A stretch of DNA of 64,000 nucleotides, taken from a virus (taxonomy: Duplodnaviria > Caudoviricetes). A model generated the notes under the pieces. That model was not told the DNA's origin. It made no database searches and worked only from the letters and a program-made list of their open reading frames with translations. Both the position numbers and the translations under genes were made by a program. Positions within the stretch are counted from its first letter, which is position 1. The number at the start of each line of letters is the position of its first letter. The stretch is taken from positions 154,773 through 218,772 of IMG/VR virus record IMGVR_UViG_3300037851_000671; one strand, given 5' to 3'. Positions 1 through 64,000 of the stretch are shown here, in pieces.

Positions 1-41
1 TCACACCGCCAGCCGGTCCCTTCACATATCCATGAGGGTTC

Positions 42-908
42 ATGACTTATTCAACCTTGACAACAAAAGATGCTACAGTGGATGATGGATTGAAATTCTA
101 TGACACTCTTTTCCATTGTCGTGGCAATGGCACTAACGGATCCACTACATTTACAGATATAAGCCCAAATGAAATATCATTGGTAGCATCTGGTCACGCA
201 CAAGTATCAACTGCCGTTACAAAATTTGGCAACGGATCTTTATATGTAGATGGTTATACGGTTGCTGACGGATATTCTTGTGTAGAAGGTGACAACGGAG
301 CTGCTCAAATATACGTGGGTAATTCTGATTATTGTATGGAAACGTGGTTCTATCTAAACTCATGGGGGGCATTTCTTATGGGGGCTGGTTTGGATAGGGA
401 TGGCCAAGGCACCGTATTACACGTTGATGCTGGTGGAACTCATCAGCTTTGCACCACATACCACATAGGAACAACCGGATCTGGTTACAGTTTGTTCGAG
501 TGGAGTATTGCCAGTTCTATTGGTGTTACTTTAAATACCTGGCATCACGCAGCTGTTGTAAGAGATGGTGAAATGGGTGTTATGAGAGTGTTCTTGGATG
601 GTGTTCCTGGTAGTTACTATTCAATTGGAACAAATGAAATACATATGTTTGGTGGTAGACTTTGGTTGGGTGCTTGTCCATTTGGTAGAATCAGTACCAC
701 CATGAATGGTTATCTAGAGGAGATGAGAATCACAGTGGGTAGCCCAATGTATCGCGGTCCATTCACACCTCCAGCGGCCCCATTTTCTGGTAAACAAGCA
801 TATCCGGCTGATGGTGTTACAGGGGAGGTTAGAGATGGTACTATTGGAATGTACGTATGCGATTCCCCTTCGTACAAAAGATGGACACGATTGAATGTGA
901 TAAGGTGA
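42..908 (+). CDS. LamG/concanavalin A-like domain protein, probably tail/fibre associated
   Basis: 'GNGTNGSTTFTD', 'KFGNGSLY', 'WHHAAVVRDG..MRVFLDG', 'MNGYLEEMRITVG..Y..FTPP' are typical phage LamG-like motifs. Confidence 0.65.
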   Translation: MTYSTLTTKDATVDDGLKFYDTLFHCRGNGTNGSTTFTDISPNEISLVASGHAQVSTAVTKFGNGSLYVDGYTVADGYSCVEGDNGAAQIYVGNSDYCMETWFYLNSWGAFLMGAGLDRDGQGTVLHVDAGGTHQLCTTYHIGTTGSGYSLFEWSIASSIGVTLNTWHHAAVVRDGEMGVMRVFLDGVPGSYYSIGTNEIHMFGGRLWLGACPFGRISTTMNGYLEEMRITVGSPMYRGPFTPPAAPFSGKQAYPADGVTGEVRDGTIGMYVCDSPSYKRWTRLNVIR

Positions 909-911
909 AAT

Positions 912-1727
912 ATGACGTATCTTCCTATTGGTAAAAAAGACGCTGAAACGGAACCTCTATTAGACCATCTTTACACTAAGTTTCAACTAAGTGGTGATAG
1001 TTTTACAGATGTTAGTTTAAGTGCATTACCAATAAGCAATACAAGTGTAACCATTGATACTAACATAAAACAATACGGAAATAGCTCTTTGTATTTTAAT
1101 GGTGCGTCAAAACTGTTGATACAAAACTATGCAAAGAAGATTGTGTTTTCAACATATCCATGGACTATTGAGATGTGGTTACGTTGGGGGCAGCCTGGGC
1201 AATATGGGCCAATGATATTTACAGGGACTGGCCAACGTATGACTCCCAATGTGCTTGGTCAAGGAACTGTATTTAATTTCGCCTACACAGCTGCCAACGG
1301 CAATGTAACTTCATTTCTACAAACAACAGAATCTCAGAATGTTTGGTATCATTACGCAATACAGAGAGAAGAAAACAGAATTTACATGTATCTTAATGGA
1401 AATAGAGATTTGAGTAGTAACGCCACAAAGACGGTTGATCAGATTTGGCCGATACTTACAGAGGATGATTTTAGTATGGGTTGGGCACCATCATGGGGAG
1501 GTTTGAGCTGGGCGCATGCAGAGTTCACCGGATGGATTCAAGATTTCAGAATTACCATAGGAAAAAACAGATACACAGGACCCACATTCACCCCTCCAAC
1601 ACAACCATTGCCAATTCCAGTAGCTCCTCCATCAGATCAGATTGGTAAAGTAAAAACAGATCTTGATGGAAAGTTCTGGATCTATGGGCATCTAAACAAT
1701 ACGCAACAAGGATGGCGTTTACTTTGA
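912..1727 (+). CDS. LamG-like domain protein, paralog of 42-908
   Basis: 'KQYGNSSLYF', 'WYHYAIQRE..IYMYLNG', 'FTGWIQDFRITIGKNRYTGPTFTPP'. Confidence 0.65.
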   Translation: MTYLPIGKKDAETEPLLDHLYTKFQLSGDSFTDVSLSALPISNTSVTIDTNIKQYGNSSLYFNGASKLLIQNYAKKIVFSTYPWTIEMWLRWGQPGQYGPMIFTGTGQRMTPNVLGQGTVFNFAYTAANGNVTSFLQTTESQNVWYHYAIQREENRIYMYLNGNRDLSSNATKTVDQIWPILTEDDFSMGWAPSWGGLSWAHAEFTGWIQDFRITIGKNRYTGPTFTPPTQPLPIPVAPPSDQIGKVKTDLDGKFWIYGHLNNTQQGWRLL

Positions 1728-2000
1728 GAAGTCAACGTGTATGACTTTGCCATCGGCTGGTGTAACGCTCTCTACAACTTTCAGTATTGTTTGATAAGGC
1801 TTCTCAAAATTAATGCTAGCGGCAATCTGAGATGATGGTATTTTCAGATCGGTATCACAGGTTTTACACCACAAGTGCAAGGCAAACCCTGACTTGTGAC
1901 CAATGATGTTCCATTGTACTGCTTGTGCCTTGCAAGAGCATATTGGTTCTGAACATGTGATTGTGAAATCTGTAAGCATACCCAGATCTATATCCACCAC
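1719..2000 (-). CDS. hypothetical protein with Cys pairs (possible Zn ribbon)
   Basis: 93 aa ORF with CSEPIC and CKTC. Confidence 0.45.
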   Translation of the reverse strand: MVDIDLGMLTDFTITCSEPICSCKAQAVQWNIIGHKSGFALHLWCKTCDTDLKIPSSQIAASINFEKPYQTILKVVESVTPADGKVIHVDFSK

Positions 2001-2066
2001 AAAACAAAAGAGCCCCCATGAGGAGGCTCTTTCGGAGGAGGCTCTTTCGCTTGTTTGTTGGTTGCT

Positions 2067-2231
2067 TTACTTGGTATTAGCGCCGCCAACCTGGACAGAA
2101 CCAGCTACGCCGCCAGCTCCACCAAAAGACGCACCAGCTACAGAGGTAGCTGGAGCAACTGGGGCAGGAACGGTTTCCTGACATGCCGCAAACACAAACA
2201 AAGAAAGAACTAGAATCGCTATACTTTTCAT
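2067..2231 (-). CDS. small predicted lipoprotein, Gly/Ala-rich
   Basis: start at MKSIAILVLSLFVFAAC (signal peptide plus lipobox); directly downstream of two peptidoglycan hydrolases. Confidence 0.5.
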   Translation of the reverse strand: MKSIAILVLSLFVFAACQETVPAPVAPATSVAGASFGGAGGVAGSVQVGGANTK

Positions 2232-2244
2232 TTGAACAAACTCC

Positions 2245-2970
2245 TTAGTATGGTATTGCATTGGCATCGCTAATCGCTTGCTCAATGTCAACGTAATTTA
2301 ATCCGGCCGTGTCTATTTTGTTTCTTGTTAGATTGTAGTGGTTTACTATTCCACTATAACTTTCAGCGTCTGGTAACACTGTAGTAATCACATTGTCATC
2401 GGAATCGCGAGGGAATTTTGCAGGTACATTTGGGAACAGTTGAGTATACCCTGCAATCAATCGTACAAGAGAATTGATCTGTGCTTCTGTTGGAGTGAAA
2501 ACAAGCATCTGTTGACCATGTACTGTAGCCATTGCTGTTTCGTGTGGCTGTACATTGTACTTCTGTTGATTGGCTTCACTGTAGAGGTTTTTATTCTCCC
2601 ATGCTTGTGGCATGTAAGCAATCTCTACGCCTGATCCAAGGTTGTTGAAAACACCTCCCTGTGACCAGGCTCCATGTGTTATATCCAAACATTGATACAC
2701 TGTAGCATAATTGTTCACACTATCGTCATCTATGATGAAATTTACAGACAGGCCACGAGCCAACAGGCCTTGGAAGCAGCTTTTGGCAGTGTAAGTGACT
2801 GACCAATGAACAGCAAACTGCTTTATGGTATTCTGCAAATCTTCAAAGCTAAGGCTTCTTACATTGTATTTCTTTTTGGGAGTGAAGTCAAAACCACCAT
2901 CTTCATCCCACTTAATTACTGGACAACCTATATCTACAGATTGTTCTCCAGCGTATATGCTTGTTCCCAT
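2245..2970 (-). CDS. N-acetylmuramoyl-L-alanine amidase (Amidase_2-like endolysin)
   Basis: 'FAVHWS', 'LSVNFIID', 'SGVEI', 'IVNHYNLTRNKID' fit the Zn-amidase motif order. Confidence 0.75.
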   Translation of the reverse strand: MGTSIYAGEQSVDIGCPVIKWDEDGGFDFTPKKKYNVRSLSFEDLQNTIKQFAVHWSVTYTAKSCFQGLLARGLSVNFIIDDDSVNNYATVYQCLDITHGAWSQGGVFNNLGSGVEIAYMPQAWENKNLYSEANQQKYNVQPHETAMATVHGQQMLVFTPTEAQINSLVRLIAGYTQLFPNVPAKFPRDSDDNVITTVLPDAESYSGIVNHYNLTRNKIDTAGLNYVDIEQAISDANAIPY

Positions 2971-2973
2971 GCT

Positions 2974-3702
2974 TTATCCTTTTTTCTCTGGTTTGAAATT
3001 CCCTTTCACTATATCAGCCATAGTTATTGGGTATTGAAAATGATCTCTGTCCTTGAATCCGAAGCTACCGTCACCACCCCACTTCAATCCAAGATCCTGT
3101 CCAAATTTCCCAAGACTATCCCACCAGCTCTCTGGTTTTTTCCACGCCATCTGTTCTTTCTCTATCGGAACAACGTCAACGGCTAGACCAAAGTTGTGCA
3201 GTGAGCTTCCTGGTTTGGCGTTGGTAACTATAGTAAGAGCTTTGCCGTTTTTGTCTTCTTTTACGGTACGACCCTGGTCATACAACTCTTGCTGTCTGGC
3301 ATTGCTTCTATACCCTTCAACAATACGAAGCCTGACTCCAACTTGAGCCGCACTCTCCAACAGTTTCTTTACCATTGGTTGGAATCTTGAATCCAACTCT
3401 GACAGCCGTGACATAGACATGGAATCCACCTCAACTGGCGTTCCTGATCCGATGCCCTGGTGTTGAGGTTCTTCCGTTGCTGCCGGTGTCTTGGTGGCTG
3501 AAGAAACCTCTGGCTGCTGTTGTTGAGCAGGCGCTACCTCTGATTGATCGTTTATCGGAGGCGCACCTTGCCAAAACTGTTTCATCAGTGTTGAGACCTG
3601 TTTCTCAACATCAGACATACCTGTATCGGCGGTAGTAGTATTGCTGTCTAATGCGGCTTTATAGAAAGCTGTTGAGTATTGGTATAGGCGCTTAAAATCC
3701 AT
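2974..3702 (-). CDS. M15-family peptidoglycan peptidase (L-Ala-D-Glu endopeptidase-like)
   Basis: 'EGYRSNARQQELYDQGR', 'TNAKPGSSLHNFGLAVD', 'WGGD..F.DRDHFQ'. Confidence 0.87.
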   Translation of the reverse strand: MDFKRLYQYSTAFYKAALDSNTTTADTGMSDVEKQVSTLMKQFWQGAPPINDQSEVAPAQQQQPEVSSATKTPAATEEPQHQGIGSGTPVEVDSMSMSRLSELDSRFQPMVKKLLESAAQVGVRLRIVEGYRSNARQQELYDQGRTVKEDKNGKALTIVTNAKPGSSLHNFGLAVDVVPIEKEQMAWKKPESWWDSLGKFGQDLGLKWGGDGSFGFKDRDHFQYPITMADIVKGNFKPEKKG

Positions 3703-3725
3703 GACAAGATGCTAGAATATACGCA

Positions 3726-4049
3726 TCAACTTAGGGTTGAGGTTTTGTTTTTGCGCTTCTTCACCTTATTGCGCACCAAGCCTTTTTCCAGCCCTCGTTT
3801 GATGTGGTTCAACAGGTTATCAGGTATAGGTGATTTATCAATTGACTCGAAAGAAAAAGGGTACACACAGACAACATAGTCATCTGAATTGTACCCTGCT
3901 TCTTTAATCAGATCGTTGACCTCATTTGTCAGAGCTGTAAACATTGAGACCAGAGAGTGCCTAAGTTCTGTTTTGAACTCAAGCAATTCATCTGGCTTTA
4001 GAACGTCTTTGGTTTTGGCCACACACTCTTCCACAAGTTTATCAGCCAT
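3726..4049 (-). CDS. hypothetical protein
   Basis: 107 aa ORF packed in the minus-strand operon. Confidence 0.5.
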   Translation of the reverse strand: MADKLVEECVAKTKDVLKPDELLEFKTELRHSLVSMFTALTNEVNDLIKEAGYNSDDYVVCVYPFSFESIDKSPIPDNLLNHIKRGLEKGLVRNKVKKRKNKTSTLS

Positions 4050-4055
4050 ACTTTC

Positions 4056-4562
4056 TCATTCTGGAAGATCGTAGACCACAACATTGATATTGCGCTTGAT
4101 CAGTTCGTCATCAATTATTTGCTGAACCTTAGCCCAATCACCTCCAGCCAAACCGCAACCGATACGTGGCATGTGGGCAGTGCCGTTGTACTCGCTGATT
4201 TCATCACCGGCTTTGGACAGACACTTTTTCAGAGCCTCATAACGGATTGGTGGCTCGCCTTTTTCATCTTCACCAATGCCATGCTGTGCAATCATGTTGA
4301 TAATTGCAAGGTCACTGAGAACCTGAATAACCTGAATCTCTCCTAGCGGAATCTTTCCAAACTTCAGGCGCCAGAGGTTACGATACTCTGATTCGGCCTT
4401 TGGCCAGCGTTTTGCCAAAGCTCCTGAAAATCCGGCGCCATATCCGCCTACGTCATTACATACCTGAAGGATGTATCGCATGTTACTGCCCTGAGGCTGT
4501 GTTGCATCACCCTTGATGAACTTGAATGTACCCTGTGGGCCAAACTTGCTTGGTTTTCTCAT
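4056..4562 (-). CDS. macrodomain protein (ADP-ribose hydrolase, TARG1/DarG-like subfamily)
   Basis: 'IKGDAT', 'CNDVGGYGAGFSGAL', 'INMIAQ', 'HMPRIGCGLAGGDW'. Confidence 0.87.
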   Translation of the reverse strand: MRKPSKFGPQGTFKFIKGDATQPQGSNMRYILQVCNDVGGYGAGFSGALAKRWPKAESEYRNLWRLKFGKIPLGEIQVIQVLSDLAIINMIAQHGIGEDEKGEPPIRYEALKKCLSKAGDEISEYNGTAHMPRIGCGLAGGDWAKVQQIIDDELIKRNINVVVYDLPE

Positions 4563-4563
4563 T

Positions 4564-4791
4564 TTACTTTTTCCTGTATATTATACGACCCCTAGTCATA
4601 TTGTATGGATCTAATTCCACTTCTACAATATCACCGTCCACTATCTTTATGTTATGAGTTCTAATCTTACCTGACAATTGACATAGAACTATTGTCGGAC
4701 CTTTTTCTGTTTGAATTGAAACAGTAAAGAACCCATTACCTTTAGCGGCTTCTACTCGGCCGTCGAATCTTGGTTTATCATCTGAAGACAC
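4564..4791 (-). CDS. infA: translation initiation factor IF-1
   Basis: 75 aa S1-like: 'GNGFFTV', 'LCQLSGKIRTHNIKIVDGDIVEVELDPYNMTRGRIIYR'. Confidence 0.9.
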   Translation of the reverse strand: MSSDDKPRFDGRVEAAKGNGFFTVSIQTEKGPTIVLCQLSGKIRTHNIKIVDGDIVEVELDPYNMTRGRIIYRKK

Positions 4792-5330
4792 TTCAATTTC
4801 CTTTTTAAATAATCATCCTCAACGGGAACACCACTCACAAATACTTCGTTGAATATATCTTGTTCCAAAATCGGAATATGTTTCAATGACAGAGAGTTGA
4901 GTTCTCTTGCTTCGTTTTCAAGGTAGGATACAGTTACCATGTTGAGAATAACGTATCCCAACAGCAATGGACTGAAGTTGTATAGCCAACTCGACCCGAA
5001 AAGTGATGACCTGAGTAGACCATCATTTCCCAAAAACACCAATACAGATTTAGAAGAAGAGAAAAAACCAGCCATCCAATAACTATGTTTCATTATCTGG
5101 CCTGGTTTTGATTTCCTTAGGATATCACCCGTTTGATATAACACTGTTTTGGCAGGACAAACCACACCCATGCGATTTTTTGTCAATCGCAAACGGTTCC
5201 CCTCGGCATCCCTCCACTCCATCCACGAATCGTTCGGATGGAGCAAACACATATCAACGATCAAATCAAATGATTCGTTGCCTAAGTAAGCTTTTGCACT
5301 CGCTTTTTCTTTCGTGTATCTATCGCTCAT
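4752..5330 (-). CDS. hypothetical protein
   Basis: 192 aa ORF in operon order. Confidence 0.45.
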   Translation of the reverse strand: MSDRYTKEKASAKAYLGNESFDLIVDMCLLHPNDSWMEWRDAEGNRLRLTKNRMGVVCPAKTVLYQTGDILRKSKPGQIMKHSYWMAGFFSSSKSVLVFLGNDGLLRSSLFGSSWLYNFSPLLLGYVILNMVTVSYLENEARELNSLSLKHIPILEQDIFNEVFVSGVPVEDDYLKRKLKCLQMINQDSTAE

Positions 5331-6004
5331 CCTACCAACGATGTGTTATCACGTATAGGACAAAATGGTTTTGTCAGTGTCTTGTGCCTGGTTGCTTTCT
5401 CCCTGGCGTGCATCATAGCAATCTCTTCTTTCTGTATCTTGTTAAATGTGAACCAGTTTTGAGAAAGATGAGGCAATTGCTCAGATACAATCATACCAGA
5501 CTGAAACTCAATACACCAGTCTTGTGTGTATATTCTTTCATTGAATTTGTCTGTCCAAAGACCAGGCCACAGTTTCTCTGACAGATCTCTAATCTCTGAA
5601 TAATACAGCTCGTATATCGGAAGTATGTCAGTTAGTAAAGCTGATGTTTTTCTATAGCTCCTTGAATACAAACCCTGTGTTCTATCAATTAAACCAAGAA
5701 CAACACCTTGGTTTGCCTCTGCTATATTGCTAAGTTCAATAACTGTGAAATTGTCTTTTGCAATAATGTTGTTGCCAGAAGGGTATGTGTGTTTAAGTAT
5801 GTGTTCTGATTGAGTGTTAAAAACAGGCATCACCCCGATCTTGCCGCCAATCAGTTCTGTTGTTTTACAGGCGCAGTGCAATACAATAGCTGAGTTTCTA
5901 CTGCCATCAAAACCAACCACTAGTTTTTTGAGACCATATTTAGAGGTATAGTCTCCAATCCACTTGGCGATATGAAGGACCAATTGATCAGCGTCGTGAA
6001 TCAT
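5327..6004 (-). CDS. NAD+ synthetase (NadE)-like protein with degenerate PP-loop
   Basis: 'IAKWIGDY..KKLVVGFDGSRNSAIV' and 'DILPIYELYYSEIRDL' follow the NadE layout, but SGGxDS is not conserved. Confidence 0.5.
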   Translation of the reverse strand: MIHDADQLVLHIAKWIGDYTSKYGLKKLVVGFDGSRNSAIVLHCACKTTELIGGKIGVMPVFNTQSEHILKHTYPSGNNIIAKDNFTVIELSNIAEANQGVVLGLIDRTQGLYSRSYRKTSALLTDILPIYELYYSEIRDLSEKLWPGLWTDKFNERIYTQDWCIEFQSGMIVSEQLPHLSQNWFTFNKIQKEEIAMMHAREKATRHKTLTKPFCPIRDNTSLVG

Positions 6005-6270
6005 CGCTTTACATTCTTTAGCGCATTCTCAAGAATGCTTTTCAAATCGAGGCCCTTCATATCTGGAACCTCTGGTTTCTCAACTGTCTTGTATACCTTT
6101 ACGGCTTCCAAGGCTATAGTGGAAGCGTCAATTAACAGTTCATCTCTATTGGGGATGATAGCTCCACGTGCTTGAATGGCTGTGGTAAAAACATGGTACC
6201 AAACCTGAAACTCTTCGTATTTCATATTACCTTCATTTGAATGAAAGAAGCCTTTGGATTTCTCGACCAA
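6001..6270 (-). CDS. hypothetical protein
   Basis: short ORF in operon; true start may be the internal MKYEEF. Confidence 0.45.
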   Translation of the reverse strand: MVEKSKGFFHSNEGNMKYEEFQVWYHVFTTAIQARGAIIPNRDELLIDASTIALEAVKVYKTVEKPEVPDMKGLDLKSILENALKNVKR

Positions 6271-7153
6271 AACGGCTCAAGCCTTCTCCGCCGTGATTGA
6301 GCATAGGAGGCCACCACTTGTCGTCGAACACCCACGCAAACCAACTGTTCAATCCCATGGTGTAATCAAGCTCACGCTCGTACTTTGGATTGATACTCAT
6401 CATCTCTGGAGTCCATCCCGTTTCTGTAATCACAACAGGATGCTCCATACGGCATGTGCCAATCTGCTGAAATGTACGGAACTTGAAATCCGCTACTTCA
6501 CGCAGAAACACAGATTCTGAATTGGTAGGGTGCTCTGGTGGATAAAGGTGAGCTGTATATGCTATGTTTTCACCTTTGACAGGAATCATTATAGATGGAG
6601 ACAAATCATTGCACATAAGCGGTGTGCCAACTAACAACAACTTATCTGTCAGCTGTCTAATATCATATACCAATTCATTCATGAAAGGTATGTATTGGTT
6701 CCAGCTTTTTATCAGAGATGCTTTGACAATTGGCAGACAGTCAGCATTTATAGGCTCATTGAAAACCTCAAAAACTATATTTGGGTCTGTAAACTTTGGT
6801 GCAGCTTCGCGCCAGAACTGTTTAGCCACACCCAGGGTTTGGGCGTTCATATCGTGGATGATATGAAGGTCAATAACAACTTTCAAACCCAAACCAAGAG
6901 CCTCGGATACTATTGGTTCAAGCACCTTTTCAAGGTAGTTTGAATTTGGTTTCCAGGGGTTTGCTGATATGTCTTTGGTATCTTTTGATACCTGTGTGTA
7001 TACAGGCAGCCTAATAGAATTAGCTCCCATTAGGCGTATCTGTTTGATTTTGTCAACGGCATTTGTTTCCTGACCAATGTCCTTTAGGGACACGCCACGG
7101 AACAAGAACAAATCACCATCAAACAGTATGTCATTCTTTACTGTCCGAAACAT
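6233..7153 (-). CDS. glycoside hydrolase family 5 (cellulase-like)
   Basis: 'GANSIRLP', 'VVIDLH', 'FEVFNEP' (acid/base), 'YTAHLY', 'ITETG' (nucleophile). Confidence 0.82.
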   Translation of the reverse strand: MFRTVKNDILFDGDLFLFRGVSLKDIGQETNAVDKIKQIRLMGANSIRLPVYTQVSKDTKDISANPWKPNSNYLEKVLEPIVSEALGLGLKVVIDLHIIHDMNAQTLGVAKQFWREAAPKFTDPNIVFEVFNEPINADCLPIVKASLIKSWNQYIPFMNELVYDIRQLTDKLLLVGTPLMCNDLSPSIMIPVKGENIAYTAHLYPPEHPTNSESVFLREVADFKFRTFQQIGTCRMEHPVVITETGWTPEMMSINPKYERELDYTMGLNSWFAWVFDDKWWPPMLNHGGEGLSRFGREIQRLLSFK

Positions 7154-8141
7154 TTTTCGCCCTCACATATCTTCTCAGGTTGCCGAGGCGAACCTTTGGG
7201 TTCTGAAGAACAGGATCCTCTAGAACGTCTTGAAGTTTAGAGTGTTCTTTGTGGGCGGGCAGATGAACCTGGAACAGCTCTGTGTACTCGCAGCCAAAAG
7301 CAGCCCAATCCTCAGCCCTGTTGAAAAAGATATCATCAGCATTTAGATCAAGACACATTCTGACGAAATCGGGCATCTCATGATAGTTTGGCCTATAGAC
7401 TACGAAAGAAAACTTCAGGTATTCAAGCTGGCCACTTGACCTTAGACTAGATATAAACCTCAGGTTCTCTTGAAGAATCTCCCAAGAGAAACCGCGTCTT
7501 ACATCCTCGTATGTCTTTTTGGAAGCGGCATCTATTGACACCTCTATCTTCTTGGTTTTCTTTCTAATATCTTCTGGTAAAGAGTCCCAGCGTTCTTTGG
7601 TAAGCAGCGTTCCATTTGTATGGAACATGATTTTCTTCGCCGCTACATCCTCTGATTTCAACCAAGCTCTGACATGCGGGCTGGAGAAAGGATCCCCAGA
7701 CCCTATCATGATTATCTCTCCAATATCTCCCATGTCCTGTATTCGTTTCTTCAAGACATCGTGACGTTGGAAATTCATATCAACTATGATGTCTTTCCTA
7801 CAAGACACGCAGTAGAGATTGCATGTCATATCGTATGCAGCATTGACAATCTCTGGTTTGTTACGAACCGTTGGTGGTTCGTCTTCCATTGGAGATCCAT
7901 GTTCATCAGGTGAGTTGAGCCATGGACACTTCTGCTCACAACAGAATTTGTATGAACCATCAAGAATGCTATCACGGAATTCTTTGGCTTTTTCTCCGTG
8001 CCAAATTTCCAGACCGTCTTTAATCTGGAGGTTACCAACATAGGCTGTGTTCTCGTCTTTCAACCAGCCTTTTACACATAGGAATACATTGCCGTTGGTA
8101 GACACATCCATACGGCGGAAAGGCATGCTACAGTATTTCAT
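7131..8141 (-). CDS. radical SAM / SPASM-twitch protein
   Basis: CxxxCxxC 'CNLYCVSC', 'GSGDPF', 'TNGTLL', N-terminal 'YCSMPF..C' twitch motif. Confidence 0.82.
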   Translation of the reverse strand: MKYCSMPFRRMDVSTNGNVFLCVKGWLKDENTAYVGNLQIKDGLEIWHGEKAKEFRDSILDGSYKFCCEQKCPWLNSPDEHGSPMEDEPPTVRNKPEIVNAAYDMTCNLYCVSCRKDIIVDMNFQRHDVLKKRIQDMGDIGEIIMIGSGDPFSSPHVRAWLKSEDVAAKKIMFHTNGTLLTKERWDSLPEDIRKKTKKIEVSIDAASKKTYEDVRRGFSWEILQENLRFISSLRSSGQLEYLKFSFVVYRPNYHEMPDFVRMCLDLNADDIFFNRAEDWAAFGCEYTELFQVHLPAHKEHSKLQDVLEDPVLQNPKVRLGNLRRYVRAKNVSDSKE

Positions 8142-9039
8142 AATGTCCTGTTATACCAAGCTGTTTGGCTATTGACTCATCATCTATCGGCGCCCACTTG
8201 TCACGGTCAGGCCATTTTTTCATGATCTGGGCCGCACGCCATATAGCGGTGTTTACCATATCACCAGTCTCTCTTTTGATTTGGCCGATGACAGGTGACT
8301 CTTCCATATTAGACAGGTCAACCTTGACTGGCTCCATCAAACCATCACACGTACCATTTACAATATCAGGCTCAAACATACCTGACATAAAGAACATGTG
8401 ACCGCTGTTTCCAATCATGATTTCATTATCTGAAATCAACCATGTGTGCTTTGTATTTGGGTATCTGAAATAGCACCAATGATACCTTGATGTTCTGTAT
8501 ATCTTGGCACCATACCCGGCCATCTCACGCACCCATACAAGGTCTTCTCCCCAATCCATGTATGTAAACAGGATTGACTCTTTGACCCTTCCGGTAACGG
8601 TAGGGCCGTGTATGAATGGAAGTTCTGCTTCTGCGTTCTCTGGCCATTTGGTAAGACAATACAACCTACCATCTGTCAAACGCATGAAAGAAGATGTCTT
8701 ACCAACAATATCACCCTTATGTATGTTAGAGGCAATTTCTTCTAGATACACTGGGCCGTAGTAGTCATCATCATCCCAGGTGGTCCATATGTCATCACCA
8801 AAACCGTTGTCTTTCAGATAGAGCAAGGCTTCGTTTTTAGCATATGACTGATGTGGCCTGGATGTTAGAATGACATCAGGTTCAATTCCTGCTTTTTTGC
8901 AGGCGCCTACAGCCTGTCCATTCTCAACTATCAGAAGTTTTTTGTTATGATAGGTTTGAGATTTGAACAGGTCTACGACCCATTGAAGTTGATGTGGTCT
9001 TGAAAAAGGTACCACACACCAAATTGTAGGATTTTTCAT
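8128..9039 (-). CDS. glycosyltransferase family 2-like
   Basis: 'VVPFSRP', 'LLIVEN', 'WDDDDYY' DxD, 'GEDL'. Confidence 0.65.
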   Translation of the reverse strand: MKNPTIWCVVPFSRPHQLQWVVDLFKSQTYHNKKLLIVENGQAVGACKKAGIEPDVILTSRPHQSYAKNEALLYLKDNGFGDDIWTTWDDDDYYGPVYLEEIASNIHKGDIVGKTSSFMRLTDGRLYCLTKWPENAEAELPFIHGPTVTGRVKESILFTYMDWGEDLVWVREMAGYGAKIYRTSRYHWCYFRYPNTKHTWLISDNEIMIGNSGHMFFMSGMFEPDIVNGTCDGLMEPVKVDLSNMEESPVIGQIKRETGDMVNTAIWRAAQIMKKWPDRDKWAPIDDESIAKQLGITGHYEIL

Positions 9040-9659
9040 GGAGGAGGTGGCTCGTATAGGAATACTTCTACTGTTGTAAAGAAATCTTGATGACCGTCAG
9101 CTTGTAATGCTCCGCGTTGGATGGCAAAGCAAATCCTATCAGCGTTGAAAACCTCTTCATCAACACCTGGCATAATTGGTTTAACGCTAGCGCCGGTCGC
9201 AGGATCAGCAGTTGGGTCCTTGGAATTTTGATACCAAAATACGTATTCGCTCATACCCCATCCAAAACAATTTGGAATAGAACATGAACAACTAGGCCAG
9301 TATACACAGTTTTGTTCTACAAGCCTGATACTTGGCGTCAAAAACCCAGGATCAACTGTGGTGGGTTCTCTACCCGAATGATCACCAGGAGCATCCTGAT
9401 CAAGGTTTCTTCCAGTAAAAACAGCTGTACAACGAATGGAACCGCTTGATGACAGTCCAGCTTGATTGTACCAAATTGTAGTAAAATCAATTATGAATGT
9501 GCCAGCTGATATCCTTGTGCTCTCGAACGGTTTCGAGAAATCAAGAATGGTGTTCAGGTGTATCCCAGAGGTAGGTCCGTTGCCAAAAAGAAAAGGCAAC
9601 GGAGGGTATTGAATCCTGTCCTCGTAGGACTTCTTTAACATTAGCTTGTGCTTGATCAT
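9036..9659 (-). CDS. hypothetical protein
   Basis: 207 aa ORF overlapping the GT2 start. Confidence 0.45.
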   Translation of the reverse strand: MIKHKLMLKKSYEDRIQYPPLPFLFGNGPTSGIHLNTILDFSKPFESTRISAGTFIIDFTTIWYNQAGLSSSGSIRCTAVFTGRNLDQDAPGDHSGREPTTVDPGFLTPSIRLVEQNCVYWPSCSCSIPNCFGWGMSEYVFWYQNSKDPTADPATGASVKPIMPGVDEEVFNADRICFAIQRGALQADGHQDFFTTVEVFLYEPPPP

Positions 9660-9701
9660 ATTCTCTCACATGAAGAATGCTTTCCTCCATATATCGGAAT
9701 A

Positions 9702-10454
9702 TCAACCAAGCAGCTTCTTTATCCAGTTCTTGGTGTCATCTATACTTGATACTCTGACGTTATCAAGCCCAATTTCAACAGAAGCATAATCGCACCCTCC
9801 TTCAAATAATGAATCACCAACATAGACAATATCATCTTTTGATATGCGAAGCTGCTGCATCAGCTCGTCAATACCGAACTTCCGGCCACAGGAACGCGGC
9901 GTGAAATCGATGGAGGTCAGGCCAGCTACCTTTACCTCAAAGGTTGGCAATTCCTGCGCAAGGCGAGGCAACACAGCAAGGCGCTTCTTGGCTTCGGGAT
10001 CCCACTTGGCCTTCTCTTCCAGCGGGGCCTTCTGTCCAAGTGCGGAGAAGGTTACCTGTGTTTCGCGGTCTTCTACCTGCTTACCCCAAAGCTTCTCTGG
10101 AGTGAGTTCGGGAACCGCTTTCAACACTGACTCAATAACACGGTGAGCTTTTTCTATCTCCGTCTTTGTTGGGTTGGAATGATATTTAGCTATCCAACCA
10201 TATTTGGACCAAGTTTGATACAGGGCGCCACCAGATGACGCAAGTATGTAAAGGTTATTCAATAGCTTCGTATCTTCGGTACCTATACTTCCAAGGAACT
10301 GTTTCTGGATTGTCTTCCAAGAAAGGCCAGATATAACCGCAACGTTATATTTACCTGTCTCAAGTATTTTCCTTAGCAGTGATGCCATCTCCTTATCGAG
10401 GGGCTGCTTGGACTCAGTAAGCGTACCATTCAAATCAAATACGATTGTTTTCAT
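9702..10454 (-). CDS. HAD-superfamily IIB hydrolase (phosphomannomutase-like)
   Basis: 'IVFDLNGTLTESKQ', 'VAVISG', 'AGLTSIDF', 'YVGDSLFEGGCDY'. Confidence 0.8.
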   Translation of the reverse strand: MKTIVFDLNGTLTESKQPLDKEMASLLRKILETGKYNVAVISGLSWKTIQKQFLGSIGTEDTKLLNNLYILASSGGALYQTWSKYGWIAKYHSNPTKTEIEKAHRVIESVLKAVPELTPEKLWGKQVEDRETQVTFSALGQKAPLEEKAKWDPEAKKRLAVLPRLAQELPTFEVKVAGLTSIDFTPRSCGRKFGIDELMQQLRISKDDIVYVGDSLFEGGCDYASVEIGLDNVRVSSIDDTKNWIKKLLG

Positions 10455-10577
10455 ACTTTGTGCATTTAATTGTGCATGATGTTATTGTTGTTTGAACGGC
10501 CTGTTATCTATCAGGCAGATCAATATCATATGCGTGCCGGGTAGGTTTCTCGACCGGAAAGTTTCTAGCAAGGCCTT

Positions 10578-10620
10578 AAAAGCAAAAGGCCCGTCCGACC
10601 GAAGTCGAGACGAGCCTTTG
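10578..10620 (-). terminator. probable intrinsic terminator ending the Y-RNA/tRNA cluster
   Basis: interrupted hairpin AAAGGC..CGTC.CGAC-cgaa-GTCG.GACG..GCCTTT followed on the minus strand by TTTTGCTTTT. Confidence 0.55.
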
Positions 10621-10641
10621 TTGGTAGCGTGTGTAGTAAAT

Positions 10642-10712
10642 GACAGCGAAAAAAAAGATCCGACCTTTTATTTGGTTTTGAATTCGAGATGAAAGATCGG
10701 TTGCGCGCTGTC
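10642..10712 (-). ncRNA. modular Y-RNA-like element E1 (minimal, no tRNA cargo)
   Basis: GACAGCG-CG..CCGATC-TTTCATC..GGTCGG..TTTTTTTT-CGCTGTC; ends complementary. Confidence 0.75.
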
Positions 10713-10715
10713 TAG

Positions 10716-10788
10716 TCGGGCGGGAGGGATTCGAACCCCCAACTATTCGCTTATGAGGCGACTTTTCTAACCGTTGAAATACCACCCG
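10716..10788 (-). tRNA. tRNA with CAT anticodon (elongator Met or Ile2)
   Basis: acceptor CGGGTGG/CCGCCCG, anticodon loop CTCATAA, T-loop TTCGAAT. Confidence 0.85.
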
Positions 10789-10792
10789 AAAC

Positions 10793-10909
10793 GGCAACGA
10801 AATTATGTAGACAATAGGCCGGCTTTTTACACCGTTTCCAAAGCCTCCGATGGATTCGAACCACCTAGCGCCAATTGATGATAGATGAAATGTCTACGAG
10901 CGCGTTGCC
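10793..10909 (-). ncRNA. modular Y-RNA-like element E2 (T-arm plus hairpin cargo)
   Basis: GGCAACG-CG..GTAGACA-TTTCATC..GGTGGTTCGAATCCATC..TGTCTAC..TTT-CGTTGCC. Confidence 0.75.
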
Positions 10910-10919
10910 AGAAATTAAA

Positions 10920-11054
10920 GAGTAACGAAAATTGCAGGACCACTGTTTTTTGTGCTACAATTACAACACATCCAGCCTTTCGACCGGAGCTGGGATTCGA
11001 ACCCAGACCTCTTAATTCTCAATTTAGGATGAATGATCCCACTGCGCGTTACTC
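10920..11054 (-). ncRNA. modular Y-RNA-like element E3 (circularly permuted tRNA cargo)
   Basis: GAGTAACG/CGTTACTC closing stem; T-arm CTGGG-TTCGAAT-CCCAG; acceptor TCCGGTC/GGCTGGA capped by GAAA; D-arm-like segment follows. Confidence 0.85.
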
Positions 11055-11212
11055 GGTGCTTCGTTCTATGTTTCCACAGAATGAAACGAGAGCGTAAAGT
11101 AAACCGAGAATATTGATAGATTCTCGATTGGGGTTTCTGCACGATGCCTGCTTTTTTGGAGGCAAACGCATATTCTCGGATTGTCTTTGAGACAGTTGAA
11201 AGGTGTTAGAGG

Positions 11213-11413
11213 GTGAGAGCTATGTTTCAGCAATGTACAGCAGTTTCAGATTGTTCTTCTGAAAAAGAGTTAGCCGATTTAGATTCCCACATTCAACAGC
11301 TTAACTTTCGCCTCAGACGTGTTTTGAAGAATGTCAAGACAGTCAGAGAATCTTGCAAAACCACTGCCCAAGTTATTGGTGAGATAAATGGCCACTTCGA
11401 AAACCACAAATGA
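11213..11413 (+). CDS. small coiled-coil hypothetical protein
   Basis: 66 aa ORF overlapping the start of 11388. Confidence 0.35.
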   Translation: MRAMFQQCTAVSDCSSEKELADLDSHIQQLNFRLRRVLKNVKTVRESCKTTAQVIGEINGHFENHK

Positions 11414-12122
11414 TCTTTTCTTAGAGAGACTTGCAGAGGGCTTGGATTCAACATCAAAGCTTACTCATGCTTTATTGTCTGAGATCAGAGATTCTGAAGC
11501 GGATTTTGCCTCCATCAAAACCGAGCTGTCAATACTAAGAGAGAACGTTAAAGGACTGTCAGAGATTGTCAGGGAAGGTAATGGAGCCACATCTATTCTC
11601 ACACGTATTGCGCTTATTGAGGCGCGAATACAGAACATTGAGAAGTGGATGGAAACCCACATCGATCTTCATCAGGAGGAAAACGCTGACGTGAGCAAGG
11701 CTCAGGAACAGCTGAAAGACCTCGATAAGAAGATCGCCGCGTTAACTTCAGTTGTCAATGAACTAAAATCTCACGCCGATGATATTGAGAAGAAGAGGCG
11801 CGAGAGTATAGACCGCGAGCTAGAGCTTCAGCACGAGGACAAGAAGAGCAAGATAGGGGTAGCTGCCGAAAGACAGCAGACCATTATCAAAGTCCTTGGT
11901 GCCCTGTTGTTGGCCGTGCTTGGCGCTGCTGGTGGCTATTTAGCGAATTCTTGTCATGGGACCGCCGGAGCGGCGCAGCCAAGGAGCGTTATTGTTGCCC
12001 CCTCGGCTGCCCCTATCCTAGCTCAACCGGCCGAGCCGATCAAGGAGAATCTGACTCCTCAACCGCCGTCACAGCCGCTTCTTCAGCCTTCGGTTTCTGC
12101 TGTTGCAAAACGAACTCGTTGA
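11388..12122 (+). CDS. coiled-coil protein with C-terminal transmembrane segment
   Basis: heptad-rich body; hydrophobic 'IIKVLGALLLAVLGAAGGYLA'. Confidence 0.55.
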   Translation: MATSKTTNDLFLERLAEGLDSTSKLTHALLSEIRDSEADFASIKTELSILRENVKGLSEIVREGNGATSILTRIALIEARIQNIEKWMETHIDLHQEENADVSKAQEQLKDLDKKIAALTSVVNELKSHADDIEKKRRESIDRELELQHEDKKSKIGVAAERQQTIIKVLGALLLAVLGAAGGYLANSCHGTAGAAQPRSVIVAPSAAPILAQPAEPIKENLTPQPPSQPLLQPSVSAVAKRTR

Positions 12123-13686
12123 GATCAAAATCCCTGATCGCCTTGACAATGTTGATACCAACATACTCAAGGTTCTTGAACAGTGCCGGTGTCATAGTCT
12201 GATACACGGTGACACTACGATCACCGAAATCAGCGCTGTGCCACTGGTAGTTGCTGGCATTGATAACCCAAAGCTCTGCCTCTGGGTTGACCTTCTTGCG
12301 ATACTCAGCCCAAGCCCTTGTCAAAGGAGTGCCAGCGTTCTGCTGCTCATCAGTGATCAAAACCATCAAATCAAGCTTACGCTTGCTGTTGGTTGCGTTC
12401 TCGATTGCCAGAGAAACCGTAGTTCCACCGGCAACCCTGAGAGCCAACAGATTCTTAACCTGATTCTTGCGATTCAGGCCAGTGATCCTTGGGCACATAC
12501 CGCTAGCGTAGCCGTAACGACCTCCGTGACCCTCCTCATACAAGGCGTTATCAAAAGTTGTGAACCAAAGGTTTGTAGCCTTTAGGAATGGCACTGCCAA
12601 CAGACCAGCAGTCTGAAGAGGCTCCCCGTTCATAGAACCAGAGATATCAACAGACACACCAACTCTCTTACCTTCAATGGTAGGCATTGGTACGTCCAAT
12701 GTTGCAACCATTGCATCGATAAGAATGTCCTTGACCTTTTCGTGCTTGGCGAAAATGTATGGCTTTGCAAAGTCAAGCGGAAGAGAGCGGCCATTCTGAA
12801 CCTCTCCCATCTTTAGCTTGAGCGCGGTCAGTCCATCCGTGGTGTCGAAGACATTGCGCTCTTCGAGAGAACGGATGTTGAGCAACAGAGCTGTCAAACC
12901 CATCTGAGTCATCGAGGCCATTGCAAGAGGACCCTTGAGTCCCGCAAAACCCTTAACAACATCCCATGGGATTTCATTTTCCAGCATCATATCAGCGATC
13001 TTCTTTGGATCACTGAGCTTCTTCATCATCTCAACAGCAACCTGCTTGGAACCGGTTGCCTCGGCCTTACGACCGTCCAAGACATACAGAATGACGTTTG
13101 CACGACCGTCTGTATAACGTGGGTGAACCAAACGAACGAGCTGATTCAAAGCAGTTGGATACTTGAGCGTGAAGTTTTCAAGCTTCTTATATCCCCACTT
13201 CTCCATTGCCGCGCGCACCCACTTCTGAGCACGCGAACCAAAACCACGACCCAACTGCTTGCTCTTGCACAGCTCCACGAACTGGATCAATTGACCAGGG
13301 TGGAATGTGCTAAGCAATGCAATAGCTGCCTGCTTATTTACAGGAGAATCCAAGAACTGCTCGTTTGCAGATCCGGCAATGGCAGCAAGAGCTACCTTAA
13401 CCATACCTTTCATATGGCTATTGCGGGCAAAGCAAGCCGCCTTGAGCAGGTACTCAGGGTCCAGCTTCGCGCGGTCAATGAGCAACGGCAGAGCTTCTTT
13501 TGCCGCGTCATCAACAGAGCGATAAAACTGGTTCTTAAGAATACCAGTCAAAAGAACACGAGCAACCGAATCTTCAGGAAGCTCATTCTTGGACAGATAT
13601 TCCGTCTTGGTCACAACCTTCTCAGGCTGACCCAACAGAGCCTTAACAAAAGAAGTGGACTTAACCTTGTTTGTTGTCTTATTCAT
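12040..13686 (-). CDS. rsr: Ro60/TROVE-domain RNA-binding protein with vWA domain
   Basis: 548 aa; TROVE-like helical N-part ('DPEYLLKAACFARN', 'LVRLVHP', 'IPWDVV', 'LTALLLNIRSL'), vWA MIDAS 'VDISGSM', 'GGT', 'LITDEQ'. Confidence 0.88.
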   Translation of the reverse strand: MNKTTNKVKSTSFVKALLGQPEKVVTKTEYLSKNELPEDSVARVLLTGILKNQFYRSVDDAAKEALPLLIDRAKLDPEYLLKAACFARNSHMKGMVKVALAAIAGSANEQFLDSPVNKQAAIALLSTFHPGQLIQFVELCKSKQLGRGFGSRAQKWVRAAMEKWGYKKLENFTLKYPTALNQLVRLVHPRYTDGRANVILYVLDGRKAEATGSKQVAVEMMKKLSDPKKIADMMLENEIPWDVVKGFAGLKGPLAMASMTQMGLTALLLNIRSLEERNVFDTTDGLTALKLKMGEVQNGRSLPLDFAKPYIFAKHEKVKDILIDAMVATLDVPMPTIEGKRVGVSVDISGSMNGEPLQTAGLLAVPFLKATNLWFTTFDNALYEEGHGGRYGYASGMCPRITGLNRKNQVKNLLALRVAGGTTVSLAIENATNSKRKLDLMVLITDEQQNAGTPLTRAWAEYRKKVNPEAELWVINASNYQWHSADFGDRSVTVYQTMTPALFKNLEYVGINIVKAIRDFDLNEFVLQQQKPKAEEAAVTAVEESDSP

Positions 13687-13706
13687 GGTGAATTTCTCCT
13701 ATAAAC

Positions 13707-13861
13707 GCGCCCTGATAAACAGAGCGAAATGAGCCGTTTGCAATCGCCCAACGGCGACGGATTGCTCGCAAACTCTGAAATGGTCACAGCCACTGGAATC
13801 AAACCAGTGTCGGTAAACCCTAGCCATTAACAATAGGTAAATCTATTGTTAAATCAGGCAC
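13707..13861 (-). ncRNA. structured RNA with T-arm-like hairpin immediately upstream of the ro60 gene
   Basis: closing helix CCTGAT/ATCAGG; 10-bp hairpin TTAACAATAG/CTATTGTTAA; ACTGG-TTTGATT-CCAGT; further stems. Confidence 0.6.
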
Positions 13862-13887
13862 TGTGTGTATATCGAATATGCAGTCGA

Positions 13888-14196
13888 TTACTTGCGTTTT
13901 TGACTCTTTGACTTGGACTGTTTAGCCCTTGCCTTCATTGAAGAGTCTTTATCTTTGGCCACATTTCCCTTCGGGGTAGCTCCCTTGGGAGGAGTGGGGC
14001 GCTGCATTTCTAATCTTGGAGTGTTATCCCCACCGAGCCCGAGCATAGCTGGAACCACGGACGGAGGCAAGCCATTTTCCTTCGCCTTGCGCCTTGCGGC
14101 CTTGCGCTTGTTTCTGGCTTGGCGGCGCTTGGTTTGCTGCGCCTCCAATTCAGCAGAAGCTTCACGTATCAACTGATCTACAAGTACGTTGCTCAT
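13888..14196 (-). CDS. basic hypothetical protein
   Basis: 102 aa K/R-rich ORF. Confidence 0.5.
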   Translation of the reverse strand: MSNVLVDQLIREASAELEAQQTKRRQARNKRKAARRKAKENGLPPSVVPAMLGLGGDNTPRLEMQRPTPPKGATPKGNVAKDKDSSMKARAKQSKSKSQKRK

Positions 14197-14236
14197 CTTA
14201 CCTCAACATTCAATTCTGTAGTATGCCCATAACGAT

Positions 14237-14899
14237 TCAAAAATCGTCCATCTGATCTGCGAATTTCGTAATTAGGTTTGACAGGGTATGAGGCTCACGT
14301 TTAATGAGTGCTACATATTCTGTTTTAGAGTTCACAAGCCAGTTCACAAGATCTACTGTGTTTATCGCATCAATCTCAGCAGAGTGCGCCCCAATCTTTG
14401 GAGTTATTCCAATACCAATCAGGAAGTTATTGAGACCAAACTTTACCTTTGGCTCTCCTTGAGCTGCTGCAATTTTTTCAGCAAGTCCATGTTTCTTGAC
14501 AGCTAATTGTGCGTACTGTTTTGTACACAACCAAAGGTCTGCCGGAAATTCTTTGTCACATGACTTCCAGGCCGCGTGACAGAACTTCCTATCAAAAGGT
14601 GCGTTGTGAGCGTAGATACATCTATGCGCTCTGGTTTTGCCATCCTCTTCAAAAAAGGCATCGATTATGTCAATGGCCTCTTTCAATGGGATGCCAACAT
14701 CAAGGTCATCGACAATTTTACCCTGTATTTCGAGGGCTTGTGGACTTGCCCGCTCAGGATTATCAACCTTTATGTCTACTGATAGCTGCTTTCCTGTAGA
14801 AAGTCTTATGACAGAGAATTGGTTAATTTGATGCCATTCACATTTTAGACCAGTTGTTTCAGTGTCTATAATGTAGTATTCTATATCATTCGCGGCCAT
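14237..14899 (-). CDS. DEDDh 3'-5' exonuclease (DnaQ-like)
   Basis: 'IIDTETTGL', 'AHNAPFD', 'HSAEIDA'. Confidence 0.85.
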   Translation of the reverse strand: MAANDIEYYIIDTETTGLKCEWHQINQFSVIRLSTGKQLSVDIKVDNPERASPQALEIQGKIVDDLDVGIPLKEAIDIIDAFFEEDGKTRAHRCIYAHNAPFDRKFCHAAWKSCDKEFPADLWLCTKQYAQLAVKKHGLAEKIAAAQGEPKVKFGLNNFLIGIGITPKIGAHSAEIDAINTVDLVNWLVNSKTEYVALIKREPHTLSNLITKFADQMDDF

Positions 14900-14950
14900 T
14901 GACTATCAACTTTCTAACTTTGAATTGGTTGTCAGACACAACCTCTCGAC

Positions 14951-15214
14951 TCAAAAATTCTTTACGAGCTTGATTAATGAAGATGGGAATTCTTTTACAG
15001 TTGTTTTTATCTTTCTCAACTTTGGCATTGAGAATTCTGGAGGCTGTCTAAGTTTGGCACTTCCTTGCTCTGATATCTTGAGGGCTTCTTTCTCATCCTC
15101 TGCAATAACATCCAAGGTAAGTCTAACAGGAACAATCCCCTCAACAACAACCGTGTATTGCTTTTTCTCTTTGGGTTTATCTTTTGGTTTCTCTTCTTTT
15201 TTCTTTGCGGCCAT
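14951..15214 (-). CDS. hypothetical protein
   Basis: 87 aa ORF in operon. Confidence 0.5.
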   Translation of the reverse strand: MAAKKKEEKPKDKPKEKKQYTVVVEGIVPVRLTLDVIAEDEKEALKISEQGSAKLRQPPEFSMPKLRKIKTTVKEFPSSLIKLVKNF

Positions 15215-15220
15215 GCAAGA

Positions 15221-15607
15221 TCATATACCCCTGGTTATCAGAAAGTTGTCTATTAGATTGGTGAATTCTGAATTGCCGGTGGCTATTGACCTATCTCTGA
15301 GCTGTTGAAGCAGACCAAGATAATGCTTATTCTTTTGCCACTTGTCAGAAAGAAGGCGAAGCTCTTCCTTGAGCTTTCGATTCTCTCTATGCATTTCAAC
15401 AACTGTTTCAAGAGCATCCATCTCTAGTATGTTTAGTTCATAGCAGATGCTTTTTAGTATTGGACCAGCAGCTTTATCATAGTTAGATAACTCATAGTCA
15501 ATAGCCTTAAGCTCTTCTGAGATGGCGTTGTAGACATCATCTCTGACATTTTTCAGAGATTGCTTTGTTACCCTTCTTATTCTTTCCAGTATATCTTCAC
15601 TGATCAT
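15221..15607 (-). CDS. hypothetical coiled-coil protein
   Basis: 128 aa ORF overlapping the thyX stop. Confidence 0.5.
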   Translation of the reverse strand: MISEDILERIRRVTKQSLKNVRDDVYNAISEELKAIDYELSNYDKAAGPILKSICYELNILEMDALETVVEMHRENRKLKEELRLLSDKWQKNKHYLGLLQQLRDRSIATGNSEFTNLIDNFLITRGI

Positions 15608-16566
15608 TTTGCACCGTCCACCGAAGGAATAAACTGTTGGGCAAGGTCAGCAAAATACTCTGGTGTCTTGGCTGTGCTCATGTCCAACTTGAACTTTGGT
15701 TTTTCTATACTGTTGTAAATCTTTTCTCTGAACTCGTCTTGTTCACGTTTACCAAGAACAGGCAAATCAACATTACTAGGCCTATTTTGCTCAAGCTCAA
15801 ATATCATAGTTTGAAGAATTCTCATTTCTTGATAAGAGAATGTACGGGCACAGTAAGCCTGATCCAGCCATCCTTCAAACGCCATTGGAAAACAAATCTT
15901 AACCATGGCCGCCATCACATTGGCAAACTCACGTATCTCCCATTGCGCATGAGAATCGGCACGCAAACCCAACATGTGCAAAAGGTTATGAAGGTCCATC
16001 TTCCAATACCACTCAGTATAGGTCGAAAGAGGAAGATCAATCCTGGCAAGTTCCCTAGCTACTCCACCCTCTATAGCTAAAGAGTACATATCGGAAACTT
16101 CCTTGCGGACGTAAATTGAATCTTCATAGAAATCGTTTATGACATCGTTGCCCAACTCACCATCACGCCCTTGTTTATTACTCTTGCTTTGAGCTTTCAG
16201 ATTCTCTACCTGGGGTGTATAGAACTGAAGTGGCATTACAGAATAACGCCCAGAGTATTCATTCAAGCTTGCTGTTCTATGACGCACAAGCTGTCTTGCA
16301 ACAAAGATAGGAAGCCTCATGTGGAATTTCATTTCCACTTGCTCAAGAGGAGATGTGTGACGGTGTCTAATCAAGTATCTGATGAGTTTTTCATCATCAC
16401 TTGTTGTTTTGGTTCCGGCTCCGTAACTGCAACGAGCCGCCTGAGCAATGGCAGCATCATTGCCGCAATAATCCAGAAGAGCGCAAAAACCGTAATCTAA
16501 TACTGGAAAGTATTTGTTTAGTAAACTTTCTGCTCCTGGGGAGATTGGGCGCAAAGATTCACACAT
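15604..16566 (-). CDS. thyX: flavin-dependent thymidylate synthase
   Basis: 'RHRHTSPLE', 'ARQLVRHRTASLNEYSGRY', 'RELARIDLP', 'HAQWEIR'. Confidence 0.93.
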   Translation of the reverse strand: MCESLRPISPGAESLLNKYFPVLDYGFCALLDYCGNDAAIAQAARCSYGAGTKTTSDDEKLIRYLIRHRHTSPLEQVEMKFHMRLPIFVARQLVRHRTASLNEYSGRYSVMPLQFYTPQVENLKAQSKSNKQGRDGELGNDVINDFYEDSIYVRKEVSDMYSLAIEGGVARELARIDLPLSTYTEWYWKMDLHNLLHMLGLRADSHAQWEIREFANVMAAMVKICFPMAFEGWLDQAYCARTFSYQEMRILQTMIFELEQNRPSNVDLPVLGKREQDEFREKIYNSIEKPKFKLDMSTAKTPEYFADLAQQFIPSVDGAK

Positions 16567-17326
16567 GATTCCACGTCCTTCCATATTTGATATCAGAAAT
16601 TGTACTTGGTGATACGTTGTATTTTTTAGCTAGCATAGGGACCTTGTTTTGTATATCTTGTTTTATAGACAAGACAATGTCTTCGTTTAGTTTTGCGTTG
16701 TGGTGTTTTGAGCCATTTCGCGAGAATGGTTTTATGTGTAGCGTATCAGTGATATGAGTCCAAGAAACTCTTCCAATAATTGAGTGTACTACGGAAATGG
16801 TACACCCAATTTTTTTTGATATGTTTTTTGCGTTTTGCTCACAGTTCCACATATTAACAATTTCTACCACATCATCATCTTTAACAGAAGCGCAATGATG
16901 CTTTTCTCCAGTTTGTGATAGTCCAATTTTGTTTTTTGTAGCCTGTGATAATTTTCTACCAAGATATCGTTTAGATTGCAGATCTCTTCTTTTTTGTGTC
17001 CATGGTATACAATTTGGTGTGTTGGCTTTTTTGCTTGAGTTGAATCCGATTTTGTTATCGTATACTTTAAGGTGGTCTATCCAATACTGCTCCCTATCAA
17101 TTAGGTATTTTGGATCGTTTACCACCTCTACTTTCTCAAAAGTGAAAGAAGCCTCACCATATTTATTCCATGCTCTTTGAAGCCGTATGCAATGATGTTT
17201 GTTTTGTCGTAAACACCTTCTATGCTCATACCATCGTTTATACATGTTTTTAGAAGAGCCAATGTATATTTTACCATTGGATGAACATGTGATCCTGTAC
17301 ACCGCTACAACTCTTGAATTTGCCAT
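16559..17326 (-). mobile_element. GIY-YIG homing endonuclease with NUMOD-like C-terminal repeats
   Basis: 'VYRITCSSNGKIYIGSS', 'EQYWID', 'GEKHHCA', 'GSKHHNAKL'; start taken at MANSR. Confidence 0.85.
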
Positions 17327-17348
17327 ATACCTATGGCAAAATATTACA

Positions 17349-17471
17349 TCAATCAACAAGGCTTACAAATCCATAATCCAATACAGGGAAGTACAGACCA
17401 AACAAAGGCTCTGCAAGTTCGTTCTTACGGAATGTTTTAGCTCTAACATTTGCTATTTCTAACTCAGTCAT
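17349..17471 (-). pseudogene. 40-aa thyX N-terminal fragment
   Basis: translates MTELEIANVRAKTFRKNELAEPLFGLYFPVLDYGFVSLVD*, matching 'KYFPVLDYGFCALLD' of the intact ThyX. Confidence 0.78.
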
Positions 17472-17473
17472 AT

Positions 17474-18502
17474 TCAAACTCCAATCGTTACAACGTCATG
17501 AGGCTTGCTCTCAACAAAACCTGAGTTACTAATCTCAATGAACTCAGGGTTTAGTTTCAAATCTTTCAGATTGTCAACACCTTGATATGACATACCAGAT
17601 GTGATTCCGTCCAAAAGTTTCTCAATCACTTTTTCAGCACTTCCGCGATATGGAACAAGACCAGCAACACCTTCAACGTGTGATGTCTTGTGGGTAGAAC
17701 TCCCTGCGTATTTCTTGTATGATTTGCCATTCAATGTAATGATGTCACCTGGAGCTTCATCAGTCCCGGCTAACAAATTACCAATCATACACAAATCAGC
17801 AAAACACATGGCCTTGACACAATCTCCGCCATTACGAATGCCACCGTCAGCAATAAACATTGGCTGTTCAACATCATCTCGTAAAGCATACCCAATTGAA
17901 TTAGCAACATCATCAAGCGCCGAGAGCTGTGGAACGCCATTGCCAGTTTCAATACGAGTTGTGCAAAGGCTACCGGGCCCAATGCCAACCTTTATTATGT
18001 CAGCTCCAGCTTTCCAAAGGAAATTGGCCCCCTCTGCTGTTGCAACATTACCAGCAATGATTAGAATGTCTTTATGGTTGTCTCTTAGTTTTGAGACAAA
18101 CTTTCCAACACGTTCATGATGACCATGAGCCACATCAACACAGATGATACGACAACCTTTTTCTATGAGCTTGTCTGCAAGCAACTCATCATTTTGCTGT
18201 ATACCAACGGAACATCCTATGTTATTGGTATGGACACCACCATTAGATGCAACAAGCCAGTTTTGAATTATTTCCTGTTGTGTATCAAACCTGTGAAGAA
18301 GCGCTAACCCACCAAGACAAGCGATGGTTTTAGCCATAGAAACCCCAGTAACAGTCTTCATATTGGCAGATATGATTGGTATCCTCAGACCAAAACCTCT
18401 CGGAAGTTTTACTGAAAGATCAACATTTGATCGTGATGGTACACTGCTCTTCTTTGGCTTCAGAAGAACATCATCGAACGAATAGCTTTTAGTAACTTTC
18501 AT
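17474..18502 (-). CDS. guaB: IMP dehydrogenase / GMP reductase family protein (no CBS domains)
   Basis: 'SFDDVLLKP', 'VDVAHGH', 'IAGNVAT', 'KVGIGPGSLCTTR', 'IADGGIR', 'EGVAGLV'; IMPDH vs GMPR cannot be resolved by eye. Confidence 0.8.
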   Translation of the reverse strand: MKVTKSYSFDDVLLKPKKSSVPSRSNVDLSVKLPRGFGLRIPIISANMKTVTGVSMAKTIACLGGLALLHRFDTQQEIIQNWLVASNGGVHTNNIGCSVGIQQNDELLADKLIEKGCRIICVDVAHGHHERVGKFVSKLRDNHKDILIIAGNVATAEGANFLWKAGADIIKVGIGPGSLCTTRIETGNGVPQLSALDDVANSIGYALRDDVEQPMFIADGGIRNGGDCVKAMCFADLCMIGNLLAGTDEAPGDIITLNGKSYKKYAGSSTHKTSHVEGVAGLVPYRGSAEKVIEKLLDGITSGMSYQGVDNLKDLKLNPEFIEISNSGFVESKPHDVVTIGV

Positions 18503-18515
18503 GGCGCTCCAAATG

Positions 18516-18553
18516 AAACGAGGTCGTAACCAATGAAGGCCACGACCTCGTTT
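18516..18553. repeat. 12-bp perfect inverted repeat upstream of guaB-like gene
   Basis: AAACGAGGTCGT-14 nt-ACGACCTCGTTT. Confidence 0.7.
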
Positions 18554-18569
18554 GCTCGACGGGAAACTG

Positions 18570-19853
18570 TTACATCTGCCTACCAGAACCCTTCTTCCTT
18601 AAACTTTCAGCCTCTGGCATCAACTCTCCATCGGCCATTTCTTTAACAAATATCTTTGGAAAATCCCATCTACCATGGTGTTTCTTTCCCTTTTGTTCCC
18701 ATACAATATCAACATCTGATAGTTTTCGTGATTCAATCTTGTCACCACGTACATATTCAGTGACCTCGGCTTTATCAACAATGCCAACATCACCATCAAC
18801 ATGATGAACTCTCATTCCTTTGGTAAAGTTTTCCAAAGGGTAATTGCTAAGTGGCACAGCAGAATCTCTAACAGACCAAGCAAAGGCAGCCCTTACAGAT
18901 GCATCTTCTTCGTGTCTGACACCAACCACTCCGCCATTGAAACTCATTGGATACATTTTGCCGTAGTAGTTCCAAACGAACGGAGCCTCACTCATGCCCT
19001 TTGGAAAATTACCACCAGTAATCCAGTGAGATGAAAAGTCCATTTTCTTGTCATCTGTTAGGTATGGATAGAAAGCAAGTATATGACCATTGATGAACGG
19101 CCCTCCGCTTCCACCACCATCATTATAGAAACCTTTCCAGAAATCAGTATGATCTTTTCCTTGAGCAGCGGAAACAAACTCATCAAGAACAGGCTTTAGT
19201 TTATCTGTCCACCAAGACAGGCCAAGCTCATCAAAAACATTCACTCTATTGCGTATGTTTTTCCAGTCTTCTACAGAGCCTTCAAGGGTTACTCTTGGAA
19301 TACCACAACGGGTTGACATGCCATAGTCAAAATAACTCTTCATTGCGTCCATCAGAGTTATCTCGCTAGCAAGCTTGGCTAGAGGTGTAGTTGTTGAGAA
19401 ATCAGATACTATAAGGTCACGTTTCTTTCCAATGTATTTTCCAATCCTCTCAGAGAATTCAGGGAAAGTATCCTCCCATGGGTTTTGACCACCTTTTACA
19501 AAGTTATCTCTAGATATCTCAATGAATACTTTGCCATCAAAATCAACAAAATGCTTTCTAAGCTCCTCGGCATTTAGATTGATATGTGTGGCAAGTCCTT
19601 TGGTTATGGTCAGCCAAATAGCGTCAGGATCTAGTATTAGCGGGTAGTGACAATCAAATGAAGATTGCACAACGCTATACAGGCCCTGCGTGGACCAGCG
19701 GCGCACCAGCTGATCGGGAGTTGAACAGGCCTCAAGCGCAAACCTGTAATTTTCCTTTAGAGACTCTTTGACGGTACAAAGACTTGTCTTTTCTATTTGT
19801 GTATTGGTTTTGAATGAGCTGTTCTTTTCACAGACTTTGAATGTTACGGTCAT
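18570..19853 (-). CDS. DUF4419-like protein
   Basis: 'HYPLILDPDAIWLTI', 'DFSTTT', 'CGIPRVTLEGSVEDW', 'INGHI'. Confidence 0.65.
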   Translation of the reverse strand: MTVTFKVCEKNSSFKTNTQIEKTSLCTVKESLKENYRFALEACSTPDQLVRRWSTQGLYSVVQSSFDCHYPLILDPDAIWLTITKGLATHINLNAEELRKHFVDFDGKVFIEISRDNFVKGGQNPWEDTFPEFSERIGKYIGKKRDLIVSDFSTTTPLAKLASEITLMDAMKSYFDYGMSTRCGIPRVTLEGSVEDWKNIRNRVNVFDELGLSWWTDKLKPVLDEFVSAAQGKDHTDFWKGFYNDGGGSGGPFINGHILAFYPYLTDDKKMDFSSHWITGGNFPKGMSEAPFVWNYYGKMYPMSFNGGVVGVRHEEDASVRAAFAWSVRDSAVPLSNYPLENFTKGMRVHHVDGDVGIVDKAEVTEYVRGDKIESRKLSDVDIVWEQKGKKHHGRWDFPKIFVKEMADGELMPEAESLRKKGSGRQM

Positions 19854-19892
19854 GATGACAAATCATGACCAGCCTTGTGTTCTCGACCTATT

Positions 19893-20084
19893 TCAACCAG
19901 TTTTACCAATTAAAGCGCTAAGCCAAAGATCGTACAGAGCTTGTTTTCGTTTCTTGAGCTTTTTCTTTCGCCTTACTTTTTCAGGCAACGCTTTGAAGTC
20001 TTTTGTTTTAGATGCCCACTCTTTCGCCATCTCAGGATCGTTAGCGAACATCCACCTCACTTGTTTTTTACTTTGAAATGGCAT
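19893..20084 (-). CDS. small basic phage protein
   Basis: 'MPFQSKKQVRWMFANDPEMAKEW' resembles a common small phage ORF family. Confidence 0.55.
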   Translation of the reverse strand: MPFQSKKQVRWMFANDPEMAKEWASKTKDFKALPEKVRRKKKLKKRKQALYDLWLSALIGKTG

Positions 20085-20610
20085 CTTTCTCCAATACTGC
20101 TACAAAATCATCATACCATTTATTTACCTGACTACGGAAAGGCCACATCCAACCATATTGACCAGTAGTAAAATGATCCAACATGTTCTCTTTGAAAGAT
20201 GGATTTCTCAACATTTCAACACCGTATTCTTCTGCAATACAGCGCATGGTTTCCTGGTATGCCTCCCACTCCAGTTGCGCACGGTACCAGGCCAAACCAA
20301 ATGGTAATGGTATCAGTAAATATAACAAAGAATACAGAAGCATACCGTAACGTTTTTGCTGGAGGAGGTGGACCCGTTCATGTCTAAGAACCTCACTCTT
20401 CAGATTATCATGCCAAGTATACCAGGCATCTGGCACATACATTGTACTACCAATGGTGGTGATGAAGTTAGTCATGAAATCACGATTGAAAAAAAGCAGG
20501 TATGATATGACAATCATTAACCAGCTCTTGGTTTTCTGCTCTACCTTAAATCCAGGGAACTCTTTCTGAACATCACCCAGCAAATCGTCATATGTCATAA
20601 TTTCTCCCAC
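20068..20610 (-). CDS. putative zincin-like metallopeptidase
   Basis: HExxH 'HERVH' and downstream 'EWEAY'. Confidence 0.55.
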   Translation of the reverse strand: MGEIMTYDDLLGDVQKEFPGFKVEQKTKSWLMIVISYLLFFNRDFMTNFITTIGSTMYVPDAWYTWHDNLKSEVLRHERVHLLQQKRYGMLLYSLLYLLIPLPFGLAWYRAQLEWEAYQETMRCIAEEYGVEMLRNPSFKENMLDHFTTGQYGWMWPFRSQVNKWYDDFVAVLEKDAISK

Positions 20611-20628
20611 CTATATTTACCTAATTAT

Positions 20629-21429
20629 TCACTTCCATTTATAAATCATACTATCTACTGGGCATTTCCCAATTACATCAAAAAAGTGTTGAGATTTGGA
20701 TTGTGAAATGCCTATGACATATCCAGTACCACTGTTTGTTTTCTTCAATGACATACCAAGCTCGAAAGACTCGTTGAACAGTGAGCAAAGCATTTCTTGT
20801 TCTGTTTTAGTAAACGATTGTGACGACATGGTTATTGTAATCTGTTTTGTTTTTGACTCCTTTCTCCTGTGAGATGACGATCCGTCATCAAGAAACCAAT
20901 GAAGAAGTGTGGTGGTTGTAACACACACGTTATTTGGAACAACCTTCTTACCAGCCGGATACCAATCTTTGTATAGAGCGTCAAGATTTTCATTGGCAAA
21001 AGATGATAGTTTGTGATATGTAAAAGACTTGCCATTGATGATGTTTGTGTCATCAACAATCCTGTCAGAAACATTGCAATCAAATAATTGATTAGCTACG
21101 AACTCAACATGATCGTAGTTTTTGTTTTTCTTGTAGAAATATGGCATGCTTAGCTGACTGCGCGGGTTAGACTTTTTCAACCCACCATCACCAAGCAAAC
21201 AGCCATGCAACACCTCAAGGTTCAGACGAAACCCATCTGAACGTTTGTGTGTCTGCGCTTTACTTCTATTTCTAATCGGTATGCTGAATCGGGCAAGCGC
21301 TTGACGAACGGAGTTACCAGTCGGAGCACCTATAGACCTTGCGATGTCTAGTGTGCTCCGACCATTGTCTAGGTACTCACGGACAAGCCAGTCCCGATCA
21401 TTTAAGCAAGCGTATTTTCTTGACTCCAT
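20629..21429 (-). mobile_element. LAGLIDADG homing endonuclease with N-terminal HTH
   Basis: two motifs 'LHGCLLGDGGL' and 'LLHWFLDDGSS'. Confidence 0.85.
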
Positions 21430-21458
21430 GCCTAAATGGCATGGTATTAGTATACGGA

Positions 21459-22985
21459 CTATACAATCTCAAGAAGGTAACGTATTCCAGACTGGTTGTT
21501 TGAATCATTGAAATCATATGTAATCATTTCATCATTCCTCAATGTCCCACCATTCATATCGGAGCCGGCTTTTCCGTACACTGAATGGTATCCGTTTGGA
21601 GGACATTTGAAAAACTGAGATCTGTTAGATTTGTGTTGCTTACCCATAGACACATCAAGCAGAAACATGAAACGAGATGAAATTGAACGGTTTCCACCTG
21701 TCCAATAACCTCCGTCGCAATAGTTTAGAGATTTTGTTGACTGCCAAGCAAAATATTTTCCATCACCAAACAAAGATCCAGTGTATACAGCTCCAGTGGG
21801 ACGAATCATCAGACCGCGCCTGGTGATACCAACCAGATTGGCGCTCCTGGTACCGTGCCAGCAAAGCCAGACATTGGCATCGTTGTAGAGCTTGACCAGT
21901 GGCTTATCCAAATCTGGACGCTTCTCAGGAACCCAAAGCTTGCTCTTGTCATGAGAAAGACTCTCGGTTTCGCTGGCAAACGTATGCCTCCCGTTTTCCT
22001 TACCAATACGCTCTGTGGTTTTGATGAAGGCGGCTTCTTTGGCATCCTTGCGCTTCATTGACCAGATGCGAGCTACTTTATTGGCGTCGTATCCATGGCC
22101 ACGAACCTTGGTGTCATTGAAATAGCCAGACAAGAACTTGAACAGGTCGGAAGTGGGATCGACAGTATCAAAGTCACAGTTGAGACTGAGATACTTGTCA
22201 TCAGAGCTGGAGTCCGCCTTGAGCACAGCGTTGACTTGCTTGGCGTCAAGTAGGGTATCCAGGTCCCCTTCTTTGGCAACGATCTTGTCCAGAGTATCCA
22301 GCAACAAATGACTCATCTGACCACGCGCGCCGGCCCCTAGATTGTGGGGAATGGTAGCGTAGAAAGTATTGGTCAGTGCAAGGATCTCTTTTGTATCGTC
22401 AGAAGACAACCTTTTGTTGCCATTGACAATTACCTTGGCTTTATCCAGGGCTTCACGTCCCTTATCAATCTGCTCGTTTGAGAGCTGACCCAAAGGGCAT
22501 TTTAGAGTCTGTGCAACGAAATTGGCCTGAGCACCGAAGAAGATATCTACAATGCGGCGCTGACCTTCGTTGAGTGAGCTTTTGGGTGCTGCATCCAAGT
22601 GTTCGGCATTCTTGAATACCACTGGCTTGGTAATCTGCTTTGCACCATCGCTACCAATAGCACGCTGGGCAACATCAATTCTCGTGTACCCTTTCTTTTC
22701 CTTGCTCTTGATGATCTTGTCCATTTCTTTCTTGGCTTCATCAAAACTGGAAAAACAGCGATACTCACGAGCTTGGACCTTACCAGTGGGGCCATACATC
22801 GTGAAGAGCTGAGCACGCCCACCGTTCTTTTCTACCTGCAACTCGGCATGATAGAACTTATTACTAGTACCTTTGGTGTTTGCCTTCTCGCCGGTCATGT
22901 CGAAGAAATTGAGTTCAACAACCTCTTTGACATCATATGAACCCTCATGAAGGATTGGGGTGTTCTGGCACTTTGCGGCAGCCAT
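21459..22985 (-). CDS. poly(ADP-ribose) polymerase-like protein (WGR + regulatory + catalytic domains)
   Basis: WGR-like 'NKFYHAELQ..LFTMYGPTG', 'CPLGQLSNEQIDKG', 'FYATIPH', catalytic 'WHGT', 'FGDGKYFA..KSLNY', 'NDEMITY'. Confidence 0.88.
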   Translation of the reverse strand: MAAAKCQNTPILHEGSYDVKEVVELNFFDMTGEKANTKGTSNKFYHAELQVEKNGGRAQLFTMYGPTGKVQAREYRCFSSFDEAKKEMDKIIKSKEKKGYTRIDVAQRAIGSDGAKQITKPVVFKNAEHLDAAPKSSLNEGQRRIVDIFFGAQANFVAQTLKCPLGQLSNEQIDKGREALDKAKVIVNGNKRLSSDDTKEILALTNTFYATIPHNLGAGARGQMSHLLLDTLDKIVAKEGDLDTLLDAKQVNAVLKADSSSDDKYLSLNCDFDTVDPTSDLFKFLSGYFNDTKVRGHGYDANKVARIWSMKRKDAKEAAFIKTTERIGKENGRHTFASETESLSHDKSKLWVPEKRPDLDKPLVKLYNDANVWLCWHGTRSANLVGITRRGLMIRPTGAVYTGSLFGDGKYFAWQSTKSLNYCDGGYWTGGNRSISSRFMFLLDVSMGKQHKSNRSQFFKCPPNGYHSVYGKAGSDMNGGTLRNDEMITYDFNDSNNQSGIRYLLEIV

Positions 22986-23001
22986 TGGTTAGTTGACCTT
23001 T

Positions 23002-23229
23002 CTATGCTTTGGCAAACACTTGCCTATTGATCCAGAGGATCTGATCAAATTTCATCTGGTAAGAACAAGTATCGCACTTGTAAGATTTAATCTTGCTCGG
23101 TATGAATGGCATTTTACAGGCCGGACAGGCGGCGAGCATAGAACCCTCTTTAGACATCCTAACAAGCTCTATCCCAACCTTTTGTAATTGATCTGCGTTA
23201 TCTGTCATCAACAATGGATATACCATCAT
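23002..23229 (-). CDS. small Zn-ribbon hypothetical protein
   Basis: CPAC..CDTC. Confidence 0.45.
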   Translation of the reverse strand: MMVYPLLMTDNADQLQKVGIELVRMSKEGSMLAACPACKMPFIPSKIKSYKCDTCSYQMKFDQILWINRQVFAKA

Positions 23230-23257
23230 ATAGAACCGAATATTCCGGAATTAGCGT

Positions 23258-24226
23258 ATGGACAGAGAATTCAGAATAGCTGCCTTTAACCAACTGCGAA
23301 AGAATGCCGCAGATCCTATACCTTCATCCAACTCATTCGCGGAGACGGACTGGTCTGCTGTCGATTGGTCGAAAGCCGGAATCCTCGGAGATAAGATCCG
23401 TCAACAATTCGCAGACAACAAGTTCAAGTACAGTGGGGCTGGAATCGGGCTGAGTGTACCGAACACGCAAGTAATCTGGCCAGGACCACAGTGTATCCAT
23501 CCTGACGGCTCTGTCAATATCCTTTTCTTCTTTCGTGGAGGAGGAGCGGACGTAATGAGCAAATCTTCGACCAATGCAATAGTAGTGATGGCAGATGCTG
23601 GAGGTATTGGTGGAGGAGCTAGTGCTAATCAATTCGGAAATGCTTCATTCGTAAATAGTTCAGTGCAATCAATCATAGCTCAACTAAAGAACAAATTTCC
23701 AGACAAGAATATTCATCTCGGTCATCTTGGTTTCACTGGCTGGTCTGGAGGCTACGCGCCCATTGGAAGAATACTATCCTCTGGAGGTCTAGTGAAACAA
23801 CCAGATCACGTCAGTGTTCTTGACGGCATTCATGAAGGGGATCTTCACAAACCAAATGGGGCATCACTAGACAAGCAATGGAAAGGTATCATTGACGCAG
23901 CAAAAGACGGCAAAACAGAATTCACGTTTGTACACACAGCGGTGAACCCTGGATCTTATGCAAGCACAACTGATGCGGCCAATTACTTCCTGGCACACAA
24001 CAATATGTCACGCCAACCAGTTGAACAATGGGATGGCAAAGGTAAAAAACCGGATTCAATAGCTTCGGCTGGTAACTTCAAAGTGGTGCAACTGTACTCT
24101 GAAGAACAGCCTTATATGGTCAAAGACCCTTCGGGGCAAAACAAACCTAACATACCTGGAACTGCCGGTTATCAGCACATACAGGCTAGAAACTCTGCCC
24201 CGGACTATCTTCCTAACTGGGCTTAA
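23258..24226 (+). CDS. alpha/beta-hydrolase-like protein
   Basis: GxSxG elbow 'GFTGWSGGY', 'VLDGIH'. Confidence 0.5.
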   Translation: MDREFRIAAFNQLRKNAADPIPSSNSFAETDWSAVDWSKAGILGDKIRQQFADNKFKYSGAGIGLSVPNTQVIWPGPQCIHPDGSVNILFFFRGGGADVMSKSSTNAIVVMADAGGIGGGASANQFGNASFVNSSVQSIIAQLKNKFPDKNIHLGHLGFTGWSGGYAPIGRILSSGGLVKQPDHVSVLDGIHEGDLHKPNGASLDKQWKGIIDAAKDGKTEFTFVHTAVNPGSYASTTDAANYFLAHNNMSRQPVEQWDGKGKKPDSIASAGNFKVVQLYSEEQPYMVKDPSGQNKPNIPGTAGYQHIQARNSAPDYLPNWA

Positions 24227-24432
24227 TTAGGTAGGTCATCGTTATCTGGGATGTGTTCGCTTGAGACTGCATGAATCTCAACATCCAAATCATCGTTGAT
24301 AAATTCACAAGTAATCTCTCCCTCAAAGTCTTCGGGTAGATCCCTGACCATTATTGCCCATGCGATAGTAGCTAAAGCCTCATCCCTAGTAAGGGTCTTT
24401 TTAAGTATTGACATCTCATAGGGATATATCAA
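24223..24432 (-). CDS. small acidic hypothetical protein
   Basis: 69 aa ORF; likely start at the internal Met. Confidence 0.4.
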   Translation of the reverse strand: MIYPYEMSILKKTLTRDEALATIAWAIMVRDLPEDFEGEITCEFINDDLDVEIHAVSSEHIPDNDDLPN

Positions 24433-25088
24433 CCTCGTTTTAGCGATTCTATAATTGCTTGCGCTGCCATTTCACCATTTTCGTAGTCATTCAAGTTGAA
24501 AAGTGTTGGCCGCATGAAGCCGCTCATTCTGGCAGCTTCCACGTTCTCTGGCCTGTCATCAAAGAACGGAACGTCAGTCCAGCCGTGAGACAGGAAGAAA
24601 CTCTGAAAATACAACGCCTGAGGTTTCCTAGCTCCAACCTCACATGAAAAATGACGTATGCAATCCGAGAATTCAGGAATCATATGCATCAGCAAACTAG
24701 CATGATCTGTTCCAACGTTGGACAACAAACAGACCACAGTACCGTCTGATATCAAAGATTCAACCATGTTTATCATTGGTTGACATGGCTTTACTGTGTT
24801 CAACCAAGCCTGTTGAATAGTGAGTATGTCAGATTCAGATGCATGTGGTATGGCAGTCAAAATGCACTGCTTCATATTCACAAGTCCCATATCCTGGCTG
24901 GCTTGTATGGAGGAAAGCCAATCGTAGGCGTGCAATATAGTAGGCCACCTGCTCGGATACTGTTTTACAATGGTAACCAAGAACGAATCAATGTCAACAT
25001 AACACAGTACATTACCAATATCAAAGGCAACAACTTTAGCTGAGAATTTCTTCGAGGTATTCATGTAACAATTTTCCTTTTTCAACAA
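24429..25088 (-). CDS. HAD-superfamily hydrolase (YihX-like)
   Basis: 'VAFDIGNVL', 'LLSN', 'ARKP', 'FFDDRPENVEAA'. Confidence 0.8.
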   Translation of the reverse strand: MLKKENCYMNTSKKFSAKVVAFDIGNVLCYVDIDSFLVTIVKQYPSRWPTILHAYDWLSSIQASQDMGLVNMKQCILTAIPHASESDILTIQQAWLNTVKPCQPMINMVESLISDGTVVCLLSNVGTDHASLLMHMIPEFSDCIRHFSCEVGARKPQALYFQSFFLSHGWTDVPFFDDRPENVEAARMSGFMRPTLFNLNDYENGEMAAQAIIESLKRG

Positions 25089-25857
25089 CCAATGGCTTGG
25101 TGGTTGTTTCTTCCGATTTATCTCTTATCCATTTTATTGATTTTGAACTTCCAAAATCAACACCAATTTTAAATCTCTCAACCAATAGACCATTAAGCAT
25201 TGTCTCGATATCTGGTGATGATCTGGTTATCATAGGCACCATGCCACTTGAAACAATATCAGCAACGAAACTAGTTTCACCAGTTGTCAATCTCTCGTTG
25301 CTTTTCAGGACAAGGTCATCGAAAACAGGATCGGGAGAAGAGTAACATAGCTGTGTATTGTTTGTCTCTGTGTATGGTGTAACCAGATCGTATCCATCTT
25401 CCAATCCAATGAATGAATAGACAAAATACCTATCAGCTTTAGGAAGTTTGCTAAGTAGTGTTTTTTGAGAGCGAAAGATTGGCTGGCTAACGCTTTTCAA
25501 CAGAAACAATGGACTACAGTATATCAAAGGCTTGCCAAGTATAGCCGCCATATTTGCTGAGAAGAACTCAACATCACTGATGACAATGTCTGGATCCCAA
25601 TCTATGATGTCGTCAATTATGAACTTTGACAGTTTCTCTGATACGGATGGTGAAAAGAGTCCAAAGTTTTTTCTGAAAAACCCACCAGTCTTAACGTCAA
25701 AGACAGGATCTAGCGCCCAATCTATCCACTGGATATATTTGGAGCGCCTATAGAAAGCCAGTATCTTGACATCGTGTTGGTGTTTGATGTGTGGAAGAAA
25801 TCTCCCACCAAAGATATCAGACCCAGGTCTATCATTGATCCCTAGAAGTATCTTCAT
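25036..25857 (-). CDS. glycosyltransferase-like protein (GT-B, divergent)
   Basis: 'WDPDIVISDVEFFSANMAAILGKPLI', 'GETSFVAD'. Confidence 0.45.
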   Translation of the reverse strand: MKILLGINDRPGSDIFGGRFLPHIKHQHDVKILAFYRRSKYIQWIDWALDPVFDVKTGGFFRKNFGLFSPSVSEKLSKFIIDDIIDWDPDIVISDVEFFSANMAAILGKPLIYCSPLFLLKSVSQPIFRSQKTLLSKLPKADRYFVYSFIGLEDGYDLVTPYTETNNTQLCYSSPDPVFDDLVLKSNERLTTGETSFVADIVSSGMVPMITRSSPDIETMLNGLLVERFKIGVDFGSSKSIKWIRDKSEETTTKPLVVEKGKLLHEYLEEILS

Positions 25858-25861
25858 GTCA

Positions 25862-26506
25862 TCAATAACAATCAGAGAACTTTTCTTGAATCAAAGGCTT
25901 GAAAACCTCAATGATTTTCTCGAACAGGTCTTTGGTCATTTTCACGTCACCATCAGCTCTGTGTGCTTGAGCTTTTGTGATTCCAAATGACTTCACCAGA
26001 GAACCAAGGTTGTATCGTCCGCGATGTTTACCAGTGCATACATCTATGATTCTTACAAGGTCTATCGTATCCAATATCATAGATACGTTTCTCTTGGTTC
26101 CATCCTGATTATCTATCCAATAGCCAAATGGGAAATTGTCTATATCGCCAGAACGTTCCCAGAGTTTCAATAGGAATGAATGATCGAATTCTGGATTTTG
26201 TCCGATGAATATTCTATCTTCGGCGGCGGCACCATCGGCCATGAGCCACATCTCTATGTCTGGAAGAACCTGAGATGGATGGAGATATTTCTCTTTGCCT
26301 GCGGCTGTTTTGTGTAGGATGTCTTCTTTCTTGTGTCCGTTGATTTGAAGGGCTTTATCTTCAATGTTAGCGGCACTTAGTGGTGATAGACACCATGTCT
26401 TGCTTTCTGGATCGCCTATACGCCAGAAGCAGACCTCAATTATGTCATGCTTGTTAGGGTCAGTGCCTGTAGTTTCTGTGTCAATGACGTACTCTACATA
26501 GCTCAT
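25862..26506 (-). CDS. DEDDh 3'-5' exonuclease
   Basis: 'VIDTETTG', 'GQNPEFD', 'HRADGD'. Confidence 0.85.
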   Translation of the reverse strand: MSYVEYVIDTETTGTDPNKHDIIEVCFWRIGDPESKTWCLSPLSAANIEDKALQINGHKKEDILHKTAAGKEKYLHPSQVLPDIEMWLMADGAAAEDRIFIGQNPEFDHSFLLKLWERSGDIDNFPFGYWIDNQDGTKRNVSMILDTIDLVRIIDVCTGKHRGRYNLGSLVKSFGITKAQAHRADGDVKMTKDLFEKIIEVFKPLIQEKFSDCY

Positions 26507-26521
26507 GTGTTTAGGCTCCTG

Positions 26522-26770
26522 TTAATCGGTGGAGCCCTCCCACCCTGATGTCTCGACTGCTTTTTCCTGCGGGGATAGCCTATCAAAATACAGAAGGAAC
26601 ATGGCACATGTATTGCTCTCTACAGGAATCTCTACAACTGATTTGTACTCATTCTCAAAAATCAAGAAAGATTTTCCGCTTACTATCTTTGTGCCTTTGA
26701 ATAATATCATTTTTACTCCTTTGTTATCTTGTCTGCGATATTCCTTTTGAATTCTGCTATCGAGCGCCAT
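26522..26770 (-). CDS. hypothetical protein
   Basis: ORF in operon; likely starts at internal MILFKG. Confidence 0.4.
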   Translation of the reverse strand: MALDSRIQKEYRRQDNKGVKMILFKGTKIVSGKSFLIFENEYKSVVEIPVESNTCAMFLLYFDRLSPQEKAVETSGWEGSTD

Positions 26771-27087
26771 CCAACTCTAAATCCTTCAAGCAAAAAAGAC
26801 ATACCTACAGATGTTTTCATGAAGTCTTTTTCTTTTGATGTAAACCTTGAGCCCTTTATATTGAGTAGTATTTTGTTATCGTTATCAAGAACATTCCAAT
26901 CTTCAAGAGCGCCGCCTTTTTCTACTGGAACGCGTTTGATTCTTAGGACTTTTCCTGGCTTGTTATCATCGTCGTTGAACAGTTCGGTATCATGCTTTGA
27001 TAATGAGTTACCAACCTTACCAGCAGAGCTTCCCTCGTCATATACAAACTCATCATTTTCAACAATGTATTTCTCGTAATTCTTCAT
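26713..27087 (-). CDS. hypothetical protein
   Basis: 124 aa ORF in operon. Confidence 0.5.
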   Translation of the reverse strand: MKNYEKYIVENDEFVYDEGSSAGKVGNSLSKHDTELFNDDDNKPGKVLRIKRVPVEKGGALEDWNVLDNDNKILLNIKGSRFTSKEKDFMKTSVGMSFLLEGFRVGWRSIAEFKRNIADKITKE

Positions 27088-28379
27088 TTCAAGGCTCCAT
27101 CTACAGCTAACACTCCCATAATACCGGCAGCAGCAATACCCTTTATACCGGCGCTTTCACCAGCTACGAACAAACCTTCAACTTCAGTTTCCAAATTAGA
27201 TGCTATGTTTATCTTGGTGGTGTTCGTATCCACATCAGGTACATGGAAATAACCACGGGCAGATAGATTTGGAATGAATGTGTTGATTATCTCAACAGCC
27301 TCTGGCAGCCAAGCGTACTCTGGAAGAAGAGATATCTGATCTGTTTTCTTCAAGAAGCTTTTCAATTTTTCTCTGCCAACCCTATCTCCAGACAGCAGAT
27401 ATGACAGTTTAGCTATTCTATCTGTTTGCTGCCATCCCTCCCCATCTTGTTTGATTTTCTTTTTGATAGAGAAGAACGCCTTATCTGTTTTCCATCTATC
27501 TTCATTTGACCTGAATGATGCGATTGTAACATCAGCATGGTCCTCTTGAATTATAGAACCAAACCAATTTATAGGCCCAACAGATAGACCATCAGAGACA
27601 AACGAACAATGTGACTTGTTGAACTCTTTGAGAGTAGAGGCTGGTAATTCTGCTCTGATTCCGTATGAGGTATAATCGTTCTCAAGCAGTATTCCAAAAC
27701 TTGAGTACAGTTTGTTGACCCATCTCCATCCACTTCTTCCAACACAAAGAATGAGTTTCTTGCAGGAAAAATCACCTTGTGACGTGACAACCTTGAATGA
27801 TTTGCCAGTCTTCAAAATAGTGAAAACATCGGTATCAAACGACAACACGATGTTTCCGGCTTCCTCAATCTTGTCAGCAGAAATCTTTGACAACTGGTGA
27901 ATCATCTCAGGAGACCACTGTTGATATGTGTGGTGTATGAAAGAGAAACCCTCTTCTTCGGCTTTTTTCTTGACTGTCTGGTTTGGCAGCTTTGTCTTGA
28001 TCAGTTTGTCTGTATTGATCTCCTCTATCTGTGACGAGAAGAACTTGGTTGCCATCTTGACCTTGCGACCATCAGCAACCTCAAGAACCTTGTTGGCATC
28101 TTCCTCAACATAAACCTTTCCATCTCCGGTAGGAAAACAGCCAAACCAACCTTCAAGTTGGCGGCGTCTACGTTTGATGTGAATCGGATCTTGACGTAAG
28201 CAGTTTGGAGGAGGTGGACCAAACTCGAATACAATGCTTTTTAAGTTTTTGTGTTTCTCTGCCAGTCTCAGAGCAGCAAAAACACCAGATACCCCCGCGC
28301 CGATTATACCAATATCATAAGTTGAAGCTGTTGTCATATTGTCCTGTGTAAGATTTAACAGCTTTGATATAACGAACAT
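27084..28379 (-). CDS. FAD/NAD(P)-dependent oxidoreductase
   Basis: Rossmann 'YDIGIIGAGVSG', 'LCVGRSG', 'GLFVAGESAG'. Confidence 0.8.
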   Translation of the reverse strand: MFVISKLLNLTQDNMTTASTYDIGIIGAGVSGVFAALRLAEKHKNLKSIVFEFGPPPPNCLRQDPIHIKRRRRQLEGWFGCFPTGDGKVYVEEDANKVLEVADGRKVKMATKFFSSQIEEINTDKLIKTKLPNQTVKKKAEEEGFSFIHHTYQQWSPEMIHQLSKISADKIEEAGNIVLSFDTDVFTILKTGKSFKVVTSQGDFSCKKLILCVGRSGWRWVNKLYSSFGILLENDYTSYGIRAELPASTLKEFNKSHCSFVSDGLSVGPINWFGSIIQEDHADVTIASFRSNEDRWKTDKAFFSIKKKIKQDGEGWQQTDRIAKLSYLLSGDRVGREKLKSFLKKTDQISLLPEYAWLPEAVEIINTFIPNLSARGYFHVPDVDTNTTKINIASNLETEVEGLFVAGESAGIKGIAAAGIMGVLAVDGALK

Positions 28380-28389
28380 TGGACGGCTT

Positions 28390-28421
28390 AAAAGAAAAAA
28401 GCCAAGAGGTTATCTTGGCTT
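28390..28421 (-). terminator. intrinsic terminator after the Ser tRNA cluster
   Basis: AAGCCAAG/CTTGGCTT stem followed on the minus strand by TTTTTTCTTTT. Confidence 0.75.
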
Positions 28422-28425
28422 AGGG

Positions 28426-28514
28426 CGGAAGTGGCAGGATTTGAACCTGCGGTGGGCTGTTAACCACACGACTGTTTAGCAAACAGTTACAATAAGCCGC
28501 TCTGACACACTTCC
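28426..28514 (-). tRNA. tRNA-Ser(GCT)
   Basis: loop TTGCTAA, long variable arm, G73. Confidence 0.9.
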
Positions 28515-28527
28515 ATATGAAAATTTG

Positions 28528-28613
28528 CGGAAGAAGAAGGAGTCAAACCTTCAAGACCTTTTGGGTTCGCCGGAGTTCGAAGCCGGTGCCATCATCTATT
28601 GGCTTGTTCTTCC
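28528..28613 (-). tRNA. tRNA-Ser(CGA)
   Basis: loop TTCGAAC, long variable arm, 31-39 mismatch. Confidence 0.8.
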
Positions 28614-28619
28614 AATCAG

Positions 28620-28707
28620 CGGAAGGTTGCGATCCCGCCTCGCAGTCCATTTATTTGGACCCTTCAAGTTTCCAACTTGAGCTGGTGCCTTGCCCAGTTA
28701 ACCTTCC
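28620..28707 (-). tRNA. tRNA-Ser(GGA) with non-canonical T-loop GGCGGGA
   Basis: acceptor GGAAGGT/ACCTTCC, loop TTGGAAA, variable arm, T-stem TGCGA/TCGCA. Confidence 0.78.
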
Positions 28708-28722
28708 ATTCTATATGCTGCA

Positions 28723-29160
28723 TTATTCCAACATCCAGTGAATTGTCATCTCTGCCAATTCTTCTACTGTTCTTGCTGGGTATAGCTGATGCTCATGAAA
28801 CATCAACCATTCTAGATACTCATTATCTTTAGACTCCTCTATACCTAGAAATATTCTCTCTGTTGTAAGCCAACGTCCAAAATCAACATAATCATGACGA
28901 TTTGTGTAGTTTTTTGGGAACCAGAAAACAATACAGGTACTGAGGGCCATAGCCTCTCGTTCCCAAAGATAATGCTCTGGTTTTCTATCGGAGATAAAAA
29001 GTGTCAGTGTTACTTTTCTTTTGGAACAGTAGGAGCGGAATTTATTTACCCATCCTGTATTAGGTCCGGCTAAAAATATACTTCCAAGTCCATTACTGTA
29101 AATTGACTCAGAAATCTCACTGCCTGCAATACAATCTCTGATGGTCATTGAGAAACCCAA
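28723..29160 (-). CDS. nucleoside 2-deoxyribosyltransferase-like protein
   Basis: 'SIFLAGP', 'WEREAM', 'IVFWFP', 'DFGRW..IFLG'. Confidence 0.6.
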   Translation of the reverse strand: MGFSMTIRDCIAGSEISESIYSNGLGSIFLAGPNTGWVNKFRSYCSKRKVTLTLFISDRKPEHYLWEREAMALSTCIVFWFPKNYTNRHDYVDFGRWLTTERIFLGIEESKDNEYLEWLMFHEHQLYPARTVEELAEMTIHWMLE

Positions 29161-29241
29161 ATTGGTAAAGGGAGCTAGATTGTAATCCGGCTCCCTTCGG
29201 TTTCTCGACTTGTTGCTTCGGTTGAGAAGCTATTTGAAAGC

Positions 29242-30249
29242 TTACTTCTTCGAGTTGCCTTGATTTGTGATTGCTTGCTGAACTGCATCGAGGGCCGTCT
29301 TTCCAGACTGAGCCTGCATCGATACCACAGCAATCTCACGAACCTCTTCTTGTAATCTCTTCACATTTGCTCGGAGATCTGTGTTCTCTGCTTCCTTTGC
29401 GATCAATGCACGCTTCAGTGACTCCAGCTCACTTTGGGCAAGCTTGAGTTCCGATTCGCTTTGCATCTTGGCAAACTTCAACTCGTTATCATGTGACGAC
29501 TTCATGTTAGCCGTCACTATCTTGAGAACCTTATCAGCCTCAGCCTTTACGGTTGCGTCAAAGGAATCCAGTTTGGCCTTCCCTTCAGCAACAATTGCTT
29601 CGGCTTTCTTGAGCGCCTCTTCACGAATCTGCCACGTCTTCTCCAAATCCTCTTCGGTCTGCTTACGCTCGCGATCTCTCTGAGCCACCTTCTGACGATA
29701 GGCTTCCTCATCATTCCTGCGAGCAACCTGCTTCTGGAAAACATAGTCATCATCTTCCCGCTGACGGGTTTTGAGGACTAGATCATTGCGCTCACGAACT
29801 GCCGTGAGATGATCCTGCTCTTCCTTCTGCCAGGCTTTGCGAGCTTCTTCCTGGGCTACAGCAAAAGCAGCTTTCTTTTCCTCGTACTCACGCACAAGGT
29901 CAGCCACTGCCTGGGCCGCAATCTCTTTTCCATGAAGCTCTTCTAGCTCAGTGGTCTTGAGATCAATGGCGTCTTTCAACGTCTGAAGCTCAGCTATCTT
30001 TGCTTCGAAGATCTCTCTGACACTGTTGATTGATCTGGAGATGTCAAGATTCAATCGGGTGAGACCTGTTGCAACCTTCTCAACCGTCAACTCTGTTGCA
30101 TCTTGTTCGATCTTTGCATCCCGTGCCGCTTTCAACGCTTTCGCATTGGCATCGGACTTGTCTTGGCCAGCCGCTGCTACTGCTGCGGTCACTTCGCCAA
30201 TGTTGGATGGGGTTTTTGAACTCGTTGTTGTCTTCTTTTTTGCTACCAT
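29242..30249 (-). CDS. long coiled-coil protein
   Basis: 335 aa E/K/A/R-rich heptads. Confidence 0.6.
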   Translation of the reverse strand: MVAKKKTTTSSKTPSNIGEVTAAVAAAGQDKSDANAKALKAARDAKIEQDATELTVEKVATGLTRLNLDISRSINSVREIFEAKIAELQTLKDAIDLKTTELEELHGKEIAAQAVADLVREYEEKKAAFAVAQEEARKAWQKEEQDHLTAVRERNDLVLKTRQREDDDYVFQKQVARRNDEEAYRQKVAQRDRERKQTEEDLEKTWQIREEALKKAEAIVAEGKAKLDSFDATVKAEADKVLKIVTANMKSSHDNELKFAKMQSESELKLAQSELESLKRALIAKEAENTDLRANVKRLQEEVREIAVVSMQAQSGKTALDAVQQAITNQGNSKK

Positions 30250-30375
30250 TTGTTACACTCCTATTGTCCTAACGGCCGCTCTTTTTCTCAGAGCATTATG
30301 GACATTTTGTTACACGAAACTATTGCTCAAAAGCGGCAAATACCGTTGTTTTGGTTTGGCCGCTCGCGTACAAGA

Positions 30376-30923
30376 TCATATATCAAGCTGGCTCGGTTTG
30401 ACAAGAAAATCAATCACTCTTTGGGTGATTTTTCTATCAAGACCAGAGCTGTCATCTGTCAAAAACAACCACGATGGACTGGTTGGAAAGTTGTATGGTT
30501 CGTCATCAATGGCACAGAATTTATTGATTCTATGCTCTTCCATGAATGACAAAATTTCGGTTTGACGTGACGAATCTTCTCTTGGCAGGCACTCATCTTT
30601 TGGTAGGTACAACCACCCACTCATTCCAAAAAAAAATCTGGCGTTCTACCTATAATCCTACCCATCAGAAAGTCAAGTCTTTCCGGCGCATTATCGAGCA
30701 TGCATGCCAATCTGAGATGCGTCCAGAAATCGCTACCCGCGCCAATACCACTGATACGCCAAGAACTACTGACTACAATTTTGGCATCAGTTTGTTCACA
30801 GATATAGGCCAAGTTCCTGACTAACTCAGGGGCCATATCATGTCTTTTCTTTCTGCTTTCCGCAGTGTTTAGAACGCCATCAACATCAAGTGCTATGACT
30901 GGAAAATCATTGCTCATGACCAA
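30376..30923 (-). pseudogene. HAD 'Swiss-army-knife RNA repair-like' domain gene split at a T9 tract
   Basis: N-half 'IALDVDGVLN', 'IVVSSSWR', 'IGRTPD'; C-half 'KFCAIDDE', 'LFLTDDSSGL'; halves join if one T is added in the T9 run near 30628-30636. Confidence 0.65.
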
Positions 30924-31638
30924 GTTCTTTCAAAGCCTGCTGCAATAGGTATATGTGGCTTTCGCTGTCACTTGCTTGTGACATGATCAGATCATCAAGC
31001 CCAAGTGTAAGAGCATCCTTTTCTTTCAAGGCATCATACACTTTGCTTGCTACTGTCTGGAAAAGCTGCTCTGCGGCCAACGATGACTGAAGGTGTTTTG
31101 CAGGGTTACCCTTGTGCTCTTCAACAATGAACTGTGAGGCAATGTCACCAACCAACTCTTGATTGACTAGCTCACCACAAAGCCCCACCACTCTCTCGGC
31201 GGCATCATCAGCCATTTCTTGAACACCCTCGTATAGGCGCTGAAGAAGAAGGTGATGTTCATAACCAGCAGTTTCAAGATGGTTTTGATGATGTATCAAA
31301 TACATCGCACGAAGAACAGCAGCGTATACTGAAAGCATCTCACAATCATCATTGTCAAGTTTGCTTTCACCACGCTCGGTGCCAATGAAACCGTCAAGGA
31401 TACCTTCTGCAACTACAACAAGCGCACGTCTCTCTGAAGCTTCGCAACGGCATTTCCAACGCCTGAGCGCTTTGTTAATACAACTGTCAGGGTCCTTCTT
31501 AGTCTTGGACTTTGTGTTCTTCTTTTTATGGCCGCACATCCTATCGCAAAATGATTTCTGCTTAGGAGAACCTACAGGGGCTTTCTTTGTCCCTTCACAT
31601 TTTTCAGCGGCTTTGACTAGTTGTTCTAAGATATCCAT
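30907..31638 (-). CDS. ferritin/Dps-like domain fused to a Cys/Lys-rich N-terminal domain
   Basis: 'HHQNHLETAGYEHHLLLQRLYE..DDAAER', 'ESHIYLL'; N-part 'KQKSFCDRMCG..DPDSCINKALRRWKC'. Confidence 0.6.
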   Translation of the reverse strand: MDILEQLVKAAEKCEGTKKAPVGSPKQKSFCDRMCGHKKKNTKSKTKKDPDSCINKALRRWKCRCEASERRALVVVAEGILDGFIGTERGESKLDNDDCEMLSVYAAVLRAMYLIHHQNHLETAGYEHHLLLQRLYEGVQEMADDAAERVVGLCGELVNQELVGDIASQFIVEEHKGNPAKHLQSSLAAEQLFQTVASKVYDALKEKDALTLGLDDLIMSQASDSESHIYLLQQALKELGHEQ

Positions 31639-31673
31639 ACAAGGATCTCAGAATATGCAGTGTATGTATGTTG

Positions 31674-31745
31674 AGTCGAGAGCCCGAATCGAACGGGCGA
31701 TCTTCTAGTTTGCAGCTAGAGGCCTTACCACTTGGCTACCTCGAC
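31674..31745 (-). tRNA. tRNA-Cys(GCA)
   Basis: loop CTGCAAA, U73. Confidence 0.92.
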
Positions 31746-31747
31746 GT

Positions 31748-31822
31748 TGGAGCGGATAGCGGGGCTCGAACCCGCAACATTCTCGTTGGCAACGAGGCAT
31801 TCTACCATTGAATTACATCCGC
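31748..31822 (-). tRNA. tRNA-Gly(GCC)
   Basis: loop TTGCCAA, encoded CCA. Confidence 0.92.
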
Positions 31823-31828
31823 ATGTTT

Positions 31829-31968
31829 TCAGGCAAGATTGGGAATCGACCCACAGTTTGTTGCAAAACTTTTGTGTGGCTGGCCGTGTCACAGCCCTTT
31901 GGACTCACTCCGGTTTTGTTACTCAACAAACCCATTCACGAGATGTTTGGGCATCTCTTGCTTCCTGA
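31829..31968 (-). ncRNA. unassigned multi-hairpin RNA with 3' T-arm-like hairpin
   Basis: ends pair TCAGG..CAAGA / TCTTG.CCTGA; internal hairpins; TGGG-TCGATT-CCCA before the 3' strand. Confidence 0.55.
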
Positions 31969-31969
31969 G

Positions 31970-32041
31970 AGCGGGGTACCGGATTTGAACCGGTGACATC
32001 AAACTTGGAAGGATTGCGTTCTACCGCTGAACTAACCCCGC
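31970..32041 (-). tRNA. tRNA-Gly(TCC)
   Basis: loop CTTCCAA, acceptor GCGGGGT/ACCCCGC. Confidence 0.88.
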
Positions 32042-32050
32042 GTGTATTTG

Positions 32051-32944
32051 TTATGCTACGATATTACCATCTCTCGACATGTATTTTTCCTTGAGATAGT
32101 TTAGATAGTAGTTCCTATCTTCGTTATTTGCTTCTATATCACCAGATTCAATCATCTGCTCAAGAAATTCTTTCATCTTGCCGATTTCTCTACCATCGGA
32201 AACACCAAGCTGTTCCATGATATCATGGCCAAAACCCTTTGGAAGTTTTGACTTTGATTTCTCATCTTCTTCAGCAATGGTTTTGATTCTGTTTCTTAGG
32301 TTTTCAATACGAGCAAGGATAGCGTTTTTCTTTGAGAGATGCTTAGTGGTTATGTCAGCAGCAGAAAGCAGAAGAATATCATCAAGGTATTCTCCCATTT
32401 CTTTTGCGAACCTACGAACCGCAGAGTCAGTCCAAGAAGGTTCGTATCCTTCAATGTACCCAAGATTGTACACAAGAAATTGGATACGCTTGTACAGACC
32501 AGGAGAAAACAACTTGGTTCTAAGAGAGAACTCTTTGAATATCCTAGCGCTGATGTGTTCATGCTGGTGAAACGTTACCTTTCCATCTTTGATTGAAAAG
32601 GCTTTGGCTTTGCCCATGTCATGAAACAAAGCAGCCCAACGAACCGCTAAAGATTGCGGAGCTTGTGACATAACCTGCAACGTGTGAGGCCAAATTTCCT
32701 TGAACTGTTTCTCAGCGCGAAACTCTACAACTTCTTTCAGCTCAGGAAGAAGAGGATATAGGAACCCGCTTCTTTGCAGAGCAGAAAAAACCAGATATAC
32801 GTGAGGTGACAGGATTATCTTGTGGAGTATTGTAAGCTTTTCATGGTCCAAAGACAAAACGTCTTCAGCAGAAGATACAGATTCCAAAACCCCATCAAAC
32901 TTGCCACGCTGAGCAAGTTGGAGTGCCTGTTGAAGAATCTTCAT
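32051..32944 (-). CDS. stand-alone HD-domain protein resembling the C-terminal part of CCA-adding enzymes
   Basis: 'GFLYPLLPEL', 'IWPHTLQV', 'WAALFHDMGK', 'FHQHEHISA', 'GREIGK'; no N-terminal NTase DxD domain seen. Confidence 0.75.
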   Translation of the reverse strand: MKILQQALQLAQRGKFDGVLESVSSAEDVLSLDHEKLTILHKIILSPHVYLVFSALQRSGFLYPLLPELKEVVEFRAEKQFKEIWPHTLQVMSQAPQSLAVRWAALFHDMGKAKAFSIKDGKVTFHQHEHISARIFKEFSLRTKLFSPGLYKRIQFLVYNLGYIEGYEPSWTDSAVRRFAKEMGEYLDDILLLSAADITTKHLSKKNAILARIENLRNRIKTIAEEDEKSKSKLPKGFGHDIMEQLGVSDGREIGKMKEFLEQMIESGDIEANNEDRNYYLNYLKEKYMSRDGNIVA

Positions 32945-33016
32945 ATAACTTTGATTACTTTTGCTGTTTTGTTTGCTATGTCTTCAATCTTAGTATCCAT
33001 CCCAACATAAAACACC

Positions 33017-33730
33017 TTAAGGAAGCATAGATGATATTCTCTTCTGACCAGCTGTTGTCTCGAAAAAACAACCTATCCAGTTGTTAGCGCTTACGAAATC
33101 TTCGGCAAAATCGAGACATTTTTCTGCCATACAAATATCAAAGGCAAACCCGTCCTTTGGTTTGAATCCTTGCAAACATACCCAAGGACTGTCTTTCTCT
33201 TTGGTGAAGTTTTCTTCACTCCAATCAACTATTTTAAACGCACCCTTTTCTGATGGATCCAAAGAAAGTATATCGACTCTTAGATGCTGGTCTTTGATGA
33301 ACTTTGCTATTGGACTATCAGAACTTGGCACAGCTAACACAACATCTTTGTTGATTAGCCTAAGCGCTTTGAGAAGCGTGCCTTTCTCAATTGCTTTATC
33401 GGAAATCAGATCTATTCGTAGCCGGCGAAGGTGGTTCCATAGGTCCGGCCACTCGGAACGCAGGCTGAGAGAGCCACGCCCAAATATGTCAGATTTCCAG
33501 CTGCCGTGCAAGTTTCCTAGCAGCCTTAGTTGCTCCGCATGGCGCAACAGCCCCTCCACCCACGCCAGCGAGCGGTCATCCGGATTTAGATCAATACACC
33601 ATTCAACAAATGGAAATCGTACTGATAGATCTACCAAATCTTCCGGTGATACACTTGCGTCAGCTCCGCATATTGTTACTGTAGAAACCATCTCATTGCA
33701 ATACTTCAATATGCGTGTTGTAATGCCCAC
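33017..33730 (-). CDS. hypothetical protein (possible TIM barrel)
   Basis: 237 aa ORF, 'VTICGAD..RFPFVEW'. Confidence 0.5.
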   Translation of the reverse strand: MGITTRILKYCNEMVSTVTICGADASVSPEDLVDLSVRFPFVEWCIDLNPDDRSLAWVEGLLRHAEQLRLLGNLHGSWKSDIFGRGSLSLRSEWPDLWNHLRRLRIDLISDKAIEKGTLLKALRLINKDVVLAVPSSDSPIAKFIKDQHLRVDILSLDPSEKGAFKIVDWSEENFTKEKDSPWVCLQGFKPKDGFAFDICMAEKCLDFAEDFVSANNWIGCFFETTAGQKRISSMLP

Positions 33731-33794
33731 AAAGGGAATCGAACCCCTATCTCTTCCTTACCAAGGAAGCCTTCTACCATTAAAATATGTGGGC
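33724..33794 (-). tRNA. tRNA-Thr(GGT)
   Basis: loop TTGGTAA, acceptor GCCCACA/TGTGGGC. Confidence 0.85.
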
Positions 33795-33998
33795 TTATAT
33801 GTCTAGCATGTCATCAGCAATCTTGATCCATACGTGTTTATCTGGTGCGTGATCAAAATCACCACCATCAAATGGTTCAAGAACGCTCGGCATAATCCCA
33901 GTATCATCTTCTATACGGGCATCACGTATACCATGCAAATAGTATTCGCGCAGTTTTTCTGCCACAATATTTGTAATTGCCTGTTTTACAGTGATCAT
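33795..33998 (-). CDS. hypothetical protein
   Basis: 67 aa ORF. Confidence 0.45.
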   Translation of the reverse strand: MITVKQAITNIVAEKLREYYLHGIRDARIEDDTGIMPSVLEPFDGGDFDHAPDKHVWIKIADDMLDI

Positions 33999-34024
33999 AC
34001 CTATATGCCGGCATATGCGCGAGT

Positions 34025-34342
34025 TTAGCTTTGGTAACGTTCGATCTTCTCTTCTATTTTGCGCCGAAGCATTTCAATTTTGGATTGAAGCACCGTATCT
34101 ATAATAATTCCTGCACTCTCTGATCCTTTTGACTTCAAATCAAGATATGCTCTTGCAGCAAATGTTGTAAGGTGTTCATCTGTATCATTGAGAATATTAC
34201 CAATGAATTCATCAGCTAGGTCTTCGTCTCGTTTTTGAAGCCTGCCACTTATCTCTATGATTTTGCAGGGGTTAGGTATATTTGCGCTCATATCTTTTTC
34301 CGATACATTCAATAAGCTTCTTTGGATCATACTCTTTACCAT
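34025..34342 (-). CDS. hypothetical protein
   Basis: 105 aa ORF. Confidence 0.45.
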   Translation of the reverse strand: MVKSMIQRSLLNVSEKDMSANIPNPCKIIEISGRLQKRDEDLADEFIGNILNDTDEHLTTFAARAYLDLKSKGSESAGIIIDTVLQSKIEMLRRKIEEKIERYQS

Positions 34343-34595
34343 TTTCTTTCAACCAATCTAACCATTCATGATCTGGCGATTTTAGAATGTATGTGCTTCC
34401 AGAAGCGGTCTTCACAATAAAACCGTCAACGGCTACGATTCTCGACGTAATAACGTGAGAGACTTCACCAGGGTGTGTTGGCCGGTTAAATACATCGCCG
34501 GCCAAACACAACTCTCCGCGCTCAGGTGCTTCGTATTCATTCTTGTACCTGAGTACCGTTGACCAATTGTCTATCTCGAAAACCTCTCCTTTCAT
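34272..34595 (-). CDS. hypothetical protein
   Basis: 107 aa ORF, 'ITSRIVAVDG..VKTASGSTYIL'. Confidence 0.5.
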   Translation of the reverse strand: MKGEVFEIDNWSTVLRYKNEYEAPERGELCLAGDVFNRPTHPGEVSHVITSRIVAVDGFIVKTASGSTYILKSPDHEWLDWLKENGKEYDPKKLIECIGKRYERKYT

Positions 34596-35824
34596 ACCTT
34601 TGCCATAATTGCTTTTATTTCTTCTTTACTATGTGACAATATCATCTTATGCAATTTTCCCTGGTCAACATGTCTAAGAACACGAAATACACAAATCTTT
34701 TTCTTTTTGTCAGATATTTTCTCTGAGAACATAAGATCAAGAACCTGCGCTGGCTCTAGCTGCTCTACAACAGATTGGAAAACAGAAACAGATCTATCAT
34801 TGATGAATTCCTTGATTTTCTCTGACGGAAGGAAACGCATCATAGATTTACGCACATGAGCTTTAGCACCTTTTATCAGGTACATCATATCATCTGTGTT
34901 TCGCAACACTGCCGCAATATCCAGCCGAAGCTGATGATACATTCTATCGTCTTTGGCTGCTGTAATGAACTTTGCCAGTTCAACAACCTTTTCCCTCGGA
35001 ACATTTGAAATGTACCTACGATAGGAATAGTTGCAGAAGAATTTGGCAAGCTCCCCAATAGGCTTGTCAAGACAAAGCAAATCAGGACGCCTCTGCTCAA
35101 CGAAATTCTTGGTTGTCTTAGGCTGAGCTTCCAACCATTCTTTGATTTTTTCAGGCGCAATTTGCTCAAGATTATGACAAATTATCCTGAGCATGTTCTT
35201 CGGAGGTTTGTCAGCAACAATGGCTTGAACAACGCGCCTTAGAGCATCACCCTCTTCTTCCGAGAACTCTCTGGCATAAGAATCTTTGTCATCATAAACC
35301 TCAAATGACAAAAGACCACGCCTTACAACTGCATACTTCTTAGTACGCATCTTTGCATTCGGGGTCTTTCCAACAACTATGTAGAACTCATTGCCATTAG
35401 CAACATAATCCTCATAGTATGTGGCATCTTCCATGGTTGTACACCAACGAGTTCCAGAGCCATAAATGATCATGGCTTGCTTGGTGTCCACACGCATCAC
35501 AAGGAAATCATCATCCTCGAATATTTTTTCAGCGCCATCTTTTTTCTCTTCTTTCTCTTGGCGCTTTGATTTACCCATCTCTTTGATTATGTCTTCAAGC
35601 TCGGTAACAGTCTTGTACTTGAAGATGTCTTTCACAGAGAAACGATCAATGTTCTCGTGAAAGAACTTAAGAGTGGGTGCGATATTTTCTGGTGTCTGAC
35701 CTTCTTTCAACTGTGAGGCAATCCATAGCAGATACTTATTCTTGCCACAGCTAAAGTCTTCAATGGCTAAAGCCTGATCGGCAACCTCGGGGAATTTCTT
35801 GAGCAGGATTTCTTTGCGATTCAT
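34592..35824 (-). CDS. hypothetical protein with 'GTRWCTT' motif and helical C-terminal region
   Basis: 410 aa ORF; WCT motif is common in large-phage proteins. Confidence 0.55.
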   Translation of the reverse strand: MNRKEILLKKFPEVADQALAIEDFSCGKNKYLLWIASQLKEGQTPENIAPTLKFFHENIDRFSVKDIFKYKTVTELEDIIKEMGKSKRQEKEEKKDGAEKIFEDDDFLVMRVDTKQAMIIYGSGTRWCTTMEDATYYEDYVANGNEFYIVVGKTPNAKMRTKKYAVVRRGLLSFEVYDDKDSYAREFSEEEGDALRRVVQAIVADKPPKNMLRIICHNLEQIAPEKIKEWLEAQPKTTKNFVEQRRPDLLCLDKPIGELAKFFCNYSYRRYISNVPREKVVELAKFITAAKDDRMYHQLRLDIAAVLRNTDDMMYLIKGAKAHVRKSMMRFLPSEKIKEFINDRSVSVFQSVVEQLEPAQVLDLMFSEKISDKKKKICVFRVLRHVDQGKLHKMILSHSKEEIKAIMAKV

Positions 35825-35872
35825 GGAACGTCCTCGTTGGATTTGAACGAGAACGCTACCGGTTGCTCGACC

Positions 35873-36136
35873 TCAACTTGCGTGGACCATCTTCAAATTT
35901 ACCCTCACCCGACGCATCGCTGCTTCCTCGGTTATCCCGCTGCTGATGATATTGTGATCGTCTCTCCAATACACACCAACAAATACTATCCCAGGCTCGT
36001 CCGCAATCAGTTCACACTTGGCCCAGCTAGATAGAACATCATTGGATTGACAAGCTATTTCGTCTGGAACATTCAAAGACGAAATATACCAGGCCCCACC
36101 CTCTTCACAAACAATGAAATCTATCTTACCTACCAT
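35873..36136 (-). CDS. hypothetical protein
   Basis: 87 aa ORF. Confidence 0.4.
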   Translation of the reverse strand: MVGKIDFIVCEEGGAWYISSLNVPDEIACQSNDVLSSWAKCELIADEPGIVFVGVYWRDDHNIISSGITEEAAMRRVRVNLKMVHAS

Positions 36137-36138
36137 GC

Positions 36139-36537
36139 TTACCTTAAGTCAAATGTGCATATGATGTTATTGCTGAACCTTGTTTCATCAAAACGATACT
36201 GTATACCAATTCCCCAGCTGACGTTGTTGGCCATGTTTATCTGTATGTTTCCAAATACAAATAAACGCGTATCTATATCATATATAATTGGCTGAAAATA
36301 GACCAGACGAGAAAGTAGTATAGGACCGTTTACAATGGTGAAAGCCTGATTCCATTGGTTATTACTATACTGAAGATCAATGTATGATGATCCAAGAAAC
36401 AGTGACCAGTATCGATTCTTGACCGGCTCTATTCTCCAAGCTTTACCACCAATTGTATTCTTCTGACCATACGCATGAATACATAACGTAAGCAGAAAAA
36501 CAATCGTCAGAATAATGTATCGTATTTTTGAAATCAT
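36139..36537 (-). CDS. secreted/outer-membrane beta-rich protein
   Basis: N-terminal signal peptide, alternating aromatic beta pattern. Confidence 0.45.
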   Translation of the reverse strand: MISKIRYIILTIVFLLTLCIHAYGQKNTIGGKAWRIEPVKNRYWSLFLGSSYIDLQYSNNQWNQAFTIVNGPILLSRLVYFQPIIYDIDTRLFVFGNIQINMANNVSWGIGIQYRFDETRFSNNIICTFDLR

Positions 36538-36540
36538 TGG

Positions 36541-36616
36541 TGGTACGCCTGGTAGGGCTCGAACCTACAACCTCAGCTTTAGGAAAGCTGCACTCTATCC
36601 ATTGAGTTACAGGCGC
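36541..36616 (-). tRNA. tRNA-Arg(CCT)
   Basis: loop TTCCTAA, encoded CCA. Confidence 0.92.
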
Positions 36617-36621
36617 AAAGT

Positions 36622-37425
36622 TTACTTTCTTGATGCTCTCTTTACTGTCTCTGACCGTTTCAAGAGAACAGGATCAACTACCGAATCTGGAGGGAAAGCC
36701 ATAAGCTGGGCAATCTCTTTTCTATCGCTCATCTTTCCAAACTCAGCCAAATCCTCTCTCCTGTAAATGCCAAAAGAATGCCTCATTCTCTTGAAATTAT
36801 CAACATTACTTTGTCTGATATCTTTCATTGGGTAGAATTCTGTACGAAGACCATCACCATGAGGTATGCTGTGAATGTTGGCAGCATCTATACAAACAAA
36901 CTTGAACTTGTGCTTTCCGTATAGCCGCAAACGATACTCAAGATCCTCAGCTCCCCAATTTACAAACTTCTCATCAAATCCACCAGATTCAACATACATA
37001 TCTTTTGATAAGACAAGAAATCCAACCAGATCTTTTTTCTCTTCACATGGCGAAACTATTATGAAATGCTCTTTAGAAATGTGTTCTGATATCGAATCCC
37101 AGAAGCCTTTTGAAACGAGAGTATCAGCATCGAAATACAAAAGATAATCAGCGCCAAGATCAATGGCTTTTTTGGCACCAGCATTCAACGCTACTGTTTT
37201 TCTGAACACATCATCATAAGGTGTCATCAACAAAGCATCAACACGGCCAGGAAACATCTTAGATAGTTCGTCTTTTACCCACTGACCTGTTTTCTGTGGA
37301 CAACCGAAATCAACAAGCAAGTAGTGAACGTTATCCGGTGTTCCCTTCAGAAAAGCCACCGATGTTAGTTTCACATGCTCAAGTCTTCCTTTGCATGTTG
37401 AAATACCATAAACAATATCGTTCAT
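36622..37425 (-). CDS. glycosyltransferase (GT2 / galactosyltransferase-C-like)
   Basis: 'CKGRLEH', 'LLVDFG', 'FDADT', 'GGFDEKFVNWGAEDLE'. Confidence 0.8.
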   Translation of the reverse strand: MNDIVYGISTCKGRLEHVKLTSVAFLKGTPDNVHYLLVDFGCPQKTGQWVKDELSKMFPGRVDALLMTPYDDVFRKTVALNAGAKKAIDLGADYLLYFDADTLVSKGFWDSISEHISKEHFIIVSPCEEKKDLVGFLVLSKDMYVESGGFDEKFVNWGAEDLEYRLRLYGKHKFKFVCIDAANIHSIPHGDGLRTEFYPMKDIRQSNVDNFKRMRHSFGIYRREDLAEFGKMSDRKEIAQLMAFPPDSVVDPVLLKRSETVKRASRK

Positions 37426-37433
37426 GTTGGTAT

Positions 37434-37685
37434 CTATATCCGCTTTCCAAATACCACTGGTCCTTCAACTGGATCGAAAATAACAAATGGTTTCCTTCCA
37501 TTTCTGATTGGCCTGGCGGAACGAGAAAGAATAGGCGCCTGATACCCATCCAGCATGACCGGCATAGGCTCCTGCTGCCGCGCATGAACTTCACTCTCTT
37601 TCGGCTTTTCTTCCGAAGAGGATTCAATACCCAGCATTACTTTAATCAAGTCAATATCAACGCCATCAGTTTCATTATACAACAT
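37434..37685 (-). CDS. hypothetical protein
   Basis: 83 aa ORF. Confidence 0.4.
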   Translation of the reverse strand: MLYNETDGVDIDLIKVMLGIESSSEEKPKESEVHARQQEPMPVMLDGYQAPILSRSARPIRNGRKPFVIFDPVEGPVVFGKRI

Positions 37686-37731
37686 GAAAGATCATGGCTG
37701 TTGCTAAAGATTCTCGACTTGATTTTGAGAC

Positions 37732-38397
37732 TCAAGTGGGATTTAGTCTCAGTTTTTTAAGCCTTCTTTTTACCGAGTTACCGCTAACACCAATAACACG
37801 ACCGGTAGCAGAATATCCGCTGGCTTCAACCATTGAAACAAGATCATTATAACTAGGCCAAGCAATCTTACTTATGACTTTAAATTTCTTTTTGCATTCC
37901 GGTGTACAAAAGAAATGCTTAGCTTTGTTTGATGCGAATTTCCTAACCTCAATACCACACACCTCACAATTAACAATAATTGGTGGTTTTGCTTTGGTGA
38001 GTGGAACAAACTCTCTTAGTTTTGTTTGTTTCTCTATAAACAATGTCTCTGTGATTTCGTGGTGTAGCTCTGCATGACAATTACTACAAACCAAATCACA
38101 TTTGTCAATTTCTGTTTTTACTTTTTCCCACGACCTTGCCACAGAAGATGATATATGAAAATCCTTTTTATCTGGGTCTGTGTGGTGAAACTGTAAAGCG
38201 GCAACACACTTGTCATAACCACAGTGTATACACTTTCCGCCTTTATACTCTACAGCTTTTTTCTTGATATTTCTCCTGTACTGCGATACTGATACGCTGT
38301 TGTACAGGTTTCTTGCATTTTTTACTGGCATGAACCAATGCAAGATTATGCATACATACAACGTAAACCGTTGAGCTTTTGAGTCACGCACTAACAC
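37732..38397 (-). mobile_element. HNH homing endonuclease
   Basis: 'GGKCIHCGY..ALQFHH..KCDLVCSNCHAELH' plus Zn ribbon and C-terminal HTH. Confidence 0.85.
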
Positions 38398-38405
38398 TAT
38401 CTATA

Positions 38406-39230
38406 TCACTGGTTTTGTTTATCTATCAACGTCCAATGTATTTCCCTGCCGAAAGTTGGAGAAGATTTTACAAACCCTTCATTCTCAAAGCTTCTTAGCC
38501 AATAGTGGCATTTTGCCTGAGAACGATTAGTCTTTTCTTCGCCCATATACTTCAGTATATCTGTAACTGATTTGGCTCCGCCCCTCAAAGCAACCAGAAG
38601 TTTTTGCTTGAAACTTGGTTCCTCTGCCGGCTTTTCCACCTTCAGCACGAAAGGATAACGCTGATTCTTATCCACCCTCATGCTTGAATGACCAAGCACT
38701 CTCATCCTGTTGTAGAATTGAGATAGAGCAAGTATTTTGGTTTTTGAACTGTTGCACCATTCAACAAAAGCCACATATAGCTCAGGTGGCTTTACACCAA
38801 ATTGCTTCGTTTCCTCTGGCCCAAGATACTGAGCCTTCTCCTTCAGGAACATAGAAACAATGTCAACTTCTTTCACGGTGGTAGTGGCTGAGTTCTTTAG
38901 ACTATCAGCTTCATCCTGTGTTAGAGTTACATTGGGTATGTCTGGCTTCAATCCTTGAGCCTTGAAAATCTCTGTGTGCAAAATTGCATACACCAAACCA
39001 AGGACGGTCTTTTTGTACCACTCCAAAAACTCAGGTGAATTTGAGCACTTGTCTATAAATACAGCTTCCCAAACCTGATATGGTGCGGTTTGAGCGCCAT
39101 CAGGTGTTAGGTATGCTTCAGTACCCTCTCGAAGCTTTTCCCATATTTTGTTTGTGGTATCATCGGTCAACAGCAAAGGAGATGATGCCAGAAAGAACTC
39201 ACGAAGATTATTGGCTTCTTTGGTATCCAT
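38406..39230 (-). CDS. hypothetical protein with winged-helix-like C-terminus
   Basis: 274 aa; 'ELYVAFVEWC..LSQFYNRM' resembles primase/D5 C-terminal wHTH. Confidence 0.45.
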   Translation of the reverse strand: MDTKEANNLREFFLASSPLLLTDDTTNKIWEKLREGTEAYLTPDGAQTAPYQVWEAVFIDKCSNSPEFLEWYKKTVLGLVYAILHTEIFKAQGLKPDIPNVTLTQDEADSLKNSATTTVKEVDIVSMFLKEKAQYLGPEETKQFGVKPPELYVAFVEWCNSSKTKILALSQFYNRMRVLGHSSMRVDKNQRYPFVLKVEKPAEEPSFKQKLLVALRGGAKSVTDILKYMGEEKTNRSQAKCHYWLRSFENEGFVKSSPTFGREIHWTLIDKQNQ

Positions 39231-39233
39231 AAC

Positions 39234-39893
39234 TCAATCATCCACCATGTGTTGAGAGGTGTAGTCTTTCAGTATGCACACAAGAATCTGAGAATCAGTC
39301 AGGTCATCCCCATACTCATCCTTGGCCATAGAAATGGCCTCATGAATGATGCCGGCCTCTCTATGGGATACATCAAAAGAAAGACGGTTTTGCTTTTTCT
39401 TCTTCTTGGTTTTTTTGGGCCCGCTAAGAACCGCTTTAATCTCTTCTTTGGTAGCGTTTTTAGCAGCAGAAATCATTGCATCTAGATTATCAACACTGAC
39501 ATGCTTCATCAGCAATATCATCTTGTTGATATCTATGCTGTGTTTCTTTGGATCAAAAACACTAGCTAGCTCAATATAGTATTTGGAGTATACATCAGAC
39601 CACTTGCGGGCTCTCTTATACAGAATCCCAAGGTCCTGTGTGACATACTCTTCCCATGAATCATATCCACAGTAGGCAAAGAAAGGAATGGTTGTCCTAC
39701 CATCCTCTATGAATGCTACCCTGGTGTAGAACAAGCGCTGACACATCTCAAGGTCATTGCCAATATTTTCAGCAACAGCCTTTCTGATTTCAGAACGAAG
39801 ATTTTTGGCCTGACTGCGGGGAAGAGTCTCTTTGACAGGATCTAGAATCTTTTCACACGCTGACATGTTCTTGTTCTTTCTTTGAATCGCCAA
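39234..39893 (-). CDS. hypothetical protein (possible DNA-binding)
   Basis: 219 aa ORF. Confidence 0.5.
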   Translation of the reverse strand: MAIQRKNKNMSACEKILDPVKETLPRSQAKNLRSEIRKAVAENIGNDLEMCQRLFYTRVAFIEDGRTTIPFFAYCGYDSWEEYVTQDLGILYKRARKWSDVYSKYYIELASVFDPKKHSIDINKMILLMKHVSVDNLDAMISAAKNATKEEIKAVLSGPKKTKKKKKQNRLSFDVSHREAGIIHEAISMAKDEYGDDLTDSQILVCILKDYTSQHMVDD

Positions 39894-40548
39894 GCCAATT
39901 ACTGATCGCCGGAATGTGAGTGGCTAACAATATCCCTATGGATAGAAGACACCAAATTGCAGGTTGTTCATCCTTGTTACTTGATAATAGAAACATCAAC
40001 AAAGGTCCAAACAACGCGTGGTATAGTACAACCCTCCACGCCCCGTAAAACAACGGCACCACAAATGCCACAAAGATATAACTGAAATAATGCGGGTCTA
40101 GGTTTGATAACTGAAGCATCCAAGCTATGTGCCAGTTACCATGATAGGAACATGTCACCGCTCCACATATAGTCTGATCCGGTGGGCTACAGTTTGCCGG
40201 AAAACCAGGAAACATTAGCATTGACAACATAACCATCGTTGACAATGTACATGCCGATGCAATCATTCCCCAATGCTTCCATGCTTGAGGTTTGAATGAT
40301 AACGCAAACATATTAATGAAGAATGGCTGGAATGCAATGTGTATGTAACTTAGGATTGTCAATACGGTATTGTAGTCATTGCCGCATTTCCCAATCCACA
40401 TATAAGTAAACCCTTGCAAAGCTTCCATGCAGGAGAAGTATGCAAGGGGTAACCAACGGGCCGTGGGATGTTTGTAACGCGCTGAAAGATAAGCTCCAGC
40501 AAATCCAACTGTAGCTAGAGTGAAAGAAGCTTCACCTGACCAACACAT
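39853..40548 (-). CDS. multi-pass membrane protein (DUF5765-like)
   Basis: 'MCWSGEASF', several TM segments. Confidence 0.6.
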   Translation of the reverse strand: MCWSGEASFTLATVGFAGAYLSARYKHPTARWLPLAYFSCMEALQGFTYMWIGKCGNDYNTVLTILSYIHIAFQPFFINMFALSFKPQAWKHWGMIASACTLSTMVMLSMLMFPGFPANCSPPDQTICGAVTCSYHGNWHIAWMLQLSNLDPHYFSYIFVAFVVPLFYGAWRVVLYHALFGPLLMFLLSSNKDEQPAIWCLLSIGILLATHIPAISNWLGDSKKEQEHVSV

Positions 40549-40550
40549 AA

Positions 40551-40886
40551 TTACCTGGCAGATTCTTCAGCAGCTTTAATGAACTCTTCGTCAGTCGGTT
40601 CATGTAGGCCTGTCTTACCGGCTTGATCATATTTCTCTTTCAACTCATCGATATGATAGCAAATTGGAATTTCGTTTTCTCGCTCTATAATTACACGAGG
40701 GAGAGGGCCGCAGTTTTCATTGCAGCCAACATACTCGTATACCCTGATGAAAGAGATGTTGTTCTTTTTCAACAGTTCACATGCTTGTTGTTCAAGCGGT
40801 GTCATTGGTAACCCCGCCCGGATTCCAACCGGGACGCCATTTCTGGCGGCTGATTTTAAATCAGATGCGTCTGGCAATTCCGCCAC
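40551..40886 (-). CDS. hypothetical protein
   Basis: 111 aa ORF. Confidence 0.45.
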   Translation of the reverse strand: MAELPDASDLKSAARNGVPVGIRAGLPMTPLEQQACELLKKNNISFIRVYEYVGCNENCGPLPRVIIERENEIPICYHIDELKEKYDQAGKTGLHEPTDEEFIKAAEESAR

Positions 40887-40899
40887 GGGGTCATACTGT

Positions 40900-41331
40900 T
40901 CAAAACATCACTGTTAATGATGTCACAGGATTGCTTTTGTCATGGTTAACAGCTGAAATTTGTAACGTGCCATTTATGAAAGATTCGGCAAGCCACACAT
41001 TACCATCCTGATCGGTTAGGTTTTTGCCAACAATGTCATCGGTGGTTTCTGCTTTTAGAAACTGCCGCGTGCCAAAAGAACGGCTTTCAATTACCTTTAT
41101 CATTGGTGTATACTTCTCCCATTTAGGAACAATCTTTGGGCGATGTTCACAGTCCCAATTTTCACAAGGACCAGTAGTTACTCTTCCGAACTTTTCCCTT
41201 TGACCATCACAACAAACATCATAGGCGTAACACACATCACAGATCCAGCGTCCGTCCTCAGTCTTGGCGTGTGATAGATAGGAAGCTCCATCTTTACACG
41301 TATCACAAGGACAGAAATCGCAGAATCTCAT
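40900..41331 (-). CDS. Cys-rich hypothetical protein
   Basis: multiple CxxC. Confidence 0.45.
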   Translation of the reverse strand: MRFCDFCPCDTCKDGASYLSHAKTEDGRWICDVCYAYDVCCDGQREKFGRVTTGPCENWDCEHRPKIVPKWEKYTPMIKVIESRSFGTRQFLKAETTDDIVGKNLTDQDGNVWLAESFINGTLQISAVNHDKSNPVTSLTVMF

Positions 41332-41347
41332 GATGTCTTTTCTTGGG

Positions 41348-41421
41348 TGGGACCGGTGGGCTTCGATCCCACGACCTTGGAGTTAAAAGCTCCCTGCTCT
41401 GACCAACTGAGCTACGGACCC
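41348..41421 (-). tRNA. tRNA-Lys(TTT)
   Basis: loop CTTTTAA; T-loop ATCGAAG; one acceptor mismatch. Confidence 0.82.
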
Positions 41422-41509
41422 TAAATAGATCCGTAGTAAAAAAACCTCACGGATCTATCGTAAGTCAGGTTTCAAACGTTTGTAGAGAGCTATAATCATG
41501 TTAACCATT

Positions 41510-41585
41510 TGGTGCTGGAGACTGGCTTCGAACCAGCGACCGCACGCTTACAAGGCGTGTGCTCTACCAACTGAGCTACTCCAGC
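41510..41585 (-). tRNA. tRNA-Thr(TGT)
   Basis: loop CTTGTAA, encoded CCA. Confidence 0.92.
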
Positions 41586-41609
41586 ATATAGTTATGTGTG
41601 TTTATTGAC

Positions 41610-41684
41610 TGGTGTGGGATAACAGGATCGAACTGTTGGCCTCGGATGTGTAAAAACCGCGCTCCACCGCTGAGCTAATCCCGC
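41610..41684 (-). tRNA. tRNA-Val(TAC)
   Basis: loop TTTACAC, encoded CCA. Confidence 0.85.
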
Positions 41685-41881
41685 ATGTGTGATTTTTTGT
41701 GTGCAACGGAAACAATCTCTCGACCTATTTCGCAATTGACACTTGAAAATATACAGACCTATTAGTAGAAACCGATTATTTAAACGCCCTTCTCAAAAAC
41801 AAACCCAAGCCTCCAAGCAAAGGCAGCAGCATGGGGAGATTCATGAAAGCATCATGAAGAGGATTTCCACAGCAATGCATT

Positions 41882-42325
41882 TCAATCTAGACCATTCTTT
41901 TTGAGTTGGTGTGTTTTCCTGGCCCACTGGAAATATAGAAGAACCCAATGCCATTCTTTTGAATCGAAGCCAGCCTTGTCATCGATAAGAACGGAGAAGT
42001 ATGGTTTCACATCAAAACAACCAGTAAGCGTATTTTTGACCGGCGTTTCATTTACGCTCTTGAAATTCACACCAAGAGCAGATAGTTTGTCAGTATATTT
42101 GGGATAGTCTTTCTCATAGCAGCAGGTCCAAAGAACGAGATGAACCTCTGGCATTTTGGATAGCTCGCGCAAAGTGGCGATAGCTTGAGGATAGAAAATA
42201 ACCTCGGCATCTTTGTACGTTGACTCGGCTATTGTATCATGGACATCAACCATGACATAGATGGTATCCCAGCCACGGTCAACGGCGGTCTTATACGCTT
42301 TCTCTATAGATCGTTCAAGACTCAT
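41882..42325 (-). CDS. HAD-like phage protein
   Basis: 'VDVHDTI', 'LVLWT', 'LIDDKAGF'. Confidence 0.6.
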   Translation of the reverse strand: MSLERSIEKAYKTAVDRGWDTIYVMVDVHDTIAESTYKDAEVIFYPQAIATLRELSKMPEVHLVLWTCCYEKDYPKYTDKLSALGVNFKSVNETPVKNTLTGCFDVKPYFSVLIDDKAGFDSKEWHWVLLYFQWARKTHQLKKNGLD

Positions 42326-42332
42326 AATTTAG

Positions 42333-42416
42333 TGCGCAAGGTAGGATTTGAACCTACACGCCCTTACAGGCAGCGAGTTTTGAGCCCGCCGCGTCTGCCA
42401 ATTCCGCCACTTGCGC
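42333..42416 (-). tRNA. tRNA-Leu(CAA)
   Basis: loop CTCAAAA, long variable arm. Confidence 0.92.
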
Positions 42417-42428
42417 TTTGTGAAGAGA

Positions 42429-42674
42429 TCAACTCTTGAGTTTTTCTTTCAGCTCTTCTACCCTTGAGGTCAGTGTTTTTATTACTTCTACAGAGGCCGC
42501 TTGAGCCATTTGCAGCTGCTCAATTTTTTCCACCTCAGGCTTCTCATTGTACACCTGATTAAGACATTGGCAGAAGTAGTTGGTATCAGACGGCAGGATA
42601 CGCTCCCCCGTCTTATTGTCAACGATGACTTTCTTACCGTCAACCACAATCACGGAGAAGCGATCCACCATCAT
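42429..42674 (-). CDS. hypothetical protein
   Basis: 81 aa ORF. Confidence 0.45.
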   Translation of the reverse strand: MMVDRFSVIVVDGKKVIVDNKTGERILPSDTNYFCQCLNQVYNEKPEVEKIEQLQMAQAASVEVIKTLTSRVEELKEKLKS

Positions 42675-42688
42675 ATCATACCACCTTG

Positions 42689-43084
42689 CTACACAGCCCG
42701 CTCAACAGCTACTTCATTATCGAACTCAACATCACGCAAACCATAGTTGATGATCACGGGCTCGCTGTATGTGGTTGATTTCATCCACTTAGGAATATAT
42801 CCCTCATGGTTTGAAAGAAGAAGCTGAAGTGCCTTGTTAAAAGCCTCTCTGATATGTCCACGCATATCAAATGTAACTTTGACGGTGCGAAGGTGGGCCA
42901 ATCGCTTCTCGGCAATCATACGCCCTTTAGCTTTGACAAACTGGTCTACAGGAGAGCAGAAAGAAAAAGCAGCTACATGCGTCTGAGGATTGGCGTCTTT
43001 ATTGGGACGCAACATCGCCACTGTTACATACCCTAGACGGTCATAGCCAGGAACAATCACCCTGAAATATCCAAACTTAGTCAT
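42689..43084 (-). CDS. hypothetical phage protein
   Basis: 'FSFCSPVDQFVKAKGRMIA' motif. Confidence 0.5.
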   Translation of the reverse strand: MTKFGYFRVIVPGYDRLGYVTVAMLRPNKDANPQTHVAAFSFCSPVDQFVKAKGRMIAEKRLAHLRTVKVTFDMRGHIREAFNKALQLLLSNHEGYIPKWMKSTTYSEPVIINYGLRDVEFDNEVAVERAV

Positions 43085-43121
43085 GTTGATTTCTCTTTGT
43101 TGTTTCTTTGTTGAGGGTTAG

Positions 43122-43192
43122 AATCCACTGTCAGATTTGAACTGACATCTTCACCAATACCATAGGTGGCTCTACCGTTGAGCTAAGTGGAT
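43122..43192 (-). tRNA. atypical tRNA, probably Thr(GGT)
   Basis: good acceptor, D and T arms; anticodon arm lacks position 26 and has a 4-bp stem. Confidence 0.55.
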
Positions 43193-43503
43193 GTGAAATA
43201 AGTAAACCACAAGCTTTCTTTTACCAGATTTCTTGCATGTTCTGTCACACGATCTGCAAAACCCTGGATAACTTTCTCGTCAAATGATTCGGCTGGCACA
43301 AACTCACGGATAGTAAGTAGTGGACCGCTCCAGTCAGGTATTTCAGATCCAAGAAGTTTTAGAGTACATGCCACTCTAATTCTCTGTTCATCGTATCGGC
43401 TACTCTCTATGAAACACTCGAAAGGAAAACGCTCTGCATGAGCTTTTAGATAATCACCATTACCTTTGAGTGGTATTTCTTTTCCAAATACAGTTATTGT
43501 CAT
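43183..43503 (-). CDS. hypothetical protein
   Basis: 106 aa ORF. Confidence 0.45.
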   Translation of the reverse strand: MTITVFGKEIPLKGNGDYLKAHAERFPFECFIESSRYDEQRIRVACTLKLLGSEIPDWSGPLLTIREFVPAESFDEKVIQGFADRVTEHARNLVKESLWFTYFTST

Positions 43504-44261
43504 TTTAGTCTTTCAACCATGAGCTGATAATACTCTGGTTCTTTCTCTACCATAATGTATTTACGTCCAAGTTTCTTTGCAGCTAGGGCAGTGCTTCCGC
43601 TACCAGCAAAGAGGTCTAATACATATTCCCCAGGCATGGAGTGTGTCTCGATCAGAATCTCACTCAGTCTGATAGGTTTTTCAGTGGGATGAACTTTGCC
43701 ACGCATTATTTCGGTGACATCTGTCCACACATTTGTTCTGCGCTTGAATTCAGACTTTGCCGGGTATTTTTTATTGTAGCCTGGGTAACCTCTCTTTTCT
43801 TCTAGGAGAGGGATGTTGAACACTCTTGGTTTCTCACCGTAAACAAGCCAAGCCAATTCTTCTCTGGTGAAGAGATAGTCATTGCTTTTTCCGTAGGCTC
43901 GTTTTTTGGACCAAGTGATTACGTTACGAATTCTTAGGTGAGTTTCTTTCTCAACTTTAGAAAGAAACTCAAACCATACACGGTTCATGTGTGTACCAAT
44001 GCCGCCCCACATGAACGCGCTACCACCATCAACCAGTAAGCTTTCGCATAGAGCTGCCCATTTGATGTAGTCTTGGGCAGTGACATCTTTATCCCAATCC
44101 TCGTCTACAATATCGCCGTATGGAGGATCGGTCACAATGAGTTCAACACGTTCTATACCAATTAGTTCTTTGATGAGATCGCGAACATCATTGTGAACGG
44201 TAGCATCACCATTTATGATGAGATTACCGTCATAGTTGGTGTAGTCCATCTTCTGCCACAA
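43500..44261 (-). CDS. DNA N6-adenine/N4-cytosine methyltransferase (beta type)
   Basis: 'VTDPPY', 'HPTEKP', 'VLDLFAGSGST'. Confidence 0.9.
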   Translation of the reverse strand: MWQKMDYTNYDGNLIINGDATVHNDVRDLIKELIGIERVELIVTDPPYGDIVDEDWDKDVTAQDYIKWAALCESLLVDGGSAFMWGGIGTHMNRVWFEFLSKVEKETHLRIRNVITWSKKRAYGKSNDYLFTREELAWLVYGEKPRVFNIPLLEEKRGYPGYNKKYPAKSEFKRRTNVWTDVTEIMRGKVHPTEKPIRLSEILIETHSMPGEYVLDLFAGSGSTALAAKKLGRKYIMVEKEPEYYQLMVERLK

Positions 44262-44664
44262 GCTCTTTTCTAATATCCATCAATATACGGCCGAGATAGT
44301 TTGAGCCTTTTCCGTTACACACTCCCCAGAATGTATCGTTCCATTCATTGAGTTCAACCAGCTCTTCATCACCGATATCGAGGAGCTTTTGCTTCAGTTC
44401 GGGGATTGCGAATTTCAGGCGCAGAATATTTCTCATTACATCAAGGCGTATTGCTGTCCAATCATCTCTAACAGCAATGACCTTACCAAGACGTTTGGCG
44501 TCTGAGGCTGTTTTGGACAGTCTTATACGTTCTCTATCAAAGTCATCTACGGCTTTGGCAGCTTGAAATGCATGTTCGCTGGATTTGTACTCAAGCCCAT
44601 TGTACACCAAAACGCATGGGTAGAAGTTTGAAAGGAAAAATAATTTGCCAGAAAAACTTCCCAT
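44230..44664 (-). CDS. NADAR-family protein
   Basis: 'FLSNFY', 'SSEHAFQAAK', 'AKRLG', 'LRLKF', 'WNDTFWG', 'NYLGRILM'. Confidence 0.9.
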   Translation of the reverse strand: MGSFSGKLFFLSNFYPCVLVYNGLEYKSSEHAFQAAKAVDDFDRERIRLSKTASDAKRLGKVIAVRDDWTAIRLDVMRNILRLKFAIPELKQKLLDIGDEELVELNEWNDTFWGVCNGKGSNYLGRILMDIRKELVAEDGLHQL

Positions 44665-44713
44665 ATAGGATGTCCACTTGTACCTTTTGAGGTGCCCACT
44701 CGCACTTGAAAAG

Positions 44714-44786
44714 TGCCCACTATTGGATTTGAACCAACAATCTCATCTTTACGAAAGATTTGCGCTACCAATTACGCCAAGCGGGC
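44714..44786 (-). tRNA. tRNA-Thr(CGT)
   Basis: loop TTCGTAA. Confidence 0.87.
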
Positions 44787-44795
44787 ATGAGAGTG

Positions 44796-45122
44796 TTATA
44801 CTTTTTTGTATATGTTAGGTGTTGTATTTAGAACACCATCAGCGGCGGCAAGAATGCCATAATCACCATTTGGCCATGTCACAACTATGAGGCGTATATC
44901 ACAATCATCTCCCATAATTGATTTTACCGACGTGACAGCAGAAGCCTTGGAGTTCTCTAGATTTTTGTCATGAATTCTGGTAATAAAAACAGTGTTATCA
45001 AATACTCTTGTTTCGGGAAGCGATGAAATCGTCACAAAAGGCTCAGGCATATCTCGTGTGAAAGAGATCACCTCATCATCAGCGATATTGATGTTTGTTT
45101 GATTTACAATTGTTTTGTGCAT
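44796..45122 (-). CDS. hypothetical protein
   Basis: 108 aa ORF. Confidence 0.4.
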   Translation of the reverse strand: MHKTIVNQTNINIADDEVISFTRDMPEPFVTISSLPETRVFDNTVFITRIHDKNLENSKASAVTSVKSIMGDDCDIRLIVVTWPNGDYGILAAADGVLNTTPNIYKKV

Positions 45123-45197
45123 GGCATCCTGGGAGGGACTTGAACCCCCAACGTTCGATTTAGAAAAACGATACTCTATCCATTGAGCTACCAGGAC
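45122..45197 (-). tRNA. tRNA-Arg(TCT)
   Basis: loop TTTCTAA, encoded CCA. Confidence 0.87.
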
Positions 45198-45201
45198 GTT
45201 G

Positions 45202-45283
45202 CACCCCCGGCAGGATTCGAACCTACGGTGAGTTTCCTCGGAAGATTAGAAATCTTCTGCCTTATCCACTAGGCTACGGGGGC
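45202..45283 (-). tRNA. tRNA-Arg(TCT) with an extra variable-arm hairpin
   Basis: loop TTTCTAA; variable region contains GAG-GAAA-CTC. Confidence 0.8.
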
Positions 45284-45291
45284 GTTGTCTT

Positions 45292-45681
45292 TTACAGTAT
45301 CAGACCGCTTTTTGGAGGCGGTGGAACTTTTCTTGCTATCGTCAGGCCTTCTTTATTGGCCCTGTTTTGAATCATCTGTTCTTGAATCTCTTGAATCATG
45401 GCATCATACTTTCTGCCACGATCAGGCATGTCATTGAAGAACCTGACGTTATCAATAGCGACAGTAACGTCTACAGCGTCCTCTTCGGCATCCACAGGAA
45501 CCATGGTGTTCTTGTGCAAACCGATGGGCCCATTCTGAGTCATTACCATGAACATATCACAGCGCAACTCATAAGCTTTTTCAACTGTCACGACCGTATT
45601 TGGAACAGCGCCATCAGGAACCATTCCAACAAGACGACGATTTCCAGAATTTACAATTGCCATCATTTTATCTTGAGACAT
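45292..45681 (-). CDS. hypothetical protein
   Basis: start taken at MSQDK because the longer track ORF runs into tRNA-Ser. Confidence 0.5.
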   Translation of the reverse strand: MSQDKMMAIVNSGNRRLVGMVPDGAVPNTVVTVEKAYELRCDMFMVMTQNGPIGLHKNTMVPVDAEEDAVDVTVAIDNVRFFNDMPDRGRKYDAMIQEIQEQMIQNRANKEGLTIARKVPPPPKSGLIL

Positions 45682-45696
45682 AACATATACCTTTCG

Positions 45697-45783
45697 AGGA
45701 AGGCAGTGGTCCCGCCCCACAAACCCGTTAAGGTTCATTCGGTGTTCAAAGCCGATCCAGTGCGCTTGTCTGGTTTACCTTCC
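45697..45783 (-). tRNA. tRNA-Ser(TGA) with non-canonical T-loop GGCGGGA
   Basis: acceptor GGAAGGT/GCCTTCC, D-stem CCAG/CTGG, loop TTTGAAC, variable arm AACC/GGTT. Confidence 0.7.
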
Positions 45784-46249
45784 ATGTTCATTTTCTTATG
45801 TTCTACTGTGTGACAATTAGGACAAACAAGTCTAAGGTTTTCTAATTCATCTGATCCTCCGTCACAGCGCCTAATAATGTGATGTATTTCTAGTATATCA
45901 ACATTATCAAGTTTACAAAACTCACAGAGCGCGCCCCCTTTCTGTTATCAGCCTTTGTTTAAGAATTCTTCTTGTTACAACCTTGTTTTTTGTTGGTGCC
46001 CCTGCGTTATTGTATTTGATACCTATTCTTGATTTGTTAGCACAAGCCCTGCTACACGTGTTTTTGTTCAGCCCTTTTTTGAACTGTGTACCGCATATAG
46101 CACATGAAACCATGATTGTGCGGCTTTTGCCATAACAAGCTTTGCTACAATAACACTTACCACTTTCAAGTTCTTTGCTTCGTTTGTAGGTTGGCTTACC
46201 ACAAAATTTACAAGTGCAATTGGGGTTTTCTTGTAAATTTTTCTGGCAT
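45735..46249 (-). pseudogene. HNH endonuclease with two frameshifts
   Basis: pieces MPEKFTRKP / NCTCKFCG..CSKAC..CAICG..CSRAC / CEFCK..LEIHHI..NLRLVCPNCH lie in different frames. Confidence 0.75.
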
Positions 46250-46277
46250 TGGACTCGGTCAACCTTCCGTTATCATA

Positions 46278-47321
46278 TCAAAGACCTACCCTTATGCCTA
46301 GATATAACCCGATGTCTCCATTAAAACCAGCAGAAACGGATGGTCCTACTTGTAAATTCTGGATTAGTGGTATGTTGGCATCATGTAGGTTGTAATTGAC
46401 AGGGGATAGAAAAACAGTCCCTTCTTTGGTTTGAGTTGCGTATCCAAGGCCAACAGTCAAGAAGCTGAACGTTGGATTAGCCTTTGTTTTCCCATAGCTT
46501 AGAAGACTAATACCCAAACCAGGCATTAGCTCAGCCGTCCATTTGTTGGCAACCAACCCTACATCTGTAGAGAGGTAAAGCCGAGGATCAAAACGGAAAG
46601 CAGAATCCGGATATTCTTCTTTGAGCTGTGCCTGAATCGGAACAGAATAGGTTTTATCGCCAACCTTGATGTTGAATTTACTATAGGCGAAGTGGCGGCC
46701 CTCTTCGTCCTGGCCAAGCACTGTAACAGACTGGTAGCTGCGAGGCAAGATCTGAAGCGTCCAAGGCTTCTCGGCCTTCACGTCAAAGCCAACCTCTCCA
46801 AACGGCACTGCTGTCTTGTCACTCATCGGTTCGTCAAGGCGAAGATACTGAATGTTAGCCAGATAATCTTGGGGAACCTGACAATCTCCGCAAGGTATAT
46901 TAACAAATGTTGGAGGTTTTACAGTACCACCATTGTTGGCGCCCACTCCAGAAGATCCGTTATTCACAACAGGTCTTGGGCCTTGGTTTGTGGAAGCAAT
47001 ACCAGTCCCATTGAACCCTGGTGTATAGGCCGTAACAACATTTAGAGCTTTTACATCAGCTCCAAGAATTGCCATATCGTCTTTGATCTTCTTAAGATCA
47101 AGACCATTTTGTTTTATGATTGTTTCAAGGTCCTTCTTTGTGATGTAAGAAGCCTGAGAACGAACCAAGTTATCACCGAGGTCTTTGCTTTCAACAACGC
47201 TCTTCTCAATTACCCGAAGGCGCGCAATCATATCGTATTGTACCTTGATAATAACTACAAGGATTGATAGTACAAGAATTACAACACCACCTATAATTGC
47301 TTTGGTTTTCCAAGAGTCCAT
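46278..47321 (-). CDS. membrane-anchored protein with coiled coil and beta-rich C-terminus
   Basis: N-terminal TM segment; C-terminal beta-strand pattern. Confidence 0.5.
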   Translation of the reverse strand: MDSWKTKAIIGGVVILVLSILVVIIKVQYDMIARLRVIEKSVVESKDLGDNLVRSQASYITKKDLETIIKQNGLDLKKIKDDMAILGADVKALNVVTAYTPGFNGTGIASTNQGPRPVVNNGSSGVGANNGGTVKPPTFVNIPCGDCQVPQDYLANIQYLRLDEPMSDKTAVPFGEVGFDVKAEKPWTLQILPRSYQSVTVLGQDEEGRHFAYSKFNIKVGDKTYSVPIQAQLKEEYPDSAFRFDPRLYLSTDVGLVANKWTAELMPGLGISLLSYGKTKANPTFSFLTVGLGYATQTKEGTVFLSPVNYNLHDANIPLIQNLQVGPSVSAGFNGDIGLYLGIRVGL

Positions 47322-47681
47322 TTATTCTTCATCTTCCTCTTCAATGATAGGGGTTCCGAACGGCGGAGATGGTTTGGTTGGAATATCCGAATATCGAAAA
47401 GTATCCCTATCAAAGAAATCTACTTCAGTATCTCGCTTGCTATTACGTGATGTTTTTCCAACAAGGTTTCTCGACGACAAATCTCTTGGCAACAGAGGAG
47501 GCTTTGGCAGAGGGGGAGGTTTCAGAGCCTCCCCTTTCTGTTTTTTAAGTAGAGCGATAACCGCATCAAGAAGATCTTGCTCTTCAGGCCGAAGAGTACC
47601 ATCAGAATCTCTAAGTATTCTTCTGGCCCATCTATCAGCGGCAACAAGAACATTATGCACCAGCCTTACATCATCGCCCAT
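47322..47681 (-). CDS. hypothetical protein
   Basis: 119 aa ORF. Confidence 0.45.
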   Translation of the reverse strand: MGDDVRLVHNVLVAADRWARRILRDSDGTLRPEEQDLLDAVIALLKKQKGEALKPPPLPKPPLLPRDLSSRNLVGKTSRNSKRDTEVDFFDRDTFRYSDIPTKPSPPFGTPIIEEEDEE

Positions 47682-47695
47682 ATATCAATACGACA

Positions 47696-48415
47696 TCATT
47701 CCTCTATGGCTAATAGATGATCTCCAATATAGTTATGATTCAAAGAGAATTCAGGAATTTCAAAATCTTCCTTTATTCCATCGCCCTTGCAGAATTTCAC
47801 ACACCATCCAACCTTCTGCCATGTAGGCATCGGCCCTCGGTGAATTCCTTTATCAGCTAACATCTGAACCATTTCTGCCTGGTTTTTCTTGTGTAATTCT
47901 TTATGAGAGAAATGTTTTTGAGCAAGGCTTGATATACCATTTCTAATAGCATCTTTCTGACGCCATACAAAATAGTTATTCACTTCTTCTTTTGGTAATA
48001 CAAAAGCTCTTGAATCAAATGTTGCAATTTTCTTGTGAGCTTTGTTGAGTTGCAACATGGCGTGATTGAAAGCAGCTGTAGCGATACTTGCGCTCACGCT
48101 CACAATTTTCTGTAGGCTCTTGTCAAACCAAGCCTGTGTACTGAATGTTTCGTAGTCATTGATAAGAATACTGATCTCGTCTGACTGTATGTAAGCTACT
48201 TTTGCACCGCTTATATTCTTGATTAGTGTTTTTGCTGCCTCGGTCATTGCCTTGTGCATTGTTGGATCGAAAGGCTTATCCAGACCTCTTGTGTAGGTGT
48301 GGAAATGGCATCCGTCCAAACGAATAATTAGCGGCGTTCTTGGGGTCAAATGAATCCTTGGAATGTTTTCGTAGGATTTCATTCTGTTTCCAAGGCTATC
48401 TTTTTCGGGTTTCAT
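47696..48415 (-). CDS. thg1: tRNA-His guanylyltransferase Thg1-like protein
   Basis: 'LGNRMKSYE', 'IIRLDGCHFHTYT', 'YIQSDEISIL', 'FDSRAF', 'WRQKDAIRN'. Confidence 0.92.
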   Translation of the reverse strand: MKPEKDSLGNRMKSYENIPRIHLTPRTPLIIRLDGCHFHTYTRGLDKPFDPTMHKAMTEAAKTLIKNISGAKVAYIQSDEISILINDYETFSTQAWFDKSLQKIVSVSASIATAAFNHAMLQLNKAHKKIATFDSRAFVLPKEEVNNYFVWRQKDAIRNGISSLAQKHFSHKELHKKNQAEMVQMLADKGIHRGPMPTWQKVGWCVKFCKGDGIKEDFEIPEFSLNHNYIGDHLLAIEE

Positions 48416-48451
48416 TTTGTATCTCCTTTGGGAATCTTCTGGTATTGAAGC

Positions 48452-49318
48452 ATGAGCGATATTGACAGGTATGCTACAATTTTTGTAACAGCAGCCTCAA
48501 GAACTATTCAAGAGAGCCTTGAGATTGCCATGGCTCGCCATATGTCTAGCTTGGAAAAAGACCTAGCCAAATCAATGAAGCGTATTGGCTACAAACCAAC
48601 TGTCATAGGGAACATAGAAAATACATTCGCTTCTGAGGATAGTGTACTTCCAATAACGCTATACACGAGAGAGAAGAAAGTTGACGGTCCAACTCTTCTT
48701 GTTGTGGCTGGTTTCCATGGTGATGAACCAGCCGGACCACTAAGTGTTCTCAGTTTTATCGAGAACAACCCAGACTATATATCAAAGGCAAACCTATCGT
48801 TTCTTCCTATTGCTAATCCATTTGGTTGTCTGAAGCTTCGCAGATGGGGTCTGAAAGAGATGGATCCAAATAGAGGTTTCTGTAGAAAGAAAGACAAGAT
48901 CTCAGAAGAGGGTATCGCACTAAAGGCTAGACAAGCTGACTGGGCCGAACTTGCAAAGGATGGATTGATAGACCTTCACGAAGACCCTGATGGCAAAACA
49001 GCTTTCGTATACACATGGAACAGAGGTCCTATAAACAACCTAGCCAAAAGCATGAGCAAGAAACAGAGTATGTTTTTCAATCTTGCTCCTCAATCAGATA
49101 TGAGAAAGAAATCAAATTGGGAAAGTGTTAGCAAGGGAATAATACACAACATGAAAAACGGCGGGTTTGAGGATTGGCTATTTTCAAGCGGTACAGTTCC
49201 TCACATAATCACTACAGAAACACCAGGACTACAGCGTATGAATGAGAGAGTTCAGTGCGGTGCTGAGCTTATCAAACACTTCATAGACTATCACATAGAG
49301 AATAAGGGAAAGATATGA
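48452..49318 (+). CDS. M14 metallocarboxypeptidase/deacylase-like
   Basis: 'AGFHGDEPAG', 'NPFG', 'DPNRGF', 'IDLHED', 'TTETP'. Confidence 0.82.
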   Translation: MSDIDRYATIFVTAASRTIQESLEIAMARHMSSLEKDLAKSMKRIGYKPTVIGNIENTFASEDSVLPITLYTREKKVDGPTLLVVAGFHGDEPAGPLSVLSFIENNPDYISKANLSFLPIANPFGCLKLRRWGLKEMDPNRGFCRKKDKISEEGIALKARQADWAELAKDGLIDLHEDPDGKTAFVYTWNRGPINNLAKSMSKKQSMFFNLAPQSDMRKKSNWESVSKGIIHNMKNGGFEDWLFSSGTVPHIITTETPGLQRMNERVQCGAELIKHFIDYHIENKGKI

Positions 49319-50211
49319 CAGACACACCAGAATATGTATGCGATTTGGAAGAAAGCCAGATACCAGCTTCTGAATGGATACCAACACTAAAAACCAATGG
49401 TGATCACTATAGCGGAACAACCCTTGAGGGAGAGTCCAGGGATCAGCAGGTGATTGATGCCGCTGGAAACACCCCAACATGGCTAAGACGTTGGATACCT
49501 GTGACATGGGAAGAGAACGGACATACGATTACTGTATTTACTCTTCCTGATTACTTCTGTGTTGGAACGGATGTCGATTTTGTGTATCCGTCAATGAATC
49601 CAGTATCTGCTGAGACATTGGGAGCACATATCAAAGCGGTGCTACCAACTAGGAAAATTGTCAATCAGATATACGCAGCGGCAGATAAAAGGGAAGAGGG
49701 CCACCCAATGACGCCAGATCAAGGATATCCATACGATGATAGTATGAGGTATACTTCACGCTGGGCAATCAATGCTGCCAAAATATGGGAGAGCGTTAAT
49801 GCATCTCCAGGTATTTTCCTTCGTGGTCATAAGAAGGTGATGGTGGTCAGTCACGGGCTGGAGAAGAAGCCATCAACGAAGGTCCCATACCAGCTATACA
49901 AGCTCGGATTCTACGGCTGGAGCAAGTCCGGTCAAGCACCTGCACAGCCCTTGGTGAACGGTTCCTGGGCCATTCAGGGCCCTACTGTTGGTGGCAACAT
50001 GATCGCCCATGAGTGGTGGTATGATGATTATGCTCATGCAGCCGAATTCATCCATGAAGATTGTGTGATCGATGATGTTGTCATGAAGGTAAGAGATGTA
50101 ACCAAAGATCCAGAACTGTATAAGTTGGTTCTAGATCCTCCAGGTTGGGAATACCAAGGCTCACCAGATAAGCCTCTTATGTTTTCCAGCTATCACGATC
50201 TACTTCCATGA
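49315..50211 (+). CDS. hypothetical protein
   Basis: 298 aa ORF coupled to the M14 gene. Confidence 0.55.
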   Translation: MTDTPEYVCDLEESQIPASEWIPTLKTNGDHYSGTTLEGESRDQQVIDAAGNTPTWLRRWIPVTWEENGHTITVFTLPDYFCVGTDVDFVYPSMNPVSAETLGAHIKAVLPTRKIVNQIYAAADKREEGHPMTPDQGYPYDDSMRYTSRWAINAAKIWESVNASPGIFLRGHKKVMVVSHGLEKKPSTKVPYQLYKLGFYGWSKSGQAPAQPLVNGSWAIQGPTVGGNMIAHEWWYDDYAHAAEFIHEDCVIDDVVMKVRDVTKDPELYKLVLDPPGWEYQGSPDKPLMFSSYHDLLP

Positions 50212-50246
50212 ATCGGGCAAAGAATCGGGCAATGATAGCCCGATTC

Positions 50247-51398
50247 TCACAAGCTGGTCCATGTGTAAGGTAGCTTTCTGTTCAATGCTCGTAACGCGCT
50301 ACTAACACCCTCTGTCGCTGGCTCGGGCATTATGACAGTGGGAGCTGTTGTGGCTGTTAAAGCAGCTCCAGGTGATTGCTTGCGTTCGTATACTTCAACA
50401 GCATAGAGCCAGGTCTTTCCAGCCTCAGACAATGGGAAACCTTTGTTCTTTGCTTCTTGGAATACAACAGGATCAATCCTTTCACCAGTTGCGCCCTTCA
50501 GATCATGAGGAGCAACACGCAGCTGGTATTCTTTACCATTCCAGTTGACTATCTCTGTGTAACCAACTGGCTTCTGACCAATCCATTCACGTTGCTTTGT
50601 CCTAGCAAGCTCACTCACAGACTGATGATCTTTCACTGGAACAAATTCATTGGATAGAGATGGAGCTGCCGGGGTAACAACCGAATCCTGAGGTGCATCG
50701 CTTGGTTGCCAATTTGGATTTGGTTCAGAGAATGGTGGTGTAGCTTGTCCTTGAATTGATTGTATCGCTTCATCAATCTTGGACTTGATGCCACTTGGAG
50801 GTCCGTTAGCTACCATTGACCTTACCTTGTCTGGCATGATTCTTCCGCCTTCAGCCAAACCAGAGTTCTGTTTGACTGCCAAATCCTGATACTGTGGATT
50901 TTTGAACACCGCCTCTGGGTGTTGTTTCTTGTAGGCTTCTTGGAAAGCGAGAGAGGCATATATTGAACCATCAGGGTTCTTGTACCCTCCAAAGTTCATG
51001 AGATAGATATCACCAGCAGTTTTGTTCTGTACAGGGAAACGCTGAAAGAACTTCTCGGTCCACTTCAAAGACTCTGTTGGCGGAAGGAGATAGAAATTCT
51101 CCCAAAGATGATCTGTGATACCAAGCATTTGAGCTGTTTTCTTGATAAGCTGGTTGAAACCTTGAGCAATGATTTTCCCGCCCTGAATATTACGAGCAGC
51201 AGGATCGAAACCTGATTCATTATTGATAACAGCAGCAATGTTGTATGGGTTAGCATTCAGACGTTGACACATCTGAACAAACTGAATCCAGAACTCTGCT
51301 GGCAAACCAGACCCCTTAGGACCTGAAGAGGAACTAACGGCTGCTTTGTAGAACAGCTCAGAGTGTATTGCTGCTATAGAAGCTTTTCTCATACACAT
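50247..51398 (-). CDS. lysozyme-like / lytic transglycosylase domain protein
   Basis: 'AAVINNESGFDPAARN', 'AQGFNQL', 'DIYLMNF'. Confidence 0.72.
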   Translation of the reverse strand: MCMRKASIAAIHSELFYKAAVSSSSGPKGSGLPAEFWIQFVQMCQRLNANPYNIAAVINNESGFDPAARNIQGGKIIAQGFNQLIKKTAQMLGITDHLWENFYLLPPTESLKWTEKFFQRFPVQNKTAGDIYLMNFGGYKNPDGSIYASLAFQEAYKKQHPEAVFKNPQYQDLAVKQNSGLAEGGRIMPDKVRSMVANGPPSGIKSKIDEAIQSIQGQATPPFSEPNPNWQPSDAPQDSVVTPAAPSLSNEFVPVKDHQSVSELARTKQREWIGQKPVGYTEIVNWNGKEYQLRVAPHDLKGATGERIDPVVFQEAKNKGFPLSEAGKTWLYAVEVYERKQSPGAALTATTAPTVIMPEPATEGVSSALRALNRKLPYTWTSL

Positions 51399-51408
51399 TT
51401 ATGGCTTC

Positions 51409-52626
51409 TTATGCCCTAAGAGCAAGTGACAGCTCCCTGAACGTGTTTCTGAAAGATGTGCCTCTAACATCATCAAAACAATTAGCTTCATTCAAGAAAT
51501 TCTGCACTCCAACATAGTAAGGGTTCCTTAACATGTTGATTACACCAACCAAATCAGAAACCTTTGTGGTTTTCAATTCTTTGTGAGCCATGTAGCTTTC
51601 AATCTTGGCAGCAGCCTTTTCCCTGACATGTGGAGTAAGAGCAACTGGAGAGATTGACTCTCTGTGGTACACGATCTCAAAGTTTAGGTAGTAACCGCGC
51701 TCTTCACACCAATCAACCATTTCAGTAACATTGAAAACATTGAAAGCACAGATGGTGTGGTAGATCTTTCCAAGTTTATGTTTGAAAGAGTCAATGTTGC
51801 GTTCTATTACATCAAACTTGCTTGGGTATCTGATGTAGTCATTTACAGGACCAATACCATCAAGGCTGAAGTTTATGGTTGCGCTGGTAAGCTTTTCAAC
51901 AGCTTCTCTTGCTCTTGGTGATATTGATGTACCATTGGATAGAATGTCAAAATGAACTCTTGGTATTGAGCCAATGCGTTCCAGCAAAGGAACAAACATT
52001 TGGTTGGTAAAAACCTCTCCGCCGCTTATCCACACACTCATACCGAAAGCCTTAGAAGACTCTATTATTGTGCGAATGATCTCTTCAATGAGAGGTTCGT
52101 TTTCAGGCCAAGCCAGATTACCAATAGCAGAGGTACCAGTTAGTATGAGTTTGCCACTATTATCTTTGGCAAAGTTGAAAGTACCATGGCTACGTGCCCA
52201 TTCTGGTATCTTCTGCAACTTGTTCATTTGCTCATACCAACCAGTGCTTGAACTGGGGCTGCACATGACACAAGCTATGTTGCATTTGTTACCAAGAATC
52301 AGATTCATGTTTGTTGGCTTTATGTCTGTTTCACCATCTTCTTTGGTATGAATCTCACATATGTCTTTTGTGGCCCATCTGTTGACTTGTCTTTGGAACT
52401 GTCTTAACGATGGAGGTCCACCTTTCTCTTCAGCGTTCCAGCAATAAGAACATGTGTCAGGTTTCTCGTTGTTTAGAAACTGAAGCCTAACCTTTTTCTT
52501 CTCCGGATGGTTATGGTCTATGTTTTCATACCCAAGAGATGCCGTTGACCTACAGCACAGTTTGTGAGCGCCGTTATTGTCTATGAATGTTTGTAGCCAT
52601 GGAACCGGGCAAAATGAGTCTTCCAT
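51409..52626 (-). CDS. radical SAM / twitch-domain protein
   Basis: 'FCPVPW', 'NKCNIACVMCSPSSST', 'ISGGE', 'SLDGIG..DYIRYPS'. Confidence 0.85.
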   Translation of the reverse strand: MEDSFCPVPWLQTFIDNNGAHKLCCRSTASLGYENIDHNHPEKKKVRLQFLNNEKPDTCSYCWNAEEKGGPPSLRQFQRQVNRWATKDICEIHTKEDGETDIKPTNMNLILGNKCNIACVMCSPSSSTGWYEQMNKLQKIPEWARSHGTFNFAKDNSGKLILTGTSAIGNLAWPENEPLIEEIIRTIIESSKAFGMSVWISGGEVFTNQMFVPLLERIGSIPRVHFDILSNGTSISPRAREAVEKLTSATINFSLDGIGPVNDYIRYPSKFDVIERNIDSFKHKLGKIYHTICAFNVFNVTEMVDWCEERGYYLNFEIVYHRESISPVALTPHVREKAAAKIESYMAHKELKTTKVSDLVGVINMLRNPYYVGVQNFLNEANCFDDVRGTSFRNTFRELSLALRA

Positions 52627-53840
52627 TATCTGCGCCTCTGAATTGTTTCATTTACAATGAAACCATACTTACGTAACTCTATGTAAAGCTCACTAAACAC
52701 ACGTTTGAAAGATGTTCCACGAATGTCATCCAACAACTTTGCATATTTTAGAAATTCTTTCGGATCTCCGTCACCAGGAGTTACCAAAGATCCATAAAAA
52801 CCCATAACATTTTCCTCAGATATTATATTTGGTTTATTTGTATTGTAATAGTCCAAGATTTTGTTAGCTGCCTTTTCTCTGATAGGAAGCGGCAAAACCC
52901 TTGGTGAATATCTATTAAACCCAAATGCGGGATTTATGTTTGCTGAAAAATCATTGGCATTGCACCACTCAAGAACATCAGAAACATTGAAAACATTAAA
53001 CGCTGTAACCGTTATAAATACCTGTTTCACCCACGGCTTTACAAGTTTGGCCGTATTCTCAACAACATTCCATTTACATGGATATCTTTGATATTCAATA
53101 ACATCTCCAACGCCATCTATACTAAGAATTAACTTTACGTTAGTTAATCTACCCAAAAGATCAATTTCTTTTTGGTGTATAGATGTGCCGTTAGAGAAAA
53201 CTTTAACATATACATTTGGAATATTTCCAAAACGCTCTAACACGTATAAAGCGTCTTGGCGCAAAAAAAATTCACCACCAAGAAGTTTAAGGTCCAGTCC
53301 TTTATGCTGAGCCGCAGCCTGACTAACCATTACAAATACTTTTTCTTGTATTTCTGGGTTATCAAACCAATCTGTTCCAATAACCCTCATTTTGTTGTTT
53401 ACTTTTTCAGCAAAAACACCAGTTTGACCAAAATCCCATTTAGATATATGTTCCCAATCATTAGTCCACCCTGTTGAAGATGGTGGCCAACACATAATAC
53501 AAGCAAGATTACATTTATTCCCAAGTGTCAAATCTATACTTTTAGGAAAATATGTAGTATAACCATCTGCTTGTGTTTGTTCCACAAACATAGTTTTTGA
53601 AAATCCTTGTAATAATGTTTGACGAAGAGAAAAACCACCATTATCTTCTATCTCAAAACACTGACACGCCTCTGGAGTTTCATTGTTCAAAAACCTTAAT
53701 CGAAGTTTTTTTTTATTATCGCTATTATGATCAATATCAGCACCCAAGTGCTGTGTTCTATAAAGGCAACATGGTATATGCTTACCGGTTGACTCTATAA
53801 ATGTAGTTGACCACGGCGATGGGCAAAAATTATCTTTCAT
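52626..53840 (-). CDS. radical SAM / twitch-domain protein, tandem paralog
   Basis: 'FCPSPW', 'NKCNLACIMCWPPSST', 'LGGE', 'SIDGVG..EYQRYP'. Confidence 0.85.
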   Translation of the reverse strand: MKDNFCPSPWSTTFIESTGKHIPCCLYRTQHLGADIDHNSDNKKKLRLRFLNNETPEACQCFEIEDNGGFSLRQTLLQGFSKTMFVEQTQADGYTTYFPKSIDLTLGNKCNLACIMCWPPSSTGWTNDWEHISKWDFGQTGVFAEKVNNKMRVIGTDWFDNPEIQEKVFVMVSQAAAQHKGLDLKLLGGEFFLRQDALYVLERFGNIPNVYVKVFSNGTSIHQKEIDLLGRLTNVKLILSIDGVGDVIEYQRYPCKWNVVENTAKLVKPWVKQVFITVTAFNVFNVSDVLEWCNANDFSANINPAFGFNRYSPRVLPLPIREKAANKILDYYNTNKPNIISEENVMGFYGSLVTPGDGDPKEFLKYAKLLDDIRGTSFKRVFSELYIELRKYGFIVNETIQRRR

Positions 53841-54688
53841 ACTCTCCTTATGTTTTTTATATGACGTTTCCTAATTCTTCCATTTCTATCACGAGGATAA
53901 TATTCCCTCATTGAATCTGGAATATCAGGTCTGGTGAAAAATTCTTCATCGGTCACTCTTGGCAGCCAGTCCCAATCTTTCGGCCATACAGACACGTGGC
54001 CATAATCAAGCCATCCTATTGCAACATTGTCAGGGTTATAGGTAGTGTCATCAGTAAGGTTTAATCTCAGATAGTTTCCAGACAAGTGTATGTCTTTATT
54101 ATAGGTCCTAATCTCTGATGCGTGTACGTGGAAACTACGAACCAACTTGGATGGATTTACCGGTAAGAGCCCTGAGTTCATTAGTTCGTATGCAAACCTA
54201 TTATCACAACCTAGCACTCCAACATGAAAATCTACATTAGAAACACTCAAGGGCGTCTTGAACACATAGGTATCAAATGACAGGTTGGCAGAACTACCGC
54301 TCCACCACTTGGCTTGTGCAATTGTATCGCTATTATCTATGTCAATTGGAGGATCCCATCTTGTCAAACAATAGCACATCAATTTGGATTGAAAATCAAG
54401 CAATGACAGTGTATCATCGAAGAATATGTCAGAGTTGGTAAGCGCTACAATAGTATCTGGTGGTATGTTCGCACCAATGTAGTCAACCAGTGTCTTGAAA
54501 GTTGGCCGCTGATCTGTGATGTTTATATGTGTTTTGGGGCTTTTAAATGACAAAACCCTGGAATCCTCGGTGACAATGTGAACCGAATCAACCAGAGGAT
54601 TGTTCAAGTTCTTTGTCAAAGCGTAGGAGAACTCATCGTTCCTACGCTTGTTTTCCGAGAAAGCCAGGGATGTTACTAGATGAACCAT
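53837..54688 (-). CDS. glycosyltransferase-like hypothetical protein
   Basis: 'LTNSDIFFD', 'LTRWD', 'GVLGCDNRFAY'. Confidence 0.5.
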   Translation of the reverse strand: MVHLVTSLAFSENKRRNDEFSYALTKNLNNPLVDSVHIVTEDSRVLSFKSPKTHINITDQRPTFKTLVDYIGANIPPDTIVALTNSDIFFDDTLSLLDFQSKLMCYCLTRWDPPIDIDNSDTIAQAKWWSGSSANLSFDTYVFKTPLSVSNVDFHVGVLGCDNRFAYELMNSGLLPVNPSKLVRSFHVHASEIRTYNKDIHLSGNYLRLNLTDDTTYNPDNVAIGWLDYGHVSVWPKDWDWLPRVTDEEFFTRPDIPDSMREYYPRDRNGRIRKRHIKNIRRV

Positions 54689-54707
54689 ACCTTATGGCAT
54701 ATATCAT

Positions 54708-54896
54708 CTAGTCAGCATCATCCATTTCGTCCAAACTTTTCTTCCAATGCTGCCGTTGTTTCTTGGAGGTTTGGCGCTTGTATATTCTTCTAGCTTCGCG
54801 AGCTTCTTTTTTAGTCTCAAAACGTTGATGGCTCTTTTTCTTTAGCCATTCAATATCTTTCTCCAACTCGTCCATAACAGACCTCTGTGACACCAC
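54708..54896 (-). CDS. small basic hypothetical protein
   Basis: 62 aa ORF. Confidence 0.4.
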   Translation of the reverse strand: MVSQRSVMDELEKDIEWLKKKSHQRFETKKEAREARRIYKRQTSKKQRQHWKKSLDEMDDAD

Positions 54897-54917
54897 CGCA
54901 CATGCTGAATATCTCCG

Positions 54918-54990
54918 TCATCCCACCCAGATTTGAACTGGGGATCTTTTCGATGTCAACGAAACGATTTAGCCGCTAATCTATGGGATG
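54918..54990 (-). tRNA. tRNA-Val(GAC)
   Basis: loop TTGACAT, acceptor CATCCCA/TGGGATG. Confidence 0.82.
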
Positions 54991-54999
54991 TTCTTTTGG

Positions 55000-55074
55000 T
55001 GGTGAGCCGAAAGGGAGTTGAACCCTCAGTCACAGGGTAAGAACCTGCTGGTTTAGCCATTAACCGACCGGCCC
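55000..55074 (-). tRNA. tRNA-Lys(CTT)
   Basis: loop TTCTTAC, encoded CCA. Confidence 0.82.
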
Positions 55075-55079
55075 GAAAT

Positions 55080-55204
55080 AGCAACGAAAGAATCGAAGAC
55101 CTTGCTTGTCGGCTGCTCTACCACTGAGCTATGTGGCGGGAAACCACAGCAGGACTCGAACCTGCGACCCGCTGATTAGGATGAAGGATCCTCTACGCGT
55201 TGCT
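55080..55204 (-). ncRNA. modular Y-RNA-like element E4 (circularly permuted tRNA cargo)
   Basis: AGCAACG/CGTTGCT; GATC-CTTCATC; T-arm GCAGG-TTCGAGT-CCTGC; acceptor TGTGG/CCACA closed by a loop; D-arm GCTC-AGTGGTA-GAGC; GGTC. Confidence 0.9.
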
Positions 55205-55207
55205 TTG

Positions 55208-55279
55208 TCGGGGTGGCCAGGATCGAACTGGCGACTTCTAGTTCCCAAAACTAGCGGACTACCGCTGTCCTACACCCCG
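55208..55279 (-). tRNA. tRNA-Pro(TGG)
   Basis: loop TTTGGGA, C1-G72, A73. Confidence 0.9.
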
Positions 55280-55789
55280 TAAATCTAAATCATGTCCAGC
55301 ATGTAATGCTGCGTGACAGTTTTTGCAAAGAAGAACACATGTTTCAATTTCAGTTTTAACGTTTTCCCAACACCAACCTCTTGAATATTTGAAATTAGGA
55401 TCTTTTTTGGAAGGATCTAGATGATGTATATCTAAAGCTGCTTGATATTTATCATATCCACACGCTTTACATTTACCTCCAAGAAACTCCCTGGCTCTAT
55501 TTTTATTTTCTTGGCCCAGTTTAGTGGTATATTTGTTGTGACACCTACCACAAACTGTTGTTTTGTTACCATAGAATTTTTCTGGATTTGTTTCTCCACA
55601 ACTACATTTACGAGGGCGTGGTATTTTTGAGTCCTTGTTTTCTATTTTCCCATGTGGCCCACGTAACAAAACAAGTTTTTCTTTTTGTACCCAGTATCTA
55701 ATTGTTGTTTGTGAACATTCTAGTTCTTTTGCAAGTTCATTTGTACTATATCCATTTTCAACTAGTTTTTTTAGTTTCTCGATATCCAT
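55259..55789 (-). mobile_element. HNH homing endonuclease with N-terminal HTH
   Basis: 'GGKCKACGY..ALDIHH..CVLLCKNCHAALH'; stop codon lies in the tRNA-Pro D-loop. Confidence 0.85.
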
Positions 55790-55808
55790 AGTTCAATATG
55801 GTGTTGGA

Positions 55809-55932
55809 AACGAACGAAAGTTTTGAAGACCAACGCCCTCCGAAAGTCATGTTTCCTTGGGCCTAAATGATGCCCGCCAATTTAGGACATCGCACTGTCA
55901 TATTGATGAAAGATCTTCGTGACGCGTTCGTT
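55809..55932 (-). ncRNA. modular Y-RNA-like element E5 (non-tRNA hairpin cargo)
   Basis: AACGAACG/CGTTCGTT; GAAGATC-TTTCATC..GGTCTTC; internal CCTAAAT/ATTTAGG stem. Confidence 0.8.
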
Positions 55933-55944
55933 ACATGTATCTGT

Positions 55945-56448
55945 TTATATCACGTGATATGCCGTGAAAGAAGAAAATCTTACGAAAGCTCCGAACGTAT
56001 TTGCAATGGTTGTAATAACCCCAGTGTACTCCTGGTCCATACATCCAATCAAGTCATTGTCACCAAGATAGTCAAGTACCACAATCGAAGTACATTCACA
56101 CATATGACTAAGCTTGTTTTCCTTGAACTTCTTGTTGCAAACCAAGCGCCTGTGATGATGTGGTACTTGCTTTATTTTGTTTTGGGTTCGCCCAATAAGA
56201 GTACCAAATATTGTGCTGAAAAACTTGTCCATAGTATATTCTGGATTGTATTGTTCTGTGGGAAACATCTTAAGAGTAACCCTAGAATTTTCTGTTGGAC
56301 ACTTATCAAACCACACAGGAGATTCTGCATTCAATACGCAAATGTCATTAGAGAAGTCACCAACATCGTAGATTGGTGTAATGGCGGCTGGATCATGAAC
56401 CAGTAACCACTTAGCAGCTTCTCCATACATTTCGTGTTTGTATTTCAT
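55945..56448 (-). CDS. hypothetical protein
   Basis: 167 aa ORF between two elements. Confidence 0.45.
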   Translation of the reverse strand: MKYKHEMYGEAAKWLLVHDPAAITPIYDVGDFSNDICVLNAESPVWFDKCPTENSRVTLKMFPTEQYNPEYTMDKFFSTIFGTLIGRTQNKIKQVPHHHRRLVCNKKFKENKLSHMCECTSIVVLDYLGDNDLIGCMDQEYTGVITTIANTFGAFVRFSSFTAYHVI

Positions 56449-56470
56449 GCGGATACTTATATCAAGAAAT

Positions 56471-56622
56471 AAGGAACGAAAAAGCGAAAGACCAGTTTTT
56501 TCGCGCTCTACCAGACTGAGCTATATGCTGATGTTGGGCTTTATGAGCCTTGTCAGCATAGTTGGATTCGGACCAACGACCTCGATCTCCTAAAGATGAA
56601 TGATCTTTCTAACGCGTTCCTT
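56471..56622 (-). ncRNA. modular Y-RNA-like element E6 (circularly permuted tRNA cargo)
   Basis: AAGGAACG/CGTTCCTT; GATC-ATTCATC; T-arm GTTGG-TCCGAAT-CCAAC; acceptor TATGCTGA/TCAGCATA with inserted hairpin; D-arm GCTC-AGTCTGGTA-GAGC. Confidence 0.9.
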
Positions 56623-56624
56623 TG

Positions 56625-56699
56625 TCAGGGTGAGAGGAATCGAACCTCCAGCCTCCTGGCTCCAGACCAGGCCGTCTACCAAATTGACATTACACCCTG
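56625..56699 (-). tRNA. tRNA-Pro(TGG) with atypical loop (C33, A37)
   Basis: acceptor CAGGGTG/CACCCTG, A73, loop TCTGGAG. Confidence 0.72.
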
Positions 56700-56703
56700 A
56701 AAT

Positions 56704-56771
56704 ACTAACGAAAATAGCGATGACCTTGGTTTTCAATGTTCGGTTGATGAAGGATCATCTTGCGCGTTAGT
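56704..56771 (-). ncRNA. modular Y-RNA-like element E7 (minimal)
   Basis: ACTAACG-CG..GATGATC-CTTCATC-20 nt-GGTCATC..TTTT-CGTTAGT. Confidence 0.8.
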
Positions 56772-56845
56772 TGGTTGTGGTACCCCGATTCGAACAGGGG
56801 AAAAGACCTTCAAAGGGTCCGGTTATACCGCTTAACTATACCACA
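56772..56845 (-). tRNA. tRNA-Gln(TTG)
   Basis: loop CTTTGAA, encoded CCA. Confidence 0.85.
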
Positions 56846-56859
56846 GAATATATCATTTG

Positions 56860-56932
56860 TTAGGGCAGATGGAGTTGAACCATCAGTATTTGCGGTCAGA
56901 GCGCAACATTTTGCCAATTAAATTATGCCCTA
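56860..56932 (-). tRNA. tRNA-Gln(CTG)
   Basis: loop CTCTGAC, acceptor TAGGGCA/TGCCCTA. Confidence 0.85.
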
Positions 56933-57063
56933 GTATAATGGAACGTTTACTGGTGAATATTACTCTTTCCAGATCGTGTCCCTAACGTTTTTGGCAGCGT
57001 TTTGTTGATTGATCTTCAGGTTACAGCGGAAACCTGAATTATCTAGGCAAGTCCTAGCACCAG

Positions 57064-57136
57064 TCGGATATCTGAGAGTTGAACTCAGCGCAAAAATCTT
57101 ATCAGGATTTCCAGGGCAACCGTCCCGTCCTACCCG
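57064..57136 (-). tRNA. tRNA-Ile(GAT), atypical D-arm
   Basis: loop CTGATAA, T-arm CTGAG/CTCAG. Confidence 0.65.
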
Positions 57137-57197
57137 CAATCTAGTAATATCTTGATATATCTCCGAACATAGGTCTTTCAGTTATCGGAGGTATAGT

Positions 57198-57881
57198 ATG
57201 AAGTTCGAAAAGAGACAGAAAGCTAGAGAATTAAGAATTGGTGGAAAATCAGTACCTAACATAGCAAAAGAGCTTGGTGTGGCTAAAAGCAGTGTGAGTA
57301 TGTGGGTACGTGACATTCAGCTAACAGAGGAACAAAGAAAAAACTTTGGCACCAATCAGGGTAAACATTTGTTGGCATTTTCTCAAGAGAGAAAAATTTC
57401 TAGTCTGAAGTTACGACAGAAATATCAAGAAGATGGACGTAAAAGAGCTGCTGAACATGATTTACTACATTGTATGGGCTGCATGCTATTTTGGGCAGAA
57501 GGTACAAAAGATAAAAACACAATAACGTTCACAAACTCAGATGTACACATGTTGCGTATTTTTTTGAGGTTTCTACGAGAGTGTTTTCATGTGACAAACA
57601 ACCAAATCACGGTAAGGATTAATTGCTTCATAAAACATGAAGCAGATTGGGAGTCGGTCAAGCTATACTGGAAAAATGAGCTTGGTATAGATGAATCAAT
57701 GTTTAGAAAACCGACGACTAAAGTTACTGACGTTGTTGAAAATTATGGTGTTTGTGCTTTGACTGTATGCAATACTGAACTAGCCCAGCAAATATATGGA
57801 TCTATTCAGGAGTATGGCGGTTTCAATAACGGAATGTGTTTGGAAAACAAAAGAACAAGACGCTCTAACCAGATGAGCTAA
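57198..57881 (+). mobile_element. HTH + single-motif LAGLIDADG-like endonuclease
   Basis: 'KSVPNIAKELGVAKSSVSMW' HTH; 'MLFWAEGTK..ITFTNSD..LRIFLRFL'. Confidence 0.7.
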
Positions 57882-57887
57882 GGTCCG
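57856..57887 (-). pseudogene. orphan tRNA 5' half (acceptor strand + D-arm)
   Basis: CGGACCT-TA-GCTC-ATCTGGTTA-GAGC-G-TCTTG; no matching 3' half found. Confidence 0.6.
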
Positions 57888-57894
57888 TTTACTA

Positions 57895-58107
57895 TCACTC
57901 TTGCTGTTGTTGCGCTTTCTTAATCAGCTGCACCTCTTTATATGACAAGGACAATGGAATTTCAGACTTGCAACCATCACATATACAATATGCAATAGTT
58001 TCCAATCTCACATCATCATAGTCAAGTTTTACTATTGAAGCGCAACTCGAACATGTAACAAGTTTTCCAAGTTTGCTCTGCTTTGAGCCTTCTTTTACAA
58101 TCTCCAT
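57895..58107 (-). CDS. small Zn-ribbon protein
   Basis: CSSC..CDGC. Confidence 0.5.
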   Translation of the reverse strand: MEIVKEGSKQSKLGKLVTCSSCASIVKLDYDDVRLETIAYCICDGCKSEIPLSLSYKEVQLIKKAQQQQE

Positions 58108-58139
58108 ACCAACAGATATACCGAGAGAATCGTAGAGTT

Positions 58140-58289
58140 AGATAACGAAAAGGGCTCAGACGAAGTTTTTTCCAGCGTCCAGCCGCCGCATGTTGCCCGG
58201 TTTTACCCAGGTGGTGCGGCGCAGGGAAATCGAATCCCTGTCGTTTGAATTATCGGTTCAAGATGAATCGTCCAAAAAGCGCGTTATCT
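58140..58289 (-). ncRNA. modular Y-RNA-like element E8 (permuted acceptor with encoded ACCA)
   Basis: AGATAACG/CGTTATCT; GGACG-ATTCATC..CGTCT; T-arm AGGGA-TTCGATT-TCCCT; GCGCCGC-ACCA-insert-GCGGCG. Confidence 0.82.
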
Positions 58290-58327
58290 GGCGATGCTGT
58301 AAACACCCAAGCTTACAGCGTCATTTG

Positions 58328-58651
58328 TCACCAGTCCCCAAGATTGGAGACCTTTATACCAAGCCTTTCGAAGGCGCTAACAAGATCTGCGTTGTCCATA
58401 AAGGTATTGAAGTTGTACCTATCATCTTCCTCTTCCATTTTCCAATCTTCAATGCATTCTGGATGAGAGCATGTATTACAGTAAACCGGATTGCCATCTT
58501 CATCAAGATCTTCATTCGCTCTCTCACATTCATTTGTGTACGTTTCTGCGTAGTTCTCAACCAAAGCCTTCTGCTCTTCGGTGAGGTCTTTCTTGTACAC
58601 AACGAAAGAACAGCTTGATGAATTTGATACGAAACCTGTTCTTGTCTTCAT
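58328..58651 (-). CDS. hypothetical protein, MKxRxGFVSNSSS family
   Basis: N-terminal 'MKTRTGFVSNSSSCSF'. Confidence 0.65.
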   Translation of the reverse strand: MKTRTGFVSNSSSCSFVVYKKDLTEEQKALVENYAETYTNECERANEDLDEDGNPVYCNTCSHPECIEDWKMEEEDDRYNFNTFMDNADLVSAFERLGIKVSNLGDW

Positions 58652-58657
58652 AATTAC

Positions 58658-58993
58658 CTAGCAGTCACATCCAAGGTTCTCGACCTCTATTCCTTGCGCC
58701 TTGAAATAAGAAATCATATCAGAACTATCACACTCAACTCTATCTCTGTCAGCTGTAAAGACGTAAGCTGGTTCCGCATCACTATCATTTTCTACTCCAA
58801 AGTAAGGGTAATCACCAGAGCCTGGAACATATGAACGCTCGGCACAATCCCAAGAATTCAGATTATAGCACTTACCTTTTAGTTCTAGTTCAAAGTTCTT
58901 TATGAACCCAATCTGTTCATCTGTTAGTCCTTTCTTGATAATAACAAAGGAGCAGCTTGATGAGTTGGAAACGAATCCTTTTCTTGTCTTCAT
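58658..58993 (-). CDS. hypothetical protein, MKxRxGFVSNSSS family (tandem paralog)
   Basis: N-terminal 'MKTRKGFVSNSSSCSF'. Confidence 0.65.
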   Translation of the reverse strand: MKTRKGFVSNSSSCSFVIIKKGLTDEQIGFIKNFELELKGKCYNLNSWDCAERSYVPGSGDYPYFGVENDSDAEPAYVFTADRDRVECDSSDMISYFKAQGIEVENLGCDC

Positions 58994-59189
58994 AATGTCA
59001 CCTATCTTTCTTGAATGCTTTTACCTTGGCCCCTCCAGCTTTAACTTCTCGACGCCAAGCCGCCAGTCTTCGCTCAAGTTTTTTGAAATACTCGTCTGCA
59101 TGCTTTCTGGTTCTTGCGCTATCGTATGCTTCTATCCAAATCCAGTTATGGTTCATTCATCTCCATTAGATGTGATATATACGCGTTTT

Positions 59190-60194
59190 ATGACGAGAGT
59201 TCTACTTACAGGCGCTAGTGGTTTTGTTGGTTCACACATTCTTGAGCACCTTTTACTGAATACAGATTGGCAATTCGTTTGTCTTGCCGCTTGGAAACAC
59301 AAAGGCACACCAGAACGTATCGAAAGAGCTATGAGAGATAACAAGGACCGTGTAACCGTGATTACACACGATTTGGTATCTCCTCTAACAGAACACACAG
59401 TAAATAGGCTTGGCAAGATAGATTACATATTGAATGTTGCGGCAGAGTCACACGTAAACCGTTCAATAGATGAGCCTGTTAGATTCGTTGAGAATAATGT
59501 ACATATCGCACTAACCATGCTTGAACTTGCTAGAAAACTTCAACCATCCAAGTTTTTGCAGTTCTCTACTGATGAGGTTTATGGAGTGGCCCCAGAGGGA
59601 GTGAACCACAAGGAGTGGTCATCTATCATTCCTAGTAATCCATATTCAGCTTCCAAAGCCGCCCAGGAGGCAATCGCTATCTCATACTGGAGAACTTATG
59701 GGGTTCCTCTCATCATCACAAACACCATGAACATCTTTGGTGAAACTCAGGATGGTGAGAAGTACATTGCACAGCTTATCAGGAAGATATCAAATGAAGA
59801 GATTGTCACTGTTCATGGCAACGAGAACAACATTGGATCAAGGTACTACCTACATGCCAGAAACTGTGCTGATGCCATTTTGTTCATCGTCAAGAACATT
59901 GAACCAAGATTGTACTCTGACAGTTCAGAGGTTTTGGTTCCCGAGAGATTCAATATCGTTGGTGATGTTGAGCTGAACAATTTGGAAGTTGCCAACATGG
60001 TAGCCAAGATACTCGGTAAACCATTGAAATATGAGTTGGTTGATTTCCACAAGGGAAGGCCAGGACATGACAGGCGTTATGCTTTGGATGGAACCAAACT
60101 GAGAGAGGCTGGTTGGGCTGCTCCTATGTCATTTGAACAATCTCTTGAGAAATACATTGCGTGGACGTTGAAGCATAAGGAGTGGTTGTTGTGA
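59190..60194 (+). CDS. NAD-dependent epimerase/dehydratase (dTDP-glucose 4,6-dehydratase-like)
   Basis: 'VLLTGASGFVG', 'AAESHVNRS', 'STDEVYG', 'NPYSASKA', 'GRPGHDRRYALD'; start at MTRVLL. Confidence 0.9.
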   Translation: MTRVLLTGASGFVGSHILEHLLLNTDWQFVCLAAWKHKGTPERIERAMRDNKDRVTVITHDLVSPLTEHTVNRLGKIDYILNVAAESHVNRSIDEPVRFVENNVHIALTMLELARKLQPSKFLQFSTDEVYGVAPEGVNHKEWSSIIPSNPYSASKAAQEAIAISYWRTYGVPLIITNTMNIFGETQDGEKYIAQLIRKISNEEIVTVHGNENNIGSRYYLHARNCADAILFIVKNIEPRLYSDSSEVLVPERFNIVGDVELNNLEVANMVAKILGKPLKYELVDFHKGRPGHDRRYALDGTKLREAGWAAPMSFEQSLEKYIAWTLKHKEWLL

Positions 60195-60263
60195 CCCCAG
60201 CGGGATTCGAACCCGCATTGAAGCGCTGAGAACGCTCTCGCCTAACCATTAGCGGATGGGGCC
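60192..60263 (-). tRNA. tRNA-Glu(CTC)
   Basis: loop TTCTCAG. Confidence 0.88.
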
Positions 60264-60269
60264 AAAATC

Positions 60270-60360
60270 GTGATGACATTTGCCAGCGCTGGTCATTTGT
60301 CATCACTAAACCTGGTTGTGGATTCGAACCACTATGCGCGCCTGCCTGCCTGGCTACAGA
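60270..60360 (-). other. tRNA-like fragment (D-arm + T-arm, no anticodon arm) followed by a long hairpin
   Basis: TAGCC-AGGCAGGCA-GGC, GTGG-TTCGAAT-CCAC, then GTGATGACA/TGTCATCAC. Confidence 0.45.
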
Positions 60361-60364
60361 TCTG

Positions 60365-60446
60365 TGCAGATAGTGGGTCTCGAACCCACATGTCCTTAAG
60401 GACTCTACGCTCTGAACGTAGTGCGTTTGCTTTTCGCCATATCTGC
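60365..60446 (-). tRNA. tRNA-Leu(CAG)
   Basis: loop TTCAGAG, long variable arm. Confidence 0.88.
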
Positions 60447-60636
60447 AAAAACCGGGGCTGCTCTATCCATTGAGCTAATCAACTTGTATTCAAACATTTC
60501 TTCGAACGGCACCTTCGCAAAGTGATATCCCTTTGCACTCCAGGCTTTAGCTTTCGCGTAACGTTGAGAGGAAATTGCCTTTGCAGGACTGTCATACATG
60601 TTGATATTGGATTCGAACCAATAACCAACCCCTTAG
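60447..60636 (-). ncRNA. circularly permuted tRNA-like RNA P1 with ~125-nt insert at the acceptor end
   Basis: GGGGT-TGGTT-ATTGG-TTCGAAT-CCAAT-ATCAAC-[insert]-GTTGAT-TA-GCTC..GAGC-A-GCCCC. Confidence 0.75.
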
Positions 60637-60680
60637 GGTGACCAGTTGGTACCGCCCCAACTACGACAGAGCCACAATCT
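60637..60680 (-). tRNA. 3' half of split tRNA-His(GTG)
   Basis: AGATTGTGGC-TCTG, T-arm GTTGG-GGCGGTA-CCAAC, acceptor strand TGGTCAC, C73. Confidence 0.75.
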
Positions 60681-61155
60681 GCCCGCTCACTTCTTGCGTT
60701 TGGTCACATTTAAACTGACGTGCTAGTTTATGTACATGGAACCTTGTGATCCCATAAACCTTACTGATTGATACTGCACTTTCTCCATTTTTGTACCTTT
60801 CAACAATTTCTGTTTTCACATTTGGTTTTAGTGTTTTTCTTACAGGGTTGTAACTATTGATAGCTAGATTTATTTGCTCTTTTCTTCTTAGTCCCATGTG
60901 AGGTTGAAGCTCTTTCATAAGAACCACAGCCCTACCTCCTTTAAGTGCTGTGGCATATGGTGTTTTGTGATGTGCCTTTTGCTTTTTACACTTGCGATAA
61001 GTAGAGCCAAAAAGCATAGCAGCTTTTGCAACAACATCTTCATCAGTCATCATCAATGTAATAGCTGGGCAATTTGGCCTGCTTGGTGGTGATTTTAGAA
61101 AAGAACCCTCACCTTCTAAAAGCCCTGCAAGCCAAATCAAATCGTATTCTTTCAT
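60661..61155 (-). mobile_element. LAGLIDADG homing endonuclease inserted in tRNA-His
   Basis: 'IWLAGLLEGEGSF', C-terminal HTH; last codons read through the tRNA-His anticodon arm. Confidence 0.88.
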
Positions 61156-61195
61156 GAATAATCATATATCAAGCTCAACGACTTATTACAACTGG

Positions 61196-61233
61196 GCCAC
61201 AATCTAGTGCCTTAACCATTAGGCTACGATCAC
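61196..61233 (-). tRNA. 5' half of split tRNA-His(GTG)
   Basis: GTGATCG-TA-GCCT-AATGGTTA-AGGC-A-CTAGA-TTGTGGC; acceptor strand pairs 7/7 (with GU) with 60638-60644. Confidence 0.8.
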
Positions 61234-61235
61234 AG

Positions 61236-61317
61236 TGCTCATGAAGGGATTCGAACCCCCAAGCCCGAAGGCGGCAGTATTTGAAGCTGCTGTGTATACC
61301 AGTTCCACCACATGAGC
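61236..61317 (-). tRNA. tRNA-Leu(CAA)
   Basis: Leu-type D-arm and variable arm; loop TTCAAAT; C31-A39 mismatch. Confidence 0.8.
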
Positions 61318-61336
61318 GTAAGTTTCTGTATCTTTG

Positions 61337-61417
61337 TAGCACCGAAGGGATTTGAACCCCCACGCCCGAAGGCATCAGCTCCTAAGGCTGACGTGTCTGC
61401 CGTTCCACCACGGTGCC
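61337..61417 (-). tRNA. tRNA-Leu(TAG)
   Basis: loop CTTAGGA, variable arm. Confidence 0.9.
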
Positions 61418-61459
61418 ATATTTGTAATTTTGCACATATGCATATTTGCAGATTTACAT

Positions 61460-62401
61460 ATGAACCTAGAGAAGTATATCGTGTTACACGGCAGCCCTAT
61501 CAAGCTGCCCAAGCCTCATGCAGATTTTGTTGACTTTTACTACAACAACATGATGCATGATAAGAAGTTCGGAGTTATCCATATGCGAAAGGCCAGACAG
61601 GTTGGTTTTACCAGTTTGAGTCATGGGCTTTCGTTAGCTTTGGCCATGGAAGAGGTTGTTAGGGTTTATCACCTTCATCCTACTATGGCTATGGCAGCAC
61701 AGTCAGCTCAAAAAATAAACGATATGATTCTTGATGCCCCAAGAGGAATGACCAAGAAGCGCAATGGCCTTCTAAAATCTGTCATTGAAGAAAAGTTGAA
61801 ATGGGGTCCTCAATGCGATACCAAAACCAGAAAAGAGTTTGAGAATGGAAGCTCAATCCTAACAGAGTCAACTGGGAACAATGCCTGCCGTTTGAGGGGA
61901 GGAAGCTGTGACATTTCTTTTTTCCATGAGTCACAGCGCATGGAGCCAGAAGCTATGAGGAACGCAAGTCATCTTTCATCCCATTCACAATTCGGTGTGC
62001 TTGGTCTTGGTGTTCAGACTTATATGTTCACACCACAAGAGGAAGATGATTATTCCGATCATATGTGGAAAGATTCAGACCAGAGGAGGTTCCACTACAG
62101 GTGCGAGAACTGCTCCTGTATGTTCCCAATCATGCAAAGCAATTTCCGTGAGATTTGGTTGTATGGATTTACCATCCGTTGTCCAGAATGTCACAGAGAG
62201 CAGGACAAGAGAAACGCCATGAAACGCGGAGAGTGGATAGCTACAGCAACCGAGTCACATGTTGCTGGATTCCATATGGACCAGTCTACCATGGAGTTTT
62301 TTAGCCGTGAGTCAATTGATGCGTGCTATAATGACAGAACCATGACGGAAAGGAATATCGCTAATGAAGTATGGGGAGAGTCTTTTCCGAAAGAACAGTA
62401 A
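61460..62401 (+). CDS. terminase large subunit (GpA-like) ATPase-domain protein, nuclease domain absent
   Basis: 'MRKARQVGFTS', 'RLRGGSCDISFFHE', Zn ribbon 'CENC..CPEC', 'VAGFHM'; start at MNLEKY. Confidence 0.65.
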   Translation: MNLEKYIVLHGSPIKLPKPHADFVDFYYNNMMHDKKFGVIHMRKARQVGFTSLSHGLSLALAMEEVVRVYHLHPTMAMAAQSAQKINDMILDAPRGMTKKRNGLLKSVIEEKLKWGPQCDTKTRKEFENGSSILTESTGNNACRLRGGSCDISFFHESQRMEPEAMRNASHLSSHSQFGVLGLGVQTYMFTPQEEDDYSDHMWKDSDQRRFHYRCENCSCMFPIMQSNFREIWLYGFTIRCPECHREQDKRNAMKRGEWIATATESHVAGFHMDQSTMEFFSRESIDACYNDRTMTERNIANEVWGESFPKEQ

Positions 62402-62402
62402 T

Positions 62403-62650
62403 AAAACGGGGACTGCTCTACCAATTGAGCTAATCCAACTTTGTTCGATAACTAACGCCTCTTCAAACTCGCACCGTGTGGAAATCGCGTTTTTCCGTGA
62501 CAGGCTTTAGCAACAAGCCATGCAAGACATCCCCTCGCGAGGGAGCTAACACGGACTAACAGTTGCGTAAGAGTTGATAGGAGACAGTCTTATGAAGCAC
62601 TGTTACTTATCGAGTCGAATGCCGGACTCGAACCGGCAACCTTCCCCTCA
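62403..62650 (-). ncRNA. circularly permuted tRNA-like RNA P2 with ~175-nt structured insert at the acceptor end
   Basis: GGGGA-AGGTT-GCCGG-TTCGAGT-CCGGC-ATTCGAC-[insert]-GTTGGAT-TA-GCTC-AATTGGTA-GAGC-AG-TCCCC. Confidence 0.8.
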
Positions 62651-62651
62651 G

Positions 62652-62724
62652 TCCTGATAGCAGAAGTCGAATCTGCAACATCCAGCTTATGATGCTAGCG
62701 CTCTACCAATTGAGCTATATCAGG
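62652..62724 (-). tRNA. tRNA with CAT anticodon (elongator Met or Ile2)
   Basis: acceptor CCTGATA/TATCAGG, loop ATCATAA. Confidence 0.82.
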
Positions 62725-63085
62725 GAATATCATTTTTAGCTTCTTTCAACGCCTCTCTTCTATTCTTGACCTCTTGTCTTTCGTGTTGTACCCTTTTCCA
62801 CTTGAGCGCTCCATGGCCTCTACGATGTTTCAAGTCTCGTCTTACCAAGAATGGAACGTTACCATGTTTTTCAATGTGCATGTTCCAATAGCGTGTTAGA
62901 CGTTTCTTGATACGTGGTATCTTGTTTTCTCTTATGTGTGGCATAGAGAGAAAATCAGACATCAATTCTTCAAGAGTGTTGTATGTATCCTTCAAATAGT
63001 ACATAGTGGCCTCTAAAAAGTAAGTAGAAGTGATGCCATTCCAATTTGGCGGAGATGTCTCTTCGTAAAGAGCAATCGGCATCAT
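62720..63085 (-). CDS. basic hypothetical protein
   Basis: 121 aa ORF in the tRNA array. Confidence 0.45.
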   Translation of the reverse strand: MMPIALYEETSPPNWNGITSTYFLEATMYYLKDTYNTLEELMSDFLSMPHIRENKIPRIKKRLTRYWNMHIEKHGNVPFLVRRDLKHRRGHGALKWKRVQHERQEVKNRREALKEAKNDIP

Positions 63086-63089
63086 ACAT

Positions 63090-63166
63090 TGGTGACCCCA
63101 GTCGGATTCGAACCGACAATAAGCTGCCTGAAAAACAGCCGTCCTGAACCGTTAGACGATGGGGCC
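63090..63166 (-). tRNA. tRNA-Glu(TTC)
   Basis: loop TTTTCAG, encoded CCA. Confidence 0.9.
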
Positions 63167-63175
63167 ATTGAAAAG

Positions 63176-63271
63176 AGGATAACGAAAATTGGTTGACCTT
63201 TTGCCTTACGGCACATTACGTTTCGGTTTTTATTACTGATGTAGATGAAAGATCAAACCTGCGCGTTATCT
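63176..63271 (-). ncRNA. modular Y-RNA-like element E9 (short non-tRNA cargo)
   Basis: AAGATAACG/CGTTATCCT; GGTTTGATC-TTTCATC..GGTCAACC. Confidence 0.8.
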
Positions 63272-63350
63272 TGGAAGCGGGTCTTGGATTTGAACCAAGG
63301 AAACTAGGCTTATGAGACCCAGGAGTTAGGCCAGACTACTCTAACCCGCG
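63272..63350 (-). tRNA. tRNA-fMet(CAT)-like
   Basis: C1-U72 mismatch, loop CTCATAA, encoded CCA. Confidence 0.8.
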
Positions 63351-63359
63351 ATAGTGAAT

Positions 63360-63517
63360 AAGCAACGAAAAGATTTGAGACCCTGCCTTTCGGCTCTGTT
63401 GTGTATACCAATTCCACCATACCGGCGTTTCCACGTTTCCACCGATAGCGGGACTCGAACCCGCAAACGTATTAGGTGACAGTTTTACAAGATGAAAGAT
63501 CTCGGATCGCGTTGCTT
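63360..63517 (-). ncRNA. modular Y-RNA-like element E10 (permuted tRNA-Leu-like cargo)
   Basis: AAGCAACG/CGTTGCTT; GAGATC-TTTCATC; long variable region, T-arm GCGGG-TTCGAGT-CCCGC, Leu-type D-arm GGTGGAATTGGTATACAC. Confidence 0.88.
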
Positions 63518-63519
63518 TG

Positions 63520-63607
63520 TGCCGCCGACAGGATTCGAACCTGCATGAACGTTTTGTGTTCCTCACGCTCTCAACGTGATATGTATACCAAATTCCATCA
63601 CAGCGGC
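63520..63607 (-). tRNA. tRNA-Leu(GAG)
   Basis: loop TTGAGAG, long variable arm. Confidence 0.9.
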
Positions 63608-63609
63608 AA

Positions 63610-63791
63610 AGGATAACGAAAGATTGTCAGACGGGTTTTTCAACACCAGTCTGCCCATTGTTTTCAGAAGAATTGAGACTTGTTTTTACCGGCACAACCA
63701 GCATCTCAATTTGGCGGGCAGCTAAGGAATCGAACCTTAATGTCTATACGTTGGAAATATTAGATGAACCATCTAACTATGCGCGTTATCT
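63610..63791 (-). ncRNA. modular Y-RNA-like element E11 (permuted acceptor with encoded GCCA)
   Basis: AGATAACG/CGTTATCC; AGATGG-TTCATC..CCGTCT; T-arm TAAGG-TTCGATT-CCTTA; GCTGCCC-GCCA-insert-GGGCAG. Confidence 0.82.
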
Positions 63792-63869
63792 TGGTTGCGG
63801 AGAATTGGATTTGAACCAATGACCTTCGGGTTATGGGCCCGACGAGCTACCTGACTGCTCTACCCCGCA
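63792..63869 (-). tRNA. tRNA-fMet(CAT) with C33
   Basis: anticodon stem TCGGG/CCCGA, loop CCCATAA, encoded CCA. Confidence 0.85.
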
Positions 63870-63875
63870 ATAATT

Positions 63876-63994
63876 AGCAACGAAAGGAGCGAGACCCTAC
63901 ATGCCCACATGGGCGATTCCCCAGTGAAAAGAACCCGAAGGTTCGGTGGGGAATTAAGTTTCGAGCTTAGATGAAAGATCCCTAACGCGTTGCT
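63876..63994 (-). ncRNA. modular Y-RNA-like element E12 (multi-hairpin non-tRNA cargo)
   Basis: AGCAACG/CGTTGCT; GGGATC-TTTCATC..GGTCTC; internal TTCCCCA/TGGGGAA and GAACC-TTCG-GGTTC stems. Confidence 0.82.
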
Positions 63995-64000
63995 GGTCCC

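Follow-up and report, generated by a model that had tools for sequence, protein, structure and literature searches.

The window analysed here, a 64,000-nt stretch of phage DNA, carries a family of 12 structured RNA elements that share one handle and differ in the cargo enclosed by it. We consider it likely that these elements are Y RNA genes of the YrlA/YrlB type, with the handle as the predicted docking site of the phage's own Ro60/Rsr. The best reading of the family is a clade-specific expansion of YrlA/YrlB-type Y RNAs with a new handle sequence. Phage Ro60 with few Y-like RNAs is already known, and it is the handle sequence and the copy number that are new here.

A regular-expression scan of the 64-kb window detected 12 copies on the minus strand and none on the plus strand. 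With a stricter motif (ACGCG-N3-14-TTCATC), 11 matches were obtained against 0.18 ± 0.41 expected from 100 shuffles, the twelfth copy having GCGCG instead of ACGCG. All 12 minus-strand elements listed in the preliminary description were present, and their starts, set in this work by the closing stems, were 0-2 nt off those given earlier. The covariance model built from the 12 window copies (R1) was applied to the entire 218,772-bp virus record and exactly the same 12 elements were recovered. A thirteenth R1 match (25261-25302, 19.8 bits) was a plain hairpin without inner helix or UUCAUC and was attributed to chance. The last copy (63876-63994) ended 6 nt before the end of the record, and the array may continue past this end, near 63994. 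The window itself was a fragment of a huge freshwater phage.

In the handle, an outer stem of 7 bp that ends in AACG/CGUU was followed by an asymmetric internal loop (5' CG-N, 3' N-UUU) and then by an inner helix ending in GAYC/GRUC, next to which the unpaired UUCAUC was found. In the window copies 94.7% of the cells were paired, compared to 76.6% in shuffles, and among 51 copies from five phage records the proportion was 96.8% compared to 76.7%. Covariation was seen in the outer stem and the inner helix alike, as had been proposed from the window only: compensatory double changes occurred in 11 of the 13 pairs (51 copies), and the covariation score was 0.578, against 0.171 in shuffles and at most 0.10 when the register was slid. 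The unpaired ACGCG, UUCAUC and UUUCGU were invariant or almost so in the same 51 copies. Invariant unpaired nucleotides together with covarying helices are as expected of a protein-binding site. The third inner pair was mostly U-G (34/51 copies), which would become a C-A mismatch on the opposite strand, so the RNA strand is the minus strand. The opposite-strand reading was rejected for these mismatches, and also since the T and D arms were canonical on the minus strand only. A bulge-helix-bulge splicing motif was likewise rejected, because the loop and helix sizes did not match 3-4-3.

These features bear on the idea of a selfish dispersed repeat, or of tRNA pseudogenes in decay, with no function at the RNA level. 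The high copy number agrees with this idea, as does the location of some copies beside homing-endonuclease genes (HNH, 55259-55789). However, the copies diverge while their pairing is kept by compensatory changes, the G-U pairs are strand-specific, no evident target-site duplications or terminal repeats were found, and the family is kept across Ro60 lineages up to 47% different in protein sequence, which makes such an origin very improbable.

The Ro60 gene of the window (ORF 12040-13686, minus strand, 548 aa) encodes a Ro60/Rsr orthologue with a HEAT-repeat ring and a vWA domain carrying the MIDAS motif DxSxS. The protein matched PF25045 vWA_Ro60 above its cut-off (E 5e-7), phrog_850 (E 9e-15) and NCBIfam Rsr (NF041674, E 2.5e-8, residues 42-488), the last with 32.8 bits compared to an equivalog cut-off of 900. 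Although Pfam TROVE (PF05731) reported no match at E ≤ 0.01, the earlier call of a Ro60/TROVE gene was borne out by the Ro60 fold and the intact MIDAS. The AlphaFold model (pLDDT 79.7) was searched against the PDB with Foldseek, and the top 13 matches were all Ro60/Rsr, the best being 2nvo (D. radiodurans Rsr; E 2e-13, TM 0.70/0.76 over 526 columns). The MIDAS residues D347, S349 and S351, plus T422 and D446, were invariant in the Ro60 alignment A4. Judged by its predicted structure, the ORF is a genuine but divergent Ro60/Rsr. The divergent subfamily comprised at least 93 metagenomic clusters; the nearest deposited Ro-like proteins showed only about 22-25% identity, and the Ro60 locus had no megablast match among deposited phages.

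Three copies, E3 to E1, followed the Ro60 ORF on the same minus strand, and the distance of about 1 kb reported previously was measured as 986 nt. The first RNA of this unit was E3 (10920-11054, 135 nt; R1 94.4 bits), in which the handle was joined to a T-arm, a GAAA-capped hairpin and another hairpin. E2 (10792-10910, 119 nt; R1 72.2 bits) had the inner helix GACA/UGUC and a cargo of T-arm and hairpin; related copies were present in G001, G002 and G003, and the T-arm covaried in a seven-sequence alignment. E1 (10642-10712, 71 nt; R1 50.8 bits) was a minimal, YrlB-like copy with the outer stem GACAGCG/CGCUGUC. A minus-strand tRNA-Met(CAU) gene (10715-10788) separated E2 from E1, with gaps of 3 and 2 nt, respectively, and a terminator-like hairpin with a U-run (about 10585-10619; -25.1 kcal/mol, z -4.15) was located 22 nt 3' of E1. 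Scans for sigma-70 promoters and terminators performed no better than on shuffles.

Related huge-phage contigs carried the same RNA family, each in 3-13 copies. At 9 of 12 Ro60 loci (G000, G002, G003, G004 and L147-L151), one to three copies were found 0.7-3.4 kb 3' of Ro60 on the same strand; L147-L151 had been sampled by Ro60 protein alone (53-70% identity). The Ro60 loci without a nearby element were G005/L021, L146 and the short L152. The copies adjacent to Ro60 in G002, G004, L150 and L151 were almost bare handles, with cargos of 6-18 nt in G002 and G004, which indicated that the handle itself is the functional unit. Among 81 motif-bearing viral loci, full elements were detected only in four related huge-phage contigs, and none was detected in 80 bacterial stretches. 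Two matches were discarded: that at L076 (25.4 bits) spanned a gene start, was without the GGUC strand, came from a record without Ro60 and was attributed to chance, and that at G000:14394 was without closing stem. No confirmed carrier without Ro60 was found among the records examined, and the RNA family was not observed independently of TROVE genes. G001 (169 kb, labelled complete) had been considered as a Ro60-less carrier and was rejected as a likely fragment neighbouring the Ro60-bearing G005 from the same metagenome. On G002, the start of G001 aligned collinearly at 139.8-175 kb and the end of G005 mapped at 118-129.6 kb; this synteny suggests that G001 and G005 most likely come from neighbouring parts of the same genome. 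The preliminary description had credited the expansion of the family to this phage; it is, however, shared by a clade of phages rather than confined to this one.

Proximity to Ro60 could also reflect nothing but a cluster of RNA-metabolism genes, in which the handle is bound by another protein, such as the DEDD exonuclease, a CCA-adding enzyme or some other phage factor. An RNase_T-family (DEDD) exonuclease gene (14237-14899, minus strand; PF00929, E 4.6e-9) was indeed found upstream of Ro60, at a distance of 0.2-2.8 kb, in the window as well as at 7 of 8 loci of sampled relatives, and a PolyA_pol/CCA-adding gene was nearby in five of these relatives. The three Ro60 loci without adjacent elements are in keeping with this explanation, as is the lack of the published Ro-binding motifs GNCGAAN0-1G and GGUCCGA, neither of which was contained in the handle. 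On the other side, wherever the RNAs are adjacent they lie directly 3' of Ro60 on its strand despite changed surroundings: L149 has an inserted two-component cassette and L150 and L151 have other neighbours, and the position of the RNAs is kept. Moreover, a stem-loop-stem joined to a permuted tRNA is the established architecture of a Ro60 partner (PMC4201824). We therefore regard binding by another protein as unlikely and Ro60 as the probable binding protein; the DEDD exonuclease is a candidate effector partner of Ro60.

The remaining nine copies were distributed 41-50 kb upstream of Ro60 among tRNA genes, as the earlier reading (more than 40 kb, interleaved with tRNA genes) had it, and as far as the sequence goes they can be linked to Ro60 through the common handle alone. 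All were on the minus strand. Three cargos were full circularly permuted tRNA mimics in the YrlA order of T-arm, acceptor hairpin and D-arm, with the T segment (tRNA positions 45-79) before the D segment (positions 5-27). The first of them (55080-55204, 125 nt; R1 92.9 bits) was 2 nt from tRNA-Pro on one side and 5 nt from tRNA-Lys on the other, and the second (56471-56622, 152 nt; R1 89.6 bits), with a long acceptor-like hairpin, began 1-2 nt past tRNA-Pro. In the third (63360-63517, 158 nt; R1 101.2 bits) the D-arm was of the long-arm (Leu) type and shared 95% identity over 20 nt with tRNA-Leu(CAA). The element at 58140-58289 (150 nt; R1 92.3 bits) combined the inner helix GACG/CGUC with a T-arm-like hairpin and a 6-bp acceptor-like stem; it was the only window copy without a tRNA inside 1 kb, and G003 had a counterpart. 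A counterpart in G003 was also found for the element at 63612-63790 (179 nt; R1 86.1 bits), which had the inner helix GAUG/CGUC, a T-arm and long hairpins. Structured cargo without a recognisable tRNA arm was carried at 55809-55932 (124 nt; R1 66 bits), flanked by an ORF of unknown function and the HNH endonuclease ORF. At 63876-63994 (119 nt; R1 69.2 bits) the cargo was a non-tRNA one of two hairpins, near-identical to one in G003. The two shortest were a minimal copy at 56704-56771 (68 nt; R1 58.6 bits), which directly abutted tRNA-Gln (0 nt) and was 4 nt from tRNA-Pro on the other side, and a copy with a short hairpin cargo at 63178-63270 (93 nt; R1 60.6 bits), between tRNA-Met and tRNA-Glu.

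The cargos thus spanned from almost nothing (YrlB-like) up to a circularly permuted tRNA mimic (YrlA-like). A T-arm was present in 7 of the 12 window cargos, and the T-loop motif was identified in 7/12 window copies and 33/51 overall. The cargos are less unusual than the preliminary description implied when it spoke of non-tRNA cargos: some have no tRNA arms, but seven carry a T-arm, among them the three of classic permuted-tRNA (YrlA) type. At gathering thresholds Rfam reported tRNAs only, and at E ≤ 10 neither Y_RNA nor Dictyostelium Class I RNA was matched in the element regions. The YrlA model RF02553, whose tRNA-like core gives sub-threshold matches in ordinary genomes, scored at best 42.5 bits (55112-55172, in element 55080) and 37.8 bits for the full-model alignment at 56482-56610. 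Its gathering cut-off of 69 bits was reached by none of the 12 copies, so no perfect match to an existing Rfam family was obtained. These scores were within the range measured with the same model in the comparison Ro60 phages Gordonia phage Neville (44.1 bits, adjoining an annotated Ro-like gene), CcrColossus (42.3 bits) and phage G (36.2 bits), all below the cut-off; CcrColossus and phage G have been cited as YrlA carriers (PMC12135203). When R1 was searched against Felix O1, no handle was found and only partial cargo matches of at most 16.6 bits were returned.

Close association with tRNA genes was a general feature of the family. Among the 51 copies, 38 had a same-strand tRNA or a sister element no more than 15 nt away, with gaps of mostly 0-4 nt upstream and 2-11 nt downstream. 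As most copies were 0-11 nt from tRNA genes, excision by the tRNA-processing machinery is implied. Most copies would be co-transcribed with tRNAs; maturation of the 3' end of the preceding tRNA could release the 5' end of an element, and its 3' end could arise when RNase P cuts at the tRNA that follows and the remainder is trimmed.

The same adjacency would be expected if the elements served as structural spacers in polycistronic tRNA transcripts or as signals for their processing. Such leader-trailer duplexes would direct nucleases or make precursors more stable, and would be functionless once processed. A near-complete, non-permuted tRNA body as cargo in two relatives also fits this explanation (ARAGORN tRNA-Ile(UAU) within L043:2210-2323; a tRNA model match within G002:192541-192656). 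It is nevertheless quite improbable, since the bare handles beside Ro60 in G002 and G004 have no adjacent tRNA, the window copies 58140 and 55809 have none inside 500 nt, and the invariant unpaired nucleotides, together with distinct cargos that are conserved and common to several genomes, argue for stable functional RNAs.

Compared with known systems, the elements most resemble the YrlA/YrlB RNAs (Chen et al. 2014, PMC4201824; RF02553). The criterion used for YrlA by Chen et al. was a gene position no more than about 4 kb from Ro60 and on its strand (PMC4201824), and E3 to E1 have this arrangement, as do copies at eight further loci. In both families the 5' and 3' ends form a long stem with an internal loop, and both fall into two classes, with a permuted tRNA-like domain or a short hairpin. 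YrlA/YrlB have GNCGAAN0-1G, whereas the window handle reads AACGCG ... GAYC-WUUCAUC ... GRUC ... UUUCGUU and has an extra conserved outer stem and loop beyond the Rfam model. Differently from YrlA/YrlB systems with 1-4 copies per genome, the phage clade has 11-13, most of them scattered in tRNA arrays 20-75 kb from Ro60. The D-arm types are varied, including the long Leu-type arm, and some cargos are non-tRNA-like; certain cargos of relatives consist of an entire tRNA.

Phages that combine Ro60 with 1-3 Y-like RNAs have been described before (PMC4201824, PMC12135203). In Thermus phage phiLo, Ro60 is accompanied by Yrl1/Yrl2 (PMC12135203; PDB 9KOP, 9L5Y), and hijacking of host PNPase has been proposed for it (PMC12135203). 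The two phages are alike in a phage-encoded Ro60 ring with adjacent stem-bulge-stem RNAs, and the window fold matches 9kop and 9l5y, with marginal sequence similarity between the proteins (E 0.8). In phiLo the two RNAs precede the gene and contain a CGAA bulge motif, whereas the 12 RNAs of the window contain a different motif and are found downstream of the gene as well as in tRNA arrays. Metazoan Y RNAs (PDB 1YVP) similarly have an end-formed stem with the protein site, predicted in our case, and a variable distal module, which in them serves other functions. They are transcribed from individual Pol III genes, unlike the tRNA-linked RNAs of the window, and their GGUCCGA helix is not similar to the handle, as the preliminary description had noted.

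In the 51 copies, the position equivalent to GNCGAAN0-1G by the Rfam alignment reads GAYC-WUUCAUC, and the handle, in the place held by that motif in known bacterial Y RNAs, would be a docking module for Ro60. By analogy with the Ro60-Y RNA-PNPase machine, the cargo might act as a gate on Ro60 or as a tether to exonucleases or to proteins that recognise tRNA, with host PNPase and the phage DEDD exonuclease, whose gene neighbours Ro60, as candidates. More tentatively, and with the odds against it, the handle could be a previously unrecognised Ro60 recognition code, a universal adaptor by which this clade of huge phages loads a dozen or more cargos onto Ro60, from mimics of several tRNA classes to non-tRNA folds and, in relatives, entire tRNAs, each RNA directing Ro60, with the exonuclease, to a different tRNA-binding factor or hiding it from one. 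If this is true, such an adaptor library could help the phage to check the quality of its own 30-40 tRNAs, or could decoy host defences that target tRNA.

Studied bacteria have from two to about four Y RNAs per species, and the Y-RNA-like repertoire of 12 is by far the largest found here for any phage or bacterium. To our knowledge, a variable module specifying Ro60 function is known for essentially one case, PNPase tethering. The clade constitutes a natural library, in which one constant covarying handle is combined with 11-13 different cargos per genome, together with a divergent Ro60 that matches it and an exonuclease conserved in the neighbourhood, so the gate/tether model becomes directly testable as the question of which cargo recruits which partner. 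The handle provides a new candidate Ro60-binding sequence, and a tRNA-punctuated biogenesis route for Y RNAs is proposed. These results suggest that the Ro60 systems of huge phages are tied to the upkeep of large tRNA sets.

The window formed the terminal 64 kb of a linear 218,772-bp IMG/VR virus record from a freshwater metagenome (CheckV completeness 51%), which is a piece of a huge phage genome. It contained 31 tRNA genes, every one of them minus-strand. The 5' signature was detected by regex scan in 12 minus-strand copies and in no plus-strand copy, and ACGCG-N3-14-TTCATC was observed 11 times versus 0.18 expected from shuffles. When every copy was extended as far as its 3' complement, 12 elements of 68-179 nt resulted, and the coordinates and stem pairs listed in the preliminary description proved correct. 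The whole record was also searched with R1, the covariance model built from the 12 copies; the same elements were recovered together with one weak hairpin, which was rejected.

All 12 elements were folded in one common frame, composed of an outer stem of 7-8 bp terminating in AACG/CGUU, an asymmetric internal loop (CG+N on the 5' side, N+UUU on the 3' side), an inner helix terminating in GAUC/GGUC (variants GACA/UGUC, GACG/CGUC and GAUG/CGUC), then an unpaired WUUCAUC and the enclosed cargo. Paired cells accounted for 94.7% in the window copies versus 76.6% in shuffles. In 51 copies from five phage records the proportion was 96.8%, compensatory double changes were found in 11 of 13 pairs, and the covariation score was 0.578 versus 0.171 after shuffling and no more than 0.10 after sliding of the register. 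The minus strand was assigned as the RNA strand because U-G was the most frequent third inner pair and the T- and D-arm sequences were canonical in that orientation. ACGCG, UUCAUC and UUUCGU were invariant or nearly so in the 51 copies, a signature of a protein-binding module, and this role of the shared handle is putative.

The cargos were diverse. In elements 55080, 56471 and 63360, BLAST against the phage's own tRNAs placed a T-arm segment (tRNA positions about 45-79) 5' of a D-arm segment (positions 5-27), the circularly permuted order by which YrlA is defined; element 63360 had a D-arm with 95% identity over 20 nt to tRNA-Leu(CAA). Of the 51 copies, 33 had a T-loop motif, including 7 of the 12 in the window. 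Three window copies were minimal and YrlB-like (68-93 nt), while 63876 and 55809 carried non-tRNA folds. Distinct cargos were common to different genomes, one such group having a covarying T-arm. Two copies in related phages (L043:2210-2323 in G003 and L138:14541-14656 in G002) enclosed a near-complete, non-permuted tRNA body, called as tRNA-Ile(UAU) by ARAGORN at L043:2232-2306 and matched by the tRNA model at G002:192567-192636 (41.2 bits); in both, the handle UUUCA appeared paired with an A-rich 3' tract as an acceptor-like stem. In element 58140-58289, ACCA (58212-58215) followed an acceptor-like 3' strand; this encoded CCA was not conserved, with GCGG at that site in the G003 counterpart (L043:611-814).

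The Rfam YrlA model RF02553 was aligned over its full length with 56482-56610 (37.8 bits) and through the tRNA-like core with 55112-55172 (42.5 bits), neither reaching the 69-bit cut-off. These scores were near those of Gordonia phage Neville (44.1 bits, directly upstream of an annotated Ro-like gene), CcrColossus (a cluster at 42.3, 30.5 and 29.9 bits) and Bacillus phage G (36.2 bits), the latter two cited as YrlA carriers (PMC12135203), and thus lie in the usual range for phage YrlA. The Rfam alignment matched the window inner helix to the first helix of the model and placed GAUC-AUUCAUC at the site of the published GNCGAAN0-1G motif; the outer stem and internal loop fell outside the model.

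The ORF at 12040-13686 (minus strand) matched PF25045 (Ro60 vWA domain), the NCBIfam Rsr model at residues 42-488 and PHROG 850; it reached neither Pfam TROVE nor the Rsr equivalog cut-off. An AlphaFold model built with 19 homologues (pLDDT 79.7) retrieved only Ro60 structures as its first 13 PDB matches, led by D. radiodurans Rsr (2nvo, TM 0.70/0.76) and followed by Thermus phage phiLo, Xenopus and human Ro60, and the MIDAS residues were invariant. The protein belonged to a divergent Ro60 subfamily of at least 93 metagenomic clusters (42-73% identity), several on 390-459 kb contigs. Upstream of Ro60, a DEDD (RNase_T family) exonuclease gene (14237-14899) was a conserved neighbour in the window and 7 of 8 sampled relatives' loci; by analogy with PNPase in the Ro60-Y RNA-PNPase complex, it might be a candidate effector. 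Near this gene pair, a CCA-adding-type nucleotidyltransferase lay on the opposite strand in five relatives (among L146-L151, Ro60 loci); the window's source record had its sole PolyA_pol match at 900-1283 and lacked RtcB. The Ro60 leader (13707-13865, minus strand) contained a tRNA-like piece, in which an acceptor-like stem that ends in ACCA is accompanied by a T-arm (fold z-score -3.0); the region upstream of Ro60 held nothing similar in 11 related loci, and the piece is therefore not conserved. Elsewhere, homing-endonuclease ORFs (GIY-YIG 16559-17359, LAGLIDADG 20629-21429, HNH 55259-55789) were scattered across nucleotide-metabolism and tRNA regions, and 21459-22985 encoded a PARP-like protein with WGR, PARP_reg and PARP domains.

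An IMG/VR scan with the 5' motif gave 109 stretches, and R1 was applied to 81 of these. Complete elements were found in only four large contigs, apart from a weak match in L076 that was taken as chance; 80 bacterial stretches with the motif contained no full element, and R1 detected no handle in phage Felix O1. Whole-record searches gave 13 elements each in G002 (208 kb, Ro60 72% identity) and G003 (336 kb, 71%), 3 in G004 (459 kb, 60%), 11 without Ro60 in G001 (169 kb), and none with Ro60 (72%) in G005 (209 kb). G001 and G005 came from one metagenome and were collinear with adjacent, non-overlapping segments of G002, so they are most likely two pieces of a single genome, which leaves no confirmed element carrier without Ro60. 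In the window's record, G002, G003 and G004, Ro60 was followed on its strand by 2-3 elements at a distance of 0.7-2.2 kb. When Ro60 loci were picked by protein alone and then searched with R1 (L146-L152), one element was found in L147 (70% identity) and L148 (65%), 2-3 in L149 (58%), and two in L150 (53%) and L151 (56%), every one on the Ro60 strand, 0.8-3.4 kb downstream of the gene; none was found in L146 or the short L152 (42%). An ORF-free gap without an element occupied the expected site in L021 of G005 (12212-12988) and L146 (12435-12928), both with Ro60s 72% identical to the window protein; L021 held three isolated ATTTCGTTA strings, possibly relics of 3' handle halves.

Near Ro60, the order was E3 (10920-11054), E2 (10792-10910), tRNA-Met, E1 (10642-10712) and a strong hairpin with a U-run, and at the contig end elements alternated with tRNA-Met, tRNA-Leu, tRNA-Met and tRNA-Glu. 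A same-strand tRNA or sister element lay within 15 nt of 38 of the 51 copies, with gaps mostly of 0-4 nt upstream and 2-11 nt downstream. Genomes with 30-39 tRNAs carried 11-13 elements, and G004, with 14 tRNAs, carried 3. We infer that the elements are co-transcribed with tRNAs; the 5' end of an element would be freed by 3' processing of the upstream tRNA, and its 3' end by RNase P action on the downstream tRNA. Two more permuted tRNA-like RNAs, at 62403-62650 and 60447-60636 on the minus strand, lacked the handle. Each directly followed a tRNA, and their parts ran in the order anticodon-stem 3' strand, T-arm, acceptor 3' strand, insert, acceptor 5' strand, D-arm, anticodon-stem 5' strand and T-run; the inserts were about 125-175 nt and had GCTAAAGCCTG in common. 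An extra weak Rfam tRNA call (28528-28613, minus strand, 31.3 bits) beside tRNA-Ser had no ARAGORN call. Opposite the surrounding minus-strand tRNA array, a plus-strand ORF (61352-62401) matched the terminase large-subunit gpA ATPase (E 5.5e-8); it was a long TTG-start frame overlapping tRNA-Leu 61336-61417.

In 9 of the 12 Ro60 loci, the RNA was found at a position of the kind by which Chen et al. 2014 defined YrlA candidates (PMC4201824). Together with the covariation and the Ro60 fold, this gave the support that computation can offer to the original proposal that the elements are a Ro60-linked Y-RNA family, with putative binding, expression and function. Such RNAs number one to three in published phage systems (PMC4201824, PMC12135203, PMC12282133), and no report of an expanded, tRNA-embedded Y-RNA family was found in literature searches. 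Systems of this kind are already known; the novelty lies in handle sequence, copy number, embedding in tRNA arrays and breadth of cargo.

Follow-up and report, generated by a model that had tools for sequence, protein, structure and literature searches.

The closest described counterparts of the elements reported here are the YrlA RNAs (Rfam RF02553), which are found in Salmonella Typhimurium and other bacteria together with Rsr/Ro60. A crystal structure of YrlA has been published, along with the expectation that the protein reading its elbow is a tRNA-binding protein (Wang 2018, 10.1101/312249). YrlA is modified by TruB and DusA, which backs the view that the elbow engages tRNA-binding proteins. 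In Mycobacterium smegmatis, YrlA is cut by RNase P and CCA is then added, with the 7-bp acceptor named as the determinant, and YrlA-like RNAs have already been reported in 22 phages, including mycobacteriophage (Chen 2014, PMC4201824).

Ro60 proteins are also encoded by phages. Y-like RNAs adjoin Ro60 genes in mycobacteriophages, CcrColossus and phage G, and the Ro60 of Thermus phage phiLo binds two phage-encoded Yrl RNAs, Yrl1 and Yrl2 (PMC12135203). The locus described here resembles phiLo in combining a phage Ro60 with adjoining phage Y-like RNAs. In contrast, a part of that account describes the Yrls as stem-bulge-stem RNAs with a CGAA bulge and does not mention a tRNA-like domain (PMC12135203). 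In phage Bas63, the Ro60-like protein gp130 counters the ppl defence; the authors of that work suspect that the neighbouring tRNA genes include Y RNAs, and they show no RNA partner for gp130 (PMC11482910).

Yrn1 of Deinococcus radiodurans, likewise a Y RNA that has a T arm, shares a transcript with a tRNA and tethers Rsr to PNPase. Relative to the 5' end, its T and D arms are oriented differently from those of YrlA (Chen 2014, PMC4201824). Its inter-arm stem-loop also differs from the one described below, lying at the anticodon-arm position and not at the acceptor position. The permuted tRNA genes of Cyanidioschyzon merolae place the 3' half before the 5' half, retain the anticodon loop and yield working tRNAs through a circular intermediate. 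The phage modules, unlike these genes, are without an anticodon loop.

Permuted tRNA-like modules in a shared terminal-stem frame

The window, that is, the whole stretch of DNA analysed here, covers the final 64 kb of a virus record of 218,772 bases that is rated about half complete. The DNA runs listed for the sequence are two freshwater metagenome runs only, no RNA run is among the sequencing runs listed for either of two queries, and a near-identity search of a phage collection with 8 kb of the window as the query returned no match. All 31 tRNA genes in the window lie on the minus strand, as do about a dozen elements that have one common frame. One of these elements is E3; it and the other features discussed below are listed in Table 1.

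Table 1. Positions and salient properties of the Ro60-like gene, the framed Y-like RNAs and the unframed modules in the window.
Feature	Position	Strand	Properties
Ro60-like protein gene, 548 aa	12040..13686	-	986 nt upstream of E3, same strand
E3, whole Y-like RNA	10920..11054	-	outer stem GAGUAACG/CGUUACUC, inner stem GUGGGAUC/GGUCCUGC, UUCAUC, permuted tRNA-like cargo
E3 T arm	10990..11006	-	CUGGG-UUCGAAU-CCCAG; G53:C61, U54, U55, C56 and A58 present
E3 closed acceptor hairpin	10969..10989	-	7 bp, one bulged nucleotide, 73:-1 closing pair, GAAA tetraloop at 10978-10981
E3 D-position arm	10951..10970	-	loop AAUUGUA, U10.C25 mismatch; homologous to D arms of relatives
E4, whole Y-like RNA	55079..55205	-	tRNA-like module 55114-55170; flanks AAUCAGC and GCCGACAA conserved, at the anticodon-stem position
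E6, whole Y-like RNA	56471..56622	-	tRNA-like module 56504-56582; T loop UCCGAAU (C55)
Fourth framed permuted tRNA-like Y RNA	63360..63517	-	module 63400-63469; class-II-like D arm GUGG-AAUUGGUAU-ACAC
Unframed module	60459-60627 (listed also as 60459-60660)	-	without AACGCG/UUUCGUU; R1 36.3 bits
Unframed permuted tRNA-like module	62414-62642	-	149-nt insert in acceptor stem; R1 39.8 bits

The frame consists of an outer helix (NNNNAACG/CGUUNNNN), an internal loop in which CG stands opposite UUU, an inner helix that usually ends in GAUC/GGUC, and the motif UUCAUC, which is followed by a variable insert. On the minus strand, its 5' part reads AACGCG(N5-7)GAUCNUUCAUC. Paired changes in the inner-helix box preserve complementarity (GACG/CGUC, GACA/UGUC and GAGA/UCUC). 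The frame pattern occurs in four related giant-phage records in 10, 11, 9 and 2 copies, and the reversed pattern, used as a control, gave no matches. A variant of the frame is seen in E1 (10642-10711, minus strand), where AGCGCG...CGCU replaces AACGCG...CGUU, a compensatory change in the outer helix. The 3' strand of E1 enters a U8 tract and could end a unit made up of E3, E2, tRNA(Met) and E1.

Across the helices, G.U wobbles outnumber A.C by 59 to 20, and the RNA is therefore read from the minus strand. A plus-strand RNA, in which AACGAAA would resemble the CGAA Ro motif, was rejected on the basis of these counts, because the T and D loops are strand-specific, and because the tRNA genes and Ro60 lie on the minus strand. 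The possibility that the frame is a self-cleaving ribozyme (hammerhead on either strand, hairpin, pistol or twister-type) was also rejected, because its invariant words misfit the order and spacing of the hammerhead core; an Rfam scan gave no ribozyme matches.

Inside the frame, E3, E4 and E6 each hold a T arm, a closed acceptor hairpin and a D-position arm, in that order and on the minus strand, as the earlier note had described from the letters of the sequence. This stem-held order is that of the published YrlA design (PMC4201824), to which the note had likened it. Its statement that the three carry no anticodon is also correct: none has an anticodon loop, and neither ARAGORN nor the Rfam tRNA model calls any of them. 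We could locate each of the acceptor closures that it had distinguished. E3 ends in a GAAA tetraloop. In E4, the acceptor UGUGG(U)/(G)CCACA forms 5 bp with a 7-nt loop or, alternatively, 6 bp with a 5-nt loop. The E6 acceptor forms 8 bp around a 21-nt insert that holds the extra hairpin GGCU-CAUAA-AGCC. The anticodon-stem remnants noted in E4 correspond to the flanks UCAGC...GCCGA, which are paired at four of five positions and lie where an anticodon stem would be.

The arms of E4 are close to those of a tRNA, with a T arm of GCAGG-UUCGAGU-CCUGC and a D arm of textbook form (GCUC-AGUGGUA-GAGC). E6 has the T arm GUUGG-UCCGAAU-CCAAC and the D arm GCUC-AGUCUGGUA-GAGC. When folded in isolation, the E4 module is predicted to adopt the exact three-arm shape, and the E6 module is predicted to form three arms plus the extra hairpin. 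In E3, U8 and G9 stand between the acceptor hairpin and the third hairpin. A consensus scan flagged the E3 acceptor hairpin as an intrinsic terminator; this was rejected because such sites are no more numerous than chance predicts and the relatives have no U tract.

The anatomy is conserved, and its helices covary, across several phage lineages. In an alignment of 24 distinct modules, which was fitted to the model and favours structure somewhat, 96.8% of pair cells were paired, compared with 63% in shuffled controls and 32-49% in slid controls. The covariation score for these modules was 0.911 versus 0.245, and all seven acceptor pairs vary on both sides. Among 14 hand-parsed modules, the acceptor strand formed pairs at 6.86 of 7 positions when set against its own partner and at 3.59 of 7 when set against partners from other modules. 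The acceptor is the full 7 bp in 12 of the 14, and the offset between acceptor and T stem is zero in 13. Covariation of the Levitt pair (15:48) is the test that was applied to YrlA by Chen 2014 (PMC4201824); here, this pair covaries in all 14 modules (G15:C48 in seven and A15:U48 in seven) and switches inside the E6 orthologue group. U8, A14, U54, C56 and A58 are present in every one of the 14.

A covariance model, R1, was built from ten modules of other phages, with the window sequence left out. R1 recovered E4 at 50.6 bits, E6 at 49.8 bits, the fourth framed RNA (63360) at 40.7 bits and E3 at 25.6 bits (E 5e-5). False matches at junctions of adjacent tRNA genes, in which the "acceptor" positions are unpaired, reached 36.7 bits, so the R1 score of E3 is not decisive alone. 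The case for E3 rests on the perfect pairing of its acceptor and on its homologues. Against the Rfam YrlA model, which has a gathering score of 69 bits that no element reached, E4 scored 42.5 bits (E 1e-8; local, model positions 24-84, minus strand) and E6 scored 37.8 bits (E 3e-7; full length, minus strand), while E3 gave no match at E values up to 10. The E6 match takes in the stem and the A-rich 3' strand, AAAACUGGUC, opposite the consensus AaAcUuGuc.

Like YrlA, the phage elements comprise a terminal stem with V, a T arm, a closed acceptor stem-loop and a D arm in that order, have as encoded neither an anticodon loop nor a free CCA end, and carry a covarying 15:48 pair; the set of tertiary nucleotides is complete in E4 and lacks one member each in E6 and E3. 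The D and T stems of YrlA are nearly invariant. E4 has the YrlA D stem (GCUC/GAGC) and a T stem in which one pair is changed (GCAGG/CCUGC versus GCGGG/CCCGC). E6 matches YrlA in its D stem but not in its T stem, and E3 differs in both (D stem UUGU/GCAC, T stem CUGGG/CCCAG). Unlike YrlA, the elements of the window score under the family threshold, and their stem has AACGCG, GAUCNUUCAUC and UUUCGUU, plus an extra outer helix, instead of GNCGAAN0-1G. [quoted passage not shown] In further contrast to YrlA, the phage acceptor stems are mostly a full 7 bp, and framed paralogous modules number at least four in the window, where the majority sit within tRNA arrays at a great distance from the Ro60 gene. 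The 7-bp acceptor is shared with M. smegmatis YrlA, for which the RNase P cut and CCA addition are a precedent for E6-type inserts; however, the host and phage lineage of that RNA and of its mycobacteriophage counterparts are unrelated to those of the present virus, an uncultured giant phage from freshwater, in which such processing is a prediction.

The earlier list of copies was right for E3, E4 and E6 but was not complete, since the framed RNA at 63360 and the unframed modules at 60459 and 62414 (Table 1) were absent from it. The 60459 module has the T arm ATTGG-TTCGAAT-CCAAT, the D arm GCTC-AATGGATA-GAGC and the acceptor strands ATCAAC/GTTGAT with 116 nt between them, with GGGGC/GCCCC closing the entire structure. 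An origin of the modules by recent permutation of a resident tRNA gene was rejected, because the best matches of their 5' and 3' parts are to different tRNAs and involve generic arms only.

A Ro60-like gene and its genomic association with the frames

The product of the 548-codon ORF upstream of E3 matches Pfam vWA_Ro60 above the cut-off, PHROG 850 (E 9e-15) and, weakly, Ro60 in the PDB (E 2e-4). Its homologues number about 90, and some of the metagenomic ones bear the name 60 kDa SS-A/Ro. The TROVE ring domain was not recognised in it by Pfam. This protein is the presumed partner of the Y-like RNAs. Upstream of its gene, at a distance of 0.55 kb and in the same orientation, is an ORF for an RNase T/DEDD-type exonuclease (14237-14899, minus strand). 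Elsewhere in the window, a 508-aa ORF (21459-22985, minus strand) with WGR, PARP regulatory and PARP catalytic domains encodes a PARP-like enzyme.

E3 lies 986 nt downstream of the Ro60-like gene on the same strand, within the distance of about 4 kb from a Ro60/TROVE gene that is used as a mark of YrlA, whereas E4 and E6 are on the same strand as that gene but 41-43 kb away. A plus-strand ORF sits between Ro60 and E3, which makes co-transcription of the two unlikely. The 160-nt gap that separates E3 from the divergent plus-strand ORFs is the site of a 10-bp inverted repeat, CCGAGAATAT/ATATTCTCGG (11104-11178), which could be an operator or an RNA stem.

A search for related Ro60 loci with the single protein as the query yielded one relative, and an alignment was then used as the query. 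Each of the four genomes that have this Ro60 carries two or three frames on the strand of the gene, 0.7-2.1 kb downstream of it. A second arrangement is seen in IMGVR_UViG_3300009671_000009 (locus L098, 1890-3500), where an array of at least six Y-like elements fills the 1.6 kb directly upstream of a Ro60 gene that is 26% identical to that of the window. The frame in this array is different but analogous (GAGGCG...TACTTCG...cargo...TTTTCCTC, with the RNA frame words GAGGCG, UACUUCG and UUUUCCUC). Four of the elements bear permuted tRNA modules, including one of the E3 type and one of the E4 type, and the flanks AAUCAGC and CCGACAA are shared with E4. The E3 homologue in a distant phage does not differ from E3 in its T arm; its acceptor is capped by GAAA, and its D stem is GUGU/GCAC. 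Because frames adjoin Ro60 in four of four genomes and in the L098 array, there is good support both for a link to Ro60 and for an ancient origin of the subtypes; binding to Ro60 is what we infer from them.

Two further loci extend the comparison. Another phage contig (L099, 124-781) has a tmRNA gene (159 bits) and, at 153-214, a permuted tRNA-like module, both of them near a distant Ro60-like gene. The record IMGVR_UViG_3300035208_002255 (G001; loci L064, L074, L083 and L089) is 169 kb long, has terminal repeats and is rated complete. It contains 10 frames and at least five permuted tRNA modules, and no Ro60-like gene was detected in it by protein search, by tblastn of the fetched loci or with Pfam PF25045. 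The RNAs of this phage could make use of an Rsr supplied by the host, or they may act independently of Ro60.

The elbow, the acceptor end and competing explanations

We consider it probable that E3, E4 and E6 are phage Y RNAs of the YrlA type, in which the frame is a Ro60 handle and the tRNA-shaped domain presents an elbow. The position of the frame and its link to the Ro60 gene suggest that it is the handle for the phage Ro60-like protein. The tRNA-shaped domain is joined to the frame where a tRNA has its anticodon stem, and its acceptor end is closed; the RNAs would be made on the minus strand along with the phage tRNAs. The Y-like elements fill the tRNA-gene spacers, coming within 1-5 nt of the genes, so they are probably freed by tRNA-processing enzymes. 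Once freed, the domain would most likely offer its elbow, with the acceptor and T helices stacked, to a tRNA-binding factor. By analogy with the proposal for YrlA, we infer that this contact would tether such an effector to Ro60.

Conservation of E3-type and E4-type subtypes in another phage, beside a Ro60 that is just 26% identical, argues for this explanation. Several observations weigh against it. No element attains the 69 bits of the YrlA family, GNCGAAN0-1G is missing from the RNA strand, and Pfam misses the TROVE ring. In addition, the Ro60 gene is 41-43 kb away from E4 and E6 and has a plus-strand ORF between it and E3, and the G001 record, rated complete, combines 10 frames with no detectable Ro60.

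The claim that the three RNAs are elbow mimics holds for E4, holds less well for E6 and is weakest for E3. E4 is the only one with every elbow nucleotide (U8, A14, R15:Y48, G18 G19, G53:C61, U54, U55, C56 and A58) and, judged by its sequence, is a near-canonical YrlA domain and a complete tRNA mimic. E6 has all of these nucleotides except U55, which is replaced by C. Position 55 being C, E6 cannot carry pseudouridine 55, and the pseudouridine test proposed for the modules cannot succeed in it. E3 has all except G18, which is replaced by U. The suggestion that the modules could engage tRNA-binding enzymes repeats a proposal already made for YrlA, where modification by TruB and DusA backs it, and is reasonable for E4.

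For E3, the elbow is doubtful. E3 is the sole module of 14 without GG in the D loop. Compared with three homologues, it has two changes, G10 to U, which gives the U10.C25 mismatch, and G18 to U; one of the two helps to make a 7-bp hairpin (UGUGUUG/UAGCACA) in the predicted fold of the D region. The tRNA-like fold of E3 lies 10.2 kcal/mol above its minimum-energy fold, compared with 0-5 kcal/mol for the other short-loop modules. Together with the bulge in the acceptor, these oddities indicate that E3 is either in decay or a variant for which an elbow has become dispensable, and the folding predictions suggest that it is probably a derived copy in which the D arm has collapsed to a simple hairpin. 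It is less likely than not that this paralogue has decayed so far that tRNA mimicry is lost, leaving a Y-like RNA with three hairpins, namely the T hairpin, one closed by a GNRA loop and a plain one. The lack of any Rfam YrlA match, even at E values up to 10, agrees with such a loss. However, the T arm is identical in the distant-phage homologue, A15:U48, U8, A14 and G19 are kept, the frame is intact, and secondary-structure energies ignore tertiary contacts.

The earlier statement that the modules have no 3' end proved unsafe. A full 7-bp acceptor, stacked on the T stem, is found in 12 of 14 parsed modules, and the E6 insert copies the trailers and leaders of the phage's own tRNAs. This insert reads A73-CAA-hairpin-CAACA-U, and the element at 58140 is parallel (A-CCA-hairpin-CAACA). 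A-CAA trailers are present on real tRNA-Pro and tRNA-Leu genes in the window, and several tRNA leaders there end in similar A/C-rich words (-ACAU, -ACAC and -CAAC). The insert resembles a tRNA trailer followed by a leader and may permit opening by RNase P. Because E6 has this pre-tRNA-like insert along with a 7-bp stem, the RNase P determinant of Chen 2014 (PMC4201824), "sealed" may describe the gene and not the mature RNA.

An unsealed mature acceptor, mainly in E6 and its relatives and possibly in E3, is conceivable but on balance unlikely. RNase P would cut before +1, and the 3' side would be trimmed and receive CCA, giving a two-piece tRNA-like Y RNA for which M. smegmatis YrlA is a precedent. 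Retention of the same insert plan in five relatives is consistent with this outcome, as is the likeness of the E6 and 58140 inserts to real trailers and leaders. Nevertheless, the loop of E3 and E4 is just 4-7 nt, YrlA of S. Typhimurium is uncut, and -1 pairs with 73 in E3 and E6. Pairing of -1 with 73 disfavours RNase P.

It is improbable that the elements are structured spacers of tRNA operons that act as processing guides or exonuclease blocks independently of Ro60. Such a role would fit the filling of the gaps between tRNA genes and the frames of G001, and nuclease protection has been discussed as one role of the tRNA fold (Chen 2014, PMC4201824). However, frames cluster just downstream of Ro60 in all four of the Ro60-bearing genomes, and at least six Y-like elements abut Ro60 in L098. 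The conservation of cargo subtypes and the Levitt covariation also exceed what a spacer needs.

Anticodon nucleases of the PrrC, RloC and VapC types recognise and cut the anticodon stem-loop. Since the modules are without this stem-loop, the earlier idea that they are decoys for such enzymes is unsupported. That they serve as uncleavable decoys for these or other tRNA-targeting toxins is highly improbable. Its favourable context is indirect: the phage invests in more than 30 tRNA genes, and the nearest experimental hint of counter-defence is the action of Bas63 gp130 against ppl (PMC11482910). However, ppl is thought to act on DNA and the present data contain no tie between a module and a toxin. 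No RtcB was found in the available record, which represents about half of the genome.

Meaning for phage Y RNAs and tRNA arrays

The permuted design is already known from YrlA, and YrlA RNAs have already been reported in phages. The useful additions made here are a conserved set of subtypes and natural variants of a mimic on one common handle: the complete mimic E4; E6, which has no U55 and carries an insert like a pre-tRNA junction; and E3, with its collapsed D arm. Comparing the three in binding and processing assays could tell which tRNA features matter. The finding also bears on how phage tRNA arrays are annotated, since their spacers turn out to be filled by Y-like RNAs that lack annotation.

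A more speculative proposal, which we regard as a long shot, is that giant phages hold a conserved panel of tRNA mimics (of the E3, E4, E6 and 63360 types), each of which would be tethered to Ro60 and serve as adaptor or decoy for its own, different tRNA-binding factor of the host. The E3 and E4 types, at least, are preserved between phages with Ro60 proteins that are about 26% identical. Candidate targets would be RNase P, the CCA-adding enzyme, modification enzymes and tRNA-directed defence proteins. If this proposal is true, the Ro60 particle would be a programmable tool with which the phage seizes or shields the tRNA pool during infection.

Follow-up and report, generated by a model that had tools for sequence, protein, structure and literature searches.

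Structured spacers are commonplace in operons, and segments that are not tRNAs are already known inside the tRNA operons of phages, RNAC and RNAD of T4 (its species 1 and species 2 stable RNAs) being cases in point. Both T4 RNAs are expressed and accumulate, and their roles are reported as unknown (PMC3014915; PMC9697503). A second relevant class is that of the YrlA-type Y RNAs of bacteria and phages, which are characterized by a conserved GNCGAAN0-1G motif and by mimics of the D-arm and the T-arm of tRNA (Chen et al. 2014, PMC4201824). The element considered here fills the gap between two glycine tRNA genes of a phage and had been described in the original prediction as an enlarged, tRNA-like RNA. 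The most likely reading, to which we give a probability of about 0.5, is that of a structured spacer in the tRNA operon, specific to this lineage and excised during tRNA maturation; a new RNA gene is not proven. Its statistics are marginal and it stands as an orphan, being neither a tRNA nor a member of a known RNA family nor one of the handle RNAs that this phage encodes.

The window, that is, the whole stretch of DNA that was analysed, comprises the final 64 kb of a 218,772-bp IMG/VR contig, and since CheckV places a contig of this length at only ~51% completeness the phage must be very large. All of the tRNAs called by ARAGORN in the 64-kb window (31 of 31) lie on the minus strand and Rfam concurs, so the element must be read on the minus strand (Table 1). 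ARAGORN and Rfam bear out the predicted placement between two glycine tRNAs, with tRNA-Gly(UCC) upstream and tRNA-Gly(GCC) downstream; the proposed 140-nt extent (31829-31968) falls inside this gap but stops short of its full 146 nt. The spacer is tightly flanked by tRNAs of its own strand within a block of genes that also share that strand. The HD protein encoded upstream matches the Pfam HD family (2e-06) and a PHROG of tRNA nucleotidyltransferases (8.6e-08) and is similar to CCA-adding enzymes in their C-terminal portion; the DUF5856-like gene downstream is the conserved end of a syntenic block. A promoter and terminator scan found no promoter-like or terminator-like site in the spacer, and base composition is uninformative (47% GC versus 43 +/- 5% for intergenic DNA). 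From the gene layout it is very likely that the spacer is co-transcribed with its neighbours and excised; the HD-protein gene, tRNA-Gly(UCC), the spacer, tRNA-Gly(GCC), tRNA-Cys and the DUF5856-like gene would then form one transcription unit.

Table 1. Genes around the spacer and predicted elements within it, in window coordinates; element positions are counted from 1 = 31968 on the minus strand.
Feature	Coordinates	Element positions	Strand	Remarks	Basis
HD-domain protein gene, 297 aa, upstream	32051..32944		(-)	stops 9 nt before tRNA-Gly(UCC)	
tRNA-Gly(UCC), upstream	31969..32041		(-)	CCA not encoded	ARAGORN, Rfam, sequence
Whole spacer, element studied	31823..31968		(-)	146 nt	ARAGORN and Rfam tRNA coordinates
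Closing stem, 5' strand, UCAGGAAG	31961..31968	1-8	(-)		minimum-energy fold, pair probabilities
Hairpin 1, GAGAUG-CCCAAA-CAUCUC	31940..31957	12-29	(-)		pair probability 0.97-0.99
Long arm	31855..31932	37-114	(-)		minimum-energy fold
T-arm-like hairpin, UGGG-UCGAUU-CCCA	31840..31853	116-129	(-)		pair probability 0.6-0.8
Closing stem, 3' strand, CUUGCCUGA	31829..31837	132-140	(-)	G135 bulged	minimum-energy fold
A-rich linker AAACAU	31823..31828		(-)	single-stranded	fold
tRNA-Gly(GCC), downstream	31748..31822		(-)	CCA encoded	ARAGORN, Rfam, sequence
tRNA-Cys(GCA)	31673-31745		(-)	2 nt after tRNA-Gly(GCC)	
243-aa protein gene, downstream	30907..31638		(-)	DUF5856 / ferritin-like match, sub-threshold	

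In the minimum-energy fold the two ends of the spacer are joined by a closing stem of 8 bp that encloses three arms, of which one is a hairpin of 6 bp, one a long rod and one a small T-like hairpin. The end pairing put forward in the original prediction survives in its outer part, where positions 1-4 (UCAG/CUGA) have pair probabilities of 0.87-1.0, but not in the inner, tRNA-like register GCAAGA/UCUUGC, whose ensemble probability is a mere 0.01-0.05 since two of its bases, G12 and A13, are engaged in the 6-bp hairpin. This hairpin 1 is the best-supported helix of the element and competes with the tRNA-like acceptor register; it contains the GATG/CATC pairing noticed at the outset, which is formed with a probability of ~0.99 and extends to the 6 bp GAGAUG/CAUCUC. 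The long arm is made up of a 9-bp helix (37-45 with 106-114), a 5-nt bulge and a 6-bp helix (51-56 with 100-105) with two small hairpins on top (58-68 and 73-87), and its GUUUG/CAAAC part (38-42 with 109-113) has a pair probability of ~0.5. The long rod competes with a local hairpin GGUUUGUU/AACAAAACC, one of those originally listed, which does exist but as a minority alternative (probability 0.06-0.48), and the GGCUG/CAGCC helix is likewise present as described (GGCTG/CAGCC), with a pair probability of ~0.38. The T-arm-like element TGGG-TCGATT-CCCA is found to form as well, although with 4 bp and a 6-nt loop, UCGAUU, which has one U fewer than the canonical UUCGAUU T-loop, it is non-canonical. 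A cloverleaf fold is 3.1 kcal/mol costlier than the minimum-energy fold, and the two solutions share a gross shape in which an end-pairing closing stem surrounds three arms. The closing stem terminates 6 nt upstream of tRNA-Gly(GCC), and the linker AAACAU lies directly upstream of the RNase P cut expected at the 5' end of this tRNA.

The helices of the spacer are statistically weak and only marginally above chance. The fold has a z score of -1.75, with 9 of 200 shuffled sequences folding equally well, and a second run gave -1.56; the end-to-end duplex (-10.8 kcal/mol) reaches p ~0.04 whether it is compared with shuffles or with random genomic windows. The contig contains 15 hairpins of 4 bp with a TCGANN loop, as against ~31 in shuffled versions of it, and because this class is not enriched over chance the UCGAUU "T-arm" is not evidence when taken alone. 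The "T-arm" and the "acceptor stem" of the spacer are best read as chance-level resemblances to tRNA. The modest z score is, at the same time, no argument against a real RNA, since z scores of -1.77 and -0.83 are obtained for one verified handle RNA of the phage and for RNAD of T4, respectively.

Comparison with models of known RNAs leaves the tRNA-like description without support. Rfam, searched with 441 nt and with 161 nt at the gathering score and at E <= 10, has no match to the spacer, the only matches being noise on the plus strand (sau-30, E = 1.3; Hrs13, E = 4.7), and so the Rfam check proposed with the original prediction places the spacer in no family even at E <= 10. The RF00005 tRNA model leaves the spacer unmatched under both cut-offs, and ARAGORN calls no minus-strand tRNA there, neither at a 70% threshold with introns allowed nor in mitochondrial mode. 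The tRNA cloverleaf looked for has an acceptor of 7 bp, a D-arm, an anticodon stem of 5 bp with a 7-nt loop, and a T-stem of 5 bp with a UUCRANY loop. Direct reading finds no anticodon arm of canonical size that fits, and the best local alignment to 80 tRNAs of the phage and its relatives gives p = 0.13 for the whole spacer and p = 0.19 for its 3' part. It is the absence of a tRNA-model match, together with the disfavoured acceptor register, the chance-level T-like hairpin and the lack of similarity to these 80 tRNAs, that speaks against the label. The accompanying statements that the element is not tRNA-Sec and is too short for tmRNA do hold, as neither is detected in the spacer by RF00023, RF01852 or ARAGORN -m at an 80% threshold.

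ARAGORN does report a tRNA-Cys on the plus strand, at 31831-31965, when introns are allowed and the threshold is set to 80%, which raises the question of whether the gap encodes a different feature altogether, be it a tRNA-Cys(GCA) that is encoded on the plus strand and interrupted by a 59-nt intron, or the gene of a very small peptide. We consider this highly improbable. The palindrome UUGCAA gives the look of an anticodon loop on both strands (direct reading), but ARAGORN makes the call only when its threshold is lowered from the default, and the helices involved are those of the minus strand seen in mirror image; the call was rejected. Its D-loop lacks GG and its T-loop reads UUUGGG(C), the minus strand carries all nearby genes and tRNAs, and an intact tRNA-Cys(GCA) is present at a distance of 80 nt. 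As for a peptide, an 11-codon ORF (MPKHLVNGFVE) has a Shine-Dalgarno-like stretch, AGGAAG, 9 nt upstream of its AUG, a 40-codon ORF at 31813-31935 is a second candidate, and in one related phage (L042) an inter-tRNA spacer holds an apparent 31-aa ORF with a GGAG site, as judged by eye. Against these stand the lack of any protein-family match to the overlapping ORFs, apart from one weak PHROG match over the part that overlaps a tRNA, and the fact that the 40-aa ORF lacks a ribosome-binding site and extends into the tRNA.

Handle RNAs of the same phage offer another comparison. These RNAs, 68-179 nt in size, are Y-RNA-like and presumed partners of Ro60, and they follow the consensus stem-AACGCGy, 5-10 nt, GAUC-yUUCAUC ... 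GGUC, 8-11 nt, UUUCGUU-stem, with compensatory variants of the GAUC/GGUC helix (P2). With a covariance model of the family (R1), 12 copies scoring 50-85 bits are detected in the window; one of them, at 63361-63516, was absent from the training set of the model. The spacer resembles handle RNAs in that it is similar in size, fills an inter-tRNA gap almost exactly, pairs its ends in a closing stem and contains an interior T-type hairpin, as some members do; unlike them it has no AACGCGy, no GAUC-yUUCAUC box and no GGUC ... UUUCGUU. The features examined were a closing stem that ends in AACG and is followed by CGy, a GAUC-yUUCAUC box 19-22 nt in, GGUC and UUUCGUU ahead of the 3' strand of the stem, and the P2 pairing of GAUC with GGUC. 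No CGCGY, UUCAUC or UUUCG motif was found in the spacer, nhmmer with profiles of the 5' and 3' halves of handle RNAs left it unmatched, and R1, run with filters off at E <= 10 on 31600-32100, gave no match. With motif, HMM and covariance-model tests all negative, identity as a handle RNA was rejected. The ends of the spacer show no significant similarity to those of the 12 handle RNAs either, the best p value being 0.02 among 24 tests. A CNGCAA handle, as in Ro60-linked RNAs, was likewise rejected on reading, since the AAGCAA at positions 6-11 does not have the first C and is not preceded, 3 nt upstream, by a 7-bp stem.

The distribution of handle RNAs nevertheless bears on what a gap of this length may contain. 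Adjacent tRNAs in the window are separated by gaps that measure either <=24 nt or >=72 nt, and five of the eight long ones are filled almost exactly by handle RNAs, so that a long gap in these arrays is usually an RNA gene. This pattern favours the main alternative, which we regard as possible though doubtful, in which the spacer would itself encode a separate stable RNA, ~140 nt long and analogous to T4 RNAC/RNAD, that is cut from the tRNA operon by tRNA-processing enzymes. Such an RNA would carry a partial tRNA-like end, consisting of the terminal stem and the T-like hairpin, and would work in trans; it could, for instance, serve a tRNA-binding enzyme or the RNA-repair/Ro60 machinery of the phage as decoy or partner. 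A second orphan was seen at 60264-60363, and we consider it more promising for follow-up than the 31823-31968 spacer.

Searches for homologs were made at several levels. There is no paralog of the spacer in the 219-kb contig, blastn against 50,697 GenBank phage records gave no match, and neither an exact 21-mer of the spacer nor single-protein searches for the locus uncovered a homolog in IMG/VR. Anchoring on the flanking tRNAs retrieved only one unrelated high-GC phage from IMG/VR, and a metagenome scan only one non-syntenic high-GC contig. The HD protein forms a singleton cluster, which implies that the collections hold no near-identical genome. Relatives were reached through homologs of this protein at 45-55% identity, many of which are encoded on contigs 130-460 kb long. 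The covariance model built from the spacer element (R2), which recovers itself at 179 bits, has no match in five related viral records, in ~20 related loci or at the T4 RNAC/RNAD locus (L069); BLAST of the spacer over the five whole related records returned chance matches only, and by blastn and nhmmer none of the relatives' spacers resembles it. The homolog and covariation check suggested with the original prediction has yielded no conserved structure among the relatives tested with BLAST, nhmmer and R2, which are distant (45-55% identity in the HD protein); this is one of the two outcomes that the prediction itself listed as refuting. Since every relative found is distant, this failure is weak evidence. 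The motif UAAGGG..UGG, which some spacers share, is not enriched over chance.

One of these comparisons gave a partial result. The 60-nt spacer of relative L044 aligns with interior positions 26-73 at p = 0.004-0.008, uncorrected for 8 comparisons; the tRNA-like ends are not involved, and the alignment is suggestive at most. Together with other observations it would suit an origin by decay, in which the spacer is a functionless drifting remnant of a tRNA gene or of a handle RNA. The number of tRNA-Gly copies at the locus ranges from 1 to 4 among relatives, showing that gain and loss do occur there, a T-loop-like UCGAUU adjoins a stem strand, and by eye both ends of the spacer resemble the handle copy at 55080-55204, a similarity that is not significant. 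We nonetheless judge a remnant improbable. The best alignment to the 80 tRNAs is not significant (p = 0.13-0.19), the handle profiles and covariance model find no match, and a perfectly complementary closing stem of 10 bp is not expected from free decay.

Although the sequence of the spacer has no counterpart, its position does. The gene order in the relatives is SET gene, HD gene, tRNA-Gly cluster, (NUDIX), DUF5856, and in eight of them Gly(UCC), a spacer and Gly(GCC) follow the HD gene, the spacers measuring 60, 66, 67, 131, 135, 160, 174 and 229 nt; L050 then continues with a Cys(GCA)-like tRNA, as does the window. A global closing stem is present in five of the nine spacers (the one studied and four of the eight in relatives), and in all nine, as read from the folds, a helix ends 4-6 nt before the downstream tRNA. 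The p values of the end duplex are 0.04 for the studied spacer, 0.03 for L044, 0.10 for L062, 0.54 for L050 and 0.99 for L041. Among the relatives the design of the spacer may recur, and its sequence does not. Two pairs of relatives do share spacer RNAs with each other. Those of L074 and L041 match at z = 13.7 even though the HD proteins are only 62% identical, and they have in common a core that is ~75% identical in nucleotide sequence, a 16-nt loop that does not vary and stems with compensatory changes; those of L073 and L072 match at z = 13.2; no Rfam family was found for these conserved RNAs. By eye, L049 and L050, as well as L043 and L042, share further spacer elements.

The presence of covarying RNAs at this very position in relatives indicates that the slot can host functional RNAs, and it counts in favour of a stable RNA gene here too. 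The studied spacer is like the L074/L041 and L073/L072 RNAs in occupying the same slot after the SET and HD genes, in its similar length, in a predicted closing stem around several hairpins and in a predicted helix that ends 4-6 nt before the tRNA. It differs in that those pairs are conserved with compensatory changes whereas it has no partner, and neither sequence comparison nor covariance models detect a similarity between it and any of these RNAs. The HD-gene/Gly-Gly slot is conserved in this clade of huge phages, and the covarying RNAs of the relatives, which lie outside Rfam, are better targets for establishing what operon-embedded RNAs do.

The reading that we prefer, a structured spacer removed during maturation of the operon, can be set out as a sequence of steps. 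The spacer is predicted to fold independently into a closed three-armed structure. Cleavage by RNase P would generate the 5' end of tRNA-Gly(GCC); tRNA-Gly(UCC), in which CCA is lacking, would be matured by 3' trimming and CCA addition, and the spacer would be released as a fragment of ~140-146 nt. Its self-contained fold may serve to prevent the spacer from pairing with the two similar glycine tRNAs, or these from mispairing, and may also leave RNase P with a short leader that is single-stranded. Once excised, the fragment is probably without a function of its own and may be broken down. A role as insulator or in processing is something that we infer only. If the element is nothing beyond a structured spacer it is ordinary, and its value lies in the warning that a terminal stem and a UCGA-loop hairpin beside tRNAs are insufficient for a tRNA-like call.

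The case for a stable RNA can be judged against T4, where the tRNA cluster contains species 1 RNA (139 nt), an RNA similar in size to the spacer and with the same order of parts. In the fold of species 1 RNA a terminal stem is followed by a long rod, then by a hairpin and by a T-arm located 9 nt from the 3' end, and the spacer likewise has a terminal stem, a rod-like arm, a hairpin and a T-type hairpin before the 3' strand. The closing stem of the spacer, slightly better than chance, is in keeping with such an RNA. Several observations weigh on the other side. The T-arm of species 1 RNA is a canonical one of 5 bp (CCGGG-UUCGAAU-CCCGG), whereas the T-like hairpin of the spacer, with 4 bp and a 6-nt loop, is non-canonical and at chance level, and the fold z score is -1.75 compared with -4.6 for species 1 RNA. 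The loop of hairpin 1, CCCAAA, has no GG with which a tRNA elbow could be made (direct reading). A 7-bp acceptor stem is a major determinant for RNase P (PMC4201824), and the acceptor-like register of the spacer provides only 6 bp with a G-A mismatch, is disfavoured and is followed by no CCA. Nor does the spacer have sequence or structural homology to T4 RNAC/RNAD, and the searches made found no homolog of it.

A more elaborate version of this idea would make the spacer a new, lineage-specific counterpart of T4 RNAC that carries a minimal mimic of a tRNA end, and the Gly(UCC)-Gly(GCC) slot of this clade a hot spot at which different small RNA genes are swapped; we think this improbable. Were it true, the RNA could be a decoy or cofactor for a tRNA-directed activity, whether an anticodon nuclease of the host or another defence aimed at tRNAs, the HD/CCA-type enzyme encoded next to it, or the Ro60/RNA-repair set of the phage. 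A stable RNA of any such kind would join RNAC and RNAD of T4 among residents of tRNA clusters whose roles are still reported as unknown (PMC3014915, PMC9697503).

With YrlA-type Y RNAs (RF02553) it has in common a long end-to-end stem and a module with a T-arm-like hairpin, and it departs from them in having GUCGAU in place of GNCGAAN0-1G, no D-arm mimic and a T-loop that is non-canonical; RF02553 does not match the spacer, and its sole weak match in the region (23.9 bits, gathering score 69) covers tRNA-Gly(GCC) and tRNA-Cys. RNAC and RNAD of T4 are shown to accumulate, and like them the spacer is a segment other than a tRNA, ~120-140 nt in length, carried on the tRNA strand within a phage tRNA operon.

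At loci from related huge phages, reached through homologs of the HD protein, two pairs of spacers between tRNA-Gly(UCC) and tRNA-Gly(GCC) are conserved, covarying non-coding RNAs. The spacer core of L074 and L041 is ~75% identical versus 62% for the neighbouring proteins, and its loop GAAGAUUAUCUAAAAG is invariant while the stem changes are compensatory. For L041, the one of the four spacers scanned, Rfam returned no match at E <= 0.01. Three further pairs of related structured elements lie near tRNA-Gly genes, and one of them (GUUGAGGU ... GGGGAUAUGGGAC ... ACCUCAAC) sits on opposite sides of tRNA-Gly(UCC) in its two phages.

One inter-tRNA-Gly spacer of L042 is unstructured (fold z-score against shuffled sequence, z = +0.4) and, judged from its sequence, appears to encode a peptide; inspection by eye found a candidate 31-aa basic product (MGIKKHRSIK...) with a GGAG site upstream. 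L050 carries a tRNA-Cys(GCA)-like sequence with the unusual T-loop UUUGAUU, detected by neither ARAGORN nor Rfam, and its gene order matches that of the window. In one relative, L067, genes for an IS605-type OrfB/TnpB (Cas12f-like) protein and a Y1 transposase directly follow the HD gene, occupying the place of the tRNA-Gly cluster in other relatives.

Within the window, a second orphan inter-tRNA RNA combines a canonical T-arm (GUGGUUCGAAUCCAC) with a 9-bp hairpin (z = -1.6), and was matched neither by ARAGORN nor by the covariance model of the handle RNAs, the Y-RNA-like presumed Ro60 partners within the tRNA arrays. An 88-nt gap forms a strong hairpin of ~11 bp (AUAGAUCCGUG...CACGGAUCUAU-type; z = -2.4) and matched no family. 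Four canonical GGUUCGA-type T-arm hairpins, one belonging to the second orphan, lie outside all ARAGORN tRNAs and the 11 motif-defined handle copies; such hairpins hint at additional tRNAs, or RNAs resembling tRNAs, overlooked by the standard finder. Rfam also calls a tRNA (31.3 bits) that is absent from the ARAGORN calls.

Coordinates of features in the window and at relatives' loci (L prefix)
Feature	Position	Strand	Setting
Spacer RNA pair	L074:2900-3030; L041:5207-5380		Gly(UCC)-Gly(GCC)
Spacer RNA pair	L073:2728-2887; L072:3016-3244		Gly(UCC)-Gly(GCC)
Structured pair	L049:~2715-2790; L050:~2807-2887		near tRNA-Gly
Structured pair	L043:5065-5147; L042:5687-5770		near tRNA-Gly
Structured pair	L043:4880-4989; L042:5300-5415		near tRNA-Gly
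Candidate peptide spacer	L042:5489-5612		between tRNA-Gly genes
tRNA-Cys(GCA)-like	L050:~2968-3042		3' of tRNA-Gly(GCC)
OrfB/TnpB and Y1 transposase genes	L067:2408-3888		after HD gene
Second orphan, 100 nt	60264-60363	-	tRNA-Leu(CAG)/tRNA-Glu(CUC)
88-nt gap	41422-41509	-	tRNA-Thr(UGU)/tRNA-Lys(UUU)
T-arm hairpins	62620-62638, 60605-60623, 60318-60332 (in second orphan), 57072-57088	-	
Rfam tRNA	28528-28613	-	adjoins tRNA-Ser(GCU)
Handle RNAs	10642-10712, 10792-10910, 10920-11054		
Handle RNAs	55080-55204, 55809-55932, 56471-56622, 56704-56771, 58140-58289		
Handle RNAs	63178-63270, 63361-63516 (-), 63612-63790, 63876-63994		

The covariance model, trained on 11 handle copies, recovered a twelfth (63361-63516) at 55 bits. 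The family consensus reads stem-AACGCGy ... GAUC-yUUCAUC ... GGUC ... UUUCGUU-stem, and its GAUC/GGUC helix occurs in compensatory variants. In two handle RNAs (55080-55204 and 56471-56622, (-) strand) a T-arm precedes a D-arm-like AGCUCAGUGGUAGAGC, and the body of each resembles a circularly permuted tRNA.

Follow-up and report, generated by a model that had tools for sequence, protein, structure and literature searches.

Ribonucleoprotein particles of Ro60 and Y RNAs are conserved from bacteria to humans, and partners recruited through the loops of the RNAs are known in a few cases. The animal Y RNAs (Y1, Y3, Y4, and Y5) are RNA polymerase III transcripts, paralogues that have one Ro60-binding stem and differing loop domains, none of them tRNA-like, which bind different proteins. 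The bacterial Y RNAs, which include YrlA (RF02553), YrlB, and Yrn1 and Yrn2 of D. radiodurans, are 60-180 nt long, with 5' and 3' ends that pair into a stem with a conserved loop and a variable middle module that in many cases mimics a tRNA and has its acceptor stem closed (PMC4201824). Their genes are habitually located near the Ro60 gene and on the same strand, and each species also has Y RNAs that are not tRNA-like; Y RNAs without a tRNA-like module have been described for YrlB, Yrn2, and the animal Y RNAs (PMC4201824). The motif GNCGAAN0-1G, or CGAA, near the 5' end is the presumed Ro60 contact of the known Y RNAs (PMC4201824; PMC12135203), and the YrlA of M. smegmatis is cleaved by RNase P and receives CCA (PMC4201824). 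In the Thermus phage phiLo, a phage-encoded Ro60 binds the phage RNAs Yrl1 and Yrl2, and forms a complex with the host PNPase in vitro (PMC12135203; PDB 9KOP, 9L5Y).

The stretch of DNA analysed here, called the window, corresponds to the final 64 kb of a freshwater virus record in IMG/VR. The record contains 218,772 bases and is estimated to be ~51% complete, and the source virus is therefore a huge phage. The minus strand of the window encodes 31 tRNA genes, interspersed with 12 copies of an RNA family, E1-E12 (Table 1). According to a motif-plus-pairing scan of the whole record, all 12 copies are located in the window and on the minus strand, and there are none elsewhere. Most of the copies abut tRNA genes, with spacers of 3-4 nt, while E3, E5, and E8 have no tRNA directly ahead. 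Just upstream of E8, where other copies have a full tRNA, there is a hairpin, GCUGUAA...UUACAGC, followed by AUCGCCA, which resembles a minihelix ending in CCA.

Table 1. Positions in the window of the RNA family copies, their parts, and neighbouring features.
Feature	Position	Strand	Description or basis
E1	10642-10712	minus	family copy without tRNA-like body
E2	10793-10909	minus	family copy
E3	10921-11053	minus	family copy
E4	55080-55204	minus	family copy, tRNA-like
E5	55810-55931	minus	122 nt; family copy, no T-arm
E6	56472-56621	minus	family copy, tRNA-like
E7	56704-56771	minus	family copy, minimal 20-nt loop
E8	58141-58288	minus	family copy
E9	63178-63270	minus	93 nt; family copy, no T-arm
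E10	63361-63516	minus	tRNA-like copy between E9 and E12
E11	63612-63790	minus	tRNA-like copy between E9 and E12
E12	63876-63994	minus	119 nt; family copy, degenerate T-arm
E5 P1	55931-55925 with 55816-55810	minus	motif and pairing scan
E5 5' loop CGUCAC	55924-55919	minus	motif and pairing scan
E5 P2	55918-55912 with 55831-55825	minus	motif and pairing scan
E5 UUUCAUC	55911-55905	minus	motif and pairing scan
E5 3' loop AAAACUUU	55824-55817	minus	motif and pairing scan
E5 payload	55832-55904	minus	73 nt, no T-arm
E5 hairpin GAUGUCC/GGGCAUC	55891-55869	minus	used in minimum-energy fold
E5 hairpin CCUAAAU/AUUUAGG	55886-55862	minus	alternative to GAUGUCC/GGGCAUC, mutually exclusive
E5 third hairpin GCCC...GGGC	55862-55835	minus	fold
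E9 hairpin UGCC-GUAA-GGCA	63213-63202	minus	after 30-nt A-rich tract, 3 to 4 nt ahead of P2 3' strand
E12 T-arm-like hairpin UAAG-CUCGAAA-CUUA	63969-63955	minus	fold and alignment
E12 acceptor-like 8-bp stem UUCCCCA/UGGGGAA, capped by GAACC-UUCG-GGUUC	63954-63916	minus	fold
E12 hairpin GCCC-AUGU-GGGC	63914-63903	minus	fold
E12 AUGUAGGGUC/GAUCUUUCAU pairing	63898-63910 with 63970-63982		9 of 10 positions can pair
Ro60/Rsr homologue, 548 aa	12040-13686	minus	presumed protein partner of handle
RNase T gene	14237-14899		
HNH endonuclease gene	55259-55789	minus	N-terminal helix-turn-helix
Hairpin ahead of E8	58289-58320	minus	followed by AUCGCCA
tRNA-Met	63272-63350		unusual; also L148:1320-1400 in G004

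The copies share a terminal structure, here called the handle. Read as RNA from the minus strand, it consists of a 7-bp stem P1 that ends in AACG/CGUU, an internal loop in which 4-5 variable letters and UUU on the 3' side are opposite an invariant CG on the 5' side, and a stem P2 of about 7 bp that ends in GAUC/GGUC. P2 is followed, on the 5' side only, by (N)UUCAUC, and the variable body is placed between UUCAUC and the 3' strand of P2. E5, E9, and E12 all contain P1, the CG/UUU loop, P2, and UUCAUC, and each is predicted to fold into a terminal stem with the conserved loop and a variable central module; their lengths fall within the about 80-130 nt of Y RNAs in the broad sense. A covariance model, R1, was trained on 16 short copies, with 13 coming from other phages; E9 was part of the training set, while E5 and E12 were not. 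R1 recovers exactly the 12 window copies, all at full length, and nothing else at E<=1. The scores are 47.5 bits for E5 (E 5.5e-10), 39.7 bits for E12, and 53.4 bits for E9, and all three matches span model positions 1-70, which bears out the original prediction that these copies have the same closing stem.

In an alignment of 63 distinct copies from about ten phage contigs, which was fitted to R1 and thereby favours the structure, 95.5% of the handle cells are paired and 13 of the 14 handle pairs show changes on both sides. There are 171 cells with such double changes, compared to 44 +/- 6 after shuffling and no more than 33 in the slid controls, and the observed pairing and covariation values were matched by none of 500 shuffles. 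Since pairing and double changes exceed those in the shuffles, and an independent motif-anchored count agrees, the alignments indicate that the handle is a real, selected RNA structure.

The window also encodes a protein that matches the vWA_Ro60 model in Pfam with 30.1 bits (cut-off 27.7). When 17 of the 94 homologues of this protein were combined into a profile, the profile matched D. radiodurans Rsr (2nvo) with an E-value of 6e-20 across almost the entire length, and frog and human Ro60 (1yvp/9nen) with about 1e-19, while the phiLo Ro60 is a weak match to the same profile (E 2e-8). Judged by these similarities, the protein is a full-length Ro60/Rsr homologue. E3, E2, and E1 are located 1.0-1.4 kb downstream of its gene and on the same strand; E5, E9, and E12 are also on the strand of the Ro60 gene but 42-50 kb away. 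Handle copies are located 0.6-3.7 kb downstream of a Ro60-like gene, and on the same strand, in nine of 11 phage contexts, namely the window, the related phage records G003 and G004, and the loci L195, L196 (with a variant frame), L197, L198, L199, and L200. The Ro60-like proteins of these contexts are only 53-72% identical to that of the window. No handle was found near the Ro60-like gene in the other two contexts, G001/L127 and L191.

Other genes recur in this region of the phage relatives. A nucleotidyltransferase of the CCA-adding or poly(A) polymerase type and an exonuclease of the RNase T family are conserved just upstream of the Ro60-like gene in L191 and L195-L198, and the window also contains an RNase T gene. 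Just downstream of the Ro60-like gene in this conserved neighbourhood, there are small antisense ORFs for coiled-coil proteins, and then the handle RNAs. The relatives also encode a PARP-like protein with WGR, PARP_reg, and PARP domains (L191 1-741, L195 929-2455, L196 1-916, and L199 8022-9428), and release-factor-like and eIF-1a-like proteins are also found near the Ro60 region.

The phage family resembles the bacterial Y RNAs in length, in the pairing of the two ends into a stem with a conserved loop, in the variable middle module that is often a tRNA mimic, in the location of some copies (E1-E3 in the window) near the Ro60 gene and on its strand, and in the presence of members that are not tRNA-like. 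YrlA is the only non-tRNA model in Rfam that matches the family, but the scores are far below the threshold of 69 bits: E4 reaches 42.5 bits in its tRNA-like part and E6 reaches 37.8 bits over the full model. No copy in the family attains the threshold, and YrlA gave no match to E5, E9, or E12 even at E<=10. The tRNA models (RF00005 and ARAGORN) made no call overlapping these three copies, and a full tRNA-like module with a T-arm, a D-arm, and a closed acceptor stem is present in none of them, E12 having only a degenerate T-arm and an acceptor-like stem. The permuted look of the tRNA-like copies is accounted for by the likeness to YrlA, which explains their arrangement. A permuted tRNA with a self-cleaving frame was rejected, as the letters of the core are incompatible with a hammerhead three-way junction and no ribozyme was returned by Rfam at E<=10, and a reading of the frame as a bulge-helix-bulge or circularisation element was also dropped.

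There are several differences from the known Y RNAs. The handle sequence is another one: GNCGAAN0-1G, or CGAA, is not conserved across the handle copies, in which the invariant letters on the 5' side are AACGCG and UUCAUC. The phage has 12 copies in half a genome, rather than the one to four of the bacterial systems, and most of them are placed within tRNA arrays, at distances of tens of kb to the Ro60 gene. The non-tRNA loops are A-rich in the phage but pyrimidine-rich in bacteria, and the form of YrlB and Yrn2 was not found, as the loops of E9, E1, and E7 are A-rich while the bodies of E5 and E12 contain multiple hairpins; the likeness is thus in concept and not in form. The stem of the animal Y RNAs, which contains a bulged helix with GGUCCGA, has no sequence relationship to the phage family. 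Like the window phage, phiLo encodes a Ro60 ring and Y-like RNAs beside its gene. The two phiLo RNAs were found through the CGAA motif, whereas the family described here has a different handle and is large and diversified.

We propose, with a probability of about 60%, that E5, E9, and E12 are Ro60-handle RNAs with reduced or lineage-specific bodies, an interpretation that draws on the gene neighbourhood and on analogy for the binding to Ro60. The handle would serve as the docking site for the Ro60/Rsr ring protein of the phage itself, and the RNA would work in the same way as the known Y RNAs, either as a gate on the ring or as a tether to other factors. The reason for assigning Ro60 as the partner is that handle copies adjoin a Ro60-like gene in nine of 11 contexts and that there are precedents in phiLo and in the Y RNAs. 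The assignment is weakened by the lack of the CGAA motif, by the lack of a YrlA match above the threshold, by the distance of E5, E9, and E12 to the Ro60 gene, by the two contexts without a handle, and by G002. The latter record (L008; IMGVR_UViG_3300035208_002255; 169,027 b) has inverted terminal repeats and is rated 100% complete, and it contains 10 handle copies, while neither the Ro60-like protein nor vWA_Ro60 or TROVE has a match anywhere in the complete genome. The handle can thus exist without a phage Ro60 gene.

The copies in G002 and the lack of the CGAA motif, together with the short spacers to the tRNA genes, would also fit a handle that is a signal for the processing or stability of the tRNA operon, read by RNase P/Z, RNase III, or RNase E, or a dock for another protein of the phage or the host, with the nearness to Ro60 being incidental. 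The conserved neighbours, the CCA-adding-type nucleotidyltransferase and RNase T, could in that case be the real partners. We consider this quite unlikely, since handle copies are placed just downstream of the Ro60-like gene in the nine contexts even without an adjacent tRNA, and no tRNA stands directly ahead of E3, E5, and E8. Moreover, the invariant nucleotides of the loop look like a specific protein-recognition site and not like a generic RNase site, and the Rsr protein for G002 may come from its host.

No T-arm is present in four of the window copies (E1, E5, E7, and E9), and that of E12 is degenerate. The original prediction named E5, E9, and E12 as the copies with non-tRNA bodies, a list that is incomplete, as a tRNA-like body is missing from E1 and E7 too. 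Under a strict definition of the T-arm motif, there are two to five copies without a T-arm in each of G002, G003, and G004, a few of which have variant T-loops. In L195-L200 and G003, most copies beside the Ro60-like gene are elements of 58-88 nt with loops of 11-40 nt, and minimal copies with loops of 11-24 nt are common. The bare handle with a small loop looks like a common, and possibly basal, form of the family. The non-tRNA bodies had been thought to be the least precedented part of the family, which does not hold, because copies without a T-arm are present in every relative and represent the main type beside the Ro60 gene, and because Y RNAs without a tRNA-like module had already been described (PMC4201824).

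Some short motifs recur among the copies. AAAACC is recurrent in the A-rich loops of E1, E7, and E9. The motif A(A/U)UUG(G/A) is found 8-25 nt after UUCAUC in many copies, such as E2, E3, E5, L152:1610-1730, and L166:8980-9047, and among copies of the E2-type class it can form pairs with CCNAUU immediately ahead of the 3' strand of P2.

The top half of tRNA, the minihelix of the acceptor stem and the T-arm, is recognised by RNase P, the CCA-adding enzyme, and others. E12 can be aligned over its entire length with tRNA-like copies of G003 and G002, and the alignment of its payload with the tRNA-like copy L166:3624-3775 has a score of 35, compared to a null maximum of 26. In this alignment, UAAG-CUCGAAA-CUUA falls at the position of the T-arm in the tRNA-like relatives, UUCCCCA...UGGGGAA corresponds to an acceptor-like stem which, like its counterpart in the relatives, is closed by a cap hairpin, and GCCC-AUGU-GGGC stands in place of the D-arm and the hairpin ahead of P2. 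Because the end-to-end alignment puts the T-arm-like and acceptor-like parts in register, E12 is, as judged by its relatives, a reduced tRNA mimic that has kept the acceptor/T top half and lost the D-arm and the anticodon-like stem. The hairpins of E12 are thus not an unrelated set without a T-loop, as was suggested earlier. The T-arm-like hairpin adjoins the acceptor-like stem in the same manner as in the tRNA-like Y RNAs. However, the T-loop, CUCGAAA, has a C at the position of U54 and is placed on a 4-bp stem, the acceptor-like stem is closed by a hairpin, and there is no D-arm with which to form an elbow. The support for the fold of the payload by itself is modest (z -1.95, with 8 of 200 shuffles being as good).

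The orthologue of E12 in G004 (L142:1916-2035) is 92-93% identical in sequence and has the same predicted fold. G004 is a record of 336 kb with a Ro60-like protein that is 71% identical to that of the window. The differences between the two copies include a compensatory change from C-G to U-A in P1, an additional U-A pair in the cap hairpin, a change from A-U to G-U, and changes in the loops. The alignment of homologues, which had been proposed as a check, thus showed that the body of E12 is kept. E12 is the best conserved of the element pairs shared between the window phage and G004, the other pairs being 76-80% identical, and such a degree of sequence conservation points to strong constraint or to recent exchange. 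Docking of the tRNA-minihelix type is probably preserved to some extent in E12.

In E12, AUGUAGGGUC, located before and within the 3' strand of P2, can pair with GAUCUUUCAU. A pairing of this type is also found in the tRNA-like copies L138:1690-1848 and L139:1377-1525, and in this subclass it would engage the conserved and otherwise single-stranded UUUCAU. The order of the elements in this region differs between the relatives. The unusual tRNA-Met marks a shuffling of modules: in G004, the E12 orthologue is located ahead of it and the E8 orthologue after it, while the same tRNA-Met in the window is followed by E9, and E12 is located two elements upstream.

E9 contains neither a T-arm nor a D-arm. 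As predicted, its body carries the hairpin GCC-GUAA-GGC, which may be extended to (U)GCC-GUAA-GGC(A). The predicted fold of the payload alone is no better than that of shuffled sequences (z -1.0, 33/200). The Rfam search of E9 gave no match on the minus strand, and only a chance-level match to UPD-PKc on the plus strand (20.1 bits, E=1.8). No orthologue of E9 was found by BLAST searches against the four related phage records (G001-G004) or by pattern scans of metagenomes, and the orthologue in G004 of the tRNA-Met upstream of E9 is trailed by the E8 orthologue and not by E9. The 121-aa ORF that adjoins E9, which was checked for synteny, has no homologue. The payload showed no similarity above the shuffled null, including in the enlarged catalogue.

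The layout of E9, with an A/U-rich tract and a stable tetraloop hairpin just ahead of P2, recurs in L187:3839-3926 (G003) and L197:12444-12531. These two copies are orthologues of each other and both adjoin Ro60-like genes, and their hairpin covaries, with CCGGC/GCCGG in one and CCAAC/GUUGG in the other. The sequence similarity between E9 and the copies in L187, L197, and L196 was not significant (p 0.04-0.26), and the layout alone is in common. A GNRA hairpin ahead of P2 like that of E9 is also present in the tRNA-like copy E10 (GCC-GAAA-GGC) and in the relatives of E10. In E9, the handle is combined with an A-rich loop and, just ahead of P2, a hairpin with a GNRA cap, in a layout that is recurrent but with a sequence of its own that has no relative.

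E5 differs from most copies in its neighbours, which are protein genes (a 167-aa ORF on one side and an HNH endonuclease gene on the other) rather than tRNAs. The HNH gene begins 20 nt beyond E5, has its end within tRNA-Pro, and stands between E5 and the tRNA that would come next in its absence. E5 also has neither a T-arm nor a D-arm. The motifs quoted in the original prediction are all present on the minus strand of E5, E9, and E12, but in E5 the CCTAAAT...ATTTAGG hairpin is absent from the minimum-energy fold, in which it is outcompeted by GAUGUCC/GGGCAUC. A pseudoknot was rejected, as the two hairpins overlap and the linkers would be of zero length, and they are therefore alternatives. The fold of the E5 payload by itself is no better than in shuffles (z -1.0, 32/200), Rfam gave no match on either strand, and a scan for promoters and terminators around E5 gave the same counts as in shuffles.

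A BLAST search against G001-G004 did not identify any orthologue of E5. When the search for orthologues of E5 and E9 was widened, a combined pattern of handle and payload gave no matches in the metagenome collection, a payload-independent handle pattern recovered only known relatives or chance matches in the metagenome and viral collections, and the GenBank phages yielded tRNA matches only. The 167-aa ORF has a single homologue, at a locus without a handle and without a tRNA, and the epimerase neighbourhoods that were checked for synteny with E5 and E9 contained no handles. The sole similarity of the E5 payload above the null is a stretch of 15 nt, AAAUUGGnGGGCAUC, shared with the E2-type copy L142:1159-1264 in G004 (score 26, null maximum 24). 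This match was not reproduced in the enlarged catalogue, which omits that copy. For a derivation of E5 from the E2-type class (AAAUUGG), the MAFFT alignment was unconvincing, and the 15-nt match is a weak lead. The body of E5 is lineage-specific, with a fold that is unsupported beyond chance.

The handle may be the only functional part of E5 and E9, with bodies that are neutral filler, either decayed remnants of tRNA-like modules or random insertions, and that have no effector role. This agrees with the lack of orthologues in G001-G004 and in two metagenome scans, with payload folds at a z-score of about -1, and with the common copies with 11-24-nt loops, which show that the handle can stand alone. 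It also agrees with the enlarged catalogue, in which every tRNA-like payload and E12 have a relative above the null, but the payloads of E5 and E9 have none. We nevertheless regard neutral drift of the bodies as somewhat unlikely. The handles of E5 and E9 are perfectly intact, implying that the copies are maintained, and the nearest relatives are only ~70% identical in protein, so that the absence of orthologues is weak evidence. Furthermore, the layout of E9 recurs in other phages with covariation in the hairpin, and drift is inapplicable to E12. As Ro60-handle RNAs, E5 and E9 would most likely act mainly through the handle, with which they would occupy or regulate Ro60, and would dock barely or not at all to enzymes that act on tRNA.

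It had also been proposed that the non-tRNA bodies base-pair to targets, in which case they would be antisense regulators of phage or host RNAs, delivered by the handle. The single-stranded A-rich tracts of E9, E1, and E7 are all that speaks for such a role. The longest complementarity between the payloads of E1, E5, E7, E9, and E12 and both strands of the 218-kb record, which covers about half of the phage genome, was 11-13 nt, at or below the 95th percentile of 13-14 nt in shuffled sequences. With no excess over the shuffles in this record, a role as guide RNAs appears very improbable.

The combination of a shared handle with differing bodies corresponds to the modular logic of the Y RNAs, which is positively supported for E12 only. 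One could imagine that a dozen or more RNAs with the same handle form a library of interchangeable adaptors for the phage Ro60, in which the bodies without a T-arm, in E5, E9, and the reduced E12, would recruit partners that are closed to tRNA-shaped bodies. This is unlikely, but if it were true, one ring could be redirected in the course of infection to several nucleases or RNA targets, for example against RNA-based defences of the host.

Because Y RNAs without tRNA-like modules were already known, the results introduce no new principle or kind of element and represent a modest extension of the Ro60/Y-RNA system. What is new here is that the family is not purely tRNA-like, and that at least one non-canonical body, that of E12, appears to be under strong selection. 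The bodies form a gradient from full tRNA mimics through the trimmed mimic E12 to bare loops and the orphan bodies of E5 and E9, and a clade of phages with a dozen same-handle RNAs and such graded bodies would represent a natural experiment on which partners the loops of Y RNAs recruit.
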